A stretch of 64,000 nucleotides of DNA, taken from positions 155,019 through 219,018 of the IMG/VR virus record IMGVR_UViG_3300044701_003160; one strand, given 5' to 3'. The notes under the pieces were generated by a model that saw nothing but the letters and a program-made list of their open reading frames with translations, was not told where the DNA came from and made no database searches. The translations under genes were made by a program, and so were the position numbers. Below are positions 1 to 64,000 of this stretch, in pieces (position 1 is the stretch's first letter; each line of letters begins with the position of its first letter).

Positions 1-127
1 TCTGGAATATTTGCCTGATTGCAAAAGAAAGCAACTTTAGGAGTTCTTGTTATAGTAAACTTAAATCCTGTTGGAGATAGAAAATTTCTATTCTCAATTT
101 GCCCTTTAGTCATCGTTTTTTAAGTAT

Positions 128-466
128 TTAGGTTGATTTTTCTCTATTATCTTTATAGTGACGAATTCTATGACAATTAGAACAAAGCATAATACATTTT
201 TTTGCTTCTTCCATTATAGTATTAATATTTCCATCTAGTCTTGGAGCAATTTCAAAAGACTTTAATGATGGATCTATGTGATGAAAATCATAACAACAAA
301 CAGGAAAACTATTTTGACAATCGTGACATTTATTGTTGAAATATTCAACTAAATGTTGTTTATGTTTATCTCTGCGTATCATTACATTCATTCTATGATT
401 TTCTGCTTTTCTTTTAGTTCTTCCTTCTCCATAATATCCAGATATATTTTTAATTGGTCTAGGCAT
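128..466 (-). CDS. Free-standing HNH endonuclease
   Basis: CHDC...DFHHIDP...CIMLCSNCHRIRH zinc/HNH motif; lies directly downstream of gp23 with its own late promoter. Confidence 0.85.
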   Translation of the reverse strand: MPRPIKNISGYYGEGRTKRKAENHRMNVMIRRDKHKQHLVEYFNNKCHDCQNSFPVCCYDFHHIDPSLKSFEIAPRLDGNINTIMEEAKKCIMLCSNCHRIRHYKDNREKST

Positions 467-490
467 CGATCACAATATATTCTTACAATT

Positions 491-498
491 TATTTATA
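491..498 (-). promoter_or_regulatory. T4-type late promoter TATAAATA for the HNH gene
   Basis: Exact TATAAATA on minus strand, 25 nt upstream of the HNH ATG. Confidence 0.75.
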
Positions 499-523
499 AA
501 AAAAGAGACCCTTTCGGGTCTCT
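498..523 (-). terminator. Intrinsic terminator after gp23
   Basis: AGAGACCC-GAAA-GGGTCTCT followed by T7 on minus strand. Confidence 0.9.
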
Positions 524-544
524 GTCGTTTAATGTGGATAATTA

Positions 545-1966
545 TCACATTAAATTTTTGACCGCAACTCTTCTGTAATAGCGGTTGCTATTAACAGTAA
601 GAGCTCCAAGACCTTGAGTGGTTCCTTCTGCGAATGGGTTGGCGACCAGACCATATCTAGTCTTAAAGCCAATCTTGGGCTGGAAGGAGTTCTCACCAAC
701 GGCACGAACCATTTGGAGAGGAACATAAGGACAATAGAAGAGTCCAGCGTCATAAGGTGAAGAACCCTTATAACCAACAACGTAGTACTGATTACCAGGA
801 CCAGCATTACCTGAAGTAAGGTTTGCCGAATATGGGTCAATATAGACGCGGAATTTGCCCATCAGAGTACCAGCAAAGGTGTTGCCGGTATCATCGACTT
901 GCAGGTTAGCATTGAGTGCAGGGGTGTAATCAAGTACACCAGCCATGGTCAGTGCTGAAGCAACGTCAGCAGAGCAAAGAACGATGTTGCCCTTTCCTCT
1001 ACGAGTTCTTTGAGCGATAGCGTTAGCATCTCTCTCAATTTGGAACAGAAGACCTTTGAACTTCTCAACCGACCAACGACCGTTGGAGTCAACGTCGAGG
1101 TCAAAGATACCAGCGGTAGCAACGTTCTGCGAAGCACCCTTTTCTGCGGTCATATAGATGGTTCTGATGACTTCGCGGTTGATTTCAGCAAGAATCTCAG
1201 TTGAGAGAATGTTTGCTAATTCCGCTTCAGCATTCAGACCGTGGATTGCCTTGAGGTCTTGAGCGAGTTCTAACGAATACTCAGCCTTCAGAGCGCGTGA
1301 CTTTGCAGTAACGGTGACTTTCTCGATTGAGAACGCCATCTGGTTAAATGCATCACCAGCATTACCATCAAGGTTTTCTGCGTTGCCGGTTGGCATACCA
1401 CCACCAACGTTATAGTCAGCAGCAGCAGGGTTACCTGAAACAGGATTGAGAACTCCAGGGTTTGAACCTCTTTGAGTTGTAGTACCAATACCAGCAGCTT
1501 CACTGCTAAATCCTGCAGTGACATTAAATCCGGCATCCTGACCTGAGAATGCAGAATCTACTTCGTTGTAGAACGTTTCAGCGCCACTTTGATTGGTGTA
1601 ACGTGAACGCATCGCGAAGATGAGTCCAGTAGGACCACTCATTGGTTGAACGCCAGCGAGGTCATAAGCGACCAGGTTAGGCATCGAACGTCTAATCAAA
1701 GAGATCAGAACGGGATCAAAACCAGCAGTAGGACCACCAGGTGTAGAACCACCGGTGAATCCGCCGGTTCCTGCCGAGTTGGTTGGTGATTCCATGAGCA
1801 TACTCATAGAACCATTATCGAAAGCACTTTGCTCTCTTAAGAATTTTTCTTGGTTTTCTAACAGGACAGCGGTTACAGCTCTACGATGAGAATCTTTGAT
1901 TGTATCAAGACCCTGATAGTCGAGAAGGGGTGCCCACTTTTCCTGCAGATGTTCGGAATGAAACAT
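545..1966 (-). CDS. gp23: Major capsid protein
   Basis: KWAPLLD, FDPVLISLIRRSMPNLVAYDLAGVQPMSGPTGLIFAMRSRY, KSRALKAEYSLELAQDLKAIHGL, QPKIGFKTRYG: T4 gp23 signature motifs. Confidence 0.99.
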   Translation of the reverse strand: MFHSEHLQEKWAPLLDYQGLDTIKDSHRRAVTAVLLENQEKFLREQSAFDNGSMSMLMESPTNSAGTGGFTGGSTPGGPTAGFDPVLISLIRRSMPNLVAYDLAGVQPMSGPTGLIFAMRSRYTNQSGAETFYNEVDSAFSGQDAGFNVTAGFSSEAAGIGTTTQRGSNPGVLNPVSGNPAAADYNVGGGMPTGNAENLDGNAGDAFNQMAFSIEKVTVTAKSRALKAEYSLELAQDLKAIHGLNAEAELANILSTEILAEINREVIRTIYMTAEKGASQNVATAGIFDLDVDSNGRWSVEKFKGLLFQIERDANAIAQRTRRGKGNIVLCSADVASALTMAGVLDYTPALNANLQVDDTGNTFAGTLMGKFRVYIDPYSANLTSGNAGPGNQYYVVGYKGSSPYDAGLFYCPYVPLQMVRAVGENSFQPKIGFKTRYGLVANPFAEGTTQGLGALTVNSNRYYRRVAVKNLM

Positions 1967-2027
1967 TTGCGTTTACCTTTTTACTAAGTGTTTGTTTTGT
2001 TTTGGGTTTGAATTATATTAAATTCAA

Positions 2028-3200
2028 TTATTTACTAAATGCTGAGAGTGTCTTCAGATAAGCAGACATTGACTGTGAGTGTGACTCATGAGCAACACTT
2101 ACTCCTTCTGAAAGAGTATCAGATTTAGTTGTTGGAGCAACTACTCTTGAAGGGAAATATGATTCCTTCAAAGTCTCCAGTTTTTCACGATATTCTTCTT
2201 CACTTTCAAACTCAACACTTTCGGCAAGTGAAGCGAGCTTGTCTTTCTGAGTGGCTGCGAGACCATCAGAGACTTGTTCAAAGATTCCATCAGCAACCGA
2301 CTCTGCGAGACGCTTGTTAAGGGAAACGTTTTTCTCAATTTGCTCGTTGAGTTTTGTCTCCATTTCATCAAGTTTTTCTACCATACTCTCAAGTACATTA
2401 TATTTTTCTTCAGGGATTGTTACATAATGTTCTTCAAAAAGACTCTTCATTCCATTAAGGAATGATTCGGTCATTTCGGTCTTAAGACCATTTTCAATAA
2501 CGAGTGCATTTTCTTGCATCCACTCGTCAGAAACATACTCAAGGTATGCATCTACACGCTCTGCAAGTTCAGTCTTAATTTCTTCGACTTCTTCTGCAAG
2601 AGCAACGGCATATTGCTCTTCAATAGCTTCCTTAATTTCGGAAACTTTAGAGCGAAGAGCCGCTTCAAAGATTGTACGTGCTTTTTCTTGGAACTCTTCG
2701 GAGAGTTCTTCACCTTCTAAGAGAGCATTAACATCTTCATCGATGTTAAACTCTTCCTTTACTTCTTCCTCTTCATCCTCATCATCTTCATCATCTTCTT
2801 CTTCTTTCTTACCTTTTTTCTTACCGCCTTCTTCCTCTTCCTCTTCTTCGTGCTTCGCTTCTACGATCTCATCTTCAGTTTCTTCTTCAATTAGATCCTC
2901 ATCATCCAATTCTTCCTCTTCCTTCATACCCTTCATTGGATCAGCAGCTTTAGCACCTTTATTGACAACATCTCTTACTTGCTTAAGAGTTGTTCCGGGT
3001 GTCTTGAGTTTTGCCGAATCGTCATCGGACTTATAATTCTCTGGTGTTGGTCCACCAAGATCTTCCCAACCTGCTGTTTGTCCATCAGGAATGTTACCTG
3101 ATAATTTTGGCATCGCGTCTGCCGCTTTTGCATTTGCATTAACAGCGGTTCTGGATTGCTTTGTGCCTACTTCCATTTCTTGTAAATCTCCACGAGACAT
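2028..3200 (-). CDS. gp22: Prohead core scaffolding protein
   Basis: Acidic coiled coil with LSEEFQEKARTIFEAAL, VDAYLEYV..EW, LKESYF motifs; lies between gp21 and gp23. Confidence 0.93.
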   Translation of the reverse strand: MSRGDLQEMEVGTKQSRTAVNANAKAADAMPKLSGNIPDGQTAGWEDLGGPTPENYKSDDDSAKLKTPGTTLKQVRDVVNKGAKAADPMKGMKEEEELDDEDLIEEETEDEIVEAKHEEEEEEEGGKKKGKKEEEDDEDDEDEEEEVKEEFNIDEDVNALLEGEELSEEFQEKARTIFEAALRSKVSEIKEAIEEQYAVALAEEVEEIKTELAERVDAYLEYVSDEWMQENALVIENGLKTEMTESFLNGMKSLFEEHYVTIPEEKYNVLESMVEKLDEMETKLNEQIEKNVSLNKRLAESVADGIFEQVSDGLAATQKDKLASLAESVEFESEEEYREKLETLKESYFPSRVVAPTTKSDTLSEGVSVAHESHSQSMSAYLKTLSAFSK

Positions 3201-3238
3201 TTGAACTCTCCGTTTAACCTTAAGTTATAAACTATATT

Positions 3239-3246
3239 TATTTATA
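3239..3246 (-). promoter_or_regulatory. Late promoter upstream of gp22
   Basis: TATAAATA on minus strand in the gp21-gp22 gap; GGAGAG RBS before the ATG. Confidence 0.8.
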
Positions 3247-3256
3247 AATTAACAAA

Positions 3257-3907
3257 TTACAACGAATTTAAGAACTCATTAAAGAGGGATAATTTATATT
3301 CTTCAAGAACATTTTCATCAACAAGAGTATTAATTCTCTTATAAGTTTTTTCCGCTGCCTTCTCTTTTAAAATACCACCATCCCAGCACCACTCCTTTCC
3401 TTCCATAATTCCCTGAACAAATGCATCAGGTGCAGAAGGATCAGCAACAATATCAGCAGCAGTTGCAAGCATAAAATCTTCACCAACTTCGTTGTATCCT
3501 TCTTTTGTTGGTTTTACTGATCCAATACCACGAGAAGAAACGCCAAGAGTTACTCCTTCTTTAAGAAGTGACTCTGCAATTTTTCCCATAGGAGTAGAAA
3601 GAATCTGAGCTTTTCCAATAAAATTATTTCCTTCTCGATGAAGTGAAACAATTTTATGAGAAACCCGATCCAGATTTACAGTAGGTCCATCAGGATGTCC
3701 AAGTTCTCCAAGAGCACGACCCTTATTCACATACTGTTCAGTATATCTTTTAACTTCTCTTTCCATTACTGGAAGACGATATACTCTATTATTGCGATTG
3801 GGTTGCTCAGTTTGAAGGAAAGGTCCTTGAATATAAAGAGTTTTTTTACCGTTTACAGTTTCGGTAATAACTTCTACTGATTCAATTTCTTCGGTGATGA
3901 GTTTCAT
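3257..3907 (-). CDS. gp21: Prohead protease
   Basis: MKLITE start (ATG at 3907, trimmed from ORF track), NRNNRVY, RALGELGHP, GVSSRGIGS, DIVADPSAPDAFV. Confidence 0.97.
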   Translation of the reverse strand: MKLITEEIESVEVITETVNGKKTLYIQGPFLQTEQPNRNNRVYRLPVMEREVKRYTEQYVNKGRALGELGHPDGPTVNLDRVSHKIVSLHREGNNFIGKAQILSTPMGKIAESLLKEGVTLGVSSRGIGSVKPTKEGYNEVGEDFMLATAADIVADPSAPDAFVQGIMEGKEWCWDGGILKEKAAEKTYKRINTLVDENVLEEYKLSLFNEFLNSL

Positions 3908-3908
3908 T

Positions 3909-4463
3909 TTACGCTTGCCCCGTAATTTGTATTTGTTGGAAGTAAAGTGTTCCTGATGCACCAACACCATAAGCAGAAATTTTTTGAGATGCTCTCACAT
4001 CTGCATACGTTGGATTGAATGCTGTTACAATACCGGAGGAATCGTAACCGACAGTCATTCTTGTTTGATAATATCCACCAACTCCCGAAGTTGTATTGAC
4101 TGAAAGAACAGGAGCGTGAGTAATATTATAATATGATTGACCATCTACTGATAATGAAACATAATCGCCCACACCAAAGGGAACTTGAGTTCCTTCTGGA
4201 ACATCAATTATAGTCGTTGTCCCAGTTGTAACACCAACAACTCTATTTGATGCTTTTGTTAGAGCAAGAGTTGCGGATTGGCCCGAAGGAATAAAATAAT
4301 CAGTTATAGTCGCTGAAGGTCCAGTTCCGATTGCAACGTGAGCGGAAGCACCAACTGCAATTACTCTCAGAACATTTGATTGCACTGAAAAAGAGGAAGA
4401 TGTCGTTGCTGTACCTGCCGAAAATGCAAAGGAGGAACCTAGTCCAACTGGTATATGAGCCAT
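3909..4463 (-). CDS. Probable virion structural protein (S/T/G/V-rich, beta-rich)
   Basis: 184-aa ORF in the head gene cluster with a late promoter at 4489-4496. Confidence 0.6.
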   Translation of the reverse strand: MAHIPVGLGSSFAFSAGTATTSSSFSVQSNVLRVIAVGASAHVAIGTGPSATITDYFIPSGQSATLALTKASNRVVGVTTGTTTIIDVPEGTQVPFGVGDYVSLSVDGQSYYNITHAPVLSVNTTSGVGGYYQTRMTVGYDSSGIVTAFNPTYADVRASQKISAYGVGASGTLYFQQIQITGQA

Positions 4464-4488
4464 TATTTTTTAAAATACACTTATTAGT

Positions 4489-4496
4489 TATTTATA
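4489..4496 (-). promoter_or_regulatory. Late promoter
   Basis: TATAAATA on minus strand, 26 nt upstream of the ATG at 4463. Confidence 0.75.
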
Positions 4497-4519
4497 AATT
4501 ATGGATTACCTATTACAAA

Positions 4520-4675
4520 TCATTCTTCTTCACCACCACCAAACATAGAGTTTGCTACTTCAGGACGAACTTGGTCAATTTTTTCTGATGCCTTAGCAAA
4601 CAAAAGATCTTTGATTTTATCGCTAATCTGAGATGGTGACTCGTCAGTAGCAATCATATCCAGTAAATCATCCAT
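4520..4675 (-). CDS. Small acidic protein downstream of portal (possible prohead core component)
   Basis: Hand-translated 51 aa MDDLLDMIATDESPSQISDKIKDLLFAKASEKIDQVRPEVANSMFGGGEEE; occupies the position of T4 gp67/68. Confidence 0.65.
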   Translation of the reverse strand: MDDLLDMIATDESPSQISDKIKDLLFAKASEKIDQVRPEVANSMFGGGEEE

Positions 4676-4703
4676 TATTATAATCCAAATTAAGAATCGA
4701 CAT

Positions 4704-4711
4704 TATTTATA
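4704..4711 (-). promoter_or_regulatory. Late promoter overlapping the gp20 stop
   Basis: TATAAATA on minus strand containing the gp20 TAA. Confidence 0.7.
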
Positions 4712-6398
4712 TTTCGCCACCTTTAGGCATTTCTATTGTTTTAGTATCTACTTGAGTTGCTTTTGCATCTGATCTCAAATCTGGTTCCATTACTGGTTGA
4801 CCAAGATCCATTCCTGCAGTTTCTGGGGTCAAAGGCATACCTGTTGTCGGATCTACTGGAATACTTGGATCTGGAATAATACCATCTTTAATTTCTTTTT
4901 CAATTAGCGCATCTTGCTCTAAAATTTCAATATCAGTTTGTCTCAAAATCTTACGTCTTACATAATCTTGAGAAAAATATTTACCAATATAAGGTTCAGC
5001 AACTTGAACCATATTCAATCTCTCATTTAATAACTCTGCGTCTTTAAGTTCTGCAAAGTGATTATCATATAAGAAATCATACTGAATATGCTCATCCATT
5101 TGTTGCCAGTCTTCTGGCGTAATGATGTTCTTAAGAATGAGTTGAGTTCTCAACATATCACTAAACATATATGAGAATCTCTTTCTTAATCTTGAAACAA
5201 ATTTGCTGAACTTAACTTCATCACGGAGAATCTCTGAAGATCTTCCAAGATTAAAGCCACCTTCTCCATCCATTCTTGATGGCGGAACATTCAGAGATCG
5301 ATAGAGTTTTTTCTTAAAGTATTCAATATCTGTAATTTCTCCAAGATTTTGGCCACCTGGAAGAGTCGTAATTTCAGTTCCTCTGCCACCTTCACGACGA
5401 GGTAACCAAAAGTCCTCAAGCATCGACATAAACTTTTTATCATCACGAACCTCACCAGTATTTGCATCATATACTAGTTTGTTACGATAACGCATCATTA
5501 CGTCACGAAGATATTGTTCTGCCTTTACTTTTGGAAGATTGCCAACATCAATATAGAAAATACGACGTTCTGGTGCGCGTGATAGTCTATAAATTACCAA
5601 AGAGTCTTCAATCATACGAAGTTGATTGAGAGACTTAATTGCTTTGTGTAGATATGAAAGCGTTGATCCCTTGTTTCTATCTACAAGACCAGAAGTACAA
5701 TAGGTGACAGAATCCTTGGTCATACGAATTCCAGCATTTGATCCACCCATAGATCCAGGAGCTGGAGTTCCTGTGGGATAGGTCATTTTTGGTTCATATA
5801 CAAAATATTCTTCAATCTCAGGAAACTCATAATCCATCGGATTATCGACCATTCGATTTGAAACTCTATACTTATCTCCTTCTTTTTTCTTTGCTTGACG
5901 AACATAACGCATTTTCATAGCGTCTATGTATCTCAGTTCCTGTATTCCTGCTTCTGGATTTTTAAAATCAATTACTTTGTGATAATAAAGTCTACCATCA
6001 ACATACCAATTCCTATAAATTTCGTGAGACTTTTTATCAAAATCTAAAAGTTCTAAAATATGCTTAAATTCTTGTCTAATTTTCTTCTTAATACCATCAC
6101 TTGCGTTCAAATTATCCAAATCAATTTGAACTGGACTATCATTTGTATCTGATACAATTGCTTCATTTACAATATCTTCAATAGCACTATCACACTCTGG
6201 GTGAAGTGCCATTTCACGATATCTTTTAATGAGATCAAATTCAGTTCTGTAAACACCTTCAATATCTACATACGAACCAAAAAAACCACTACTTAAATAA
6301 TGATCAACCCCGTCCTCCTTATTGGGAGGAACGGGGGAAACAACACCGGATGATAATGGCTCATTATCTTCAATTGAAAAACCAAAAAGTTTCGCCAT
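4707..6398 (-). CDS. gp20: Portal vertex protein
   Basis: YREMALHPECDSAIEDIVNEAI, LRMIEDSLVIYRLSRAPERRIFYIDVGNLP, EDFWLPRREGGRGTEITTLPGG. Confidence 0.99.
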   Translation of the reverse strand: MAKLFGFSIEDNEPLSSGVVSPVPPNKEDGVDHYLSSGFFGSYVDIEGVYRTEFDLIKRYREMALHPECDSAIEDIVNEAIVSDTNDSPVQIDLDNLNASDGIKKKIRQEFKHILELLDFDKKSHEIYRNWYVDGRLYYHKVIDFKNPEAGIQELRYIDAMKMRYVRQAKKKEGDKYRVSNRMVDNPMDYEFPEIEEYFVYEPKMTYPTGTPAPGSMGGSNAGIRMTKDSVTYCTSGLVDRNKGSTLSYLHKAIKSLNQLRMIEDSLVIYRLSRAPERRIFYIDVGNLPKVKAEQYLRDVMMRYRNKLVYDANTGEVRDDKKFMSMLEDFWLPRREGGRGTEITTLPGGQNLGEITDIEYFKKKLYRSLNVPPSRMDGEGGFNLGRSSEILRDEVKFSKFVSRLRKRFSYMFSDMLRTQLILKNIITPEDWQQMDEHIQYDFLYDNHFAELKDAELLNERLNMVQVAEPYIGKYFSQDYVRRKILRQTDIEILEQDALIEKEIKDGIIPDPSIPVDPTTGMPLTPETAGMDLGQPVMEPDLRSDAKATQVDTKTIEMPKGGEI

Positions 6399-6433
6399 AA
6401 TTTATTTTTTAACTTAGTTCTTTAGTCTATTTA

Positions 6434-7003
6434 TTATGCTTCTTCATTGGTAGGAGTCCAGTACTGAACTTGGAACTCTACGGTAAATTCTTCAATTGTG
6501 TCACTAGTATCATAAGAAAGGTCAATCGCCGCAATATTAGTTGGGAAAATATCATAGAACTTGTAGGTTTGTGCAACTTCAAGACCAGATCCAACAGGAG
6601 AATCAAAACCTACGTTGCTCCTACCTCTCTTAAACTGCTTAACGAAAGCATTAACCATATAGTCATTAGGATCAGTAAAACCACTTCCATCAGCATATTG
6701 TCCGATGGATTGCATCCAAGCTTCCATTTGATTTCTAATAGCGAAATCTTGATCGTTGATAACCGTGATTGTCCAAGTATCAAATGTACGATCACCAGCA
6801 ACTTTGAAAATTCTTCCTCTAAACGGAACGTCAATTGATGCAATATTAGATGCAGGAAGTGCAGCTGATTTACATAACATTTTAAAGTTATTTGGTAATG
6901 CACCAGATCCTGGAATATTTCCGGGAATAGTTACTTCAAATAGATTGGGGCGGGCACCGCCCCCGATGAGTGCTGATTTAAAATCCTGAATAGAATGTGC
7001 CAT
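6434..7003 (-). CDS. gp19: Tail tube protein
   Basis: GGARPNLFEV, CKSAALPAS, PFRGRIFKVAGDRTFDTWTITV, IEEFTVEFQVQYW. Confidence 0.97.
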   Translation of the reverse strand: MAHSIQDFKSALIGGGARPNLFEVTIPGNIPGSGALPNNFKMLCKSAALPASNIASIDVPFRGRIFKVAGDRTFDTWTITVINDQDFAIRNQMEAWMQSIGQYADGSGFTDPNDYMVNAFVKQFKRGRSNVGFDSPVGSGLEVAQTYKFYDIFPTNIAAIDLSYDTSDTIEEFTVEFQVQYWTPTNEEA

Positions 7004-7037
7004 TTTTTAAGTCCTCCTTGTTGTATTTTGGTTTAAA

Positions 7038-9239
7038 TCAAACAGTACCAGCAACTTCGTCAAAACTTACGCCCGTTCTGGTAGCAACGAATGTGAGTGT
7101 GACATAGTTAATAGACTTGGCAGGCTTCAGGTAAATATCAGCTCTGAATTCATTGTTGTCAATAACATCTGGAGTGTTATTTGATGCATCACAAACGACT
7201 AAGAATCCATAAAGACCGCGTTTTGCCTGAACATCACGGAGGTATGGTTCGACAATATTTCTAAAGTTCGCTCTCGTAATCTCATCATTCAGTTCAAAAA
7301 GTTGTGCTTGAGCACTTCTTTGGAGTGCCTGTTCAACAGTGAGGAATAGACGACGAACGTTAATTCGGTCAAATGCAGATGCATATCCAAGAGCGGTTTT
7401 ATCGCCAAAGAGAAGAATTCCAATTCCAGGTTGATTAACGATTGCGTTAATTCTCTGTGGATAAAGTTGATCTCTTTGTGCTTTATTTGGGTTATATGCA
7501 AGTTTGATTGCATTATTCAGAATGCCTCTCTGCTGACCTGCGGGAGAGAACCAAGGATAGGCAACAACAGAAGTTCTAACCATCAATCCAGCAACATCTG
7601 GGTTGCAAGGAAGATAACGGAATTTATTGTTAAACCTATCATAGGTGTACTTATATCCTGCATCAAAAACTGCATAAGATGATGATGCTAATGGAGAGAA
7701 GAATTCTAATATATTATCAGTTTGAGTATCAGAATTAGTAATATCTACAACATCTGCACGATGAGGTGAAATTACTGCAACACAATCCTTTCTTCCATTA
7801 GCAATAGAAATTAAGTGATTTGCTTTTGCTTGGGATTCAAATTTGTTACCTAAACCGGGACCCATAATTAAGTAATCAACTTCAATTTCATCTTTATTTG
7901 AGAATAAATTATACGCAGTAAAGAGATCTCCAAGAGTTGCAGTCATACCACCGACCGCGCCATCATAATCTTTACCGCCAGATAAATTATAAGTTACATT
8001 TCCAAGAGCACTATATGTCTTATCTTGAGCATCTTTATTCCAAAGACCCTCAGAATTTGTATATTCAACAAATCCAGTAGAAAATCCAGTAGCAACAACT
8101 GGTTCATTTGCATTTAATTCATCAGAAGGATTATCTCCAACATAAACATAATTTGAATATACTGCAAGATAATTTTTCCACCAAATTTTTTGTGGAGAAT
8201 TTACTGCTGAAATTGCATCAGTTGCTTTAGATAGTCCAATATGCTTTTCAAGAAGATTTCCTTGAATTCCAGTAACTGTTCCAGTATCGTCAACAATAAC
8301 TACGTGAATTTCATCACTCTGTCCGTTTCTATTAACAGCATATTGTGAAGTTCCTGGTTTTGGTGCGATTGAATTCCAATAAATTGTAGTATTCGTTAGT
8401 GTTAAAGTTTGCTGATCATACCAGTCGCGAATTGGATTGGTTCCAGTATTAACTGTTGCAGTATCAACAAAATCTCCACTACTATCAATCAAAGTAACTA
8501 CTAAATTACCAGTTCCAGTTGATGTTCTAAATGATCTCAACTGTGATTTTTGTGCATAAGTTATTTCAGTTTCGACATTTGAAGTTGAAACAATCGAATG
8601 AATTTTAACGTCAAGAGTACTTGCACCAATTCCAGTAACAATTCCTTTTAGGTATCCATTAAATACTGAAGTTGTTCCAATTCCAGCTGCGGGTACGTTG
8701 GTGAGTGTTGTTGTAATACCCATACCAACTGTTACATTTGCAGTAACTGCGGCACCTACATTAATAATTTGATCTGCTTTGTCGTCAATTACACAAACCT
8801 TTAAGTTGTTTGCCCAAGAGCCTGGGTTCTTTGCGGCAAAGATATAGTTTGCAATATCATCTGCATAGTTTGCCTCATAATCATCAAAATTCTTGATTTT
8901 GAGTGAGGTGTCTCCTGCAGTAGAAACTCCTGCAGAATTACGAATAGCATTTGCAGATCTTAGATTGTCGCCATCTACTCTAGCTACCTTAAGAACACCA
9001 CCATATGAAAGAAATGAAGATGCACTCATCCAGTATTCATATTGTGAATCTGAAGAGATTGGTTTTCCAAAAACATTAAGTAATTCGTTTTCTGTAGTAA
9101 TATCAATTGCTTCATCAACTGGACCAATTGCAAAAGGACCTGCAATAGCTCCAATGTTATCTAAAACATTATCAGCTCTTCCTACTGTTAGATCAACCTC
9201 TCTGACGAGTACGCCTGGAGATAATTGAGGAGTCGCCAT
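7038..9239 (-). CDS. gp18: Tail sheath protein
   Basis: LSPGVLVREVDLT, YPWFSPAG..RG, GDKT...SAFDRINVRRLF, IYLKPAKSINYVTLTFVA. Confidence 0.98.
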   Translation of the reverse strand: MATPQLSPGVLVREVDLTVGRADNVLDNIGAIAGPFAIGPVDEAIDITTENELLNVFGKPISSDSQYEYWMSASSFLSYGGVLKVARVDGDNLRSANAIRNSAGVSTAGDTSLKIKNFDDYEANYADDIANYIFAAKNPGSWANNLKVCVIDDKADQIINVGAAVTANVTVGMGITTTLTNVPAAGIGTTSVFNGYLKGIVTGIGASTLDVKIHSIVSTSNVETEITYAQKSQLRSFRTSTGTGNLVVTLIDSSGDFVDTATVNTGTNPIRDWYDQQTLTLTNTTIYWNSIAPKPGTSQYAVNRNGQSDEIHVVIVDDTGTVTGIQGNLLEKHIGLSKATDAISAVNSPQKIWWKNYLAVYSNYVYVGDNPSDELNANEPVVATGFSTGFVEYTNSEGLWNKDAQDKTYSALGNVTYNLSGGKDYDGAVGGMTATLGDLFTAYNLFSNKDEIEVDYLIMGPGLGNKFESQAKANHLISIANGRKDCVAVISPHRADVVDITNSDTQTDNILEFFSPLASSSYAVFDAGYKYTYDRFNNKFRYLPCNPDVAGLMVRTSVVAYPWFSPAGQQRGILNNAIKLAYNPNKAQRDQLYPQRINAIVNQPGIGILLFGDKTALGYASAFDRINVRRLFLTVEQALQRSAQAQLFELNDEITRANFRNIVEPYLRDVQAKRGLYGFLVVCDASNNTPDVIDNNEFRADIYLKPAKSINYVTLTFVATRTGVSFDEVAGTV

Positions 9240-9272
9240 TTTTTTCTCCGTAATCTCAGTTTAACTAAAAAT

Positions 9273-9279
9273 TATTTAT
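9273..9279 (-). promoter_or_regulatory. Late promoter upstream of gp18
   Basis: ATAAATA on minus strand, 34 nt upstream of the ATG; GGAGA RBS. Confidence 0.7.
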
Positions 9280-9319
9280 TAAAACGACACTTTACGTAGG
9301 GGAAATAAGACGCGAATAT

Positions 9320-9550
9320 CTACCAATCAGGATATTCCCATTTTATATTATGCAATTGTCTTTTTTTGGACTCAATAACCCTCTTTACAGTACATTCTTT
9401 ACATTCATAAGAAAAAGAAGATGCAACAGGCCCTCTATCTTTGCGTGTTCTATAAAATCCATCTATTAAATTTTTTACCTCACAACAAACTCTACATTCT
9501 CTATCAGTAAGCAACAAATGACCTAATTTGATTTGCTTATCTAAATCCAT
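9320..9550 (-). CDS. Small CxxC...CxxC zinc-finger protein
   Basis: CRVC...FYRT...YECKEC; ATG at 9550 overlaps the gp17 TGA (TGATG). Confidence 0.65.
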   Translation of the reverse strand: MDLDKQIKLGHLLLTDRECRVCCEVKNLIDGFYRTRKDRGPVASSFSYECKECTVKRVIESKKRQLHNIKWEYPDW

Positions 9551-11196
9551 CACATATATTCCCACATATATGCGCGATCTCCGTATTCATCTAGGTGCCA
9601 TCTATCACCATCCTGATCAACAAAACTATCTTCATCTAAACCATCAGAAACAAATCCAAATGGTGACATATCTTGTTCGATTTGATTCCTCTGCTCTTCA
9701 TATAATCTCTTTCTTACATCTTGATCAGTAAGTTCTTTAAAATAATCTTGTGCTACTAACCAAGCATAAATTACAAGGCACATCGCTAAGTCATCATTAC
9801 ATCCTTCTTCTGCTTCAAATGAATTGTGTTTTTGAATAAAGGTTGTAAGCTCACTAATAATCTCATAATCATTTAAATATAACTTGTCTTCTTCGATCAT
9901 CGTTTTGAGATTCAGACATCCAACTTTCTTCACTGTTTTGGACATCTTAACTCCCAACTGAGTCTTCTTTCCAGAAAACCCTTGTCCAACAATTTGACCT
10001 GCTCTTCCTCTCATAGAGCACATAAGAAGGTTATTATATTCTAAGTCATACTGTAGGATTGAAGCCACCTGGTCTCCAACATCATTAACTTCACATAAAA
10101 TGTAAGCATCATTATAACTTTTTGCTATATCGTAAATAATACTTGGAAATAGCATAGGTTTTATTTCATTATTTCGATACTTAGCGACTACCTTATGTGG
10201 GAATTGTGTGATATCTACCACAGCAAACGCAGAGTAATCGCTTCCTACGCCTCTAGCAACGTCTACAGTAATCAAATAGTCGTGCTCTTCTACAGGATCC
10301 ACATAAACGTCTAAACCTGCACTACGGGTCTTAGGGTGGTCATATACGAGGGTTCTGAGTTTGCTTGGAGAGATTAAAGTATCAACTGATCCTAAGAACT
10401 CACATTCAAACTCAACCTTAAATTGAGAGTCTGAAGTGTTTGCAATTGTTTGCTTTTTCCACTCTTCATCTCTTCCAGGAACTTCACTCCAATGAACATC
10501 AGTAAATACATATTCATTTTTACCTTTCTCAGCATCGTGCCACATTCGGTAGAAATGGTTCATACCGTGTGGAGTAGAAACTATAATAACTTTAGTATTT
10601 TTACCTGAAGTAATTGTAGGATAAACTGAAGCAAAGAAAGAATCTGCAATATGGTTTGGAACGAAAGCAAATTCGTCCAGAAATAAGATATTGAATGACA
10701 TACCACGAACAGCAGAAGCAGAAGTAGAAGCAGCCAAGATTTTACTTCCATTTTCCAATTCAAGAGATCCTTTATTCCAAGATATGATACCTTGTTGCAT
10801 CCACTTAGGAAGATTTTCATAAGCAGTTTGAAGTCTATCTAAAAGTTCTCTTGCAGTCGCCGCTTTGTTTGCAAGAATACCAATATTTACATTATCATTA
10901 AAGACTGCATAGTGAAGTAGAAAAGATACTACAGTAGTACTTTTTCCAGTTTGCCGAGGCATTTTGCAGATATTAAATCTGTGATTATGGAAATTTTTAA
11001 TTAATTTTTCTTGAAAGTGATATGGTTTAAATGTCTGCAAACCGTGGTCAAGAGTCACAATTTTTACATAATTGTTTGCAAAATAAACAGGATCCTCCTG
11101 ACATTTAACAAACTCAAGAATTTGTTCTTGAGTAAATTCAATAGCAGTATTTGCCTTCTTTAATAAAGGATTACCAAGATAAACATCATTTGACAT
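9550..11196 (-). CDS. gp17: Terminase large subunit
   Basis: Walker A MPRQTGKST, Walker B LFLDEFAF, STPHG, nuclease DVARGVGSDYSA and NDDLAM motifs. Confidence 0.99.
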   Translation of the reverse strand: MSNDVYLGNPLLKKANTAIEFTQEQILEFVKCQEDPVYFANNYVKIVTLDHGLQTFKPYHFQEKLIKNFHNHRFNICKMPRQTGKSTTVVSFLLHYAVFNDNVNIGILANKAATARELLDRLQTAYENLPKWMQQGIISWNKGSLELENGSKILAASTSASAVRGMSFNILFLDEFAFVPNHIADSFFASVYPTITSGKNTKVIIVSTPHGMNHFYRMWHDAEKGKNEYVFTDVHWSEVPGRDEEWKKQTIANTSDSQFKVEFECEFLGSVDTLISPSKLRTLVYDHPKTRSAGLDVYVDPVEEHDYLITVDVARGVGSDYSAFAVVDITQFPHKVVAKYRNNEIKPMLFPSIIYDIAKSYNDAYILCEVNDVGDQVASILQYDLEYNNLLMCSMRGRAGQIVGQGFSGKKTQLGVKMSKTVKKVGCLNLKTMIEEDKLYLNDYEIISELTTFIQKHNSFEAEEGCNDDLAMCLVIYAWLVAQDYFKELTDQDVRKRLYEEQRNQIEQDMSPFGFVSDGLDEDSFVDQDGDRWHLDEYGDRAYMWEYM

Positions 11197-11211
11197 AATA
11201 AAACCTATTTG

Positions 11212-13155
11212 TTAATTACAATTCCAACGACGGAGTGCTTTGTTGATATTGCTATCAGGATCTCTTGCAGTCTTTGCGGAAGTAAGTTTAGATTTCATTC
11301 CAGACATACGACTACAAAAAGACTTACGACGAGATGCTCTTTTTCCCGTTGGATTTTTTTCAGTTACTGCAGTTTGAAGTTTTGATCCAGGATTTTCTCT
11401 ACGATATGCCTTAACTGCTTCTGGACTTAATCCATCAGTTCTATCCTTTCGATTAACTGATTGCCAATCTTCTTCAATCTCAACTTCTTCTCCCATCGGT
11501 TTTACATAATTTTTATTTGATCCTGGTTTCGCCGCACTTCCACCTTGAGGACCAAATGCTTGAATTAATGGTTGTCCCGGTTGAAGATCTGAAACCGAAT
11601 GATAGACTACATTACACCCAGGATAAACTTTTTGAAGTTCATCATTAATTTCTTTGCGAGTAGGAAGTTTTACCTGAGGGAAAAATATTTTGAGTGAATA
11701 GTATTTCCCTCTCCAAGAAAGAGTAACTGCAATGATATTGCCAGTTTGTGCTTGGAGTCTTGTTGCTTCATCTACTTGAGATTTAAATCCCTTAATTGGT
11801 TCGGGTTTAATCAAATCAACAACCTCAGCAAAAGTATTTCCATCTAAGTCTTCAATAGTTACATCTTCTTTTTTTACACATCTATTGTATTTTTTACCAA
11901 AAAGTTTTTGAGTACCTTTCTTTTCATATCCAGGCCAACATTTCATCTCATCCATAATTTTATCAACCAATTTTTGTTCTTCCATCTCACCACTTGCCAC
12001 ATAATCTGCAGCAGTGTCGATATAATCTGCTGCTTTAGTGATCTTTGACTGAACCCAAGCTTCTAAATCACCTTCACCTTTACCAACCTTTTTCTCCAAT
12101 CTTTTAAGTGCATTATGAATAGTTTTTAATTCTGATCTTGCCATAGAATATTCTTCATCTTTCACAGAAACTTTATCCCACGCCTTTTCTCCGTATGAAC
12201 ATTGTGATTTTGTTTCTCTTTTATCACATAATGGACAATACCTTTCTTCTTCTTGCATAGTTGCCTCTGATTTAGTTCCCCAGTTATCTGCGCCAACTTT
12301 ACGACATTTAACAAGTGCTCCAGATGCATATGCACTCGGCCAAACATCATATCGAGACTTTACTTTGTGATAACAAGCATCTTTTTTGCCACTACCTTTG
12401 CCAGGTTTGTCTTTGACTTCTTGTAGGTCCATTTCTTCAGTTCTTACGTTAGTTGGTTTTGCTCCACCAGTTTTTTGTGGTTGATTTGGGTCTTGAATAT
12501 TTTTTCTACGTCTTGCCGATTCTTCTTCATCTTTTGAAAGTGCTCTTTTCATTTTAGAACTCCCACATTTTGGAGTAGAAGTTTGACCTTCTTGACGAGC
12601 ACACGGTTTTCCTGCCCACTTTCCACCAAGTTGAACCCATCCACTTTTACCATCAGAAGATTTAGATTTGCCAAACCAATCACGAAGACCTTCATCGCCA
12701 GATTTAGTTTCTTCTTTTAAATTATCAATCCAATCATCAGGAGTTTTACCATTTTTATCTACAAAAGCATTGTGTAATTGTTTTGCAGTCATATCATTTT
12801 TTTTCATAATATTGCGCATTAATTTATCGACAGAATCATAAGAAGTATCTTTTAATTTTTTTAATCGATCCTCAAGTTCTGCAACTGCAGTATCTTCACA
12901 TCCACAATGTTCTTTTACATCTTTGAATTTTTTATGATGCTTTTTGGCATCTGCTTCCATTTTTTTCAAACGAGTATAATAATCTGGAATTTCATCAAGA
13001 TGTTGAAGAGCAATATTCATTGCTAGCTCATGATCTTTAGTATGTTCGTGCTCAATAGGTTCTCCCATATCAAGTTGCCTTTGTATGAAAGAAACTTCTA
13101 GACGATGCTTCTTTGCAATTTGTTCAACAGTTTTATGGGACTTAAATTTATTCAT
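11212..13155 (-). CDS. Modular basic hypothetical protein between gp16 and gp17 (possible head-packaged polyprotein)
   Basis: 647-aa ORF with a late promoter (ATAAATA 13177-13183); several small K/R/C-rich modules joined by Glu-rich linkers. Confidence 0.6.
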   Translation of the reverse strand: MNKFKSHKTVEQIAKKHRLEVSFIQRQLDMGEPIEHEHTKDHELAMNIALQHLDEIPDYYTRLKKMEADAKKHHKKFKDVKEHCGCEDTAVAELEDRLKKLKDTSYDSVDKLMRNIMKKNDMTAKQLHNAFVDKNGKTPDDWIDNLKEETKSGDEGLRDWFGKSKSSDGKSGWVQLGGKWAGKPCARQEGQTSTPKCGSSKMKRALSKDEEESARRRKNIQDPNQPQKTGGAKPTNVRTEEMDLQEVKDKPGKGSGKKDACYHKVKSRYDVWPSAYASGALVKCRKVGADNWGTKSEATMQEEERYCPLCDKRETKSQCSYGEKAWDKVSVKDEEYSMARSELKTIHNALKRLEKKVGKGEGDLEAWVQSKITKAADYIDTAADYVASGEMEEQKLVDKIMDEMKCWPGYEKKGTQKLFGKKYNRCVKKEDVTIEDLDGNTFAEVVDLIKPEPIKGFKSQVDEATRLQAQTGNIIAVTLSWRGKYYSLKIFFPQVKLPTRKEINDELQKVYPGCNVVYHSVSDLQPGQPLIQAFGPQGGSAAKPGSNKNYVKPMGEEVEIEEDWQSVNRKDRTDGLSPEAVKAYRRENPGSKLQTAVTEKNPTGKRASRRKSFCSRMSGMKSKLTSAKTARDPDSNINKALRRWNCN

Positions 13156-13179
13156 TAGTTAAATGAACCCTTTATGTAT

Positions 13180-13614
13180 TTATTGTTCAGATTGATTCTG
13201 CGATTGTTGCTTTAACAGTTTTGCCAATTCTGTAGTAGAACCAACAAAGAGTGCATTATTTACTGTTGTGGGTCCCTTTGGACTATCCTCTTCAACATCT
13301 TTTTTGATCTTATGTAATGCCATAAGTTTTTCTGCAATTTCACTTGTATTCTTAATTAATTGTCCTGCAACTTCGTAAGCACGAGGCATTTCACTTTCTT
13401 GTGCCAATTCAAGAATTCCATTAATCGCTTCCTGTCCCTTTTCTACAAGAGAATATAAATTTCCTCTTGCATAATCATAATCTTTTTTAATATCATCAGC
13501 ATCTGAAGCATATTTTTCTATCTTTTCAGAAACCTTTTCTGCTTCAACAGGAACTATTTCTCCCTCCACATTAAAAGTTTCGTTTAACTTATCGAACTTT
13601 TTAGTCATTTTCAT
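13180..13614 (-). CDS. gp16: Terminase small subunit
   Basis: DYDYARGNL..LVEKGQEAINGILELAQES..PRAYEV, TTVNNALFVGSTTEL. Confidence 0.95.
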   Translation of the reverse strand: MKMTKKFDKLNETFNVEGEIVPVEAEKVSEKIEKYASDADDIKKDYDYARGNLYSLVEKGQEAINGILELAQESEMPRAYEVAGQLIKNTSEIAEKLMALHKIKKDVEEDSPKGPTTVNNALFVGSTTELAKLLKQQSQNQSEQ

Positions 13615-13620
13615 ATCTTA

Positions 13621-14622
13621 TCAAAATACAGTTCCATTAAATCCAAAATCATCTCCATCTTCAATTAGAGCACTATCTGCAGAAGTGATTGATTTTACTT
13701 CAGCACCTGATAAATGAGCAGTAATTGTTGTATTATCTTTTCCTCTTTCCACAGTAAGAATATTTCCTGACTTTGAAGTTACGTAAATTTCTTCACCTTC
13801 CAAATCAAGGTAACTATTAATTGCAATAGAACTTGCATCATTCACTTCTATTAAGGTAGTATCAGTTGTAATATCTTTTGATATATTTGTAATAACTATA
13901 CCAGTATAATTTTGAATTGCTCTTGGTTCGACTGAATATACAATCTCTCGCGTTGGAGTTGAAGTAGGATCTCCAGCAATATAACTGACAGTGGCTTTTT
14001 TGATAATATCTTTGGTTGCAGAAGAAACTGGACCAAATAGGTATGTTTTTGCAGTAAATCTTAAGGTGTAAATTAAAACTCTTCTAGTAGTAAAATCTCC
14101 CTCATAATCATCCTGCATAGTAATATTTTCTAAAATTACAGGAATATCTCTTTTTTCATTAATTGTTTCAACTAAATCAACAGTCATAGTGTATGCTGGT
14201 TGAAAATATGGTAGGATTTGTTCTACAATTTGAAGAGCATCGTCGTTCAATTTTGACATAATACTCAACTCAAATTGCATATTATATGGGACTGGTAGAT
14301 ATGCTTTTTTTGTTTCTGTACCGTCTTCTACAGACTTTGCAGTAAAGGTTTGAGTTGTTGTTGATTTTCTTGATGCATCATAAGTTAATCCTGTAAATTC
14401 AAATGACATTCTTGGCAATGTAATTTGAATCGGTTTACTTAAATTTGGCGATTGATTTAATCTTGCAAGAAATTTCTGAGTTGGACCATATGCAAGAGGA
14501 ACTTTAATTGCACTAACAACTTGCTCAGCATTGTTTACGTGCTTGATCGTAATATCATTAAATAGTGAACCAAATGAAATTACAGTTTTCCTTAAAATTT
14601 CGTGATAAAAGTACTCAAACAT
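13621..14622 (-). CDS. gp15: Tail sheath stabilizer/terminator
   Basis: FYHEILRKTVISFGSLFN, VPLAYGPTQKFLARL, LPRMSFE, PVPYN, QIVEQILPYFQP. Confidence 0.96.
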   Translation of the reverse strand: MFEYFYHEILRKTVISFGSLFNDITIKHVNNAEQVVSAIKVPLAYGPTQKFLARLNQSPNLSKPIQITLPRMSFEFTGLTYDASRKSTTTQTFTAKSVEDGTETKKAYLPVPYNMQFELSIMSKLNDDALQIVEQILPYFQPAYTMTVDLVETINEKRDIPVILENITMQDDYEGDFTTRRVLIYTLRFTAKTYLFGPVSSATKDIIKKATVSYIAGDPTSTPTREIVYSVEPRAIQNYTGIVITNISKDITTDTTLIEVNDASSIAINSYLDLEGEEIYVTSKSGNILTVERGKDNTTITAHLSGAEVKSITSADSALIEDGDDFGFNGTVF

Positions 14623-14654
14623 ATGATTGACTCAGGTTAAATAGTATTTATGTT

Positions 14655-16073
14655 TTATGGCATTCCAAATGGATTTGTTTCATCAAAATCAATAATATCG
14701 TCTGCTTCTTCCTCAATCTCATCATTCGCCGCATATCCATCTCTGCTGAGAGAAGGGACAACATTAGATGAACGTAAATAATGAGACGCACTCGATGCAG
14801 AACCAACAATACTTTCTCCAGAAATAAAATTACCGCTCAATTGGGAGACTTGAAGAACTTTTGTAGTTGAGTTCCAAGATTTAACTCTTGCAGTTACACC
14901 GCTTTGTGATCCGGTCACCAATTCGTTAAAAATAAAGTTTCCGACAGAAGTTAAGAGAGGATTTCCAATTGTAATTGTTGGTTCTGCAGTATATCCAAGT
15001 CCTGCATTTGTAATGTAAATTGCCGTGATTGATCCTGCAGTAGATACAACTGCAGTTGCTGCAGCAGATATTGTTGATATTCCTGCAAAAGTAATATTTG
15101 GTGGATTTATATATCCTGAACCAGAATTTGTAATAGTGATTATTCCTACAATTCCATCTCCAATAGTAGCAGTTGCGGCCGCACCACTACCACCACCTCC
15201 AATAAATCTTACTCCTGGAGTTGTAGTATATCCGTATCCGGCATTAGTAAGTAAAACTCTCTGAACTGACTTTGCTTGTGGATTTATATTATCATTACAT
15301 ACAACAACCCCACCGATCATTTCTGCAACTGCGGTTGCTGTTTTACCTCCAAAAGGAGCGGATGAAATACCGACAGTAGGAGTACTGGTATATCCTCCGC
15401 CACGATTTGTAATTGTGATAAATCTTATTCCACCGTTTACAATTGAAGCGGTTGCTGTCGCAGTAATTCCAACACCTGCCATTGTAAGGTTTACAAGATT
15501 TCCAACAGGTGTTTTTTCTGGATCGGTTGAGTTATCTCCTGATATTAATTCATCAATTTCATTAATACTTGTATCAATAAGTTCGTCTTCATATCTAAAG
15601 AGTTCGCATCTTAACTGATAAGTGTAACTGCCTTGAAGTTGATAGAATGGCTTTTCATGCTCTACATATTTAATTTCAAATAAACGCCTACCCAAAGGAA
15701 AATAAATTAGATCTCCTTCTTTTGGTCTTGATGACAGTTTAATATTTGATTGATTTTGAATCAGGGGTGAAATATAATTTTTAAATCTTTCCCTTGAAAT
15801 AATTAATGTAATTTCATTAAGTGCTTGAATACCAAACTTTGACAGGATTGTTGGATTATCTCCATATCCATCAAAACTATCAACATATGCCTCAATAGGA
15901 TATGCGTTATTGAATTCTGACTCAATAACTTCTCTTATGACTGTTTTCTCTGTGATATATTGTCTAGGAAGATAATGAACCTCAACACCATACATTCTCA
16001 ACTGTTCGTTGATTAGGTCTTGAATAAGACCTTGCTCTGTTTTAGATCCTTGAAGAAAAAATGGATTGAGCAT
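14655..16073 (-). CDS. gp14: Neck protein with a Gly/Thr-rich insertion
   Basis: EQGLIQDLINEQLRMYG, LFEIKYVEHEKPFYQL, LRCELFRY, DFDETNPFG C-terminus. Confidence 0.93.
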   Translation of the reverse strand: MLNPFFLQGSKTEQGLIQDLINEQLRMYGVEVHYLPRQYITEKTVIREVIESEFNNAYPIEAYVDSFDGYGDNPTILSKFGIQALNEITLIISRERFKNYISPLIQNQSNIKLSSRPKEGDLIYFPLGRRLFEIKYVEHEKPFYQLQGSYTYQLRCELFRYEDELIDTSINEIDELISGDNSTDPEKTPVGNLVNLTMAGVGITATATASIVNGGIRFITITNRGGGYTSTPTVGISSAPFGGKTATAVAEMIGGVVVCNDNINPQAKSVQRVLLTNAGYGYTTTPGVRFIGGGGSGAAATATIGDGIVGIITITNSGSGYINPPNITFAGISTISAAATAVVSTAGSITAIYITNAGLGYTAEPTITIGNPLLTSVGNFIFNELVTGSQSGVTARVKSWNSTTKVLQVSQLSGNFISGESIVGSASSASHYLRSSNVVPSLSRDGYAANDEIEEEADDIIDFDETNPFGMP

Positions 16074-16078
16074 AATTT

Positions 16079-16927
16079 TTATCCGATCATATCATAAGGA
16101 GGAAGTTCATAAGTATTGGACATTTTTTCCATCAATATATCAATTTCTCTTTGTGCATCATCATACATTTGTCTTCCATTTAATTCAACGCCACCAGGAA
16201 GTTTAACTCCCGTAAATTTCATCATATTTTGCCCCCACTGCTTTTTGATAAGAGAAGTTAGGTATGGTTTAATAAATGAATCATTCCATACTCGGGAATA
16301 ATCATTTGGGTCGAGGGTTGAATAACAATCAATTACAAAATATTGACTTGTTGTTACTGATCCCCAATCAATATCTAGATATAATCTATCCTGCCTCTTA
16401 TTAAATCTAATCTGCTTTTGGGTGTTTAAAAGAAAATCAAGATCCTCCAAATAAGTCTTAACCATCGCATAACTTAAGAGTTCTGTTGTTCCCCAATAGT
16501 AAATATCATTTAAAAATAACTGATATTTTACACTAAACATATTATGTGTAATAGTGTTGGCACCATCAAAAGTAAAGATTTTATTTACACCAATAACATT
16601 TGGTGGAACTTGCAAATAATTGCTATTTTCTTCATAAGTAAAAGTTGTTGCAGTCCCTACAATATTAGTTGTAACCGTTGTCGATGCAATTCCAACAGCA
16701 GGAGAAGAACCTCCTCTAGCTCTTCCCCTATCAATATCTGCTTGAGTTACCTTATACTTATAAAAAGTTGGATATACTCCATCAAAATGTCTTTCTTGAA
16801 AAAACTGAATAGCATCATCTACTAAATCTTCAATCTGTTCATCTGCAACATTAATTTCCAAAACTGGAGCTCCCAGTTTTCTCTTGCAATAATCAATAAG
16901 TTCTTGTCGAGTGGATGGTTGTGCCAT
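16079..16927 (-). CDS. gp13: Neck protein
   Basis: RQELIDYCKRKLGAPVLEINV, KKQWGQNMMKFTGVKLPGGVELNG. Confidence 0.96.
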   Translation of the reverse strand: MAQPSTRQELIDYCKRKLGAPVLEINVADEQIEDLVDDAIQFFQERHFDGVYPTFYKYKVTQADIDRGRARGGSSPAVGIASTTVTTNIVGTATTFTYEENSNYLQVPPNVIGVNKIFTFDGANTITHNMFSVKYQLFLNDIYYWGTTELLSYAMVKTYLEDLDFLLNTQKQIRFNKRQDRLYLDIDWGSVTTSQYFVIDCYSTLDPNDYSRVWNDSFIKPYLTSLIKKQWGQNMMKFTGVKLPGGVELNGRQMYDDAQREIDILMEKMSNTYELPPYDMIG

Positions 16928-17097
16928 TAGATTCTAAGACTTGCAACGACTTCTTGTTGACTAAGATATAATTTAATATGAGATTTTGCAAGAGTTCTCA
17001 AAATTTCAATATCATCTATACTATCTATATCTCTTGAAAGTTTTTCATATTCAAACATTTTAGTCATACTCTCAAGATGAATTTGATTAGGATCCAT
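16927..17097 (-). CDS. Hypothetical protein (56 aa)
   Basis: Hand-translated MDPNQIHLESMTKMFEYEKLSRDID...; TAATG overlap with the gp13 start. Confidence 0.65.
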   Translation of the reverse strand: MDPNQIHLESMTKMFEYEKLSRDIDSIDDIEILRTLAKSHIKLYLSQQEVVASLRI

Positions 17098-17311
17098 TTG
17101 CTAAGTTCCTCAATAAGGTTTTAATTTCATTCAAATCATTTTTGATTTCACTCACATCAGTCTCAAGATTTTTAATTCTTTGCGTTTCATTGTATATTCT
17201 TTTATAGTTTTCTGTATATTGTTTATATCCATCTACATCAAAATTAACTATGCCGTTTGAATTCATATCTCTTGCTAGATGATTTTTATCTTTAACTTTT
17301 ATGTAATCCAT
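17087..17311 (-). CDS. Hypothetical protein with C-terminal coiled coil
   Basis: 74-aa ORF tightly packed in the late operon. Confidence 0.7.
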   Translation of the reverse strand: MDYIKVKDKNHLARDMNSNGIVNFDVDGYKQYTENYKRIYNETQRIKNLETDVSEIKNDLNEIKTLLRNLANGS

Positions 17312-17313
17312 AA

Positions 17314-20300
17314 TTAAACTCTGGGTCTGATGGTTGCGATTGCTCTTAATTGACTAATAGTTGGCGGAGTTGCCTGATTGGTTCCTGCCATTACAATCTT
17401 AATAGCAAAAGCGTTGAAATCGGGTAAATCATCTACAGAATATTCATAATCTAAGAAACCGGTATCTGATGAAATCTGAACAAAACTATCAGATGATCCA
17501 TCATTTAAAGAAGGATCTATAACTCTTTTAATTCCCTGTCCATCTATTTGATAATTTGAATAACCTGGGAACAATTCAAAATTTTGTGATAACTTGGGAG
17601 AATCATCTCTAAAGAGTTGATAAAGAACTCTAATATCATTAGTTTCATTGCGATTTGCTGATAATAAAACTTTAATGGAATTTGCAGGAATTTTAAGTCT
17701 TACCGGTTTTGAAAGATAAATTGTTGCATGTTTGTCATCATATAAACTCCTTATAGTATCATCATTTGCATAATTGGAATTTTCATTTACTCCATATGGA
17801 CTATTGATAAGATTAGATGTTAAAATTGCATTAACTTGAATGTCATCTATAACTGGAGAAATTCTAGAATCTTCAGTAGTCAATAAAAATTCCATACTAA
17901 ATGATTTATTTCCGGGAGATTCTGTAATATATCTTTCTTCATTAACATCAGAACAAATAATTCTGGGAGTATCAAAATAATAAGTATCATTTAAAGAAAT
18001 TGTTGTAAATCCATCATCAACGAACGATTTTTCATTACCATTAATACTTGTTCCAGTAAAGGTTCTAATCTTACAAGAAATATTTGTTTTTGCTGGAATA
18101 ATATATGCAACATTTGGTGTAATCGCTTCAAATTGAATATTATTTGTCAATATTGTTCCACTGTTTCCAGTCTGGATTGTTTCTTTAAAGTAAAGATCAT
18201 TTGTACGATCAGAACCAATTCCAGCATTATCTGACATATCAATTTTTATAAAATATGAATTAAGTTCAATTGGGTGAAGACCTGTGACATCAGCAAAGTT
18301 ATGAACTTTATTAATTCTTCTCAAAGAAACACCGTTAAATTCATACTTATAAACTGGAACTGAAATACCTGCAACGCCGATTCCATAAGGTTGCGATTTA
18401 GTTCCATCAATTCCTCTGGTAACATCAATCAATGAATTCCCAGAAATTCCAGTATATGAAATAACCTCCTCACCAATAATAGCATATCCTGGATTGATTG
18501 CATTTACTTCAATTCCCTCAAAAATTTCAAATCCTAAAGATGACTCTAGAGGTATAGTAGTTTGTCCTGATGTGATTGAAGATGTTGTTGAGGAATTTAC
18601 TTCAGACTGCAAAGGTCTAAATGAACTAATTCTTAAAAGATTTTCAGTGGAATGCATTCCGTGATTCATATGCAAAATCTTCATATGTAAACCATCATAA
18701 TATGGATCTGGTGTAATTGTGTTTATAGTAACTCCAGCACCTGTTACTATTGTTGTTCCTGCCCCAGTCCTATAACTAATAGTTGTGAGGCCAACATTAA
18801 ATTCTCCTTGAACATTATCAATGATAAATGCATTTCTTGACGCAATATTTTCAACAGTCAATTTCCCACCAAATCCAACATTTTGTCCCATTCCAGTTTC
18901 GGGAATCAGTAGAGAATCGCCAACTTGATATCCAAAACCACCATCAGTAATTGTAACAGTAGCAATTCCTATTACGTTTCCGGTAGAAGTGGTTACAGTA
19001 GTAACACCAATTGTTGCCTTTGCTCCAATGCCCGTTCCAGTTTCAGTTTCTAGAGAAATATTTGTAAATGTTCCTGCAGTATAACCAAATCCGGGATTTG
19101 CTATAGAAATTCCCAATCCAACACCAGATGTAATACTTCCAGCAATACCTATTAATTTTCCAGTTGCTGATCCTTGGACTAAGGTTACTCCAGGAACAAC
19201 ATTAGTAGTGTCATATCCTGTTGAACCTAAACCAACGATAATTTTTTTTGAAAGTGGTAAGACTTGATTTTCTCCTGTTACCGTTAATTTTTCATTTCCT
19301 AAGTCAAGTTTTGGATTAAAGTATCTTACTGCACCTTCATTAGCAATAAAGTCTGCTCTATAAAGTCTATACTTCAAGTCTTCTAATTGTGCTGGAGACC
19401 AAGTTGAACTGTTTTGTGATTTGAACAGACTTCCTAAAGTTGGTTGAACCGAAACTATCACTCCGGTTCCATTATCTGGAGAATCTCCTGGCAATAAAGA
19501 CTTTTTACCTAATTCTGCAATAAAAACTCTATATTGTGGACTTCCTGAGAAAAGAACAACGGCAAATTGTGATGTTTGTTGACTTCCTATAGGAGATTGT
19601 CTGACTTCTAATTGTTGCGGCCCTGGCAAATAAACGGGAGAAGAGAATATGAATTTAGTTGCAACTGTTCCATCGTTTGATACATTAACTTGATCTGGAG
19701 TTAGAGTAACTTCAGAAAATGGAACAACAACATTGCTTGGGACTCCAGCGATCAAAGGTCTAATTTGTAAAGATACTGGAAGACTATCATCTTTAGTTTG
19801 AAAAAATATTTCAACGGAGGTTAAAAATATTCCAGTACTTTCAGTAACAAAGAAAGATTGTGCTAGAGGATCTTTATATTCCCAAACCGCAACCTGATTT
19901 GGTTTTGCAGTTACTGTTTGAGTTGAATCAAATGTAGTTGTATTTGTAGTTGTATTTGTAGTTGTTTTAGTAGTTACATTGTAACTACTTAAAATCGTTA
20001 TAGTTCTAGTAGTTAGAATATTAGTTTGTTCTACTTTATAAGTTCCTCTAGACGCAAATTCTGCCTCAGCTGAACTTTCATTAACTCTTGTATTTGAAAT
20101 AAACTCTTTATAAATGTTTCCGGCATTTTGTAATGTTGATGTGTCAATTAAAGTAAAGGTATTTTGTCCATTAATCCACTTTGGATTACTTGGAATATTT
20201 GGATTTGGAATATATATAGATCCTAATAATCTTCCAGAATTATCAGAAATTAATCTAATATTGGTAATTTTAGCAACTGCACCAGACTTTTTACCAATTA

Positions 20301-23300
20301 AGGTCATATTTGGTGCTATCATTCCAAAAAATTGAGTTTCAGTAATACGTCCAAGAGATCTTGTATCTACATTTAAGAATGTAGAAGATTCTGTATAGGT
20401 TTCTGATATTAGTTGTTGTGTATATGGATTAAACTTAAAAACATCTAAAACTGGTTTCAGATTAGGATTTATTGGTAATACTTGACCAGTTGTAAAATCT
20501 ACGATTGGAATTGGATTCACTACAAATCCTGGGTTTGAACCATCTGAAGGTCCAGATTTGTGGTTTGGTTTGCACAATTTAAATGTTATTCTTTGTGCAG
20601 TAAAATGTGGATCAGTTTGTACGGTTTCGCCAATTTCAAACTTACCAGAAATCATTTCAATTTCTAATAGTTTTGGAATTATATAATTAGACATATCAAT
20701 ACCTTCAAAGAAAGGATAAAAACGAGTTAATGGTCTTAATCCTTTCGAATCAAATTCAATATTTCTACTTCTTAAATATTTTATTTCCTCATCATAATGA
20801 GAAATGCTAGAAGTTTTTGTGTCGGAAGTTATAATTTGGGGTGGAACTACAATAGTTTTAATATTTGTAGTTGATGCTGTAGTAGTAGTAGTATTTGATC
20901 CTGTGATATTAGTTTCAGTACTAGTTCCACCAATATTAAACCTAAGAAGTGCTTCATAGTTGCCATTATTAGTTTCAATTGCAGTTATATATTGGTTTGC
21001 AACATCAGGTGGAACAAGTTGCCTAATTAAATCTTTATCTGCTTGATTTACTCTAGATTTTACTAAATTAAAGTAAATAAAATTGTTTCCAATTACAGTT
21101 CCATCTCCAGATGCACTACTTCCAAATTTAACGACATCTCTTCCTGCTATATCTTTAATATCTTTTAAAATAACTCTTGCATTAGCAATCCAATCAAATC
21201 CAGGAATTCCAGTCTGAATTACTGTTGGTTGGTTGTAAACACTTTTATTTTTAGTAACATTATTTACTACTGTGAAATTTTGGTCTTCTCTCTTTACGTT
21301 ATTTTTAATTTCATTATAACTTGTAGTTTGTACTTTTTTTTCTTCCAACCAGGTATCAATTGGTGGGTTTAATTCTACAATTCCCTGCCAATATCTTACC
21401 AAAAATGGAGTTATACTTTCAGTTTTAGTTGCATAAGGTTGTTCAAAATATTGTCTTTCCACATAATCTAATGTAATCAAATCTCCAGTTTTTCTGATAT
21501 TTGGTGATCCCAAATCAGTAACATAACTTTGATCATCATTTGGGCTAAACGTTTCACCAATTCCTCTGATTATTTCAGACCCTAATTGCAAATCTATTGA
21601 TGTTGTGTAATGCGTTGGTCTTAATGTATTAGTACTAGTGTCAATAGAGGATTTGAATATTGGATTTGATAATTGATGATATTCGTGACTGCTAAAGTTA
21701 TCGACAAAAAATCCACACTTAAATCTATCTAAACCTGTTTCTGCGTCCTTTATATTGAAATTTTCAGTTTTACTTTCTAACATTGAAAGTGTAGTAAATT
21801 TTTCAACTCTTTCAATCCTGTCTTCAAGTAAAGAAATGTCGGACATTCGATATCTCTTATGTTTAGACATATCTACAGAAACATTTTTTACATCATAAAC
21901 ATATGGTGGAATAAGGATAGTTGCAATATCTAAAGAATTTGCTTTGAGTGCTGGCGGAAATGGAGATTCTGAAGGATTTCCTTGGACAACTTCAAAAGTA
22001 CCATCATTATTTACAAAAACTCTGTCAATTCTACCAACATAGTATGAATATGATAGAATTAAATTTTCTCCTGGACATAGAGTATATTCTGAGTATTGAC
22101 CATCAGAAGCAAAATTTCTTGCAGAAAATTCAAATGGAGACAGTGAGGAAGGTGTATAAGAGGCAACTCTAGGTCTTATATCAATATAATCAGTTAGTCT
22201 TGAATTTTCGTATAAACTTACATCATGTTTAAAATTAGCAGGATTATAACTATTTGCCGTAATAAATTCTCCAGTGTCTGAAGAATCGATTGTATAATTT
22301 TGAAATATAATCTTTATCTTTCTAGATGGTGGTTGAATATCGCCCTTTCTTATTATTCTAGAATAATCATAAAAAGTATCTCTTTGTCCATTATCAAATA
22401 TAAAGTTTTGCGTGATATTGCTATCACCTAGTGTTTTTTCTGAAATGATTGCCTCTTCTGTTGATTGACTACCAACTACCAATTCTCCAACTGAAAATTG
22501 TGTTGTATTTAGATAAACATAATCCAGATAATTAACACCGATTTTTCCAATTATAATTGCTACAGCACCAGAAGTTTTTCCTTCAATTTGCTCTCCTATC
22601 ACAAAATTTTGATTATTATTTGCATTTCCAGAAATTCTTAATGATGGTACAGAAGGTTCTAAACTATTAGTTGACTCATAAATGGCAAGAACTCTAACTA
22701 CATCCGGAACATTTAAACTTATAATTTTATCTTGAACTCTAGTCCCATAGACATTATTATAAGTAAGTCCATCATTTAGAGTCGTAGTTCCTATTCCGGA
22801 ATTAGTAAGAGATGAGTTTGATACAACTAAAGAAGAAACTTTATTAAACTTTTTAATCTTAGAACTTGGATTTATATTTCTTACAGTAGCTATAACAATT
22901 GCATTTGTACCACTTTCTTTTGATAATCCATAAAAAGTTAATTCTTTTCCGCCATTAGGATCAATATTAAATTGATCTTGTCTTAGTGGTTCTATTGTGC
23001 CATCGGAATAAGTAATTACAAATCTGTCCTCATCAAAAGAATCGAAGAAAATATCTTTATCGCTAGGATCAATATTAATTGTTATTGAATTGTTACTAAA
23101 ACTATTAACATTATATGAACGTCTTTGAATTATTTCATTTCCAATAAAATTGACTTCAGATACATTATTATGATTAAGTCGTGTTAATAGTGAAGAATTT
23201 CTAGATTCCGTTTCTAGTTCAATTTTTATGATATTTGAGACTTCAAAAGATCCAGAAGGTAATATTCCATTGCAAATACCACTAACAGTAGTAATACCTG

Positions 23301-25191
23301 TAATAGTAAATGAAGTTCCAGCCAATCCTACAGATGTTACTTTATTATAAATTGGATCTCCGGTAAAAGTTGTACTGGCGTAAGAAATTATATCTCCAGA
23401 TTTTACTAGATTTATGAAATTGTTTCCTAAACCCGCAGATACAACTCCATTATTAATTCTAAATGTAGTTCCTGGTTTAGAAATATAGGAGGCTCTAGAT
23501 AGAACTACATCAGCATTGAAAGTATTAATTCCTACTTTAGAATAAATGGATTTTATGTCGGATAAAGAATAATCTGTTACTGAGTTAATTAATCTACCAT
23601 TATCAATACCATTGATAATAATATACTCATTTTCTAAGAAGTTGCCAGATGTCTCATATAGTGTTAACTCAGTATCATTTGCAGATATTGACTCTTTAAG
23701 ATAACCTGTAGCTCTACTTTTCCTACCCTCAATAAAACAAGGAGTTGAAAGACCAGAACCACCAAAAGAAGTCGTTAAACCTATTTTTATATATGTTTGA
23801 ATATCAAATAATCTCAAATTAATTCTACTTTTATCATCTAAATATCCAGTTTCCGGAACACAATCATATATTCTTGCAAGACCTATCGTAGATCCTGCAG
23901 CTACTGAAGAAGATTCTTCAATACGAGAATCCATCAAACTTACGGTAGTATTGGTCCCTAGTCCAATCGAAGGAAATCCGTAAATATTATTTACAGTAAA
24001 TGAAGTTCCTGCATTGAAAGGAATAACTTGGTTTGATATGGATTCCGTTGTTCTTGGTTTAGGTACATCTATGAGTGTAGGAGAAATAGTTTCTACATCA
24101 TATCCTCTTACATATGCTTTGCCTGGCCCAATTTGATACACCATCAAATCTTCTTCTGGTGTATTTCCTTGTACTGTTTCTTGTTCTTTAAAATATATTC
24201 CTTCGCTTAAAACTCTATCATTTAAACTATCTCTAACAAATAAACTAAATGGACGAACAAAATAATCTCCCGACTCATCGTAAGTTCTTCTTGCTAATTC
24301 ATCTCTAATTAAACTATATTGAGAATTGGCGTTAAAAAATTGAGGTATTCCATCCCTCACTCTTAAAATTTCTATAAAATTATCTACCTGTGTATCATTT
24401 ATATCTTTTTTAGATAATTCTAGTCTTATTCTAAATCTATCAGCTCCAGGAGCTGCATAATTAGAAAATCCCTGTGCATTGTCAAATAGACTATCATCCT
24501 CGTCTGAAGTTACAATTTCTTCAATAATATCAAAACCAACTCTATATGATGGTTTGATAGAATATTGATCTAAAAGAATTCTTTGCTCATCTACTCTAGC
24601 AAATACTCCTCTTACAAAATAAATTCCCTGTGTGGCTAAAACGCTAGATCCTTCAGAAGTTGCATTTGTTGTTATTGTATTACATACACCTTGCCCAACT
24701 TGAATTGTAAAATTACCATAAGTAAGAGGAGTTTCTAAAGTTAAAGTCTCTCCACTTTGAAAAATTTTGTTTGTAAAATTTTCTCCTCCACTTGTAATAT
24801 ATTTTAAATAAAGAGTGTAATTTCCTCGATCAGAATCTGTGTTTTTTAAAAGATAAATTACCTCTGCTATAACTCCACTTATAGAACCTCTTAATTTCTT
24901 TCCTAAAAGTTCATCAAAGTATAAAGAGATTGGAGATCCATTGAAAGAATCCTCAATTTCTACTGCATATAATGGGTTTTCATATCTCAAATCTCCCGGA
25001 ATTACAACAGATCCTTCTTTAAAAATATGCTTTCCATATTGTTCGACTTGATTTTGGAGAATTGACTGTAAAGTAGTTAATTCTCTTGCTTGAATTGGAT
25101 AACCTGGTTTAAATAAGACTTTATAATAGTCTTTATTAGAATCAAAATCATCAAAATATGGAGAGACGTTGAGGTTAGTTTCCTGTGGCAT
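17314..25191 (-). CDS. Large virion/baseplate-associated protein (cyanophage VrlC-like family)
   Basis: 2625 aa starting MPQETNLNVSPYFDDFD; ELARRTYDESGDY and GFFVDNF motifs; lies between gp8 and gp13 as in cyanomyoviruses. Confidence 0.8.
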   Translation of the reverse strand: MPQETNLNVSPYFDDFDSNKDYYKVLFKPGYPIQARELTTLQSILQNQVEQYGKHIFKEGSVVIPGDLRYENPLYAVEIEDSFNGSPISLYFDELLGKKLRGSISGVIAEVIYLLKNTDSDRGNYTLYLKYITSGGENFTNKIFQSGETLTLETPLTYGNFTIQVGQGVCNTITTNATSEGSSVLATQGIYFVRGVFARVDEQRILLDQYSIKPSYRVGFDIIEEIVTSDEDDSLFDNAQGFSNYAAPGADRFRIRLELSKKDINDTQVDNFIEILRVRDGIPQFFNANSQYSLIRDELARRTYDESGDYFVRPFSLFVRDSLNDRVLSEGIYFKEQETVQGNTPEEDLMVYQIGPGKAYVRGYDVETISPTLIDVPKPRTTESISNQVIPFNAGTSFTVNNIYGFPSIGLGTNTTVSLMDSRIEESSSVAAGSTIGLARIYDCVPETGYLDDKSRINLRLFDIQTYIKIGLTTSFGGSGLSTPCFIEGRKSRATGYLKESISANDTELTLYETSGNFLENEYIIINGIDNGRLINSVTDYSLSDIKSIYSKVGINTFNADVVLSRASYISKPGTTFRINNGVVSAGLGNNFINLVKSGDIISYASTTFTGDPIYNKVTSVGLAGTSFTITGITTVSGICNGILPSGSFEVSNIIKIELETESRNSSLLTRLNHNNVSEVNFIGNEIIQRRSYNVNSFSNNSITINIDPSDKDIFFDSFDEDRFVITYSDGTIEPLRQDQFNIDPNGGKELTFYGLSKESGTNAIVIATVRNINPSSKIKKFNKVSSLVVSNSSLTNSGIGTTTLNDGLTYNNVYGTRVQDKIISLNVPDVVRVLAIYESTNSLEPSVPSLRISGNANNNQNFVIGEQIEGKTSGAVAIIIGKIGVNYLDYVYLNTTQFSVGELVVGSQSTEEAIISEKTLGDSNITQNFIFDNGQRDTFYDYSRIIRKGDIQPPSRKIKIIFQNYTIDSSDTGEFITANSYNPANFKHDVSLYENSRLTDYIDIRPRVASYTPSSLSPFEFSARNFASDGQYSEYTLCPGENLILSYSYYVGRIDRVFVNNDGTFEVVQGNPSESPFPPALKANSLDIATILIPPYVYDVKNVSVDMSKHKRYRMSDISLLEDRIERVEKFTTLSMLESKTENFNIKDAETGLDRFKCGFFVDNFSSHEYHQLSNPIFKSSIDTSTNTLRPTHYTTSIDLQLGSEIIRGIGETFSPNDDQSYVTDLGSPNIRKTGDLITLDYVERQYFEQPYATKTESITPFLVRYWQGIVELNPPIDTWLEEKKVQTTSYNEIKNNVKREDQNFTVVNNVTKNKSVYNQPTVIQTGIPGFDWIANARVILKDIKDIAGRDVVKFGSSASGDGTVIGNNFIYFNLVKSRVNQADKDLIRQLVPPDVANQYITAIETNNGNYEALLRFNIGGTSTETNITGSNTTTTTASTTNIKTIVVPPQIITSDTKTSSISHYDEEIKYLRSRNIEFDSKGLRPLTRFYPFFEGIDMSNYIIPKLLEIEMISGKFEIGETVQTDPHFTAQRITFKLCKPNHKSGPSDGSNPGFVVNPIPIVDFTTGQVLPINPNLKPVLDVFKFNPYTQQLISETYTESSTFLNVDTRSLGRITETQFFGMIAPNMTLIGKKSGAVAKITNIRLISDNSGRLLGSIYIPNPNIPSNPKWINGQNTFTLIDTSTLQNAGNIYKEFISNTRVNESSAEAEFASRGTYKVEQTNILTTRTITILSSYNVTTKTTTNTTTNTTTFDSTQTVTAKPNQVAVWEYKDPLAQSFFVTESTGIFLTSVEIFFQTKDDSLPVSLQIRPLIAGVPSNVVVPFSEVTLTPDQVNVSNDGTVATKFIFSSPVYLPGPQQLEVRQSPIGSQQTSQFAVVLFSGSPQYRVFIAELGKKSLLPGDSPDNGTGVIVSVQPTLGSLFKSQNSSTWSPAQLEDLKYRLYRADFIANEGAVRYFNPKLDLGNEKLTVTGENQVLPLSKKIIVGLGSTGYDTTNVVPGVTLVQGSATGKLIGIAGSITSGVGLGISIANPGFGYTAGTFTNISLETETGTGIGAKATIGVTTVTTSTGNVIGIATVTITDGGFGYQVGDSLLIPETGMGQNVGFGGKLTVENIASRNAFIIDNVQGEFNVGLTTISYRTGAGTTIVTGAGVTINTITPDPYYDGLHMKILHMNHGMHSTENLLRISSFRPLQSEVNSSTTSSITSGQTTIPLESSLGFEIFEGIEVNAINPGYAIIGEEVISYTGISGNSLIDVTRGIDGTKSQPYGIGVAGISVPVYKYEFNGVSLRRINKVHNFADVTGLHPIELNSYFIKIDMSDNAGIGSDRTNDLYFKETIQTGNSGTILTNNIQFEAITPNVAYIIPAKTNISCKIRTFTGTSINGNEKSFVDDGFTTISLNDTYYFDTPRIICSDVNEERYITESPGNKSFSMEFLLTTEDSRISPVIDDIQVNAILTSNLINSPYGVNENSNYANDDTIRSLYDDKHATIYLSKPVRLKIPANSIKVLLSANRNETNDIRVLYQLFRDDSPKLSQNFELFPGYSNYQIDGQGIKRVIDPSLNDGSSDSFVQISSDTGFLDYEYSVDDLPDFNAFAIKIVMAGTNQATPPTISQLRAIATIRPRV

Positions 25192-25197
25192 AATTCT

Positions 25198-26754
25198 TTA
25201 AAATTGCAAAATAACTTTAATATCTTCTTTTTGGTTTGATGATCTAGTAATAGAGGATCTATTGTCAACATAGGTAATATTTCCAGAATATTTTTTTACT
25301 TCTGGATTTGCTAAACCATTAATAAAAGATTGTCCAAGATTATATGTCCTACTATTTAGTGTAGTAGAGATACCTGTAAAATTAGTATCTATTCCTAAAG
25401 TAATACTGCCACCAATAATATCAATGGATCCTCCACTTGTTGGTGAGGATGTAAACCTATTTAAATTAATTCCATATGTTGGTGATGAATTTTGCGATCC
25501 ATCAGTATTAAATCCAGCAAGACTCTTATCTTGCCAGTATTTTAAAACACCAGTATTTTGATCGTATGAAACGACTCTACCGACCGATGTAGTTCCTGTA
25601 CTGATTGTCTGTGTGATTCTGGAGTTTGCGATAAATGTTGCACTACTATATCCAACTCCAGTCAATTTTAATGCATAAACGGCACTCGCCTTATCTAGAT
25701 CTAATAATGAACTTGAGTCATACGCTTGAGGATTTTCTATAATCCCAACTCTAGCAATTTTATTTCCAGTAATAAAATCTGGATTTTCAATATCATTTTC
25801 TATTCTTGAAAAAATAAGAACGTTATATGCTCCCAGTTCTCTATAGACATCTGCCCCGTGGCCACCTTTTGGTGGAATGATGACATTAAATGTTGGCGCT
25901 TCTATGCCAGTAGGAACATTACCTCCGACCAAATCGACTGTTCCATAAGTATATCCAGAACCACCGATAGAAACTGTAATAGATTCAACTTTAGAATCAT
26001 TATTAACAATTATTGTTGCCTTTGCCCCAGTACCATCACCTTTAATTGGTACATTTGTATAAGTTCTGTTTGCCGTCCCTAACCCAACTCCGCGATTTGT
26101 AATCGTAATAATTTTAAGTTGATTATTTGGTGCAACTGCATTATTTCTAATTGAAGCAAAATCAGATGAGGTATCCCAATTTCTTGGAACAGGTATGAAA
26201 TTAACAGTGTCAAATTTTATAATTTCGCTTGGTTTAATAGTGTAAAGGTATTTCCAAATATATCCATCTCCACTATCTCCTGCTGCCTTTGGTTCAAGAT
26301 CTGTAAAAGTTGGTTCATCTAATGAAGGCCTTCCACTTGGATTTTCTGGATCCGTTCCATTTTGAAGGCAAATATAGACTCTAAAATCACTATTAATTAC
26401 AAAATAGTTTGATGAATATAAACTTGTTGCTCCTGATGGTTTTGATGTATTTGTTCTACTAATATCGTGCCGATACATATCATAAGTTGTTCCAGAAGAC
26501 CAAGTATTTTTTTTAACAACTTGGTTTACATCACTTGCTTTGATTTTTTTCAGAGCAATCATAGTATCCCAATAATCATTCTCTTGTTCAAAACTGTCTT
26601 TGGGTGAAGGTGGATTATTATCCCAACTTGTAGCATAATCTGTTGCATTTGGTAACCCAACAAAAGAATAATAAGAATTACTAGAAGAAGTTGCTGTCGA
26701 AACAAAATTCTTCGCGTTTAAAATTCTTAATTGATCAGTTATAATTGCAGACAT
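25198..26754 (-). CDS. gp8: Baseplate wedge subunit
   Basis: AIITDQLRILNA, YVINSDFRVY.C, GDGYIWKYLYTI, YVDNR..ITRSSNQKEDIKVILQF. Confidence 0.92.
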   Translation of the reverse strand: MSAIITDQLRILNAKNFVSTATSSSNSYYSFVGLPNATDYATSWDNNPPSPKDSFEQENDYWDTMIALKKIKASDVNQVVKKNTWSSGTTYDMYRHDISRTNTSKPSGATSLYSSNYFVINSDFRVYICLQNGTDPENPSGRPSLDEPTFTDLEPKAAGDSGDGYIWKYLYTIKPSEIIKFDTVNFIPVPRNWDTSSDFASIRNNAVAPNNQLKIITITNRGVGLGTANRTYTNVPIKGDGTGAKATIIVNNDSKVESITVSIGGSGYTYGTVDLVGGNVPTGIEAPTFNVIIPPKGGHGADVYRELGAYNVLIFSRIENDIENPDFITGNKIARVGIIENPQAYDSSSLLDLDKASAVYALKLTGVGYSSATFIANSRITQTISTGTTSVGRVVSYDQNTGVLKYWQDKSLAGFNTDGSQNSSPTYGINLNRFTSSPTSGGSIDIIGGSITLGIDTNFTGISTTLNSRTYNLGQSFINGLANPEVKKYSGNITYVDNRSSITRSSNQKEDIKVILQF

Positions 26755-26773
26755 TTTAGCGTTTTTTATCTAT

Positions 26774-29700
26774 TTATGTATTATAATTTGAGTATTTTAG
26801 TCTGTTAAATCTTTGTATTGTAGGAGATGATGAAATTCCACCAATATTTGCATATGTTGTAAATTGGTGTGGATCCTTACGTGTTGGAACAGAAATTCTT
26901 CCCCAACTATATTCACCATAAAAACCACTAAATCCTAAACCACTTAATCCATTATAACCAGAAACACTTACAGTTACTTGTGCAACATATGTAATTCCAA
27001 CTCCAGCAACTGCAGTCTGTGCAATTGAAACTGCAGAAACTTGATAGATATTATCAATGAAAGTAGTACCTACTCCAACGACTGCACCTGAAGAATTTTG
27101 AGATGTAAGTCCATTACCAACATTTGATTTATTAACAACAAAATAATATCCAGTTTGAATTCCACTAATACCAGTTGTTGCAATTCCAACTTTTACAGTT
27201 TTTCCGTCTCTCAAAGGAGAATTTTGTGGAATATAGAAATCGAATACTATGCCAGTAGATGCAACACCAACAGAAGTTGTTTTGATTCCAGTAATAACAC
27301 CAAAGTCTCCGCTATAAGAAATATTATCTATAACCTCATAGTTTGGTTGAGGTGGCTCAATTAAAACTACAGGTGGATTTGAAGTTGTATAACCAGTTCC
27401 AGCATTTGATATTGAAATAGAAGAAACAGTTCCGCCAACTGAGATTGTAGATAATGCTAGTGCCGTCACACCTAAACCAATTTTAAGTTGAATATTCTCA
27501 TAAGATTCTGTATTTAAAGTTGTTGTTGAAATTCCAATAGTACCAGTTCCAATAAAGGTTACCGTTGTCCCGACAGAAACTATATTACTGGGCTCAAATA
27601 TTTCGTATCCAACAACGATATTTGAAGTATTGATTCCAGTAATTAAATTGGTATTAATGCCAATATTCCCAATAGTTGAAATAATATAATCAATTGGTTT
27701 TTGTATTGAAACAATTGGCGACGTTGTATAACCCACTCCACCATCAGAAATTATAATTGAGGAAATAGTTCCAGAAGTTGAAACAACAACTGTCGCGGCC
27801 GCTGCAATCAAATTATCTTGAGACACGATTGAAATTTTATTCTGTGGTTTTTCTGTTATTCCATTGTGAGTATATTCTTTTTCACTATCAAAAAATGTTT
27901 TAACGCTCTCTACAAAAATTGCAGTTGATGCAATCCCCACATTTTGAATAATATTTGAAACTGGTTGGATATATGGTTCATAAATTACTCTATCTTTTCC
28001 AACAGATTGTCCATTTACAACTAGATCTTCAGTCTGTTTGCACCAAGTTAATGGTCTTAATAGATCTTCCTCTTGTGATATTCCTGGACCAGAATAAAGA
28101 TTTGTATTAATAACATCAGTAGAAACAATATCTGTTACTAATCGATCATCTTGTTTTAATAGAATATTATCACTATTAAGATCGACTGTATCTCCAACCT
28201 TAATAGTTTCCAAAATATCAACTGTTAAAGTATCCACGTCACCAGTTCCTCTGTAGAAAAGTATTTTTGATTTATCACCTGCTTTTGGTGCTTCTGTAAA
28301 TCTTATTATACTTCCGCCTGCGAAAATGTATCCCCTACCAGGAACTTGTAAGACATCATTTATAAAGACTAATAAAGTTGCTTGCACATCAATATTAGAT
28401 CCTTTTTTAGACCTAATTGTAGTTTGATTGCCATCAATAAGAATTGGGAATCTAGTTCTTTGGCCATCAAATAAAGAATCTAGAGGATCAATAACTTGAA
28501 GAGATCCTATCGACCAAGCACTAAATTGATCAGATTGAATTTGATCAATAATAATTTGAAATTCTGAAAAACTTACTGAAGAATTTGTTTGAATTCCAGA
28601 TGTTCCTCCAATAGAGACTGTTAAAATTTCTTGAGGTTTATATCCATATCCAAGATTTTTTATCTCAAATGAAATTACGCTAGATCCTTGACCAACGACA
28701 ATATCTACATAAGCACCAGTTCCAAGTCCTGATGATGATTGTGAACTATAAACTAATGGGAGGTTTGAATAAGATAATGGATAATCAAATACAACAATTG
28801 GTGGATTTGATGTAGTATATCCAATTCCTGGATTTGTAATTGCAATACTTACAATACTTCCATTACTCACTGCGGCAGTACCAATAAATTCAATGTTAGA
28901 ATTTACTAAATCTTCTGTTTTAATTCCAACATTAATAATATTTTGAATTCCAGACCTATATCCAGAACCACTATTGCCTATACTAATAGATTGAATTGTA
29001 CCCGCAGAAGATACGATAGCGGTTCCTCCTGCAGCAACAAGAGGTTGATATCCAAATCCTTGAGTAGATCCAACCGAAAGAATAACACCTCCTCTAGGAA
29101 CACTTGCAGCATTTACATCATACTTTGTGAACTGTGAAGATCCGGTAAATGTAATACTGGTTATTCCTGCATTTTCTACTAAATCATAATCCCCTGCAGT
29201 AAAACCAGATGAAACTGGGCCTTGGAAAATACTATTAATCAATACAATTGCATTATCAGTAGATATTCCAGTTACATTTGTTCCATTTGACTTCAATGTA
29301 AATGATTTTTGCGATCCATTAAAGTTGTTAGAAATATCATCAAAAATATAATTATTGGAATAAGATTCATTAGTAGTATCAGAAACTCCAGATCTTAAAA
29401 ATACTCTTCCACTAAAGGAAGATCCAGTAGCAATTCCAACATAATCCGTTTCATCTGGTCTATTTGATGGGTTTGTAAAAGGAACTTTTCCAAAAGGCGC
29501 GGCCGAAAAATAAAGTATATTATCGACAATATTATAATTTCCTAAAATTTTAGTAACCAAATTAGATAAAGTATGCGATGATATTTTTGTTCCTAACCAA
29601 GGTCTAATAACTGATATTGAATTTGTACTTCCGACACCTACAGCAGAAACTTTCATAATTTCACTATTAATCTTAATTAAATCTCCACTATAAATTGAAC

Positions 29701-32700
29701 TTATACCAGAAACGTAAACTTCAGAGTCAAAAATTGTAATATTTTTTGATAATGTAGTTGTAACTGCTGTAGATGTAACCGGAGATTGAATTAAGTTATC
29801 AATTCCTATAATAACCTTTTTATTTTGGTTTTTAGAGGTGAATATATGTGAATTTCCTATTCCAATCGAAGTTAGATCTAAAACATTTGGGATAGTCTTA
29901 AGTGCATCAGTAGCAGAAGATGCAACTTTAATATCAAGATCATTAATTTTCACCACATATAGTGATGAAGGTAGTTTATCTGTTGTTCCAATTCCCGGAA
30001 TAGAAGTTGTTGCTATACCTATAGATTGAGTTGTACCTTCTCCAGGAGAAGAGTATACAATTTCTTCTCCAGTAACATAATAATTATTTTGAATTGTAAT
30101 TATATTTTGATCTATTTTTACTACATTTGGGTTACTTGCATCAAAATATCTTTGGAAAATTGGTAAGTTTTTATGTGTAAGATTAAATTCTTTTTTAATG
30201 TCATTATCTGTACCAGTATAACTACCGTAATCATAATTAAGATAACCATTTGTTAGAGATATTTCCGCAGAATCAGGACTTAATCCAAGATCAACTTTAA
30301 ATACTTTGACGTTTGTGTCTATATTTTCGATAGGTGTAAAGTAAATATTTGTAGTTGAACCTAAAATTCCTGCAGTTATAATACCAAGAGAAGAATTGGT
30401 TTGTATTATTCCAAACTCTGTAGTATAGCAAGTAGAATCACTTGAAACCGTTAAAAATTCACAGACTTGATATTCTAGATTAGTTTTGTCCTCAATACTA
30501 ATAATTGAATATGAACAATCATAATCTACATTTGAATATGATGCAATTATATTTGAAGTTGGCGATCCTGATGATGCAATATCAATTGATGAAGAACTTA
30601 AGGAACTACCTTCAATTATTTCAGTACCAATTCCGGAGGCAATTGTATTTCCTAAAGAAACATTAAATGTGTTAACAACATAATCGACAGTTGTGGATTC
30701 ATTTGGTATTAAATCAATCAAAACATTTGAACCTGAAACATAAGCATTATAAGTTCCAATTCCGGATGATGATATTTGAGTGGGAACGTCTGTAGAAAGT
30801 TGCCCATAATCTAGAAAATACACATCCGTTCCATTATGAATATAAGTAATCTCATCATATTCAAAATAAGAAGAGTCAGTTGCTCCTATTTGCACAAGAA
30901 CTTTCGCAGATCTATAAGTAGATGCTATTCCTACAATATTTGTTGCAGAAGAAGTTGCTGTGGGAATGTTTGTGGTATTGGTATTGAGATTAACGGAGTC
31001 TCCTAAACTTAGAGATCCAATTCCACTACTGATATTATTTAATGAAAATGAAAATAGTTGTACATGGTAATTATTACTTTTTGATTTTATTGGATAATAT
31101 AATAAATTTCCCTCTGTTCCAAAAACATTAAAATCAAAAAATCCAAGATTATCGGAAGCACTTATATTTCCATATTGATTTAAAAATCCAACAGAATCAT
31201 TATGAACTAACGATACCAAACTTAGTTCACATTTTCTGTAATCTCCTTTATCTCTAACAAATGTAATATATTTTTTAGATCTAAAATCTTCTAAGATAAA
31301 GGAATCAACTATACTAAACACAGTTGGTCTTGGATTACTGTTAAATTGAGTTGAGATGTCATCTATCATCAATACTCTATTTCCAACAGATTCAATATAG
31401 TCCTGAATAATAGAAGAATTGAATCTTATCTCATTTGATTTTATTTCTCCATCTATATTAATATTGTTTTCGGATGCAAGATCAAAGTCATAAACACAAT
31501 TTAAACTCACAAATGAAGATAAGTCAGAAATTCCTGTAAAATCTCCTCCATTTTGATCAGTAGTAATTCCAGTATTTGATTGTTTAGATTCAATAAGCAA
31601 ATTACCAAATTTTTTAAATCCAACAGTATGATTTAAAGCACTTACAGGGCCATCCCAAACATTTAAATCTTTTGATGTTTTTAATGCATATGAAAAATAC
31701 TGGTAATAATCACTATCATGAACTCTCTGAAAATTATTATTTAAAAATCCAGTTTCACGATTCCAACCTTTTCTAATTTGAGAGTAAGAATCAATCTCAT
31801 AATCAGATTCAAATTTAATTATTTCTTCAATTATTCCAACTGATCCTGAAGTTTTTCCTCTAATTGTTTGATTTATTTCAAAATCATTTATAGAAGAAAC
31901 TTTAAGATATCGATTATCAGAGTCCCAATTTTCTACAATACCATTTGCAGAGGAAGAGTAGACCGTTTCTCCTTCATAAAAAATATTTTTCTTGAGAACA
32001 GGATTGAAAATTGGAAAATCAGATTCTGGAATTATTTTACCGGAAGAATTTGAACTATTAAATGTTCCAGGAATTTCGTTGACATTTAAATTGGAAAGAA
32101 GGCTATAAGTAACAATTCCATTTACTCCTCCTATATTTGGATCAACTGCAGTTATTGTAAATAAAGAGTAGTCATAATTTGAAGAATTATATCCCCTTCC
32201 TGTAGATGCAACACCTACACTTATACCTTCAACTAAAACTTTACTACCAATTTCAAAAGGAAAATCTTCAGGATCACTAAAACTTGCACCTAATGTTACT
32301 GTTACGTCTTTTGATGAATTATTAAATGATATGTTTTTAATTTTAATTCCATTTGAGTTATTTGTTGGAATAATTTTTGGAGTGACGTTACTAAGTTCTG
32401 TTGTATTTTTTTGAATTGTAACATTCAATTCTCCAAAGGAATACGTCAAATTAACATCGGAAATAACCTTATTTGTTAAACCATCAATCACAACAAGTGT
32501 TGGTGGTGTATTATAATTTCTTCCAAAAGAAGTAATTCCAATATAATCAAATGAGGATAGTGAATTTAAAACTAAAATATCTGGATATTTTGCTGTAGGT
32601 CTAACACTATAATCTGCAGAATATTCGAATCCAATATCTTGTATTTCTGCGGATGTAACTTTTCCAATTGAATTTGTAATGGGAAGAAGAACAGCATTGG

Positions 32701-35700
32701 ATCCAAAATCGGATAAAACTGAAGTGATTCCTGGTAATGTATTATATCCCTTTCCTTTGTCTGTGACTAAAATTTCATGAATCTGGCCCATAACCCCAGA
32801 AGCGTCTGTGTAATATTCTAGACGACTTGAATTTGCATCCAACAATTCAAATTGAGGTTTTTCTAAAACATTAAATTCAAAATAATTTGAAGAGATGCCA
32901 ATAATAGTATGCTTTCCATTATAGTCACTCTCAACTATTGATATTTTATTTGCAGAAATTACTTCATCATCAATAATAATATCTTTTTTAATTTGTGAAT
33001 TTTGATTTGAATTGACTGGTATTAATTTATAGTATAAGTTATTGGGAGTTTTTTCATTAGTAATTAATGTTAATTTTGCAGTAGAATTAATACCTATTTG
33101 TCCAATTTTTGATATCTCAAAAATAGATGAAGATTGAGTACTATCAAATTCTTCAATAAATTTACTATCTTTATAAATTTTAAACTCAAATGCAGAATAG
33201 GATGTAAATCCAGTATTAGAAAAATAACTTAATGAAATATCTGATAGATCAAAAGTAACAGTTTGATTTCTTACAATTTCTATTGGTGGATTAATTGCAG
33301 AAATAGTGCCAGTAGTTGAAGAAGAAATATTAATTATTTCAGGATCATTTTTAGTCGCACCATAATAACTATGCGATAGCATAATTGTATTTGGATCCAC
33401 AACTATCGCATAATAAAGGCTTTCGTTTATCAATCCAGTTGCAGGAGTATTTGATGTATATAAAACTTTTTGACCCGTGTAATATTTGTGATTATTAACC
33501 ACAATAGTATTATTTTCAGTATTAATTGAAGAGAATGATATTGGATTAATTAGCATTCTCCTATTATAATCATCATATTTGATTACAAATGTCGTATTAA
33601 TTCCGGGTTTTACATTAATAATTACACTATCAAATAAAGAAAGACCATGAGTCTCTGCTGTAGATACTGTAACAATATTTTTGTTAATTGTTCCAGTTAG
33701 AGAATTTTGATAATTAGTTTTAAAACTATGATAATTTCCAGTTCCAATAGAGTTAAAATATAAAATACCACTTGAAGTGGAACCAACACCAACAAAGGTC
33801 CCCGTTGATCCTAATCCAACTTTAATAGTTGAAATTCCAATTAAGTTATTTGAAATTTTTGCAACATATACAATCGAGTTATTATTGAGTTGGAAACTAG
33901 AAGTGCCGTCAGTAGAAACCGAAATTACTGTTCCACCATTTGAAGAATAAATTAAAGAATCTCCAGTAATTAAATTGTGATTTGGTAAATATACTGATTG
34001 TGTTGGAATTGTAAGTTGAGTAATTCCTACTCCTGGATTTGAAAAATAAATTGTACTAACAATCCCAACTCCAGAAGTTGTTCCTAATCCAACTGATTCT
34101 ACTGGATTAAAATAAAACTCCTTAGTGGGTTTAAAGTTATACGATGTAGAAATGCCAAAGTTAATTGTGAATTTTTTTGTTTTTTCTGTAAGTGCAATTC
34201 CTGCACTATACGTTACCAACCCTAAAGTATTGTTTTGATTGCGAAGTACTTTAATTCTTGAAGATCGCGAATCTATCTCTAAAATTTTTACTTGCTCATT
34301 GCCAATCTGATATATATCATTTATTTCAATATTGGGATAATTAAAATTACCGGCGACTTTAAAATATGTCACTAGTCCAGTATATTGTGTTGACCCAACT
34401 CCAACAGTTAAAGAAAGAATATTAGTATCTATTGAAATATTTCCTATCTTTTGGTAATCATATTTTCCAGTAAAAGTTATTAAATCATTATTAATGTAAT
34501 TGTGAGGAATTGTTGCAAATCCGATAAATTCATTTCCATTTTGATATAATGTAACATCTTCAAGAGGAGAAGTTGATGCAGTAATTTGCGATACTGGTTT
34601 TCCTTTAACTAAAGATACTCTCGCTTTTGCACTAGAAATAAATTTATCTTTATTTTTAAATACTAATTTATCACCAACTTGATAATTTTGTCCACCAGTG
34701 ATAATTCCAACGGAATCTATTGTGCCGGTAGAAATATTTTTAACAATTGAATTTTGAGTTTTAATTGTATTTGGATTTAAAAGATAATCATAAGAACTTT
34801 TTTCATTTAAAAGATTATATGGAGTTGTATTTCTTCTCCATCCAGTTTCATTTATATCAATAAAATCTTGATTGGAATAATTGTCAAAATTAAATGTAAT
34901 TGGTTTTGATCTATACGTAGGTCCTATTATGTAAGGAAAAATTGGCTTTTTATATTTTTCAAATAAACCATTAGACTCTGGTTGCCCATTACTAATAGTT
35001 GAAAAATAAGCATACACTCCATTTGGATATTCTGGAGTGATACAAAATCTTCCATTATGTTCATCTAAATCACCATCTCCAGTATATTCATAGTCTTCTA
35101 TAAAAAATCCAATAGGATATCCACTTGGCCTATCAATATTAATAGTAGTATTTTGTTTTTCTTTATATCCAGAAATCAAACATTTTATTGCTCCTCCCGT
35201 TTTTGACGAATATCCATAAGGACCATAAATTGGATTTCCATCATAAGCCCATCCAATAATTGGCGAGTGTGCGTTTGACGTTATTTCATTACCATCAGAA
35301 AGTTGAAGATCTGGTATATAAACTCTTTCTCCTTCTCTAAAGGTAGTTGCCTGAACTAAAGATCTTAGTGACCTTGGTGCATATGCATGAGTATATTGAA
35401 GTCCATAATCACTATTCAGACCAGAAGTTAATAATCCATCATCACTCCATATTTTTGAAGATTTAATTGATCTTTCTACTAAATTAATTTTCCAAGATTT
35501 TATTTGAGATTCAAATTTTGCACCAATTCCAGATGAAGTGACGATAATTGAGGTGTTATTTGGATCATACCCAGTTCCTCCCGATATTACTTTAACTTCA
35601 ACAAGAGATTCATTCGAAAAAATTGGAGTCAAAGTAGCACCTACACCACTACCAATTATTTCAATATTAGGTGAAGAATTATATCCATTTCCAGGACTGT

Positions 35701-38700
35701 TTATTAGAACGTCAACAATTTGACCATCAGAAACAATCGGCGTAAGTTGAATTCCTGAACCAGAACTTAATTCAAATAGTGGTTGCCTATTATAGTTAAT
35801 AATTTCTTCAGATCCATATTTTGAACCACCAGACTCTATAGATACTGATTTAATTTCTCCTCTGAAAATCGGTCGGATAATAGCATTAAAATCCTGGCCA
35901 GTTAGAGTAGAAACTCCTATTTTCCCCTTAACAGAAACTTGTATCTCTGGGTAATTAAATTTATGAGTTCCATTACCAGTTGAAGTCAAGTTAACATATT
36001 GTTTTGTATCATAGTAAAAAGATGTGGTAATTCCTAATGTTGATATTCCAATCGAAGATAATTTAAAATTATTATCATCTAATTTAGTTACATAGTATGA
36101 GGTAGAAGACGATAAACCACCAATAGGAGTTTGTGTGGCGTTATATGTAATTACTTCTCCGCTCAGATAACCATGTTCCAAAATAGTAATAACATTTGAT
36201 GATGTATTAATACCACTTATACTTGCTGTAGTTAATTTATTTTGATAATTGAACCCACTATTCTCTATGGTAATTGATCCTATTTTTTTCTTCTTATTTT
36301 TAGATTTAAATGTATGATTTCCTATTCCATATGAAGTCAATTGAATAGTATTGATTCCACTAACTGCATCAGAAAAAGATTTATGTAATTTTACAGTATA
36401 TGCATCTTGAACAGAAACAAAATAACTTGAATTTGTTGATAATCCACTTACTACATTTTGTCCATCTATAGTATAAATTACTTCTTCAGCATCACGAAAC
36501 TTGTGATAACTAGAAAATCCAATAGTGTTTATTGGATTTAACTTTACTAGTCCAGCAGAACTTTGTGAATTGAAGGAAACCTGATGATCAAAACTAATTA
36601 AATTTGGTTTTGCTGAGGCATTAAATCCGTTTCCACCAAGTATTTCAATTTTTGGATCTTCCAAATAATCAAATCCTGGATCAATAATATCAATTCTTTT
36701 AAGGTTGCCAACTACTGAACAATTAGCATTTGCTCCGGATCCAATAGGATCAATAATTGTTAGTGTTGGTGGAGAAATTACATCGTAGTCTGTACCAGGT
36801 GCTGTTGGATATATTTTTTCAATTGGACCATAATAAATATTATCTTTTGATTTATAATTAAGCAATTCAACTCCATTTATAAAAATTCCTGTAATTCCTG
36901 GGTCAGTATCATAGATTTTACCATCAACTTCCGGGTTTGAAATTTTTCGAATTAATTTTTGAGATTCTAAAAGTTGAGTGCTTAAATCTCTATATGTAAA
37001 ATCAGTAAGTTCAAATTTAGCACTAGTTACTGTTCCAGCTACCGAAACAAAATTTTCTGTAAAAATATTACTTCTACTCCGTGCTAATTTTACTTGAGTT
37101 TCGCTTATTTTTTTAATAAAATAAACTCCTGTTGAGATTCCTAAATTGTTTGTTTCTGATAGTGGTTTGTATACAATAGAATCTCCAGTATAAAAACCAT
37201 GAGCAACTTCCAAGTCTAAAGTTGTTCCACTAAAAGTACCACTACGACCATCTGGAGGAAATGTAATTGATTGGTCATCAATTTTTAGTGGTTGTTTTAA
37301 ATAGTTTAAATAAGTTGGAAGTGATGGAGAAGAAACATATATGGATCCATCATTTTCATAATAAACATTTTGCACATTTGATGTATATTGATTTACTGAT
37401 GGATAATTATCAGTTAATACTTTGGATAAATTTTTCTTAACTGTATATGTTAAATTTGTATCCAATAAAGATTGATCAGATCCCAATTGAATACTAAAAG
37501 ACTTTTGGTTGTTGAAAAAGGTTACAGATCCACTCTGTTCAACACCAGAAGAAGATATTAAAGTTACATAGTTGCCGACATTTAATGAATGAGAATCATA
37601 AAGATCAATACTATAAGATTTATCTGAACTATCTAACAATCTAATAGATTTTACTTCATATTTTACTGGAATGTTAAAAAACCAATTATTTGACTTATAA
37701 TCTTTTAAATTTATACCTAAAGTTTTAATTTTTACCGCATCATCTTTAGAATAAAAGCGAGTTCCTTCAGGTATTTTTAGTTTGGAAAGAACACCCAAAA
37801 TTCTAATTTTTACTTGCTTCCCATTCGAATATCCATACGCATATAAGTCAGTCTTTATTTCTGTAGATTCTGGAATATCTTGAGTGATTCCGGAACAACC
37901 TAAGAACTGATTTAAAGTTTTTGATGTATATGTAATTTTTAAAGAAGTTCCATTTTCTAAATTAACAAGTAAATTTCCATTTTGATTTGGAAATGCGACT
38001 GTAGAATCTACTTCTAAAGTAGTTGATCCAGAAATTATAGAAGAAACTATTTTAGTTTTTGGATGAATATTGAATCTTCCATATATTGTTCCGGAAGGTT
38101 GAATATCTTTATTGTAATCAGAATCTAAACTAATGACATAATAATTCTTTGAGTTTCTTCTAATTTTTTCAACTTTCGTAATCGTCCCTTGTGCAGCATC
38201 AGTAAAGTCCCCTTTATCTTGATATAATGTCCCATTAACAAGATCTTCTGGGTTTCCGTCAATAGATTCTACGACAAAATCATTAGTAATTCTATATTGA
38301 GCATCTGATGGTTGTATTAAATAATCCCTAGGACGAATTACCTCAACATTCTGTCCATATAAAGCACCAAATAAAATTTTAAAGGAATTATCTGTTCCCT
38401 TTGAAGAATAAAAATCAATTGATTGTTTAATAAAAAGTCTTTCATCTAATCCCGAATACAACTCTCTGTCTTCAAATCCAGGAGTAACTTGCTTTTTAAC
38501 TTTATTTAAAAATTCTTTTAAAAAAAGAATACTGAGATTTGTGACAGATGTTCCTATAGTGTGTTGTTCTGACAGACTCTCTATAAATGTTAGTTCGTCG
38601 TTATCTTTATATGAGGTGATACCGTTAAATCCACGAACACACCCTTCAAAAGTTGTAGAACTTTTTGAAGTATATGTAATAATTTCTGAATCAATTAGAA

Positions 38701-38983
38701 GGAGACCATATGAGTCAGGAAATCCTGCTGTAGATGTTACATTTATTGTGGAATCAAAAAAAGTTACATTAGATTCTAAAGTTGTCGATTCTATTAAATT
38801 TGTTAAGTTGTCAACCTTAATATATTGATCAATATTTTGAAGTATGTCACTTGTTCCGCCTTGATTTTCTAAAGAAATATAATATTGTGATAGAAATTCG
38901 GAAACAAGAGGAAACTCCTCTTTAACGAATTGTGGCAGTTGATTTTCGACAATAGAACTGATTTTGATTCTGGTTTCTGTCAT
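26774..38983 (-). CDS. gp7: Baseplate wedge initiator (giant cyanophage form)
   Basis: 4069 aa; N-terminal QLPQFVKEE, FYSSKGT..SFKILF; YYQYFSYALK...HTVGFKKFG; lies between gp6 and gp8. Confidence 0.85.
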   Translation of the reverse strand: MTETRIKISSIVENQLPQFVKEEFPLVSEFLSQYYISLENQGGTSDILQNIDQYIKVDNLTNLIESTTLESNVTFFDSTINVTSTAGFPDSYGLLLIDSEIITYTSKSSTTFEGCVRGFNGITSYKDNDELTFIESLSEQHTIGTSVTNLSILFLKEFLNKVKKQVTPGFEDRELYSGLDERLFIKQSIDFYSSKGTDNSFKILFGALYGQNVEVIRPRDYLIQPSDAQYRITNDFVVESIDGNPEDLVNGTLYQDKGDFTDAAQGTITKVEKIRRNSKNYYVISLDSDYNKDIQPSGTIYGRFNIHPKTKIVSSIISGSTTLEVDSTVAFPNQNGNLLVNLENGTSLKITYTSKTLNQFLGCSGITQDIPESTEIKTDLYAYGYSNGKQVKIRILGVLSKLKIPEGTRFYSKDDAVKIKTLGINLKDYKSNNWFFNIPVKYEVKSIRLLDSSDKSYSIDLYDSHSLNVGNYVTLISSSGVEQSGSVTFFNNQKSFSIQLGSDQSLLDTNLTYTVKKNLSKVLTDNYPSVNQYTSNVQNVYYENDGSIYVSSPSLPTYLNYLKQPLKIDDQSITFPPDGRSGTFSGTTLDLEVAHGFYTGDSIVYKPLSETNNLGISTGVYFIKKISETQVKLARSRSNIFTENFVSVAGTVTSAKFELTDFTYRDLSTQLLESQKLIRKISNPEVDGKIYDTDPGITGIFINGVELLNYKSKDNIYYGPIEKIYPTAPGTDYDVISPPTLTIIDPIGSGANANCSVVGNLKRIDIIDPGFDYLEDPKIEILGGNGFNASAKPNLISFDHQVSFNSQSSAGLVKLNPINTIGFSSYHKFRDAEEVIYTIDGQNVVSGLSTNSSYFVSVQDAYTVKLHKSFSDAVSGINTIQLTSYGIGNHTFKSKNKKKKIGSITIENSGFNYQNKLTTASISGINTSSNVITILEHGYLSGEVITYNATQTPIGGLSSSTSYYVTKLDDNNFKLSSIGISTLGITTSFYYDTKQYVNLTSTGNGTHKFNYPEIQVSVKGKIGVSTLTGQDFNAIIRPIFRGEIKSVSIESGGSKYGSEEIINYNRQPLFELSSGSGIQLTPIVSDGQIVDVLINSPGNGYNSSPNIEIIGSGVGATLTPIFSNESLVEVKVISGGTGYDPNNTSIIVTSSGIGAKFESQIKSWKINLVERSIKSSKIWSDDGLLTSGLNSDYGLQYTHAYAPRSLRSLVQATTFREGERVYIPDLQLSDGNEITSNAHSPIIGWAYDGNPIYGPYGYSSKTGGAIKCLISGYKEKQNTTINIDRPSGYPIGFFIEDYEYTGDGDLDEHNGRFCITPEYPNGVYAYFSTISNGQPESNGLFEKYKKPIFPYIIGPTYRSKPITFNFDNYSNQDFIDINETGWRRNTTPYNLLNEKSSYDYLLNPNTIKTQNSIVKNISTGTIDSVGIITGGQNYQVGDKLVFKNKDKFISSAKARVSLVKGKPVSQITASTSPLEDVTLYQNGNEFIGFATIPHNYINNDLITFTGKYDYQKIGNISIDTNILSLTVGVGSTQYTGLVTYFKVAGNFNYPNIEINDIYQIGNEQVKILEIDSRSSRIKVLRNQNNTLGLVTYSAGIALTEKTKKFTINFGISTSYNFKPTKEFYFNPVESVGLGTTSGVGIVSTIYFSNPGVGITQLTIPTQSVYLPNHNLITGDSLIYSSNGGTVISVSTDGTSSFQLNNNSIVYVAKISNNLIGISTIKVGLGSTGTFVGVGSTSSGILYFNSIGTGNYHSFKTNYQNSLTGTINKNIVTVSTAETHGLSLFDSVIINVKPGINTTFVIKYDDYNRRMLINPISFSSINTENNTIVVNNHKYYTGQKVLYTSNTPATGLINESLYYAIVVDPNTIMLSHSYYGATKNDPEIINISSSTTGTISAINPPIEIVRNQTVTFDLSDISLSYFSNTGFTSYSAFEFKIYKDSKFIEEFDSTQSSSIFEISKIGQIGINSTAKLTLITNEKTPNNLYYKLIPVNSNQNSQIKKDIIIDDEVISANKISIVESDYNGKHTIIGISSNYFEFNVLEKPQFELLDANSSRLEYYTDASGVMGQIHEILVTDKGKGYNTLPGITSVLSDFGSNAVLLPITNSIGKVTSAEIQDIGFEYSADYSVRPTAKYPDILVLNSLSSFDYIGITSFGRNYNTPPTLVVIDGLTNKVISDVNLTYSFGELNVTIQKNTTELSNVTPKIIPTNNSNGIKIKNISFNNSSKDVTVTLGASFSDPEDFPFEIGSKVLVEGISVGVASTGRGYNSSNYDYSLFTITAVDPNIGGVNGIVTYSLLSNLNVNEIPGTFNSSNSSGKIIPESDFPIFNPVLKKNIFYEGETVYSSSANGIVENWDSDNRYLKVSSINDFEINQTIRGKTSGSVGIIEEIIKFESDYEIDSYSQIRKGWNRETGFLNNNFQRVHDSDYYQYFSYALKTSKDLNVWDGPVSALNHTVGFKKFGNLLIESKQSNTGITTDQNGGDFTGISDLSSFVSLNCVYDFDLASENNINIDGEIKSNEIRFNSSIIQDYIESVGNRVLMIDDISTQFNSNPRPTVFSIVDSFILEDFRSKKYITFVRDKGDYRKCELSLVSLVHNDSVGFLNQYGNISASDNLGFFDFNVFGTEGNLLYYPIKSKSNNYHVQLFSFSLNNISSGIGSLSLGDSVNLNTNTTNIPTATSSATNIVGIASTYRSAKVLVQIGATDSSYFEYDEITYIHNGTDVYFLDYGQLSTDVPTQISSSGIGTYNAYVSGSNVLIDLIPNESTTVDYVVNTFNVSLGNTIASGIGTEIIEGSSLSSSSIDIASSGSPTSNIIASYSNVDYDCSYSIISIEDKTNLEYQVCEFLTVSSDSTCYTTEFGIIQTNSSLGIITAGILGSTTNIYFTPIENIDTNVKVFKVDLGLSPDSAEISLTNGYLNYDYGSYTGTDNDIKKEFNLTHKNLPIFQRYFDASNPNVVKIDQNIITIQNNYYVTGEEIVYSSPGEGTTQSIGIATTSIPGIGTTDKLPSSLYVVKINDLDIKVASSATDALKTIPNVLDLTSIGIGNSHIFTSKNQNKKVIIGIDNLIQSPVTSTAVTTTLSKNITIFDSEVYVSGISSIYSGDLIKINSEIMKVSAVGVGSTNSISVIRPWLGTKISSHTLSNLVTKILGNYNIVDNILYFSAAPFGKVPFTNPSNRPDETDYVGIATGSSFSGRVFLRSGVSDTTNESYSNNYIFDDISNNFNGSQKSFTLKSNGTNVTGISTDNAIVLINSIFQGPVSSGFTAGDYDLVENAGITSITFTGSSQFTKYDVNAASVPRGGVILSVGSTQGFGYQPLVAAGGTAIVSSAGTIQSISIGNSGSGYRSGIQNIINVGIKTEDLVNSNIEFIGTAAVSNGSIVSIAITNPGIGYTTSNPPIVVFDYPLSYSNLPLVYSSQSSSGLGTGAYVDIVVGQGSSVISFEIKNLGYGYKPQEILTVSIGGTSGIQTNSSVSFSEFQIIIDQIQSDQFSAWSIGSLQVIDPLDSLFDGQRTRFPILIDGNQTTIRSKKGSNIDVQATLLVFINDVLQVPGRGYIFAGGSIIRFTEAPKAGDKSKILFYRGTGDVDTLTVDILETIKVGDTVDLNSDNILLKQDDRLVTDIVSTDVINTNLYSGPGISQEEDLLRPLTWCKQTEDLVVNGQSVGKDRVIYEPYIQPVSNIIQNVGIASTAIFVESVKTFFDSEKEYTHNGITEKPQNKISIVSQDNLIAAAATVVVSTSGTISSIIISDGGVGYTTSPIVSIQKPIDYIISTIGNIGINTNLITGINTSNIVVGYEIFEPSNIVSVGTTVTFIGTGTIGISTTTLNTESYENIQLKIGLGVTALALSTISVGGTVSSISISNAGTGYTTSNPPVVLIEPPQPNYEVIDNISYSGDFGVITGIKTTSVGVASTGIVFDFYIPQNSPLRDGKTVKVGIATTGISGIQTGYYFVVNKSNVGNGLTSQNSSGAVVGVGTTFIDNIYQVSAVSIAQTAVAGVGITYVAQVTVSVSGYNGLSGLGFSGFYGEYSWGRISVPTRKDPHQFTTYANIGGISSSPTIQRFNRLKYSNYNT

Positions 38984-38987
38984 TTTA

Positions 38988-40898
38988 TTATATTCTTACA
39001 AGGTCTCCGTTAGTGTAGCTTGATGTAGATCTATAAGTTGATCCAGATATATCTGAACCAGAAGAAATTTCATCCGATAACATATTTAACGAACTATTAT
39101 TAATATCTAGTTGCAAATATAAGTCTTGTAATCCAATTACATCATTTGATTTTGGAACTACAGAAATTTGGATAATTGGTTGATTAAATGATACTTTAGA
39201 TGATGAATTTATATTAACTGGATATAATTTTATTTCACCTTTAACATAATCAACCACACCTACATTTCTTTTAACAATAATTGGTTGTGTTGGTGATTGC
39301 AGTTTAAAGAAGAAAATACTTCCAGTTAATCCATTTGAATCTGGAAGATCTGAAAAATATAAAGTATCACTTATTCCTGCAACTTTAAATCCAGATGATT
39401 TAATATTGTATCCATTTGCATTTTTGACATAAAACTCATTACCATAACAAATTTCATAGTCAGCAAACTTATTTAACTCAACTCTCAAATCTCGTCTCAT
39501 TACAATTTTAGTAATATTTGAGGTCACCGCACTGTCTGAGTCATCAATAACTTTCAAATATTTACTATACTTAAATCTTGCTCCATACTTATTTAATTCT
39601 TTTGAATTTGCATATCTTTCAATATTGGTAAAAATAATGTCTTTTAAATAATTTGGATTAGATGTTGAGTTTGAATTGTAATATGCAGTTGTATCGGTTT
39701 CAATATACAAGTACTTCAAATCAATAATTTCTGGCACAATTCCTGCAACAGCATATCTTCTTAAAGAACTTTCAATATTATCTTTTACTTGGTTTGAAAC
39801 AAATGGGCCATTAATTGGTTTAATACTAATAAAAACTCTTCCATATTTTGGTGGGGTTAAGTCTTCTCCACCAAAAACTGAAATTGATTCTGCCTCTGGA
39901 TAAATGGTAGGTATAATGGTTTCATAATCAGTTGCTGTAACTGCACGATTTTGAGATGCATATTTTCTAGGAGCATACTTTTTAATCGATTCGACAGATT
40001 CAATCTCTCTTCCATTTTGAGATTGTGAATTAGTTGTAATCAAAGAAATTCCTGTTGTAACTACTCTTCCACTATTATCAACTATACGACCATTAAAATT
40101 AAAAGATGATATTCCATTTCCAGATTCACCATTCGTTATGTTATAAGAGATCTCAATATAGTTTAAATTTTCAAGTTTTTTGCCAAAAACACCATCTCCA
40201 AAAATTAATTCATATCTTTGATCTTCAATCTCTTGAATAAAGAAAATTCTGGACTCAGAATCAATATTAAAAAGATTCTTTGATAATTTAAAAGTTTTTC
40301 TAATTGTACTTTCTTGAGTATCCCTCACAAAGACATTAATTGAATCTATGTCAATATTTGCATTATCCAAGATGAATTTTTGATTTGGATTATTTGCATC
40401 TACTATAAAACTATTAACAATAAGGGTTCCCTCATAGATATCGACATTTTCAAATAAAGCAATTCCATTTACTACAGGAACTGTAATATCTTGAGCAATA
40501 ATAAAGGAGAAATTTTGATTACCAAAAGAAGTGCTTGTAGTACAAACAACTCCACTTTTAAGTGTTAAAGTAATTGGATTTGTTGTAAATCCTGTTGTAT
40601 CCACAAAAAATGAAATATTTGCTCTTGATGCTGATCGTGAGTGTGGAACATAACCAATATTTCTTGCTAACGATACCACATTCTCTCTTAATGTGGCACT
40701 ATCAATAAAAACCTCATTGCTAATCATATTAGCATTGTATGAGGAAATATATGTATTATATGCCAACACATCAATTAATGTTGAAAGATTAGATCCTTCA
40801 AAATCATAGTCTGTAAAGTTTGAATTCGCTCTGAGATACTCGCGAATTGAACTTTTTATTTGATCGAAATCTAAATCTGTAAAATTAACTAATGCCAT
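38988..40898 (-). CDS. gp6: Baseplate wedge subunit
   Basis: LDFDQIKSSI, FTDYDFEGSNLS.LIDVLAYNT, FIDSATLRENVVSLA, QNRAVTATDY. Confidence 0.97.
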   Translation of the reverse strand: MALVNFTDLDFDQIKSSIREYLRANSNFTDYDFEGSNLSTLIDVLAYNTYISSYNANMISNEVFIDSATLRENVVSLARNIGYVPHSRSASRANISFFVDTTGFTTNPITLTLKSGVVCTTSTSFGNQNFSFIIAQDITVPVVNGIALFENVDIYEGTLIVNSFIVDANNPNQKFILDNANIDIDSINVFVRDTQESTIRKTFKLSKNLFNIDSESRIFFIQEIEDQRYELIFGDGVFGKKLENLNYIEISYNITNGESGNGISSFNFNGRIVDNSGRVVTTGISLITTNSQSQNGREIESVESIKKYAPRKYASQNRAVTATDYETIIPTIYPEAESISVFGGEDLTPPKYGRVFISIKPINGPFVSNQVKDNIESSLRRYAVAGIVPEIIDLKYLYIETDTTAYYNSNSTSNPNYLKDIIFTNIERYANSKELNKYGARFKYSKYLKVIDDSDSAVTSNITKIVMRRDLRVELNKFADYEICYGNEFYVKNANGYNIKSSGFKVAGISDTLYFSDLPDSNGLTGSIFFFKLQSPTQPIIVKRNVGVVDYVKGEIKLYPVNINSSSKVSFNQPIIQISVVPKSNDVIGLQDLYLQLDINNSSLNMLSDEISSGSDISGSTYRSTSSYTNGDLVRI

Positions 40899-41299
40899 TA
40901 TCGTGTTGGCTGAAGTGCAAATGATAACTGTTGTGGAAGAACGTCAATTCCCACAATACGATAGTTTATAGTAACGTTAAATTCATTATTGTCGTAATTT
41001 GGTACAACAACTACATCAATCAAATTTACTCTAGGTTCATAATTTTGAATAGTATTTTCAATTTCATCTTTTATTACGGATGCAGAAATTTCATCCATGT
41101 TTTCAAAAAGAGATCTACTCACTTTTGAACCTAGATTTTCATTAAAAAATTTTTCTCCGGGATATGTAAACACTAAATTGCGAATAGAACGAGCAATTGC
41201 AGTCTCATTTTTTAATGCAATTAAATCGTAGTTAATGGGATTCGCTTGAAAAGACATACTTAAGTCTTTAAATCCCTTACTTACCCGTTCTACAGGCAT
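40898..41299 (-). CDS. gp25: Baseplate wedge subunit gp25-like
   Basis: FKDLS..F, AIARSIRNLV.T..GE.FF...LGS, IQNYEPRV. Confidence 0.95.
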   Translation of the reverse strand: MPVERVSKGFKDLSMSFQANPINYDLIALKNETAIARSIRNLVFTYPGEKFFNENLGSKVSRSLFENMDEISASVIKDEIENTIQNYEPRVNLIDVVVVPNYDNNEFNVTINYRIVGIDVLPQQLSFALQPTR

Positions 41300-41319
41300 A
41301 AAATTTTACAAAATCTGTA

Positions 41320-41991
41320 TTATTTATTCGGGTTTTTAAACTCATAAAGTGGTTCTGTACCATACTCCCAATCATCATAGTCATTATCATTACGAATCTT
41401 GGAATGAATCTCATTTTGAACGTTAAAATTATGTTTTTTGGGAGTTAAATCGTCATTTGCAATTTCTCTAAGCATTTTTTGGTCCATTTTTTGCTCCTGA
41501 TTTGTTAAATCAGAACTTTTTACGGGGTTGCTATCCCGTTTTTTGACCATATCATAGTCATCTTCAAGGATTTCTTTTAAATATTCATCATCCCACATAT
41601 CATAATAGGATGTTTTAGCTAAAGTTTTTCTAAATTTTTTTAATTTGTCAGTTGGTTGCGATAAAATTAAATTATATTTACCATTATTTGTCTGTATTCC
41701 TTTGATATAGGTATTGTATGTACCACAATCTTCAAAAAATTTCCATTTTTCATACTTTGAATTGTAAAAATCAACCCAGGATTGAATAGTATCAAGATCT
41801 AAGTAGTCTTCAACAATAAAAATAATGACTTGATATCCTTCTATGGGTTCAATGTCTTCTGCGGCGCACTCTATGATTTTAAATTTTGAATTTGATGCAA
41901 AAGGGCAAATAGCGAATCCATTTAATTCCTTTCTTACTTGAGAAACTTCCTTAATCCAATTTAAAATATAAAGTTCTTTATCTGAAAACAT
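41320..41991 (-). CDS. Hypothetical protein, apparently two genes fused in frame (internal start at 41487)
   Basis: 223-aa ORF; internal AGGAG-N6-ATG at 41498-41485 gives a 55-aa product. Confidence 0.6.
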   Translation of the reverse strand: MFSDKELYILNWIKEVSQVRKELNGFAICPFASNSKFKIIECAAEDIEPIEGYQVIIFIVEDYLDLDTIQSWVDFYNSKYEKWKFFEDCGTYNTYIKGIQTNNGKYNLILSQPTDKLKKFRKTLAKTSYYDMWDDEYLKEILEDDYDMVKKRDSNPVKSSDLTNQEQKMDQKMLREIANDDLTPKKHNFNVQNEIHSKIRNDNDYDDWEYGTEPLYEFKNPNK

Positions 41992-42027
41992 AAAAAAAAA
42001 GAGTGCTTATTTCTATTTAAGCACTCT
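41992..42027 (-). terminator. Intrinsic terminator with TAAATA in its loop
   Basis: GAGTGCTTA-AATAGAAA-TAAGCACTC followed by T9 on minus strand. Confidence 0.8.
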
Positions 42028-42033
42028 CAAATT

Positions 42034-42174
42034 TTATTTGCCTTGTCCGCGATACTTTTTCTTTCTTCCATTACGAGAAGTTGCTGAAAGAAGAGTACGT
42101 GCTGACCGCCCTTGACGAGTCTTCTTCGGTGCCCCTGCCTCAAACACCGTTTTATTCGTTCCACCTTTTGCCAT
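42034..42174 (-). CDS. Small basic protein (46 aa, ends KYRGQGK)
   Basis: Hand-translated MAKGGTNKTVFEAGAPKKTRQGRSARTLLSATSRNGRKKKYRGQGK; GAGG RBS. Confidence 0.75.
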   Translation of the reverse strand: MAKGGTNKTVFEAGAPKKTRQGRSARTLLSATSRNGRKKKYRGQGK

Positions 42175-42185
42175 AAGTTACCTCA

Positions 42186-42953
42186 TTAAATTACGCGAGT
42201 TTTTTCATGCCCCACACGAATGCGAGGATCACACCAGATTTGATATCCTTGCTCAATTGCATCAAGACAGAATGAAACATCCTCACCACACATATCTTGA
42301 ACTGCACCAGACTCAAAGACTTGCATCTTAGGAGCAAACCAAGGATATTCGAGATTTTCAAAGACTCCGTGTTTAATCAGAACCCAACCAAAACCAGTAT
42401 AGTCAACTGTGAAAGGCTTTCTACGCTTGGAGATTGATTCCACAGTTTCGTGATTCATTACACCACCATTCTTGCGGAAATCATCTTCTTCCAACCAGTG
42501 TGCGACAGAAGTTGTGTGACCATCTTCAGTTGCATACCATCCTGCGACAATTTCACGCTCTTCTCCTTCTTCTGAAAGAGCCATATCACAGAGTTGCCAG
42601 AACTTGTTAGAATCAAAAACAATATCACTATCAATCCAAAGTTGATAATCATATTGAAGTTTACCATCCCAAGGAATCTGCTTCGGACCTCGGAGTACAT
42701 TTGCTCCAAGTACCTTACAACGTGCGAAGTTAACCATTGATGAGTAGTCTTGAGAAATCTGAATACTCATTCCATTTTGAACTAGATCAAAGCAAAGTTG
42801 TACAAATGCTTTGAGGAAAATAAAAGAACATCCTCTTCCAGGTAGACAGAAGATAATACTCTTTCCTTTCATTCTTTCTTTAATTGCATCAAAATCCCAT
42901 TCTTGTTCTTTGGGTTTTGGTGCTGCAGCTTTAACAGTAAATCCTTTTGCCAT
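42186..42953 (-). CDS. GT-A fold glycosyltransferase-like protein
   Basis: IIFCLPGR, NFARC, WIDSDIVF (DxD), VDYTGFGWVLIK, GEDVSFC. Confidence 0.75.
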   Translation of the reverse strand: MAKGFTVKAAAPKPKEQEWDFDAIKERMKGKSIIFCLPGRGCSFIFLKAFVQLCFDLVQNGMSIQISQDYSSMVNFARCKVLGANVLRGPKQIPWDGKLQYDYQLWIDSDIVFDSNKFWQLCDMALSEEGEEREIVAGWYATEDGHTTSVAHWLEEDDFRKNGGVMNHETVESISKRRKPFTVDYTGFGWVLIKHGVFENLEYPWFAPKMQVFESGAVQDMCGEDVSFCLDAIEQGYQIWCDPRIRVGHEKTRVI

Positions 42954-43002
42954 AAGTAAAAAACAACCTTCAGATCAATTTTATCAGTTTATTTAGTATC
43001 TG

Positions 43003-43203
43003 TCAATATGAAGAGTTTAGTGGTATGAGTTTATTCACATACATCATTTCATATTGCAAGTCTTCCTTTGAAATATCTGCATCAAGTATATCAATCATTC
43101 TGTGTAACATCTCCCAAATCTCAGAAAATTTTTCCTCTGATAGACTGTGATACACACACCGATCTTTTGCATATATGTGATATATTTTTTCGTATTCTTT
43201 CAT
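43003..43203 (-). CDS. Hypothetical protein
   Basis: 66-aa ORF on the coding strand, tightly packed. Confidence 0.65.
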   Translation of the reverse strand: MKEYEKIYHIYAKDRCVYHSLSEEKFSEIWEMLHRMIDILDADISKEDLQYEMMYVNKLIPLNSSY

Positions 43204-43228
43204 AAAAAAATATCCGGAAAAATTTTTA

Positions 43229-43387
43229 TTATTTTGTCAACGCATTATATATCATCACTATGAGTATTCCGAGGGGGATTCCAATAAATCGGAACATCTT
43301 TCCAGGATATCGTATCATCCATCCTGCAAAGATTACCTTCCAGAAATTCCAATAGGGAGTTCTTTGGGGGGTTCGGCGGCTAATCAT
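43229..43387 (-). CDS. Small membrane protein (52 aa)
   Basis: Hand-translated MISRRTPQRTPYWNFWKVIFAGWMIRYPGKMFRFIGIPLGILIVMIYNALTK; start overlaps the upstream stop. Confidence 0.65.
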   Translation of the reverse strand: MISRRTPQRTPYWNFWKVIFAGWMIRYPGKMFRFIGIPLGILIVMIYNALTK

Positions 43388-43518
43388 TTTTTCCTTTTTT
43401 TAGATGCTCTTTTTTGTGCAGGAGACCTAAAGATACCTGTTGCACAACTCTTATTCTTTTTATGTTTTCCTCCGAAGATTCCCCATCCGTGACAGTTTGC
43501 TTTCTTCTTTGGTGCCAT
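43384..43518 (-). CDS. Very basic peptide (44 aa)
   Basis: MAPKKKANCHGWGIFGGKHKKNKSCATGIFRSPAQKRASKKRKK; follows the CTAAATA late promoter and GGAG. Confidence 0.6.
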   Translation of the reverse strand: MAPKKKANCHGWGIFGGKHKKNKSCATGIFRSPAQKRASKKRKK

Positions 43519-43550
43519 TTTTTTACTCCGGAAATTTTTTAAGAGATTGA

Positions 43551-43557
43551 TATTTAG
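43551..43557 (-). promoter_or_regulatory. Late promoter at the start of the late block
   Basis: CTAAATA on minus strand, 33 nt upstream of the ATG at 43518. Confidence 0.55.
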
Positions 43558-43725
43558 AGGTCGATTTGTCACCTCTGTAGGTTAGGGTAGTTTGGGTTTT
43601 TTATAACGGGGACAACGCCGCGCCACAACAACAACAAACGCCCATAAAACACTGCCGAATCACTATCATCACCAAGTCTAACATGAGAGCGCCACAGAGT
43701 CAAACTGCAGCGCCCCCAACATACA

Positions 43726-43848
43726 TCAGAACTCTACATCTGCCTCCACACTATCATCAGCATCGGTTGCAATACTATCAAGAATCTGCAGAATTTCGTT
43801 GCCGTTGTTACCTTGTGCAAGAAGAGAAAGAAGAACAGAGCGAGACAT
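43726..43848 (-). CDS. Small acidic hypothetical protein (40 aa)
   Basis: Hand-translated MSRSVLLSLLAQGNNGNEILQILDSIATDADDSVEADVEF. Confidence 0.65.
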   Translation of the reverse strand: MSRSVLLSLLAQGNNGNEILQILDSIATDADDSVEADVEF

Positions 43849-43931
43849 AATAAAGAAGAAAAGTGTAAGAAATTGTGTGTGAATTGAGTGTCTTTATAGA
43901 GGCGCATCTCATTCCTCTGACTATACCTTAC

Positions 43932-44090
43932 TCAGGCAGCGATAAGTTCACGATACTCTTCGAATTGCAGAAGTTCGTTATAGAAACTGTCGTCGTTCGG
44001 AGTGCTCATCGTAGGAATGCGATTGATAGCATCATAGCATTGCTGAACGATCTCATCAAAAGTATAACTGGAAGAAGGAACGTAGCGCAT
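43932..44090 (-). CDS. Hypothetical protein (52 aa)
   Basis: Hand-translated MRYVPSSSYTFDEIVQQCYDAINRIPTMSTPNDDSFYNELLQFEEYRELIAA. Confidence 0.55.
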   Translation of the reverse strand: MRYVPSSSYTFDEIVQQCYDAINRIPTMSTPNDDSFYNELLQFEEYRELIAA

Positions 44091-44189
44091 GAGAGTGTAA
44101 GTTAAAGTGTGCTGTGAGAGATACAGTGTTGCCCCTGTGGCTGCCTTGTGGGATGTACTCTTAGCAATCCCACTGTCTGATGCTAATTC

Positions 44190-44438
44190 CTAGAAATCGA
44201 AGACATCAGAGTTAAGCTGAATCACGTTAACTTTGGGGTCGTCGAACCTTACACCGTCAGGAGTTTCGACCATAAAGTCGCGGACATAATCGACGAAATC
44301 TTCATAAGAACCAGCCTCACTGGCGATGTTATAAAGACCCTCATCATTGTTGATCCACAGTGCAACATTCCAGGTCTCATAATTCTCCCAACCGTTATAG
44401 GAAACGTCGAGAGCATTGCGTTGAAAAGTGGTAGTCAT
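44190..44438 (-). CDS. Conserved phage hypothetical protein
   Basis: GWENYETWNVALWI motif. Confidence 0.75.
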   Translation of the reverse strand: MTTTFQRNALDVSYNGWENYETWNVALWINNDEGLYNIASEAGSYEDFVDYVRDFMVETPDGVRFDDPKVNVIQLNSDVFDF

Positions 44439-44483
44439 TTGGAGAAAAGTGTGATGGTAAAGTGTAAGTGAGAATGGAAGGAT

Positions 44484-44648
44484 TCAGTCCAACCATTGAC
44501 CGTTAATGAACTCCTCAACTACACACTTAAGGGAACGGTCAGTAAGGATAACTTGCTGGAACATCTTTGCATTCAACAGAGTAGGAAACTCTCCAGCAAC
44601 TTCTAGACCATCAGCGGTAGGAATTACAACTCGAAAAGTGTTAGTCAT
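44484..44648 (-). CDS. Hypothetical protein (54 aa), first gene after repeat copy 1
   Basis: Hand-translated MTNTFRVVIPTADGLEVAGEFPTLLNAKMF... Confidence 0.6.
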   Translation of the reverse strand: MTNTFRVVIPTADGLEVAGEFPTLLNAKMFQQVILTDRSLKCVVEEFINGQWLD

Positions 44649-44666
44649 TTGAGTGGGTTGGTCCTT

Positions 44667-44696
44667 ACACTACTGATGCACTTTCAGGGGCCCAAT
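44667..44696 (-). repeat. 30-bp cassette/promoter repeat, copy 1
   Basis: ATTGGGCCCCTGAAAGTGCATCAGTAGTGT (minus strand). Confidence 0.95.
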
Positions 44697-44697
44697 A

Positions 44698-44865
44698 TCA
44701 TTCAACTTCCTGCAGTCTCTCTATAAACTCATCCAGGTAATCTGTGGGATCGTGACCTAACTCTGCGATACGATTTAACTCATTTAGGACTGCGTTAAAT
44801 TGTTTCACATAAGGCACGCGAATTCTGTCTGTCTTGCCCAGAAATGTGTAGTTTTTAGGTCTCAT
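44698..44865 (-). CDS. Small protein with GKTDRIRVP motif (possible DNA binder)
   Basis: Hand-translated 55 aa MRPKNYTFLGKTDRIRVPYVKQFNAVLNELNRIAELGHDPTDYLDEFIERLQEVE. Confidence 0.6.
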   Translation of the reverse strand: MRPKNYTFLGKTDRIRVPYVKQFNAVLNELNRIAELGHDPTDYLDEFIERLQEVE

Positions 44866-44915
44866 AGTTTTGTCCCAAAATGATGCTATTATCTATAAGG
44901 TTTTGGGACAAAACT
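44866..44915. repeat. Perfect 15-bp inverted repeat abutting a start codon
   Basis: AGTTTTGTCCCAAAA (44866-44880) / TTTTGGGACAAAACT (44901-44915), 20-nt loop. Confidence 0.9.
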
Positions 44916-44927
44916 CAAAGTGCTGTT

Positions 44928-45101
44928 TTACCACCTCTCAGGGCAACTTAGGTCCTCAACGTATGCATCCACACGCTCAGCTGGTTCCAGTTGAAATAGT
45001 TTCTCCCAGTCAATCTGATGCGGGTCAAAGTCTGGAAACGCTGAGATGTCAAGAGTTACACGATACCTAACTTTCTGTGCTTGTTGAAACGCAACTGACA
45101 T
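44928..45101 (-). CDS. Hypothetical protein (57 aa)
   Basis: Hand-translated MSVAFQQAQKVRYRVTLDISAFPDFDPHQIDWEKLFQLEPAERVDAYVEDLSCPERW; AGGAG RBS and sigma70 promoter. Confidence 0.75.
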   Translation of the reverse strand: MSVAFQQAQKVRYRVTLDISAFPDFDPHQIDWEKLFQLEPAERVDAYVEDLSCPERW

Positions 45102-45129
45102 AAGTGTGCTCCTGAATGTGTATAGGAAT

Positions 45130-45158
45130 ACTATAAGTCCTCTGGGTGTTTATGTCAA
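45130..45158 (-). promoter_or_regulatory. Canonical sigma70-type early promoter
   Basis: TTGACA-N17-TATAGT on minus strand. Confidence 0.85.
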
Positions 45159-45460
45159 GAGGTTGGGAGTATTTATTCGGGGTTCTTATGTTTTTTGAGT
45201 GTCCTGTGAGGGTTTATGAACGTCCGGAGCGGGGTTATACTTGACGGAATCGCGTTTCTGTGTTAGCGTCGCCTTAGATCACAAGACCTGGCTAGATTAA
45301 AAGGACCATAAGATCGCCACCTAATTGATACGAATCCTTATCATTATCACCTTTTAATTACAATAATTATCACACACTTAAATCACACAGCTATAATTAA
45401 AAAAGGCTTTTTTATTTGTTTTAATACATTTTTAACCTTATTTACCTTTCATAAGCATAC

Positions 45461-45491
45461 AAAAAAGCAGAGGATTACCAGTCCTCTGCTT
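45461..45491 (-). terminator. Intrinsic terminator
   Basis: AAGCAGAGGA-7nt-TCCTCTGCTT followed by TTTT on minus strand. Confidence 0.85.
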
Positions 45492-45579
45492 ATACACCCA
45501 ACCACCATTTGATTGAATTATCTATACTCTACGATGTCACTTTGATTGTATAGCAGAGGCAAACATCTTCCTCTTTGTA

Positions 45580-45837
45580 TTAGATACTCACACAAGCACC
45601 TTTTCGCATTTGAGTATAACCTTTATGCCATTGAACTGCTTGCCCATTCACATGATGCAACCCATAATAATACCTTCGGACATTAGTTTCACTCAAATCA
45701 TAACACTTTGCAATTTGCTTAAATGTATGCTCTGGGAAAACTTTCTTATGTTTGTTGATAGTTTCACACCAATACTTTGCATGATCAGTGAAACGAATTG
45801 AATGAGTTGAATGTACTTGAATGTTACGCATAATCAT
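45580..45837 (-). CDS. Hypothetical protein with an HTH-like segment
   Basis: TFKQIAKCYDLSETNVRRYYYG resembles a helix-turn-helix. Confidence 0.6.
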   Translation of the reverse strand: MIMRNIQVHSTHSIRFTDHAKYWCETINKHKKVFPEHTFKQIAKCYDLSETNVRRYYYGLHHVNGQAVQWHKGYTQMRKGACVSI

Positions 45838-45977
45838 TGGATTTGAGAATTAGGAACTTCTTGAATTGTCTCTTGAATTGTGATAATTTGATTCGTTTCA
45901 GTAAGATAATCAGTTTGCATTACATTCGGACCAATGATAGATTGACCGACAATAGTTGCGACTAGGAGTTCAATCAT
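45834..45977 (-). CDS. Hypothetical protein (47 aa)
   Basis: Hand-translated MIELLVATIVGQSIIGPNVMQTDYLTE...; ATGA overlaps at both ends. Confidence 0.6.
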   Translation of the reverse strand: MIELLVATIVGQSIIGPNVMQTDYLTETNQIITIQETIQEVPNSQIQ

Positions 45978-46150
45978 TGTGCGTTTTCAGAATAAAGAAT
46001 GTCGTTCACTATTTGGCGAAACTTATCTGCATCAGTCACACATTCATGAGATAATTGTGAATCTTCGATGTCGTATTGTTTCATCTCCAGAGTGTGAATC
46101 ACGTCATTCATAATTTCAGTCAATGCGAAAAGTTTGTCTGCGTCAGTCAT
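45974..46150 (-). CDS. Hypothetical protein (58 aa)
   Basis: Hand-translated MTDADKLFALTEIMNDVIHTLEMKQYDIED...; ATGA overlap. Confidence 0.55.
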   Translation of the reverse strand: MTDADKLFALTEIMNDVIHTLEMKQYDIEDSQLSHECVTDADKFRQIVNDILYSENAQ

Positions 46151-46247
46151 TGAAAAAGTGTAAAATTAAAAGTGCAATTTGTTGGTCACTGAATACATCT
46201 AACTCATCATCAGTGAATGTACTTAACAGAGAGAAAACTTTTGTCAT
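46143..46247 (-). CDS. Hypothetical peptide (34 aa)
   Basis: Hand-translated MTKVFSLLSTFTDDELDVFSDQQIALLILHFFND; fills the gap exactly. Confidence 0.4.
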   Translation of the reverse strand: MTKVFSLLSTFTDDELDVFSDQQIALLILHFFND

Positions 46248-46253
46248 TAGGAT

Positions 46254-46565
46254 TCAGTCGAGTTTGATACCATTGTTGAAAGGAACTTCACCATTGGATG
46301 TTGATACAAACCAGTTGAAGTTCTTTTGATACACACGCTCTCCATTTCCGTGTGCAGAAAGAATAGCATTTAGACGGGATTTGGTTGTGGTTGTTTGATG
46401 TCCGCCATCGAACAATTCGAGGAAAGTATCAGCAACCATTGCAATCAGATTGTTATACAAATAAACGAAACTTACTCCTTCAATGTTAATGACTTTCGTA
46501 TTGTCGCATTTCCAATCAGTTTCCGTGAGAATAGCACGGTTCATTTGTGCTTCGATCTTACGCAT
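46254..46565 (-). CDS. Hypothetical protein, first gene after repeat copy 2
   Basis: 103-aa ORF MRKIEAQMNRAI...TTTTKSRLNAIL. Confidence 0.75.
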   Translation of the reverse strand: MRKIEAQMNRAILTETDWKCDNTKVINIEGVSFVYLYNNLIAMVADTFLELFDGGHQTTTTKSRLNAILSAHGNGERVYQKNFNWFVSTSNGEVPFNNGIKLD

Positions 46566-46586
46566 TTTAGGATTGGTTGAGTGGTG

Positions 46587-46616
46587 ATACTACTGATGCA
46601 CTTTCAGGGGCCCAGT
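46587..46616 (-). repeat. 30-bp repeat, copy 2
   Basis: ACTGGGCCCCTGAAAGTGCATCAGTAGTAT. Confidence 0.95.
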
Positions 46617-46617
46617 A

Positions 46618-46779
46618 TCAGTAACATTGCCGATCATAGATTGACTCATTCCATCCGTTACGATAGTATTCACGAGCATCATAATCTTCAGCAGTCATTA
46701 GATCATCGTGCTCACAATCTTCATAGTAAGCATCAAACTTAGAATACGATTCACCTTTGTAGAAACTGGTTGTCGTCAT
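46618..46779 (-). CDS. Acidic Tyr-rich peptide (53 aa)
   Basis: Hand-translated MTTTSFYKGESYSKFDAYYEDCEHDDLMTAEDYDAREYYRNGWNESIYDRQCY. Confidence 0.55.
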   Translation of the reverse strand: MTTTSFYKGESYSKFDAYYEDCEHDDLMTAEDYDAREYYRNGWNESIYDRQCY

Positions 46780-46937
46780 TTGTGATTCTGAAAGTTGTTT
46801 GCGTTGTTTGTTTGAACTGCATTGATTGTCTGCTTCTGAACAAACCTAACTCCGTTGTCCAAAATAGGCGCAAGACCGTTAAAGCCTACCGTTCCGACTG
46901 AAATACCAAGAACGGTTCCAAGTATAAAGGATTTCAT
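46776..46937 (-). CDS. Small membrane protein (53 aa)
   Basis: Hand-translated MKSFILGTVLGISVGTVGFNGLAPILDNGV...; GxxxG-rich hydrophobic N-terminus. Confidence 0.6.
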   Translation of the reverse strand: MKSFILGTVLGISVGTVGFNGLAPILDNGVRFVQKQTINAVQTNNANNFQNHK

Positions 46938-46940
46938 AAT

Positions 46941-47285
46941 TTAGACTCCAAGATCAACAAGTTTCAGGAAAACATTCTTTCTTGCAACTACCTTACCGTT
47001 TACAGTATAAGAGTAACGAACTCCACCCTTTACAGTCGGTGAGCAACGGCAATAGAGTTTGACCTCGTTAATCTTATCACCTTGCTGATTGTGCAAAGGA
47101 AAGTAATAAGAACACTCACCAGCAATATATGATGCTTTAGAGCGAGGATCAACAACAACGGTAGCATTCAGGCGATCAATAATACCATTGCGAGCATCAT
47201 AATTATCGCGGGCAAGTTTGGATGCAAGATTGATGCTATCTTGAATGTCGTTGATGGTCATTTGGTTGGTTTGGGTGTTGCTCAT
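46941..47285 (-). CDS. Hypothetical protein, first gene after repeat copy 3
   Basis: 114-aa ORF from the ATG inside the repeat; second in-frame ATG at codon 9. Confidence 0.7.
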   Translation of the reverse strand: MSNTQTNQMTINDIQDSINLASKLARDNYDARNGIIDRLNATVVVDPRSKASYIAGECSYYFPLHNQQGDKINEVKLYCRCSPTVKGGVRYSYTVNGKVVARKNVFLKLVDLGV

Positions 47286-47313
47286 ACTACTGATGCACTT
47301 TCAGGGGCCCAGT
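47284..47313 (-). repeat. 30-bp repeat, copy 3
   Basis: ACTGGGCCCCTGAAAGTGCATCAGTAGTAT. Confidence 0.95.
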
Positions 47314-47314
47314 A

Positions 47315-47482
47315 TCAGTCACTTACCGAAACCCAGTTGTTACCATCATACTCAACCATCTCTCCATCGACTATACAAAACTCCATCAAATAATAATCAA
47401 GACTTACACCAAGTTCATCAGCTTCAGATTTGAGTTCAGTAAATTGTTGAACGTCAAGAATAAAGAAATTAGTTTCAATCAT
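47315..47482 (-). CDS. Hypothetical protein (55 aa)
   Basis: Hand-translated MIETNFFILDVQQFTELKSEADELGVSLDYYLMEFCIVDGEMVEYDGNNWVSVSD. Confidence 0.65.
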   Translation of the reverse strand: MIETNFFILDVQQFTELKSEADELGVSLDYYLMEFCIVDGEMVEYDGNNWVSVSD

Positions 47483-47483
47483 C

Positions 47484-47645
47484 TTACCAGTTAATAAGAG
47501 TAGCTGTGTTGCCTAGTTGATTTTGTTCGTGAATGATTTCTTCTGCGTGAGCATAAGTTTTAACTGTGATGTATCGTGCTTTGCCTCTTGTTTCAGGAAA
47601 CAAATTGAGACGATCAATGATACGAACTGTATTAGAATGTTTCAT
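47484..47645 (-). CDS. Hypothetical protein (53 aa)
   Basis: Hand-translated MKHSNTVRIIDRLNLFPETRGKARYITVKTY... Confidence 0.65.
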   Translation of the reverse strand: MKHSNTVRIIDRLNLFPETRGKARYITVKTYAHAEEIIHEQNQLGNTATLINW

Positions 47646-47646
47646 T

Positions 47647-47820
47647 TCAGACAGTAGCAGGAGAGAGGGAAACTTCGACTCGTTTGAGATTCAAACCTTG
47701 CAGTTGTTCATTCACACGCTTGCAGATAGCTTCAGTTGGATTCTTGAGTTTGGACTTCTCGTACCAAATAGTACGACAACCATCATTAGTTTCAACTTGA
47801 ATACGAATAGTTTTCATCAT
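47647..47820 (-). CDS. Hypothetical protein (57 aa)
   Basis: Hand-translated MMKTIRIQVETNDGCRTIWYEKSKLKNP... Confidence 0.65.
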   Translation of the reverse strand: MMKTIRIQVETNDGCRTIWYEKSKLKNPTEAICKRVNEQLQGLNLKRVEVSLSPATV

Positions 47821-47823
47821 CAA

Positions 47824-47991
47824 TCAGATAACAGAGTAACAAGCAACAGAGGAAGGAATACCAGATAATGCTAAAGAACCGTTGCGATCATCAGCATAAT
47901 CGTAGGCATCATCTTCGCTGTAGAAAGGTCCAATGTACTCAGGAGAATCGAGTGCATTAGAATCAAATCGGACAGTGTAGGTGGTGTTCAT
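47824..47991 (-). CDS. Hypothetical protein (55 aa); its only ATG lies inside repeat copy 4
   Basis: Hand-translated MNTTYTVRFDSNALDSPEYIGPFYSEDDAYDYADDRNGSLALSGIPSSVACYSVI. Confidence 0.6.
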   Translation of the reverse strand: MNTTYTVRFDSNALDSPEYIGPFYSEDDAYDYADDRNGSLALSGIPSSVACYSVI

Positions 47992-48019
47992 ACTACTGAT
48001 GCACTTTCAGGGGCCCAGT
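47990..48019 (-). repeat. 30-bp repeat, copy 4
   Basis: ACTGGGCCCCTGAAAGTGCATCAGTAGTAT. Confidence 0.95.
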
Positions 48020-48040
48020 TGTGATTAACTTGCAGAAAAC

Positions 48041-48232
48041 TTAGAGAGTTTGAAATGCCTCTGCACGGGTGTTTTCATACTTTTTCTTGAGATACTTTTG
48101 TGTGATACTATCAATCACAGGATACCATTGTTCTTTATTGGAAAGATGACTAATACCTCGTGCATCGTTGAGAAGAAACACGATACAGTTCTCCTCATCT
48201 TGAGTGAGATTCAGTCGGTTGAGAATAGTCAT
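48041..48232 (-). CDS. Hypothetical protein
   Basis: 63-aa ORF; ATGA overlap with the upstream gene. Confidence 0.6.
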   Translation of the reverse strand: MTILNRLNLTQDEENCIVFLLNDARGISHLSNKEQWYPVIDSITQKYLKKKYENTRAEAFQTL

Positions 48233-48510
48233 ACTAGATTAAGTTCAGGAGCAGGTTCAACCTTAAAGTTACCAAATCGACCACAAGAGATAGAAACAGC
48301 ATGAGAAGGTGCGCCGAGTTCATCAACAACATCCCAGAAATCTTTGCCTTCTTCGATTACAACATAACCGAAAGTTCCAGGATTTGAGAGTTGCTTACGT
48401 CCATTCTGTTTTGCATCATTCAGGTTAAAGAATCGCTCTTTACGATTCCACCAACCTAGACGTGCTACATCTTCACTTGGACCGAAAGAGATTGTGATAA
48501 AGTCAGACAT
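48229..48510 (-). CDS. Hypothetical protein
   Basis: 93-aa ORF on the coding strand. Confidence 0.7.
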   Translation of the reverse strand: MSDFITISFGPSEDVARLGWWNRKERFFNLNDAKQNGRKQLSNPGTFGYVVIEEGKDFWDVVDELGAPSHAVSISCGRFGNFKVEPAPELNLV

Positions 48511-48517
48511 AATCAGT

Positions 48518-48697
48518 TCAGGATTTAATCAATGAAGGATAGTCTTTCATACGGAAGACTTTGTTGCGAGGGTTAATGTCAATCAATCGGTCAAGTGCAT
48601 CACCAATCGTAGAACGAACTTGCTCATCTTTCAGTGATACTTGCTCATACACTTCGTAGAGAGCAGTATAAATGTCGTCCCATTGAGTTTGAGTCAT
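48518..48697 (-). CDS. Hypothetical protein
   Basis: MTQTQWDDIYTALYEVYE...; start trimmed to the ATG at 48697. Confidence 0.65.
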   Translation of the reverse strand: MTQTQWDDIYTALYEVYEQVSLKDEQVRSTIGDALDRLIDINPRNKVFRMKDYPSLIKS

Positions 48698-48699
48698 AA

Positions 48700-48924
48700 T
48701 CAGGCAGGAAGAACACAGAAAGTTCCACACCAACCGCGAACCCATTGTAGAGTTTCATCGTAGGAAGTGCGGGGTTTGGACATTACCATCGACACATTCT
48801 TTTCAGGATTGTATGCAATAGCAACGAACTTGTCTTCTACTTGTTGAATCCACATTTGATTCACTTTACCTTCCTTCCAGTTGGTGTGATAGTGGTAGAC
48901 TTGATCCATTGTGGTTGTGCTCAT
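48700..48924 (-). CDS. Hypothetical protein, first gene after repeat copy 5
   Basis: 74-aa ORF; second in-frame ATG at 48909. Confidence 0.7.
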   Translation of the reverse strand: MSTTTMDQVYHYHTNWKEGKVNQMWIQQVEDKFVAIAYNPEKNVSMVMSKPRTSYDETLQWVRGWCGTFCVLPA

Positions 48925-48952
48925 ACTACTGATGCACTTTCAGGGGCCCAGT
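48923..48952 (-). repeat. 30-bp repeat, copy 5
   Basis: ACTGGGCCCCTGAAAGTGCATCAGTAGTAT. Confidence 0.95.
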
Positions 48953-48957
48953 TGTTA

Positions 48958-49422
48958 TCAACAACTGTACATTAATGCACCTAAACCTGCACCAAATAAT
49001 GTCCAACCGTTACTCTTATAATTGCGATAGGAATAGTTATAACTACCCGAAGAACTGCTACCACTATAGTTGCGATTGTAATTTGAGTTGTATTTGTAAC
49101 CATTTCCACCTGATAGTGCTTCTGCTAATCCAGCACCCATAGCTGCACCTGCGGTAGGATTACAAACTCGCTGACGATAGTATGGTTGTTGATTGTAGTA
49201 TGGTTGCTGATTTACAACTACATTATTACCACAAGGAACACGATTGCGAGTACGATTTACATAACCACTCACATAGTTTCCATAGTTGTTATAGTAACCA
49301 GGAACGTATTGTTCCACATTCACATAACAATAGCTTTCACCATAAACATTCACTTGCTGTGCCTGAGTTGGTGCAACAAATGCAAATGGAAGTAAGAGTG
49401 AAAGAGTGAGTAGATGTTTCAT
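48958..49422 (-). CDS. Secreted/membrane protein with signal peptide and glycine-zipper segments
   Basis: MKHLLTLSLLLPFAFVAPTQA signal-like N-terminus; GAAMGAGLA and GAGLGA; Y/N/Q-rich. Confidence 0.7.
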   Translation of the reverse strand: MKHLLTLSLLLPFAFVAPTQAQQVNVYGESYCYVNVEQYVPGYYNNYGNYVSGYVNRTRNRVPCGNNVVVNQQPYYNQQPYYRQRVCNPTAGAAMGAGLAEALSGGNGYKYNSNYNRNYSGSSSSGSYNYSYRNYKSNGWTLFGAGLGALMYSC

Positions 49423-49686
49423 TTACCAAGTACCATTTTGGATGTGGATTTTCTTGATTTCAGTATAAAGAAACTGACGAAGTTTAGGGTCTGTGGTGTT
49501 ATCAAAAGCATAATAGAGGCGATTGAGGTATTCTTTCTGTGTGGTGCATTTGACTACTTTTGCATCAGTTACACCAATACCATTTAGGGGCGAACCTGAT
49601 TGTACTTTGTTTTTTCCGAAGTTACCAGAAACGCGACCAGATGTACGCAGTTTAGGTTTAATCTTTGAGAGATTGGAGTAAGTCAT
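49423..49686 (-). CDS. Hypothetical basic protein
   Basis: 87-aa ORF MTYSNLSKIKPKLRT... Confidence 0.75.
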   Translation of the reverse strand: MTYSNLSKIKPKLRTSGRVSGNFGKNKVQSGSPLNGIGVTDAKVVKCTTQKEYLNRLYYAFDNTTDPKLRQFLYTEIKKIHIQNGTW

Positions 49687-49913
49687 TTCACAGTAATCGT
49701 TTGATTTTTAATCTGACAGAGGCGGGAAAGATTATCACCAGACAAAGCAACTTGAATGAAGTTGTAGTTAGTTTCACATTGCTGATTGAGTGCTTGTTGA
49801 GTTGTAATCACTCTAAGAACACCAGCAATAGGAGCACCAACAAATCCAATCAGTATAATAACAATAATCAGTAGAGAAACAACATCAGACAAATCAAAAT
49901 TGTTCTTTTTCAT
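49683..49913 (-). CDS. Small membrane-anchored protein
   Basis: Hydrophobic VVSLLIIVIILIGFVGAPIAGVL; C..NYNFIQV. Confidence 0.65.
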   Translation of the reverse strand: MKKNNFDLSDVVSLLIIVIILIGFVGAPIAGVLRVITTQQALNQQCETNYNFIQVALSGDNLSRLCQIKNQTITVK

Positions 49914-50119
49914 CGTGGAAACACAAGATTGTATTTGGAGATTAGCAAATCACGCACACATTCACGATCAATACTATCACCAGCAAACTCATCTCCTTTC
50001 AGTTTAAGTATCTTGAGATGCGTAGAAGTTGCTTGTTTGATGAGTTTCAGAGTTGCACCCATAGGATACAATCCATCGGGACCATAGAAAGAGAGAACAT
50101 AATCGTAAAAGTCAGTCAT
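49910..50119 (-). CDS. Hypothetical protein
   Basis: MTDFYDYVLSFYGPDGLYPMG...DSIDRECVRD; start trimmed to the ATG at 50119. Confidence 0.7.
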   Translation of the reverse strand: MTDFYDYVLSFYGPDGLYPMGATLKLIKQATSTHLKILKLKGDEFAGDSIDRECVRDLLISKYNLVFPR

Positions 50120-50120
50120 T

Positions 50121-50330
50121 TCAGTTACAATCATAGTTGTTGAGAATGTTACGGGCAAACTTCATAAAATCGTATGCAGTTACACCACCTTTGTGATTAT
50201 CAACGGTATAACCATCAAGCATGTCTGTCTGATTGTAAGTATTCACAATCAACAAACAAGCATCATAAAGTGCTGCCTGATGTTCTTCTTCAGAGTGAAA
50301 AGAAATTGCGTTGTAGGATGGAAGAGTCAT
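50121..50330 (-). CDS. Hypothetical protein
   Basis: MTLPSYNAISFHSEEEHQAALYDAC...; start trimmed to the ATG at 50330. Confidence 0.7.
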   Translation of the reverse strand: MTLPSYNAISFHSEEEHQAALYDACLLIVNTYNQTDMLDGYTVDNHKGGVTAYDFMKFARNILNNYDCN

Positions 50331-50337
50331 AATCAGT

Positions 50338-50535
50338 TCAGAGATTGATCCAGAGAGCATTAGCAACTACATCAGCGGCACCTGCTACATTATCACGCAC
50401 AATCAGTCGCAGAGTTTCTGCACCTTGAGGATGTTTGTGCATTTCGCGGATGTTATCTGCGGTGCGTGGATCATTAGCAGCATCCACAATCATTTCAGCG
50501 ATTTGGTTAATCATTTGACTTTGTGTGGTTCTCAT
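50338..50535 (-). CDS. Hypothetical protein, first gene after repeat copy 6
   Basis: 65-aa ORF; second in-frame ATG at codon 8. Confidence 0.65.
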   Translation of the reverse strand: MRTTQSQMINQIAEMIVDAANDPRTADNIREMHKHPQGAETLRLIVRDNVAGAADVVANALWINL

Positions 50536-50563
50536 ACTACTGATGCACTTTAAGGGGCCCAGT
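50534..50563 (-). repeat. 30-bp repeat, copy 6
   Basis: ACTGGGCCCCTTAAAGTGCATCAGTAGTAT. Confidence 0.95.
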
Positions 50564-50592
50564 AACTATTAGGAACCTAATAAATAATGTGC

Positions 50593-50668
50593 CTAAGTGG
50601 GTGGTACTTCTCAGGCGGGGACACTAGAAATAGTGTCCCTTATAAATAATACTACCACCCAAACTTAG
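50593..50668 (+). promoter_or_regulatory. Nested hairpin with an internal late promoter controlling the GIY-YIG gene
   Basis: Outer arms CTAAGT-GGGTGGTA / TACCACCC-AA-ACTTAG; inner GGGACACTA-GAAA-TAGTGTCCC; TATAAATA at 50641-50648. Confidence 0.8.
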
Positions 50669-50677
50669 AGTAGAACT

Positions 50678-51403
50678 ATGGTAAACCCTAACAGGTTTTA
50701 TACTTATGCTTACTTGCGTGAAGATAGGACACCTTACTATATTGGTAAAGGTAGCGGGCGGAGAGTATATACAAAAAGAAAAGATGGAGTAAATGCACCC
50801 AAAGATAAATCCAAAATAATCTTTCTTAAACAAAATCTAACTGAAGAAGAGGCATTTAGGCACGAAATCTATATGATTGCAGTGTTTGGTAGAAAGGATT
50901 TAGAAACTGGTATTCTTCACAATAAGACTAATGGTGGCGAAGGCCCAAGTGGATATAAGTTTAGTGAGGAGAGTAAAGCAAGAATGAGTGCTGCAAAGAA
51001 AGGTAAACCTACTCATAATAAAGGTAAAACTCTTTCAGACGAAACAAAAAAGAAAATTGGTATAGCAAGAAAAGGCAGAACTCACTCAGAAGAAAGTAAA
51101 AGAAAAATGAGTGAAGCAAATAAAGGTAAAACTAAATCAGAAGAACATAAAAGAAAACTAAGAGAAATAAACAAAAATAGAAAATTTATATGCAATATCA
51201 TATGGACTATTGAAAACATTCATACCGAAGAATTATTTGAAATTATCAACTTAAATGAGTGGTGTAGAAATAACAACTTAAATTCAGGAACACTCAACAG
51301 AACACAAAATCACATCAAACAATATAAAGGATACAGAATTATCTCCAAGAGTTTTGTAGAAAATTCTGACGGGAAAAGCAGGACCTATCAACCAACTTCA
51401 TAA
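50678..51403 (+). CDS. GIY-YIG (Seg-like) homing endonuclease with NUMOD3 repeats
   Basis: FYTYAYLR...[11 protein letters not shown], catalytic E (FRHEI), HNKTNGGEG, repeated [16 protein letters not shown]; the only convincing plus-strand gene. Confidence 0.9.
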
Positions 51404-52217
51404 TGATGCTATCATTTTTCAGAACAAATCCTTCACCAACAATCCTTTCACCATTAAGATAAGATTTTGGTGCATCACTGACGATCATACAATCCATCAA
51501 ATCTTCTTTGAGTTCAATCATTGTGAGATACAAATGAGCAAGATGCTTACACCCCAAAATGTTGATAAGATTAAACCAGTTGAGTTCTTCCTCAGACCTA
51601 ATGATAGCATTGATTTTAACTTTTGCCTCTGCTGCTTCTTTTACAGACAGGAATTGCACATCGCTCGTATCAATCTCTGGTAGAACTGGACGGACCATAT
51701 CTACAATCGGTTGAACAAACTTAACGCTCTCAGTATCATCAAAGAATGGTGCAGTTCCAGACACATAAGCATCCTTCAACTCACCATCAGTATTCCAAAC
51801 TGTGTGTGGAGCAATTACAATCTTTTGAGCAATTACTTCAGGAAACTGATACGAAATTGTATTTGGTTGAAAAGTATCAGTATCGCCAAAACCAATAAAG
51901 TCACCTTGAATGATACTATCGACGCGAGGAAGATAATCAAAGCAAGCGTGAAGAATGTCTGCAACCTTGCCCGAATGGTTCTTCTCAATTTCATCGTGAG
52001 AATGATTGATCTTAAGTTTAACTTTGTTGAAGACAGATTTAGTGCCTACAAAGAACTTACCAGTTGCAGGATTGGTTCCCCAAACAATAGCAGGACTACC
52101 ATCAATCTTCAGCGAAACTTCATAGTCTCCGTTGAAGAAATCAAGGACTGATAGATCACCAGTAAGGATACAATCCTCAAAGTGTTCTTGATGCTTGTTA
52201 AGTGGTTTGGTCTTCAT
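51339..52217 (-). CDS. Ligase-like nucleotidyltransferase-fold protein
   Basis: SLKIDGSP (motif I KxDG), IIQGDFI (III), GEGFVL (IV), IMKLV (V). Confidence 0.6.
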
Positions 52218-52245
52218 ACTATAGATGCACTTTGAGGGGCCCAGT
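52216..52245 (-). repeat. 30-bp repeat, copy 7
   Basis: ACTGGGCCCCTCAAAGTGCATCTATAGTAT. Confidence 0.93.
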
Positions 52246-52246
52246 A

Positions 52247-52432
52247 CTAATCAATGGGTAACTGTGCTACACTCTTACCTTTCTTGAGATCTGAAATATA
52301 TTTACGAGCAGAACTTTCAGTCCTACAGAGTTTCTCAAGTTGTTGCCCATTGTGTATGATAATGTATCCAGAGTTTCCATACGGAATTGCAGCATACTCT
52401 CCATCTTTACCCACAATAAATCCTTCTTTCAT
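52247..52432 (-). CDS. Hypothetical protein
   Basis: 61-aa ORF; ATGA overlap; stop 1 nt from repeat 7. Confidence 0.75.
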   Translation of the reverse strand: MKEGFIVGKDGEYAAIPYGNSGYIIIHNGQQLEKLCRTESSARKYISDLKKGKSVAQLPID

Positions 52433-52977
52433 ACTAAAAACTCCTTTTCGTATTGTATCAAATGCTCAGGAAAGTACAGTCCATTTCCTGATACTGGTTG
52501 TGCGTTTTTCCATCGTTGTTCATTATCTGGACGACGATAGAGATTGATACCAAGATGAGTATACTTTTGGTCTGTTGGTACACTCACAGTATAATCATTA
52601 CCATCGTTCGTTGTAAGCAAACTGAGTTGAATGTTCTCTTCTGCAGTTACAACAACTGTAGCACAAGACTTCCAAAAAATGTCACGAAACACCTCAAAGT
52701 CTTGCAGGTAAATATCAGGATTGTCCAGTATCATTCTACCAACAAACTGCGGAGAAAGATAGTGGTCCTGAACAGTTTTCTTCCTATTCAGTTTGTTATA
52801 GTATGCTGCTTCACTTATAAACCCTGTATGATTTGGAGTTCCACAATCAAACACGCCGATGTAGTAAATCCGTGTGATGGGACGACTAAACTCAGGTTTG
52901 CCCCAGTTATGAACATTTGCTCGCAGACTATTGAAAGTGGTTTCGCAATACTCTTGCCAGCGATTTGAGGTTCTCAT
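52429..52977 (-). CDS. Hypothetical protein with an HNH-like (DHxxxP...TxEENxxL) motif
   Basis: QDHYLSPQF and VVVTAEENIQLS. Confidence 0.6.
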   Translation of the reverse strand: MRTSNRWQEYCETTFNSLRANVHNWGKPEFSRPITRIYYIGVFDCGTPNHTGFISEAAYYNKLNRKKTVQDHYLSPQFVGRMILDNPDIYLQDFEVFRDIFWKSCATVVVTAEENIQLSLLTTNDGNDYTVSVPTDQKYTHLGINLYRRPDNEQRWKNAQPVSGNGLYFPEHLIQYEKEFLV

Positions 52978-52986
52978 TTACAATTT

Positions 52987-53478
52987 CTAAAAAATCAGTG
53001 ATTTGGTTGGATTGGATGGGTGATAGGTCCGTTGCAGTAGAATCGCAAGAAAATCAGGTTTTGACCCCTGATGGCCACAGGGGTCTTGGTGAGACTCACC
53101 TGCGAACGGTGCTTTCTTCCTCCAGTAACATTGGCGTTGCTGTTCTCTTCTTGCCGCCCTGTATTCTTCCTCACTATTATATTTTGATTTACCTTTATTC
53201 CAAGCAACTTGTCCTTTGTGGGATTCACTCATTTTTGCTTTAGTTTCTTCTGTTGGTATTTGAACTCCCTTTTTTCCCTTGTTCCAAGGTATATTTCCTT
53301 TGAGTGAATTGCTAATTTTTTGTTTAGTCTCCTCGCTCAAAGTTCTGTATCCAGGATAAGCACCAGCACCTGGAGGTTGGAAATACTGATATTCACCTTT
53401 TTTAGGAGGTTCCCATTCCATTTCCTTCAAAGATTCTATTATTAGTTCCCAAGTCTCGTCCATACTTGCTATCAGCAT
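52987..53478 (-). CDS. NUMOD3-repeat DNA-binding protein lacking a nuclease domain
   Basis: LSEETKQKISNSLKGNIPWNKG, TEETKAKMSESHKGQVAWNKG; ATAAATA late promoter at 53489-53495. Confidence 0.7.
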   Translation of the reverse strand: MLIASMDETWELIIESLKEMEWEPPKKGEYQYFQPPGAGAYPGYRTLSEETKQKISNSLKGNIPWNKGKKGVQIPTEETKAKMSESHKGQVAWNKGKSKYNSEEEYRAARREQQRQCYWRKKAPFAGESHQDPCGHQGSKPDFLAILLQRTYHPSNPTKSLIF

Positions 53479-53491
53479 CGTTCAATTATAT

Positions 53492-54739
53492 TTATCGACG
53501 GACAACTGACACAGCAGGTTCACCTTTGGTGAAAATCGTATCAACAACTGCCTGCACACTGCGAGCGGTAGCAATACCAACCTTAGAGTACACAGGAATA
53601 CAAACCAGACCGAACGATTTACTATACTGAGCAAGGTTGCCAGGTTCAATACGTCCATCACGCATACCTTGAGCATCATCGTGATGCAAACGGATGCAAC
53701 GGCCGATGGTCTGACTGATACCAATGAAGTCCATATTGCGAAGGAACAATACTGCTTCCAGACCGCTGACGTTGATACCTTCAGCAAGAATACTGTGATG
53801 CAGAACAACAAACTTCTTGGTGTTATCCTTGCCCCAAGCAGACAGCGTATCAAAGAATACTTCGCGGTTCACTTTCTGCCCATCAATCACAGCTCCAGTC
53901 TTGGCAGTAATGTACATCCAAGAGTAACCACGTTGCTCTAGTTCAGCACAGAAATCAGTTTCAGCAACCAAAGACACAATCTGCTTGGTTGCCTTAGCAC
54001 AGATCAGAATCTTGCCGACGCTGTTCTCATCAATCGTTTCCAGCAGATTCTCTGCATCACGGTCAAAGTTGGTCTGCTTACCAGTTACCATAGGCAGTTG
54101 CTTGACGATAACTTTAGGGGGAACAATATACCCACCTTTGACAAGTTCAGGAGCAGGAACTTTACAGATCACCTGACCATAAACTTCTGCATCATTCATT
54201 CCTGGTTTACCCATAGCAAGAGAATGTTTTGGGGTAGCAGTAAAGAAGTATGCGCGTCGTGCATTAGCAGAGAAATGCTCAGTTGCAGGGAAAAAGTGAC
54301 GCTGAACACTGTTATGTGCCTCGTCAAAGTAGATTGTGTCTACATCAATCTCAGCAACAGCAAGACGCGAAAGAGAGTGATATGTCGTTACAATCAGTTT
54401 GTGATGAGACTGATTACTCTCCACCCAACTACGAATCTCCAGAGGACGAGTAGAACTTTCCCAGTGAACTTCACCTGAATGGCAGTGGAAAACTTTGGCG
54501 TTGGTGATAAACTCCAGAAACTCACTGGATAATTGCGCTGCAAGCAAAATCCGGGGAGCAACAACAACAATCGTTTGAGGAGTTTGTGATTGCAACTGAC
54601 GCATAGCATCAACAATCATCGTAGGAGTTTTTCCTGCTCCAGTAGGCATAATCAATTGCCCACGATTGTGATTCAGCATAGCATCAAGACCACGTTCTTG
54701 ATGCGGCCGCAGTTGAAAGTTCATAAGGTTGGTTCTCAT
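53492..54739 (-). CDS. Superfamily 2 (DEAH) helicase, type III-Res/UvsW-like
   Basis: LRPHQ Q-motif, MPTGAGKT, FDEAHN, TATP, ILAEGINV, QTIGRCIR; likely start at codon 6. Confidence 0.92.
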   Translation of the reverse strand: MRTNLMNFQLRPHQERGLDAMLNHNRGQLIMPTGAGKTPTMIVDAMRQLQSQTPQTIVVVAPRILLAAQLSSEFLEFITNAKVFHCHSGEVHWESSTRPLEIRSWVESNQSHHKLIVTTYHSLSRLAVAEIDVDTIYFDEAHNSVQRHFFPATEHFSANARRAYFFTATPKHSLAMGKPGMNDAEVYGQVICKVPAPELVKGGYIVPPKVIVKQLPMVTGKQTNFDRDAENLLETIDENSVGKILICAKATKQIVSLVAETDFCAELEQRGYSWMYITAKTGAVIDGQKVNREVFFDTLSAWGKDNTKKFVVLHHSILAEGINVSGLEAVLFLRNMDFIGISQTIGRCIRLHHDDAQGMRDGRIEPGNLAQYSKSFGLVCIPVYSKVGIATARSVQAVVDTIFTKGEPAVSVVRR

Positions 54740-54767
54740 ACTATAAGTGCAATTTCAGGGGCCCAGT
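54738..54767 (-). repeat. 30-bp repeat, copy 8 (most diverged)
   Basis: ACTGGGCCCCTGAAATTGCACTTATAGTAT. Confidence 0.9.
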
Positions 54768-54768
54768 T

Positions 54769-55254
54769 TCAGTTCTTTGGACTGACTTGTGCGGGAGTAT
54801 CAGAAGGTACATCAAATCCTTTCTTGATTGAATCACCTTGAGCAAATCCAACGCCACCTAAAATAAGTGCAAGTGCAAGAACTATTCCTGCTTTTCCGTG
54901 TCCTAGATCATCATCGCGTTCGTTATAGTCTTCGATAGATTGACCAGTAACTTTCTCACCAATCCAGGCACCTGCTGCACCTCCAACAGTCATCAAAATC
55001 CAAGGAGTAAAGGTCATAAATGCCCAACCAACTGCAATTAGACCAAGCAGTCCAACAGTTGCGTTCATACTTGCTTCAGAAGCAGCAGGATTGCTAGAAG
55101 ACCGATTGCTTACTTGGTGAAGGTTGCGTATTGTAATTGGACTATAAATGTGCTGGATTGTCTCCTTAGCAACATAAGATGCTCCTGCTTCAACTGTAAC
55201 TGGAAAGTACGATCCAGTATTAGTTACCTTAATTTCTGCTTGCCAGGTAGCCAT
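54769..55254 (-). CDS. Membrane protein with about three TM segments
   Basis: MATWQAEIKV... followed by hydrophobic LLGLIAVGWAFMTFTPWILMTVGGAAGAWIG and GIVLALALILGGVGF. Confidence 0.7.
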   Translation of the reverse strand: MATWQAEIKVTNTGSYFPVTVEAGASYVAKETIQHIYSPITIRNLHQVSNRSSSNPAASEASMNATVGLLGLIAVGWAFMTFTPWILMTVGGAAGAWIGEKVTGQSIEDYNERDDDLGHGKAGIVLALALILGGVGFAQGDSIKKGFDVPSDTPAQVSPKN

Positions 55255-55256
55255 AA

Positions 55257-55454
55257 TCAACCTCCGTAGATTTCTTCAGCAACAGGAGTATCACCGAACA
55301 TTTCATTATACAACCAATCAGCAGGTTTGTCCAGGTCACGCTCACATTCTTTCAGATAAGAAATCTCACGAGCATAGAACTCCATAGACTTCTTTGCCTT
55401 CAGATACTGATTGCGAGCATCATAAAGTGCGCGTTGGATTTCAATTCGGTCCAT
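55257..55454 (-). CDS. Hypothetical protein, first gene after repeat copy 9
   Basis: 65-aa helical ORF. Confidence 0.7.
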   Translation of the reverse strand: MDRIEIQRALYDARNQYLKAKKSMEFYAREISYLKECERDLDKPADWLYNEMFGDTPVAEEIYGG

Positions 55455-55470
55455 AATGAAGTTGGTGTCT

Positions 55471-55500
55471 ATACTACTGATGCAGTTTCAGGGGCCCAGT
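55471..55500 (-). repeat. 30-bp repeat, copy 9
   Basis: ACTGGGCCCCTGAAACTGCATCAGTAGTAT. Confidence 0.95.
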
Positions 55501-55501
55501 A

Positions 55502-56134
55502 TCAGTCTTTATCAGGTCCAGTGTACTTGTGCTTAAGTTCGCTTTCTTTCTTCTTACCTGCTGCTTTTAGCACTAAATCACGCAGTTTCTGTTTTCCTGC
55601 TCTTACAACTTTCTTCTTCTCTGCTCTCGTATATTTGCCTTTAACCATATGCTCTTCAGGTTTTCTAGAACTTGAGAATCTTTCATCACTTGCAGGTTTT
55701 GATGCTTTAGGTTTATCTGCTGCTTTCTTGGAGAGTAATTGTGTTGCTGTCTTCTCTAATTCCTTTGCCTTTGGTTTAGATGCAGCACCTCCAGATGCTT
55801 TTGCTGCTGCTCTTGCTTTTGCTGCAGCTCTGCGTTCTGCTTTTACCTTTTCTGCATAAGATTGTGCAACTTCCTTACTTCCACGCTCTTTTTCAGGTTG
55901 AGCTTGACGTTCAGCAGCAGTCTTTTGAGTTCCAATATCCTTTCTTGGTTTATAAGAACTTGGTCTAGATTCTCCACCACCTGTTCTCTTTGTTCTACGG
56001 ATTTCTGCTGGTGACTTTTTCCTTTCTTGACTAACTCTACCACCAGAACCAATAGTTCTGATTTGAGAACCCGACATCACCTCTTTGTCGTAAGTTGCCT
56101 CGCAGAGAGTCATAAATTGAGAGAACGTTTTCAT
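55502..56134 (-). CDS. Basic putative internal head protein with a capsid-targeting-like N-terminus
   Basis: MKTFSQFMTLCEA resembles the T4 IP CTS MKTYQEFIAE; K/R/A-rich; CTAAATA promoter at 56157-56163. Confidence 0.65.
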   Translation of the reverse strand: MKTFSQFMTLCEATYDKEVMSGSQIRTIGSGGRVSQERKKSPAEIRRTKRTGGGESRPSSYKPRKDIGTQKTAAERQAQPEKERGSKEVAQSYAEKVKAERRAAAKARAAAKASGGAASKPKAKELEKTATQLLSKKAADKPKASKPASDERFSSSRKPEEHMVKGKYTRAEKKKVVRAGKQKLRDLVLKAAGKKKESELKHKYTGPDKD

Positions 56135-56156
56135 CAGAAACAGAGTTGTTTCTTAT

Positions 56157-56224
56157 TATTTAGAATAATACAGGAGCGAGAGGACAAAATCAAGCAAAAG
56201 TGGCCAGTTTCTCAACTGGCCACT
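56157..56224 (-). promoter_or_regulatory. Stem-loop, sigma70-like promoter and late promoter in tandem
   Basis: AGTGGCCAGTT-N4-AACTGGCCACT (56199-56224); TTGATT-N17-TATTAT (56193-56165); CTAAATA (56163-56157). Confidence 0.75.
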
Positions 56225-56229
56225 CACAT

Positions 56230-56460
56230 TCAATCTTCTTCTTGTTCTTCCTCTACAACTTGATTTTCTAGTGCTAGTTTATCAAATGCTGCTTTACTAC
56301 CCTTAAAGACACGACCATCTTTGTAGAATCCAAGAACTCTTTCTCGTCGTGCTTCAAGTAGAATATCATATTGCTCTTGTTGTTCGCGTGAGAGTTTGAA
56401 ATCTTGTTGTCTCCACTTAAGTTGGAGTTCACGCAGATGATGCAGAATGTTAGAAGTCAT
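56230..56460 (-). CDS. Hypothetical protein
   Basis: 76-aa ORF on the coding strand. Confidence 0.7.
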   Translation of the reverse strand: MTSNILHHLRELQLKWRQQDFKLSREQQEQYDILLEARRERVLGFYKDGRVFKGSKAAFDKLALENQVVEEEQEED

Positions 56461-56469
56461 TTATAAAAA

Positions 56470-56607
56470 TCAGTAATCGTAGTTAGAGTTGAGATACTTA
56501 TCAAAAGACTTTGAGTCTTTGTCTTCATCAAAAAGACCTTCATTCATCTCTTCAACGAAATCAAATGTAGAAAACTCTTCTACAGAGAGATCATCAAAAT
56601 CGTCCAT
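56470..56607 (-). CDS. Highly acidic peptide (45 aa), first gene after repeat copy 10
   Basis: Hand-translated MDDFDDLSVEEFSTFDFVEEMNEGLFDEDKDSKSFDKYLNSNYDY. Confidence 0.65.
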   Translation of the reverse strand: MDDFDDLSVEEFSTFDFVEEMNEGLFDEDKDSKSFDKYLNSNYDY

Positions 56608-56623
56608 TTGAGTTTGAGTGCTT

Positions 56624-56653
56624 ACATTACTGATGCACTTTCAGGGGCCCACT
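56624..56653 (-). repeat. 30-bp repeat, copy 10
   Basis: AGTGGGCCCCTGAAAGTGCATCAGTAATGT. Confidence 0.93.
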
Positions 56654-56662
56654 TCATTTAAA

Positions 56663-56881
56663 TTATTCTTGAGATAGAATAATGCACTTAACTGGTTTAG
56701 GTTCTGCTGGAACAATATGAGTTCTTACTGCATTAAACACAATAAATCCGTTAGTTATAAAAATACTTAAAAACATCAAAAGACGGATAAGAGCAATCCT
56801 ATCCGCCTCTTTATTATTCTTTCCAGACTTCTCTCCAAGTGCTTTTGCTATCAATCTCCACATAGGTTTCTTATTCTTCAT
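56663..56881 (-). CDS. Small membrane protein
   Basis: WRLIAKALGEKSG...ADRIALIRLLMFLSIFITNGFIVFNAVR. Confidence 0.75.
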   Translation of the reverse strand: MKNKKPMWRLIAKALGEKSGKNNKEADRIALIRLLMFLSIFITNGFIVFNAVRTHIVPAEPKPVKCIILSQE

Positions 56882-57057
56882 TTAGTAGATGCTTTTAATA
56901 TCTCTAATTGTTTGTAGTTATTGCGGAACACTAATACCAGTGGAGAATTTCTACCTGGTGATGGTGGAAACTTCACAACAACATAAGTTTCACATACAAA
57001 ATTAATCACACCATAAGATCCTTTATAGGTGACTTCAGTACCTTCTGCAAAAATCAT
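56878..57057 (-). CDS. Hypothetical protein (59 aa)
   Basis: Hand-translated MIFAEGTEVTYKGSYGVINFVCETYVVV...; ATGA overlaps. Confidence 0.65.
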   Translation of the reverse strand: MIFAEGTEVTYKGSYGVINFVCETYVVVKFPPSPGRNSPLVLVFRNNYKQLEILKASTK

Positions 57058-57353
57058 ACGAAAAACTGATCTAGTGGTGATTGTTTAAGTTGCATTGCAG
57101 TATAATTTCGTGTGTTCTTATAGTCCACTTCTTTGCCGACTGTAGAACTATTTACGGGAGCAAAATACTTACATTTCTTAAAGTTGTAAAAACCCCAAAT
57201 GCAACGAACAGATTTGCCGTTGTTGTAATCATAAACTCTATGATCTCTCAACCAAATTGAAAATACATTGTTCTTGAACTCCTCAATTTCATATGTGTAA
57301 TTTTTAGGTGCTTTGTGAGTGAAAGAAGGAATAAGATCAATAGAGAGTTTCAT
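57054..57353 (-). CDS. Hypothetical protein
   Basis: MKLSIDLIPSFTHKAPKNY...CIWGFY...NTRNYTAMQL. Confidence 0.75.
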   Translation of the reverse strand: MKLSIDLIPSFTHKAPKNYTYEIEEFKNNVFSIWLRDHRVYDYNNGKSVRCIWGFYNFKKCKYFAPVNSSTVGKEVDYKNTRNYTAMQLKQSPLDQFFV

Positions 57354-57520
57354 CAACAATCGTAGTATTTGTCGCGTGAGAGTAGTTTAATCTGTTCTTG
57401 GAGTTTTAGAATCTCCTGCTGCTGTTCTGTAATCTTTTGTTGCAAATGACTAATGCGGTCTTGGTATTGATCTTTGAGTTCAGATAACATCGGATTGATA
57501 TGTGATACGTTTATGGTCAC
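57353..57520 (-). CDS. Coiled-coil peptide (55 aa, GTG start)
   Basis: Hand-translated (M)TINVSHINPMLSELKDQYQDRISHLQQKITEQQQEILKLQEQIKLLSRDKYYDC. Confidence 0.6.
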   Translation of the reverse strand: MTINVSHINPMLSELKDQYQDRISHLQQKITEQQQEILKLQEQIKLLSRDKYYDC

Positions 57521-57750
57521 GTTGTAAATGCCTCTACAATTCTGGATTCTTCTTCATCTGCAAGAGCAAACCTTTGTGCATTTACTACAGATTGCATAAT
57601 TGAAAGATCATACTTATCAAGGTAATTGTCTCTCCAGTTCAATAGAATGTCGTGAACCTCATTATCATCAGCACCAATAACTGCAATCAAACCAGAATAC
57701 TCTGATGCAGGAAAAGGAACCCAGAAATCAACCAAATACAGATACTTCAT
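57517..57750 (-). CDS. Hypothetical protein
   Basis: MKYLYLVDFWVPFPASEYSGL...; start trimmed to the ATG at 57750. Confidence 0.75.
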   Translation of the reverse strand: MKYLYLVDFWVPFPASEYSGLIAVIGADDNEVHDILLNWRDNYLDKYDLSIMQSVVNAQRFALADEEESRIVEAFTT

Positions 57751-57770
57751 TGTGTGTTGTAAATTACTCC

Positions 57771-57884
57771 TTAAGTGTACCACTCATCATCACCTTCGTC
57801 AATAATGTTTTTATCAGCAGCAACTATAAATGCTGTACCAAGTGCTACAAGAACTCCAAGTCCTACGCCAAGAAAAAAAGTCAT
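57771..57884 (-). CDS. Single-TM peptide (37 aa)
   Basis: Hand-translated MTFFLGVGLGVLVALGTAFIVAADKNIIDEGDDEWYT. Confidence 0.5.
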   Translation of the reverse strand: MTFFLGVGLGVLVALGTAFIVAADKNIIDEGDDEWYT

Positions 57885-58030
57885 CGCTTTACAGAAAGAT
57901 TAGTGAATTCGGAAATGAAATAGTCAACAGTAATACCCAACTTTGATGCTTGTTCTTCAAGTTCAACAACAAGGTCCTCATGTAGTTTATCTACTTGAAG
58001 ATCCTTGCGGTTCTCATCATAATCAATCAT
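57881..58030 (-). CDS. Hypothetical protein (49 aa)
   Basis: Hand-translated MIDYDENRKDLQVDKLHEDLVVELEEQASKLGITVDYFISEFTNLSVKR. Confidence 0.65.
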   Translation of the reverse strand: MIDYDENRKDLQVDKLHEDLVVELEEQASKLGITVDYFISEFTNLSVKR

Positions 58031-58194
58031 CGTGCTTGCTCCTTTTGTTGGGTGTAAACTTTATCAAACCAGCGAGTAAGAATATTATCGCAGATTTGAT
58101 ATTCTTTGCCGTTTAATGGTGCTTTGTGCATCTGCCAGTATCTGACTGCGTGAAAGATGATTTTCCTTTCCTCTTCAGTTAAATCTTGATTCAT
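58027..58194 (-). CDS. Hypothetical protein (55 aa)
   Basis: Hand-translated MNQDLTEEERKIIFHAVRYWQMHKAPLNGKEYQICDNIL... Confidence 0.65.
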   Translation of the reverse strand: MNQDLTEEERKIIFHAVRYWQMHKAPLNGKEYQICDNILTRWFDKVYTQQKEQAR

Positions 58195-58288
58195 CTTTTG
58201 GTCGTATCACCTTGAAATAGTATGTTAAGGATCCTACCACAAAGGCGATCAAAAGTAAATAAAGCGTGATTGCAATAACAGCGATCAT
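58175..58288 (-). CDS. Single-TM peptide (37 aa)
   Basis: Hand-translated MIAVIAITLYLLLIAFVVGSLTYYFKVIRPKDESRFN. Confidence 0.5.
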   Translation of the reverse strand: MIAVIAITLYLLLIAFVVGSLTYYFKVIRPKDESRFN

Positions 58289-58419
58289 TTCATTTGTTGA
58301 ATTGCCTGTTGTTTGTAGTATGCACGATAGAGAGCATCATCACGTTGAATGAGAAATGCGTTCCATCCAATAATTGCTCCAAGAGCAATGAGAGTGTATG
58401 CAATGTACTTGGGTTTCAT
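58285..58419 (-). CDS. Single-TM peptide (44 aa)
   Basis: Hand-translated MKPKYIAYTLIALGAIIGWNAFLIQRDDALYRAYYKQQAIQQMK. Confidence 0.55.
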   Translation of the reverse strand: MKPKYIAYTLIALGAIIGWNAFLIQRDDALYRAYYKQQAIQQMK

Positions 58420-58422
58420 AGA

Positions 58423-58833
58423 TCAAACAGCAAGAGCAGCAGAGGGGATTTCAACGATTTCAGGCAGTTTGTCATCTTCAAACTGGTGCATATTATAGCA
58501 CACCCATTCACCATTACGGAAGACATAGGCATACTCTTCACCATCACACAGGTATTCGGCCAGGTTAGCATCAAGGCGAGGAGGGCAGTCTTCGCCACGC
58601 TGAGAATAGTATTGAGGACCATAAACTCCCACAACACCACTTTCATCCCAACGGTCATCAGTCCAGCAGGAGGACATATCACCACCGTCAATCAGTTCCT
58701 CGGCAAGTGATTTAGCGTTGTAGTGAGTCTTCAAGATGCGACCCAACCATTCGGGTGCGCCATCCCAGTGATGATATGCAGACAGAATAGAACCATCGGA
58801 GAGTTCAAGACCAATTCGGCTTCTAGTGGCCAT
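58423..58833 (-). CDS. Conserved phage hypothetical protein, first gene after repeat copy 11
   Basis: MATRSRIG...SAYHHWDGAPEWLG...LIDGGDMS...EEYAYVF. Confidence 0.8.
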   Translation of the reverse strand: MATRSRIGLELSDGSILSAYHHWDGAPEWLGRILKTHYNAKSLAEELIDGGDMSSCWTDDRWDESGVVGVYGPQYYSQRGEDCPPRLDANLAEYLCDGEEYAYVFRNGEWVCYNMHQFEDDKLPEIVEIPSAALAV

Positions 58834-58851
58834 TTCCAAAAAGTGTTGCTT

Positions 58852-58881
58852 ACACTATAGATGCACTTTCAGGGGCCCAAA
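58852..58881 (-). repeat. 30-bp repeat, copy 11
   Basis: TTTGGGCCCCTGAAAGTGCATCTATAGTGT; supplies the TGA stop of the upstream ORF. Confidence 0.92.
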
Positions 58882-59255
58882 ACTTCAACGCAAACAAGGT
58901 CTTTATATTTTTTCCATTCACCAAGTTGTAACTTTCTCAATCCAAGTTTATTGTATCCATTTTTTATTCTCCAAGGTTGAAGTGCTTTCACAATTTCAAC
59001 TCTCCCATCCTTATAAGTTATTTTCCAAGTTTTTGCTCTTGGATTATTCCCACCTTTGTATTGTTTATTTCTTTCTATCGCCATCATTCGTTGTATTTCT
59101 TTTTGATGGGGAGGACAAGTTCCGTTCTTTCCTTTATTCCAAGGAATATGACCTTTCTGAAAATAACACCAGTCTCCTTTCCACCCATCTTCTATTGGTT
59201 CCCAGCAATCATCTGGGACTACAACATACTTTAGTCCTTCAAAAATGTCTTCCAT
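58869..59255 (-). CDS. NUMOD-type DNA-binding protein lacking a nuclease domain
   Basis: GHIPWNKGK, GGNNPRAKTWKITYKDGRVEIV...; own late promoter. Confidence 0.7.
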   Translation of the reverse strand: MEDIFEGLKYVVVPDDCWEPIEDGWKGDWCYFQKGHIPWNKGKNGTCPPHQKEIQRMMAIERNKQYKGGNNPRAKTWKITYKDGRVEIVKALQPWRIKNGYNKLGLRKLQLGEWKKYKDLVCVEVLGP

Positions 59256-59260
59256 CTGCT

Positions 59261-59334
59261 TTAATCGTGGTTACATTTATTTATATGAGAAAAGGGTCAT
59301 AAAGACCCCCTTCTGCTTAAACAACCACGATTAA
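59261..59334 (-). promoter_or_regulatory. Nested hairpin with an internal late promoter
   Basis: Perfect 12-bp arms TTAATCGTGGTT/AACCACGATTAA; inner GGGTC-TTTAT-GACCC-TTTT; TATAAATA at 59285-59278. Confidence 0.8.
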
Positions 59335-59519
59335 GCGTTAATATTTATTGTAGTATTATCTCCAACATAGGAAAGAGACCTTACAAACAACTCAGTAAAT
59401 CTTTCTTGCTTTTCTGGATGAACTGATGCTGGACTATCGTTAATTGCCTTGCGAAGATCGTCCAACTCTTTCCACTCTTCTTTTGTGAGTTCCTGTTGAC
59501 CTCTTTTTGAGTAACTCAT
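59331..59519 (-). CDS. Hypothetical protein
   Basis: MSYSKRGQQELTKEEWKELDDLRKAINDSPASVHPEKQERF... Confidence 0.7.
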   Translation of the reverse strand: MSYSKRGQQELTKEEWKELDDLRKAINDSPASVHPEKQERFTELFVRSLSYVGDNTTININA

Positions 59520-59608
59520 AATTATTTGCGATTTATGTGGATATCCTAACACTATCTATGAGATTTGTGTTATTTCTTAATATTCTCTTCAGGGTGTCGT
59601 AACACTTC

Positions 59609-59830
59609 TTAATCGTTAAAGAATGTACCAAAAGACCCACTACTTCCTGGTTTCCTATCCTCCAACATATCCATCAGTTCTTCAATTTTTTTAGTATTTT
59701 CGATATCTAAAAGAATTTTGGATAACTGGTGAATAACATTTTCTTTTTCATTTGTTGCAGCATATTTAATAGCGGCACGAAGATGTGATTGTGCTTCTAG
59801 AAGATGATCTAGAGTTTGCTTAGACAGCAT
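59609..59830 (-). CDS. Hypothetical protein
   Basis: 73-aa helical ORF. Confidence 0.7.
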   Translation of the reverse strand: MLSKQTLDHLLEAQSHLRAAIKYAATNEKENVIHQLSKILLDIENTKKIEELMDMLEDRKPGSSGSFGTFFND

Positions 59831-60314
59831 TTGTTTTCCTCAAAGTATAGGAACCATCACCATTATCTACCCATTCTACCACATCACTTTCTTTAAGATT
59901 TGCTGCTTCCAGTAAGTCATCAGGAAACTGCACATAATATTCTCCACCTGCATCATCAACTTCAACAGGAAGCTGCCACTTGACTACTTTATCTTCTTTA
60001 ATCACATCATCCTTCCAAAAACTATCCCAAGAGTTCATACAATAATCACTAGTATCATTAGCATCACAGACATTCATACTATCATATTGGTCTGAGAAAT
60101 AAGTCGGATAATCACTCAAATTAAACTGAACTGTTCCATTCAAAAGCGAAAGAAGTTCATTAGTTTTTGATGCACCATCTTTATAGTAATAGTACTGTTC
60201 TCGAACTACATTTTTAATTGTATCATAAATCTCCTGTGGCGATGCCTCACCAGCAGAAAGTGCATCGTGCAACCAGTTTTCTAAATTTTCAAGCGAATAC
60301 TTTTTATAATCCAT
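59820..60314 (-). CDS. Protein with a C-terminal AbrB/MazE-like DNA-binding domain
   Basis: YYVQFPDDLLEAANLKESDVVEWVDNGDGSYTLRK. Confidence 0.7.
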   Translation of the reverse strand: MDYKKYSLENLENWLHDALSAGEASPQEIYDTIKNVVREQYYYYKDGASKTNELLSLLNGTVQFNLSDYPTYFSDQYDSMNVCDANDTSDYCMNSWDSFWKDDVIKEDKVVKWQLPVEVDDAGGEYYVQFPDDLLEAANLKESDVVEWVDNGDGSYTLRKTNAV

Positions 60315-60316
60315 AA

Positions 60317-60452
60317 TCAATCTTTGGGTTTAGGTTTGTTGCAGTCGTTGCAGTAATAAGAATAACCTTCTGTGAATGATTTTACCACCTGAAAGTTCTC
60401 TGCGTCAAGTTTTTTCTCTTCTCCACACTTACTACACGTCCTCTGTTTTTTT
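60317..60452 (-). CDS. Zinc-finger coding segment without a clear own start (possible frameshift extension)
   Basis: CSKCGEEK...FQVVK...YYCNDCNK in the +1 frame relative to the upstream ORF, joined at an A7 run. Confidence 0.5.
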
Positions 60453-60614
60453 GTAGGTCTTTCTTGCTTTTTTGAGTTCCTTGAGTTCCATCTTAATATT
60501 CTTATAAGCAACTTCTGCATCAATACGGCCTCCAAGTTCCATCGCACAAATAATATCCACTCTTGTACCAAAATGTGCTAGTGCTTTTTCTAGTGAAGAG
60601 AGGTCTTCGTACAT
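60432..60614 (-). CDS. Hypothetical protein
   Basis: [29 protein letters not shown]...; TAATG overlap with petF. Confidence 0.7.
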   Translation of the reverse strand: MYEDLSSLEKALAHFGTRVDIICAMELGGRIDAEVAYKNIKMELKELKKARKTYKKTEDV

Positions 60615-60904
60615 TATAGGTTTTCCTCTTGCTCCGTTTCAATCACACAATCCTCCAGAGGATATGCAACACAAAGCAAAGTAAATCCTTGTTCCATTTG
60701 ATCATCATCAAGGAAAGTTTGTTCGGAATTATCTACCTCACCCTCTACAACTTTGCCTGCACAAGCACTACAAGCACCTGCACGGCAAGAATAAGGTAGG
60801 TCAATACCAGCATCCTGTGCTGCCTCAAGAATGTATTGGTCTTCCTCACATTTGATAGTTTGTTCGGTTCCATCAGCGGAACGAAGAGTAATAGAATAAG
60901 TCAT
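60614..60904 (-). CDS. petF: Plant-type [2Fe-2S] ferredoxin (auxiliary metabolic gene)
   Basis: [17 protein letters not shown]...[10 protein letters not shown]...LLCVAYP. Confidence 0.97.
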
Positions 60905-61137
60905 CGTAGTTTTTCTGCGTTAATTGGTAAGTTATAAGGCTCAGACATAAGAATATCTATACGATTATCAATTGCCTCTAATGAGTTCATCAATTCATAA
61001 ATGAGATTTGTACTCTCAATATTTTCTTCTTCAAGTTTTGCAACTCTTCCTTCAAGTTCTTTTACTCTATCTAAAATAGAGGTATTAGATTTACTCACTT
61101 GGTATGGAGTTAGAAAGTTATCAATCCATTTAAACAT
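60901..61137 (-). CDS. Coiled-coil hypothetical protein
   Basis: [28 protein letters not shown]. Confidence 0.7.
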
Positions 61138-61286
61138 CAAATTACTCCAACAGATTTAAGATATCTGCGATACGCCATAAAGCGTCCCACAGATGGTTGC
61201 CCTTTAACATTTAGTTGATAACAAATCTCACAATATTGAAGAAAATCGTACCAGGGAGTTGTCTCATCATAAACGTGATAATTCAT
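61137..61286 (-). CDS. Hypothetical protein (49 aa)
   Basis: Hand-translated MNYHVYDETTPWYDFLQYCEICYQLNVKGQPSVGRFMAYRRYLKSVGVI; TGATG overlap. Confidence 0.65.
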   Translation of the reverse strand: MNYHVYDETTPWYDFLQYCEICYQLNVKGQPSVGRFMAYRRYLKSVGVI

Positions 61287-61456
61287 AGCATATCTCTCCA
61301 AAATTCATCACCTTGGCGTAAGGATACTACAACAGTAGTGTGTTCTCGTGCGTGTCTATCAAGGTCATTTTTTGCAAGATACAGATTAGACCTTTCTACA
61401 GCACAACGAAACACATCAGTCCACAGTTGTTGTTTGGGTGTTAGTCTTAGTTTCAT
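61283..61456 (-). CDS. Hypothetical protein (57 aa)
   Basis: Hand-translated MKLRLTPKQQLWTDVFRCAVERSNLY... Confidence 0.6.
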   Translation of the reverse strand: MKLRLTPKQQLWTDVFRCAVERSNLYLAKNDLDRHAREHTTVVVSLRQGDEFWRDML

Positions 61457-61543
61457 TGTGTAGTTCCTTAAGTGCTTTCAATACTTCGGGAGTTTCTTCC
61501 CATTCAAAGACTGTTCCCGATTTAGTTGTAAAAGTTCGCGTAG

Positions 61544-61753
61544 TCATAGTTTTTCAAAGCAGACAGAGTTAAATTTAGCACGTATTCCTCTCAAATGCAA
61601 CTTAGTGTGTTGAGAGTGAACTTCAACTTTTTCAACATAATACTTATAACCTTCTATAAGTACTCCTCTTGGGTCATCATTATTTCCCCAGTTTATTTGA
61701 TCTTGAGTGCATCCAATGTATTTTACAAGATTTCCTACTCTAAAGTTTTCCAT
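61544..61753 (-). CDS. Hypothetical protein (SH3/KOW-like beta composition)
   Basis: FRVGNLVKYIG...QINWGNNDDPRG. Confidence 0.75.
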   Translation of the reverse strand: MENFRVGNLVKYIGCTQDQINWGNNDDPRGVLIEGYKYYVEKVEVHSQHTKLHLRGIRAKFNSVCFEKL

Positions 61754-61952
61754 CTACAGTTGAAGTATAACTAACCTCAACTTCATTTAGGCGATTTTCT
61801 TGTTTTAGTTTCAACATAAATCGCGTAGCACTTACACAGTTTTCTTCAGTTAGTGATGTAACAATACATTTCCCTTCTGGTGTGTAACTGTCCCAAGTGC
61901 CCCACTTTTTTTCTTCAATATAAAAACAATCATCAATCAGTTTTTTATCCAT
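61740..61952 (-). CDS. Hypothetical protein
   Basis: 70-aa ORF ending YTSTVDGKL. Confidence 0.75.
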   Translation of the reverse strand: MDKKLIDDCFYIEEKKWGTWDSYTPEGKCIVTSLTEENCVSATRFMLKLKQENRLNEVEVSYTSTVDGKL

Positions 61953-62094
61953 AATGACTCAATTGCCTCTTCAATTCTACTTGCATTTGTATGAGATGAC
62001 CGTATAAGAATTGTTGATACTCGTTACCTTGCAAAAGTTCTGTAAGACTATCAATCTGCATCAATCCCAGAATTAATTTTTCCTTTTCGGTCAT
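61945..62094 (-). CDS. Hypothetical protein (49 aa)
   Basis: Hand-translated MTEKEKLILGLMQIDSLTELLQGNEYQQFLYGHLIQMQVELKRQLSHYG; ATGA overlap. Confidence 0.6.
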   Translation of the reverse strand: MTEKEKLILGLMQIDSLTELLQGNEYQQFLYGHLIQMQVELKRQLSHYG

Positions 62095-62411
62095 TTTGAT
62101 TTGGGTTTAGATTTACGAGTGCGACTAACATTTCCAACGGCATCCAAGTCTTTGGTATTCCTTCTAGGTCTACTTGTACCTCCATCACTACTTTTCGTAG
62201 TTCCTTGTTGTAATTTTTTCTTGTCTGTTTTACTAGTCCTAGTGGGTTTCTCATCTCTGTATAGAACCTTTATGTTCTTCGGTTTAAGTTTAGTACGGGT
62301 AATGTATTTTTGCAAGTCATAATCATCTTTGAACCAAGCAATTCGATTTTCTTGAAGAACTTCTAGCCTGACTGGATGATTTTCATATGGGAAGAGTGAG
62401 GTATCAATCAT
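62091..62411 (-). CDS. Hypothetical protein with a basic disordered tail
   Basis: 106-aa ORF; ATGA overlap. Confidence 0.7.
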   Translation of the reverse strand: MIDTSLFPYENHPVRLEVLQENRIAWFKDDYDLQKYITRTKLKPKNIKVLYRDEKPTRTSKTDKKKLQQGTTKSSDGGTSRPRRNTKDLDAVGNVSRTRKSKPKSK

Positions 62412-62806
62412 CGTTGACCTGTGATGTTCTCGTATCCCATAAGTTTACCATAGTGCAGGTGTAACTGTAAAGTCGGCCAGTCTTCATAGCGTCCTTCCCA
62501 AGTTCCTGGATACACTCTAACATACTCAGAAAGCATTACAGGTCTTACTGCACCACGAACTCCATTACGTTTCCAAGTGAAGTTAAGAAATTTTTTATCA
62601 CTATTATATCCCTCATCACCTTCTTGTAGTTCTACAAAGTCAGCAGTATGAGAGTAATCAATCATATACAAGTATCCAGCAGGGCAAATCCAGTAGTGAC
62701 TCATAGTCCCACCCAGACCTTTTTCCATATCTTTCGTCTGAAGTTCTACATCTGTAAATTGTGGTCCAAGGTCATAGGATGAGCGGACGTAATCAAACAT
62801 ACCCAT
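62408..62806 (-). CDS. Hypothetical protein
   Basis: MGMFDYVRSSYDLG...QTKD...YW; start trimmed to the ATG at 62806. Confidence 0.75.
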   Translation of the reverse strand: MGMFDYVRSSYDLGPQFTDVELQTKDMEKGLGGTMSHYWICPAGYLYMIDYSHTADFVELQEGDEGYNSDKKFLNFTWKRNGVRGAVRPVMLSEYVRVYPGTWEGRYEDWPTLQLHLHYGKLMGYENITGQR

Positions 62807-62807
62807 A

Positions 62808-62951
62808 TTACTTAAAGACCGCAGTAACACCAATCACTTTGGCTGACGGATTGCGGGCAAGTGCTGTCTCTCGTGCAGTTTGATAATTGGTTGCCTCTAC
62901 AGTTTCAGTAAAGACCTTTCCACCCACATACAGTTTTACTTCACACTTCAT
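62808..62951 (-). CDS. Hypothetical protein (47 aa)
   Basis: Hand-translated MKCEVKLYVGGKVFTETVEATNYQTARETALARNPSAKVIGVTAVFK. Confidence 0.7.
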   Translation of the reverse strand: MKCEVKLYVGGKVFTETVEATNYQTARETALARNPSAKVIGVTAVFK

Positions 62952-63312
62952 CGTTCGTCTCCTCAATATCTACAAGGTCTTTAAGATTATCAAATATATC
63001 TTTGGTAAATGGAACTGTTTTGACTTTACCAGTATCAACATCATTCGCCATTTGCATCAATTCCTCAAGAAAATCTTTAGGATAAATTTCATCTTCCAAA
63101 CTATCCCAAAAGTTATCAATACACCACTCAAGGTCATCATCTTCCTTAAGAATACCATATCCTTGGTAATTGTTTCCCATTAAGTCTCCCCAATTCTTGA
63201 ACGCATACCAACAATTATACCATCCTTGAAGAATACAAGAGTTCCAGATATATTCAGGCCAAGAGAGTTTGACTTTATTATTATCAGTTCCTAAGAGTGG
63301 TTTGCTAAACAT
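62941..63312 (-). CDS. Hypothetical Trp-rich protein
   Basis: MFSKPLLGT...WPEYIWNSCILQGWYNCWYAF. Confidence 0.7.
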   Translation of the reverse strand: MFSKPLLGTDNNKVKLSWPEYIWNSCILQGWYNCWYAFKNWGDLMGNNYQGYGILKEDDDLEWCIDNFWDSLEDEIYPKDFLEELMQMANDVDTGKVKTVPFTKDIFDNLKDLVDIEETNDEV

Positions 63313-63577
63313 CTTCTTCTCCAAGTGCTACCTTAAGTGCGGTTTGAATAACCAAATAAGAATTCATAAACTCTTCCATATCTTGTCCTCCTGCAGCGAT
63401 GTAATCTAATTCGTGCAGAGCATCCTGATAGAGTTCATTTGCTGCTTCACGTTTTGCTGCTTCTTCGTTCATCTTGCGGAGTTTCTCTTTTGCATATTCC
63501 GTTAATTCTTTTTTGGATTTTCGTAAAGTATCAACTTCTTCTTGAGTGAGATTAACCCAAGGCATTTCCTCATTCAT
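63305..63577 (-). CDS. Hypothetical protein
   Basis: 90-aa helical ORF. Confidence 0.65.
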   Translation of the reverse strand: MNEEMPWVNLTQEEVDTLRKSKKELTEYAKEKLRKMNEEAAKREAANELYQDALHELDYIAAGGQDMEEFMNSYLVIQTALKVALGEEDV

Positions 63578-63810
63578 TCTGTAAGTCCTACTTTGGTTTC
63601 GTGAAGTCTTCCCATATTATAACCATTCATGTAGGCCGAGTGCAACCACTTATACATCAGGTCTTTTAATGTATTTTCATCTTTCACTTCACAGTCACCA
63701 AAAAAATATTCGCTGCGGAGTGAATAACCACCATAGAGGTCGTTAAACCATTCCACAAATGCCTCTTCGGCATAATCGTCCCATACCCAATCTGCGGTAG
63801 GATGAGTCAT
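63574..63810 (-). CDS. Hypothetical protein
   Basis: AFVEWFNDLYGGYSLRSEYFFGDC; start trimmed to the ATG at 63810. Confidence 0.7.
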   Translation of the reverse strand: MTHPTADWVWDDYAEEAFVEWFNDLYGGYSLRSEYFFGDCEVKDENTLKDLMYKWLHSAYMNGYNMGRLHETKVGLTE

Positions 63811-64000
63811 TCCGATTGCTCCCAAAGTTTCTCACGCATCATTCTAACACACTTATTCCATTCATAAGAGTTTGTGTCGTGTTCTTTCGGCATCCATTCT
63901 TCAACCGCATCTACAATCTCATTACACATATCAACAGAGAAACCAAGTTGAAATCTCATCACACCCCAAAGATTAGATGGTTTTGGTTCTTCCACTCTCT
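63807..64000 (-). CDS. Hypothetical protein (5' end probably outside the window)
   Basis: Reading frame open to the window edge; EIVDAVEEWMPKEH. Confidence 0.6.
   Translation of the reverse strand, partial: RVEEPKPSNLWGVMRFQLGFSVDMCNEIVDAVEEWMPKEHDTNSYEWNKCVRMMREKLWEQSE

What the first reader, a model, noticed from the sequence alone, without database searches (positions are those of the whole stretch)
44667..58881. Array of 11 near-identical 30-bp repeats that divides the accessory region into gene cassettes (integron-like / mobile-promoter shuffling system)
Seen: 11 same-orientation copies of ACTGGGCCCCTGAAAGTGCATCAGTAGTAT start at 44667, 46587, 47284, 47990, 48923, 50534, 52216, 54738, 55471, 56624 and 58852. 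Copies 2-5 are identical and TGGGCCCCT is invariant. Successive copies start 697-2522 bp apart, and each interval holds unrelated small genes. I saw none in the 43-kb structural block. Established: T4-type phages such as RB49-like phages carry PeSL early-promoter cassettes proposed to mediate modular shuffling. Inference: these repeats act both as promoters and as recombination handles for excision, duplication or acquisition of early host-takeover genes. Identity across the full 30 bp is higher than a promoter alone would need, which suggests gene conversion or a site-specific mechanism.
Basis: partly seen in the sequence, partly recalled or inferred. Interest (0 to 1): 0.85.

Follow-up and report, generated by a model that had tools for sequence, protein, structure and literature searches.

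The report
Repeated promoter-leader module heading cyanophage gene cassettes
Eleven copies of a 30-40 base signal, most likely a promoter plus short leader that often carries the start codon, head the small-gene units of an uncultured freshwater T4-like cyanophage, and comparison with relatives shows they are also occasional recombination points, so this is a new variant of a known phage theme and not an integron-like system.

Summary
Eleven same-orientation copies sit at the stated coordinates, none elsewhere in the window, and none are expected by chance. The quoted sequence is on the minus strand, the strand that carries the genes.

The window comes from an uncultured freshwater T4-like cyanomyovirus. 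Each copy fills an intergenic gap from the upstream stop codon to the next gene start. In 102 of 106 unique copies (window plus IMG/VR relatives) that read TAGTATG, the ATG is in frame with the downstream gene. About 12 gene families have no other start. The transcript therefore has to include that ATG.

My best reading is a clade-specific promoter plus short leader. The likely -10 box is xAAAxT, transcription probably starts near repeat position 23, and the invariant GGGCCC probably binds a factor. No transcription start was measured.

The recombination idea is partly supported:
- The closest relative has two one-gene cassettes bounded by repeat copies, with the crossover inside the repeat.
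- Gene adjacency breaks about twice as often at repeat junctions as at other junctions.
- Copies within a genome evolve in concert.
- Even so, most breakpoints lie at repeat-free gene junctions.

No recombinase gene and no hairpin site were found, so nothing supports an integron-like or site-specific mechanism. I rate it a new variant of a known kind (PeSLs, cyanophage early elements) and moderately interesting.

The parts
58852..58881 (-). Repeat copy 1, the first in the direction of transcription. It has 5 mismatches, a TAGTGT variant and no ATG inside. The downstream gene (136 aa, phrog_1987) starts at ATG 58833, repeat position 48.
56624..56653 (-). Repeat copy 2, TAATGT variant, in which ATG-TAA forms a start-stop. 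The downstream 45-aa gene starts at 56607 (position 46). The TAATGT variant travels with this gene family in other genomes.
55471..55500 (-). Repeat copy 3 (1 mismatch, TAGTATA). The downstream 65-aa gene starts at 55454 (position 46).
54738..54767 (-). Repeat copy 4 (5 mismatches, gene-linked variant GAAATTGCACTTATAGTAT) upstream of the 415-aa helicase. The in-repeat ATG at 54739 is in frame. The conserved start is the ATG at 54724 (position 43).
52216..52245 (-). Repeat copy 5 (3 mismatches) upstream of the 292-aa DUF6267 gene. The in-repeat ATG at 52217 is the only available start codon.
50534..50563 (-). Repeat copy 6 (TTAAAGT variant). It follows the opposite-strand homing-endonuclease-like gene and a small hairpin. 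The in-repeat ATG at 50535 is in frame with the 65-aa gene.
48923..48952 (-). Repeat copy 7 (exact). In-repeat ATG at 48924, with a second in-frame ATG at 48909.
47990..48019 (-). Repeat copy 8 (exact). The in-repeat ATG at 47991 is the only start of a conserved 55-aa gene: three synonymous differences from L004 fall in that frame. L004 has an extra 213-nt one-gene cassette here, bounded by two repeat copies.
47284..47313 (-). Repeat copy 9 (exact). In-repeat ATG at 47285 (114-aa gene). Compared with L004, which has a 182-nt cassette between two copies, this single copy is a chimera: its 5' flank matches one L004 copy and its 3' flank the other.
46587..46616 (-). Repeat copy 10 (exact, TAGTATC). 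The downstream Kyano_Gp96-family gene starts at 46565 (position 51).
44667..44696 (-). Repeat copy 11 (2 mismatches, TAGTGT). The downstream 54-aa gene starts at 44648 (position 48).
45130..45491 (-). Context, not a repeat: an intrinsic-terminator-like hairpin (45491..45465), then a canonical TTGACA-17-TATAGT promoter (45158..45130) and an AGGAG ribosome site before the gene at 45101. This shows that a second, host-like promoter class coexists with the repeat class.

Best explanation
The repeat is a clade-specific composite expression signal that heads each transcription unit in the hyperplastic small-gene region of an uncultured freshwater T4-like cyanomyovirus. It combines a factor-dependent promoter that lacks a -35 box, a very short SD-less leader, and in about half of the copies the start codon plus two codons (M-[N/S/R/K]-T). 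The likely layout is as follows. The invariant GGGCCC(C) is a protein-binding box. xAAAxT (repeat positions 11-16) is the -10 element. Transcription starts near position 23, giving a leader of about 5 nt to the in-repeat ATG or 20-27 nt to a downstream ATG. Because 30-40 bp identical copies lie 0.2-2.5 kb apart in one orientation, the phage's homologous recombination sometimes crosses over within them. That deletes, inserts or swaps promoter-plus-gene units and homogenises the copies within a genome. What is shown: position, orientation, invariance, the frame relation to start codons, repeat-bounded indels and concerted evolution. What is inferred: promoter activity, which hexamer serves as the -10 box, the transcription start, the binding factor and the expression timing.
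For: Anatomy:
- All 11 copies, and 289 copies in 54 related IMG/VR loci, point the same way as the genes. They fill the gap between an upstream stop codon and a gene start.
- GGGCCC, AAA and TG are 100% conserved in 207 unique copies.

The in-repeat ATG is translated:
- 102 of 106 unique copies with ATG at positions 28-30 are in frame with an ORF of at least 35 codons.
- None of those 102 has an out-of-frame ATG before position 60.
- Thirty copies, from about 12 gene families, have no other start.
- Copies without this ATG start in all three frames.

Support for xAAAxT as the -10 box:
- A copy elsewhere in the same 219-kb contig (L030) and its orthologue (L031) add TTGACA or TTGACT exactly 17 nt upstream of TAAAGT.
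- Both carry a 5' hairpin that begins at repeat position 23-25, with two compensatory pairs between the two phages.

Support for a promoter over a pure RNA element:
- One copy restarts minus-strand expression directly after an opposite-strand gene and a hairpin.

Phage-specific signal:
- No multi-copy or cyanobacterial hit in 596 Gb of prokaryote genomes.
- No near-identical copy in GenBank phage isolates.

Positional equivalence:
- In Syn9, Bellamy, S-T4 and S-SKS1 the orthologous helicase and neighbouring small-gene units are headed by repeated intergenic elements.

Recombination:
- L004 has 213-nt and 182-nt one-ORF cassettes bounded by repeat copies. The window's single copy at 47284 is a chimera of the two flanking copies.
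- Adjacency is kept at 51% of repeat junctions and 69% of other junctions, an odds ratio of 2.1. Twelve of 1000 label permutations reached that difference.
- Within-genome copies are closer than orthologous copies in 51 of 63 diverged genome pairs, and genomes carry their own sequence 'flavours'.
Against: - No transcription start was measured. The only RNA libraries available hold assembled contigs of relatives, and those contigs break at the repeat.
- Ordinary copies have no -35 box at 16-18 nt from either candidate hexamer.
- GAAAGT is a weak -10 box because it has G at -12.
- TAGTAT (positions 24-29) shows the classic T-A-x-x-x-T conservation. By analogy with the TATAAT-like boxes of isolate cyanophages, it could be the real -10 box.
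- Most synteny breaks are at repeat-free junctions.
- A unit that carries its own promoter will look 'flanked by promoters' however it arrived.
- Genome pairs in the statistics are not phylogenetically independent.
- Concerted evolution could instead reflect co-adaptation to a lineage-specific binding factor.
Confidence: 0.58

Rival explanations
1. It is an ordinary -10-only promoter class. TAGTAT (positions 24-29) is the -10 box, transcription starts about 7 nt downstream (positions 34-37), and GGGCCCC sits at about -30 as an activator box, like a MotA box. In this reading the in-repeat ATG matters only on read-through transcripts from upstream units.
For: T24, A25, T27 and T29 are 96-100% conserved, the TAnnnT pattern. 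Isolate cyanomyoviruses place a TATAAT-like box at the equivalent place, after a GC-rich element. No terminators separate the units, so read-through is plausible.
Against: About 12 gene families would lose their only start codon from the transcript made at their own promoter. The 96% in-frame rule and the lack of out-of-frame ATGs show that positions 28-60 are read by ribosomes. In L030 and L031 the TAATGT hexamer lies inside a conserved 5' hairpin, downstream of a perfect TTGACA-N17-TAAAGT promoter. Leaders would be only 6-13 nt and lack an SD sequence.
Confidence: 0.2
2. It is not a promoter but an RNA-level signal on long polycistronic early transcripts: a processing site and/or SD-independent translation-initiation platform, used wherever neighbouring genes are not translationally coupled.
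For: The repeat is contiguous with the start codon and partly coding. There is no SD and no -35 box. It occurs at the gene junctions that have a gap, whereas repeat-free junctions mostly overlap stop and start.
Against: No RNA structure: z-scores run from -1.4 to +1.8. The invariant GGGCCC palindrome and the A/T-specific hexamers look like DNA signals. The L030/L031 copy has a canonical -35 box at the correct spacing. The copy at 50534 follows an opposite-strand gene, where a new transcript is needed.
Confidence: 0.12
3. It is a site-specific recombination site of an integron-like or cassette-capture system, or the target of the neighbouring homing endonucleases.
For: There are many co-oriented identical sites with variable gene content between them. 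GGGCCC is a palindrome. Two NUMOD3 homing-endonuclease-like genes lie in the array.
Against: No integrase or recombinase was found among the 20 largest ORFs of the region. There are no inverted-repeat or hairpin arms. The crossover position inside the repeat is not fixed to one point, and most indels lack the site. The tight frame coupling to start codons is unexplained by a recombination site.
Confidence: 0.04

Closest known systems
PeSLs (promoter-early stem-loops) of RB49/phi1, T4/PST and KVP40/nt-1 (Arbiol et al. 2010, PMC2839356; Comeau et al. 2014, PMC4122927)
   Same: Both are repeated intergenic elements, concentrated in a hyperplastic region of a T4-type genome. They span from the upstream stop codon to the downstream start and sit in front of small ORFs of unknown function. 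Both are associated with indels and replacements between close relatives. [quoted passage not shown]
   Different: This repeat has no sigma-70 consensus -35 box, no stem-loop (GGGCCCC has no loop) and no SD. The start codon and two codons are often part of the repeat. Mini-circles were not tested. Enrichment at breakpoints is only about two-fold.
Early-gene regulatory element of marine T4-like cyanophages (Doron et al. 2016, ISME J). The paper was not retrievable here, so its claim of a novel early element with host-like promoters for middle genes is recalled from the abstract.
   Same: It occupies the same genomic place. In Syn9 the small-gene cluster and the orthologous helicase (44% identity) are headed by a repeated long element of about 75 nt. 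Canonical sigma-70 promoters coexist as a second class, as they do in the window.
   Different: The Syn9, Bellamy, S-T4 and S-SKS1 elements have an upstream GTGnCAC box, a GC-rich hairpin, a TATAAT-like box and an SD-bearing leader. The window's element has none of these, and sequence similarity is marginal. Homology is undecided.
Integron attC / cassette arrays
   Same: Both are arrays of co-oriented repeats that separate variable small genes.
   Different: There is no integrase, no imperfect inverted repeats that fold as a single strand, and each cassette carries its own expression signal.
Intergenic repeats that carry promoters in other viruses, for example halovirus HF2 class I/II repeats (PMC8707807, abstract seen), and the promoter-plus-gene 'morons' of lambdoid phages (the latter from general knowledge)
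   Same: Short repeats of about 30-60 bp in intergenic positions act as promoters for successive gene units. Promoter-plus-ORF is the unit of gain and loss.
   Different: The host domain and transcription machinery differ. Here the repeat extends into the coding sequence.

Membership tests
PeSL (promoter-early stem-loop) | Sigma-70 consensus promoter (-35 and -10 boxes, 17-nt spacer, AT-rich upstream region) | tested here: not met
   The consensus scan does not call the repeats. At 17-nt spacing only 1% of 207 copies have at least 4 of 6 matches to TTGACA. Only the L030/L031 copy has a -35 box.
PeSL (promoter-early stem-loop) | Stable stem-loop (terminator/attenuator) within the element | tested here: not met
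   Five copies were folded with flanks. Z-scores ran from -1.4 to +1.8 and no shared hairpin appeared. Isolate cyanophage elements do fold.
PeSL (promoter-early stem-loop) | Intergenic, concentrated in a hyperplastic region, upstream of small ORFs or ORFans | tested here: met
   All 11 copies lie at 44.6-58.9 kb, each between a stop codon and a start. None is in the 43-kb structural block.
PeSL (promoter-early stem-loop) | Indels and replacements between close relatives bounded by the element | tested here: met
   Two cassettes in L004 are bounded by copies, and the window's copy at 47284 is a chimera. The odds ratio for broken adjacency is 2.1. Many indels have no repeat.
PeSL (promoter-early stem-loop) | Mini-circles formed by exchange between neighbouring elements | not testable with these tools
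   Only assembled contigs were available. The repeat-adjacent 'joints' had 27-39 nt on the short side and are ambiguous.
Integron | Tyrosine-recombinase integrase next to the array | tested here: not met
   Pfam and PHROG scans of the 20 largest ORFs at 41-64 kb found none.
Integron | attC sites: imperfect inverted repeats that fold as a single strand | tested here: not met
   No structure beyond shuffled controls.
Cyanomyovirus early-gene regulatory element (Syn9 type) | Heads the small-gene units next to the structural module, including the helicase | tested here: met
   The window's helicase matches Syn9 gp75, and both are preceded by the respective repeat.
Cyanomyovirus early-gene regulatory element (Syn9 type) | Shared sequence architecture (GTGnCAC box, GC hairpin, TATAAT-like box, SD leader) | tested here: not met
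   There is no conserved upstream box (information under 0.15 bit at -45 to -10), no hairpin and no SD. Compare.
Cyanomyovirus early-gene regulatory element (Syn9 type) | Drives early transcription (mapped start sites, early timing) | not testable with these tools
   No culture and no raw RNA reads for this clade.

The most novel reading that the evidence does not exclude
The repeat is a portable 'expression adaptor': a factor-dependent promoter without a -35 box, a leader of about 5 nt, and ATG plus two codons. Crossovers inside it plug incoming ORFs in frame into the phage's early programme. The GGGCCC palindrome would be read by a clade-specific protein that co-evolves with the repeat. The -10-like TAGTAT just after the start site could act as a sigma-dependent pause site, as at lambda PR'. 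This would be a cassette-capture system that works by homologous recombination and needs no recombinase.
Probability: 0.25. Interest if true: 0.7.

Novelty: new variant of a known kind. Interest (0 to 1): 0.45.

Why it matters
T4-like cyanophages are major agents of mortality in picocyanobacteria, and their hyperplastic small-gene regions are where host-specific functions come and go. This element gives a sequence handle for finding those units in uncultured freshwater phages: 289 copies in 54 metagenomic loci. It points to a transcription signal that does not look like a host sigma-70 promoter. It also provides a natural data set for asking how far repeated promoters drive gene shuffling. Here they contribute measurably (two exact events, a two-fold enrichment, concerted evolution) but do not dominate. 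The start codon embedded in the repeat is unusual and can be tested directly.

Tried and rejected
- RNA evidence. No RNA run holds this phage. Laying three metatranscriptome runs and one DNA run gave only contigs of relatives, which end or switch at the repeat. No start site could be read, and the repeat-adjacent joints were too short-sided to trust.
- The Doron et al. 2016 paper could not be retrieved by PMC id or DOI. Text searches for the motif and for cyanophage early promoters found nothing specific.
- Hairpin or attC idea: rejected by folding.
- ACTG...CAGT pairing inside the repeat: the variable positions do not covary (inspection).
- Sigma-54-like GG/GC spacing: off by one, and from general knowledge cyanobacteria lack sigma-54.
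- T4 late promoter TATAAATA: only 4 of 8 positions match.
- A leaderless transcript starting at the A of the in-repeat ATG: no TAnnnT box lies 6-7 nt upstream.
- Host regulon idea: the genome scan gave only single chance hits and none in cyanobacteria.
- The 'TGA' signal just upstream of the repeat is the stop codon of the preceding gene in two preferred registers, not a -35 box.
- Rfam and tRNA scans of the region were empty.
- Predecessor diversity per gene family barely differed between repeat-led and other genes (0.51 against 0.46). This tempers the cassette idea.

Full report
**1. Observation**

The 30-mer occurs nine times with up to 3 mismatches, and its core TGGGCCCCT occurs 11 times. 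All copies are at the coordinates given and all are on the minus strand. Shuffled sequence gave 0 and 0.05 matches. A weight-matrix scan of both strands of the whole window finds these 11 and nothing else. Four copies are identical. The spacing range of 697-2522 bp is correct.

All but one of the called genes between 42 and 64 kb are also on the minus strand. The repeats are therefore co-directional with them. Each repeat fills a short intergenic gap, running from a few bases after the upstream stop codon to the next start codon. Conservation continues past the 30-mer into ...TAGTAT(G)AGCACCAAC.

**2. What the window is**

The first 42 kb encode T4-type head, tail, baseplate and fibre proteins. 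They are about 77% identical at the DNA level to marine Synechococcus and Prochlorococcus myoviruses such as Bellamy and P-TIM68. The repeat region itself has almost no DNA match among 50,697 GenBank phage records.

Runs that hold the sequence are mostly from freshwater metagenomes. IMG/VR has a 219-kb contig with identical spacing of the repeats, which is probably the source genome. The window is therefore part of an uncultured freshwater T4-like cyanomyovirus.

The repeat array lies in the small-gene hyperplastic region that abuts the baseplate and fibre genes. This is syntenic with the 43-54 kb small-gene region of Syn9, including the helicase.

Genes in the array:
- a 415-aa helicase;
- a DUF6267 protein;
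- a Kyano_Gp96-family protein;
- two NUMOD3 homing-endonuclease-like genes, one of them on the opposite strand;
- many ORFs of unknown function.

A ferredoxin gene lies just outside the array, at 60.6-60.9 kb. No recombinase was found among the 20 largest ORFs.

**3. The element in relatives**

An exact-pattern scan of IMG/VR found the core in 54 loci. Allowing up to 7 mismatches to the 30-mer gives 289 copies, and every one shares the orientation of its neighbours.

In 207 unique copies GGGCCC, AAA (positions 12-14) and TG (16-17) never vary. T24, A25, T27 and T29 are 96-100% conserved. Nothing upstream of position -9 is conserved. The 'TGA' signal just upstream is the preceding gene's stop codon in two preferred registers, not a -35 box.

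The motif is absent from GenBank isolates at BLAST sensitivity. In 596 Gb of prokaryote genomes it occurs only as scattered single hits, none in cyanobacteria. The one exception is a 2.5-kb contig with four copies that looks like a mis-binned phage fragment. It is a phage-specific signal and not a borrowed host site.

**4. How it most likely works**

Two hexamers inside the repeat could be -10 boxes: xAAAxT at positions 11-16 and TAGTAT at 24-29. Internal evidence decides between them better than resemblance does.

- *The in-repeat ATG is read by ribosomes.* Of 106 unique copies that read TAGTATG, 102 have that ATG in frame with an ORF of at least 35 codons. None of those 102 has an out-of-frame ATG before position 60. 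In 30 copies, spread over about 12 gene families, it is the only possible start. Examples are the DUF6267 gene at 52217 and the conserved 55-aa gene at 47991, whose differences from L004 are synonymous in that frame. Copies without this ATG start in all three frames. The messenger must therefore include position 28, which rules out TAGTAT as the -10 box of that messenger.
- *One copy carries a full promoter.* The one copy of the source contig that lies outside the array (L030) and its orthologue in another phage (L031) carry TTGACA or TTGACT exactly 17 nt upstream of TAAAGT. They also carry a strong hairpin that begins at repeat position 23-25 (in L030 -25.5 kcal/mol, z = -6.6), with two compensatory pairs between the two phages. 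That is what a 5'-terminal stabilising hairpin would look like on a transcript starting near position 23.
- *Ordinary copies lack a -35 box* at 16-18 nt from either hexamer. The repeat has no RNA structure and no Shine-Dalgarno sequence.

I therefore read the element as a promoter without a -35 box, probably factor-dependent through the invariant GGGCCC(C). Its -10 box would be xAAAxT and its start near position 23, followed by a 5-nt leader to the in-repeat ATG or a 20-27-nt leader to a downstream ATG. A canonical TTGACA-17-TATAGT promoter with an AGGAG ribosome site, preceded by a terminator, sits at 45491-45130. The phage thus has a second, host-like promoter class as well. None of this was measured. 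The RNA libraries available hold only contigs of relatives, and those contigs break at the repeat.

**5. Recombination handles?**

*Clean events.* The closest relative, L004 (85-97% identical), differs from the window by about ten indels or replacements in 8 kb. Two of them are clean. L004 has a 213-nt and a 182-nt unit, each consisting of a repeat plus one tiny ORF, and each sits between two repeat copies. The window has a single copy at each place. The alignments overlap over the repeat. The window's copy at 47284 has the 5' flank of one L004 copy and the 3' side of the other, so the crossover lay inside the repeat. Three more events have one edge at a repeat. Four single-gene indels have no repeat at either edge.

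*Breakpoint statistics.* Across all loci, 21-33% of homology-block ends fall within about 25 nt of a repeat. About 24% of gene junctions carry a repeat, so gene-level tests are the fairer measure:
- Adjacency of two genes that are both present in another locus is kept at 57% of repeat junctions and 73% of other junctions.
- In a set of 34 loci with reduced redundancy the figures are 51% and 69%, an odds ratio of 2.1. Twelve of 1000 within-locus label permutations reached that difference.
- Predecessor diversity per gene family hardly differs between repeat-led and other genes, 0.51 against 0.46.

*Concerted evolution.* Copies within a locus differ less (3.2 of 30 positions) than orthologous copies in different loci (3.7) or unrelated copies (4.7). 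In 51 of 63 diverged genome pairs the within-genome paralogues are closer than the orthologues. Whole genomes carry their own variant:
- L018 has GGGCCCTT in 11 of 12 copies.
- L025 has CCTTAGT(A/G)T in 6 of 7.
- L002 and L009 have GCGTCTATAGTAT in many.

Some variants also travel with their gene, for example the helicase copy and the TAATGT copy.

*Reading.* The repeats are real but minor recombination substrates. The region is plastic at single-gene resolution with or without them. Homogenisation may reflect gene conversion, promoter swapping, or co-adaptation to a binding factor. Genome pairs are not phylogenetically independent, so the statistics give effect sizes, not exact probabilities.

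**6. Comparison with known systems**

*PeSLs.* PeSLs of RB49/phi1 and other T4-type phages are defined by a sigma-70 consensus promoter plus a stem-loop. They sit in hyperplastic regions, run from stop codon to SD and start codon, and mediate shuffling and mini-circles. The window's element shares the location, the span and the association with indels. It fails both defining sequence features. It works like a PeSL in part but is not one.

*Isolate cyanomyoviruses.* I found repeated elements in the same genomic position in Syn9, Bellamy, S-T4 and S-SKS1. They consist of a GTGnCAC box, a GC-rich hairpin, a TATAAT-like box and an SD-bearing leader. These probably correspond to the 'novel regulatory element' for early genes that I recall from the abstract of Doron et al. 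2016, a paper I could not retrieve. The window's element occupies the orthologous position before the helicase but lacks the box, the hairpin and the SD. GGGCCCC may be a loop-less remnant of the hairpin, though that is speculation.

*Integrons.* Integron membership fails on every defining feature.

**7. Verdict**

The feature is genuine and highly non-random. It is best explained as a clade-specific promoter-leader-start module that also serves as an occasional crossover point. It is a new variant of a known kind.

Three points would interest a specialist:
- the start codon embedded in a repeat that is invariant across a whole uncultured clade;
- the unexplained invariant GGGCCC;
- the clear concerted evolution.

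The integron-like framing should be dropped.

Noticed in passing
window 50678-51403 (+) and 52987-53478 (-): Two NUMOD3 homing-endonuclease-like genes. The 241-aa one is the only sizeable gene on the opposite strand in this region. Its DNA matches relatives in inverted orientation and at different places (minus-strand HSPs in L008, L054, L006, L023, L034, L038, L009 and L031), as expected of a mobile endonuclease gene. It may contribute to the mosaicism independently of the repeats.
   Followed up: partly
L030:1395-1500 (-), same 219-kb contig but outside the window; orthologue L031:9640-9740 (+): The only repeat copy with a canonical -35 box (TTGACA-N17-TAAAGT). It is followed by a strong 5' hairpin (-25.5 kcal/mol, z = -6.6) with two compensatory pairs between the two phages, upstream of a gene whose product has a ParB-like 'DGRTRIRAA' stretch (by eye). 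There is no Rfam match.
   Followed up: partly
window 45102-45579 (-): A stretch of about 480 nt without ORFs. It holds a 10-bp-stem terminator with a T-run (45491..45465), an AT-rich tract and a near-consensus TTGACA-17-TATAGT promoter with an AGGAG site (45158..45130). This is a host-like promoter class distinct from the repeat. It may also hide a small RNA, although Rfam found nothing.
   Followed up: partly
window 16000-42000: The block that encodes the giant ORFs (4069 aa at 26774-38983 and 2625 aa at 17314-25191; fibre-like by position) has 28-33% GC. The flanking head, tail and small-gene regions have 35-43%. The compositional step at about 42 kb is sharp.
   Followed up: no
window 60614-60904 (-): A 96-aa 2Fe-2S ferredoxin (Fer2, 1e-24; phrog_844), a typical cyanophage auxiliary metabolic gene. 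It lies just upstream of the repeat array, in a stretch of small genes that has no repeat copies.
   Followed up: no
L105 (CAYVBV010000194.1, 2.5 kb, binned as Polynucleobacter): This contig carries four copies of the repeat core within 2.5 kb. It is almost certainly a fragment of a phage of this clade mis-binned into a bacterial MAG.
   Followed up: no
repeat positions 26-31 in 19 unique copies (e.g. window 56624 copy): When the hexamer reads TAATGT, the ATG is always followed at once by TAA or TGA, a start-stop mini-ORF. This follows from the motif's T29-R30-A31 constraint. It may or may not be functional.
   Followed up: partly
window 47646-48019 in RNA-library runs X25/X26: Freshwater metatranscriptome libraries contain contigs of relatives that cover several of the small genes. 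One contig's similarity to the window stops exactly at the upstream edge of the repeat (48019) and continues into unrelated sequence. DNA carry-over in these libraries cannot be excluded.
   Followed up: partly
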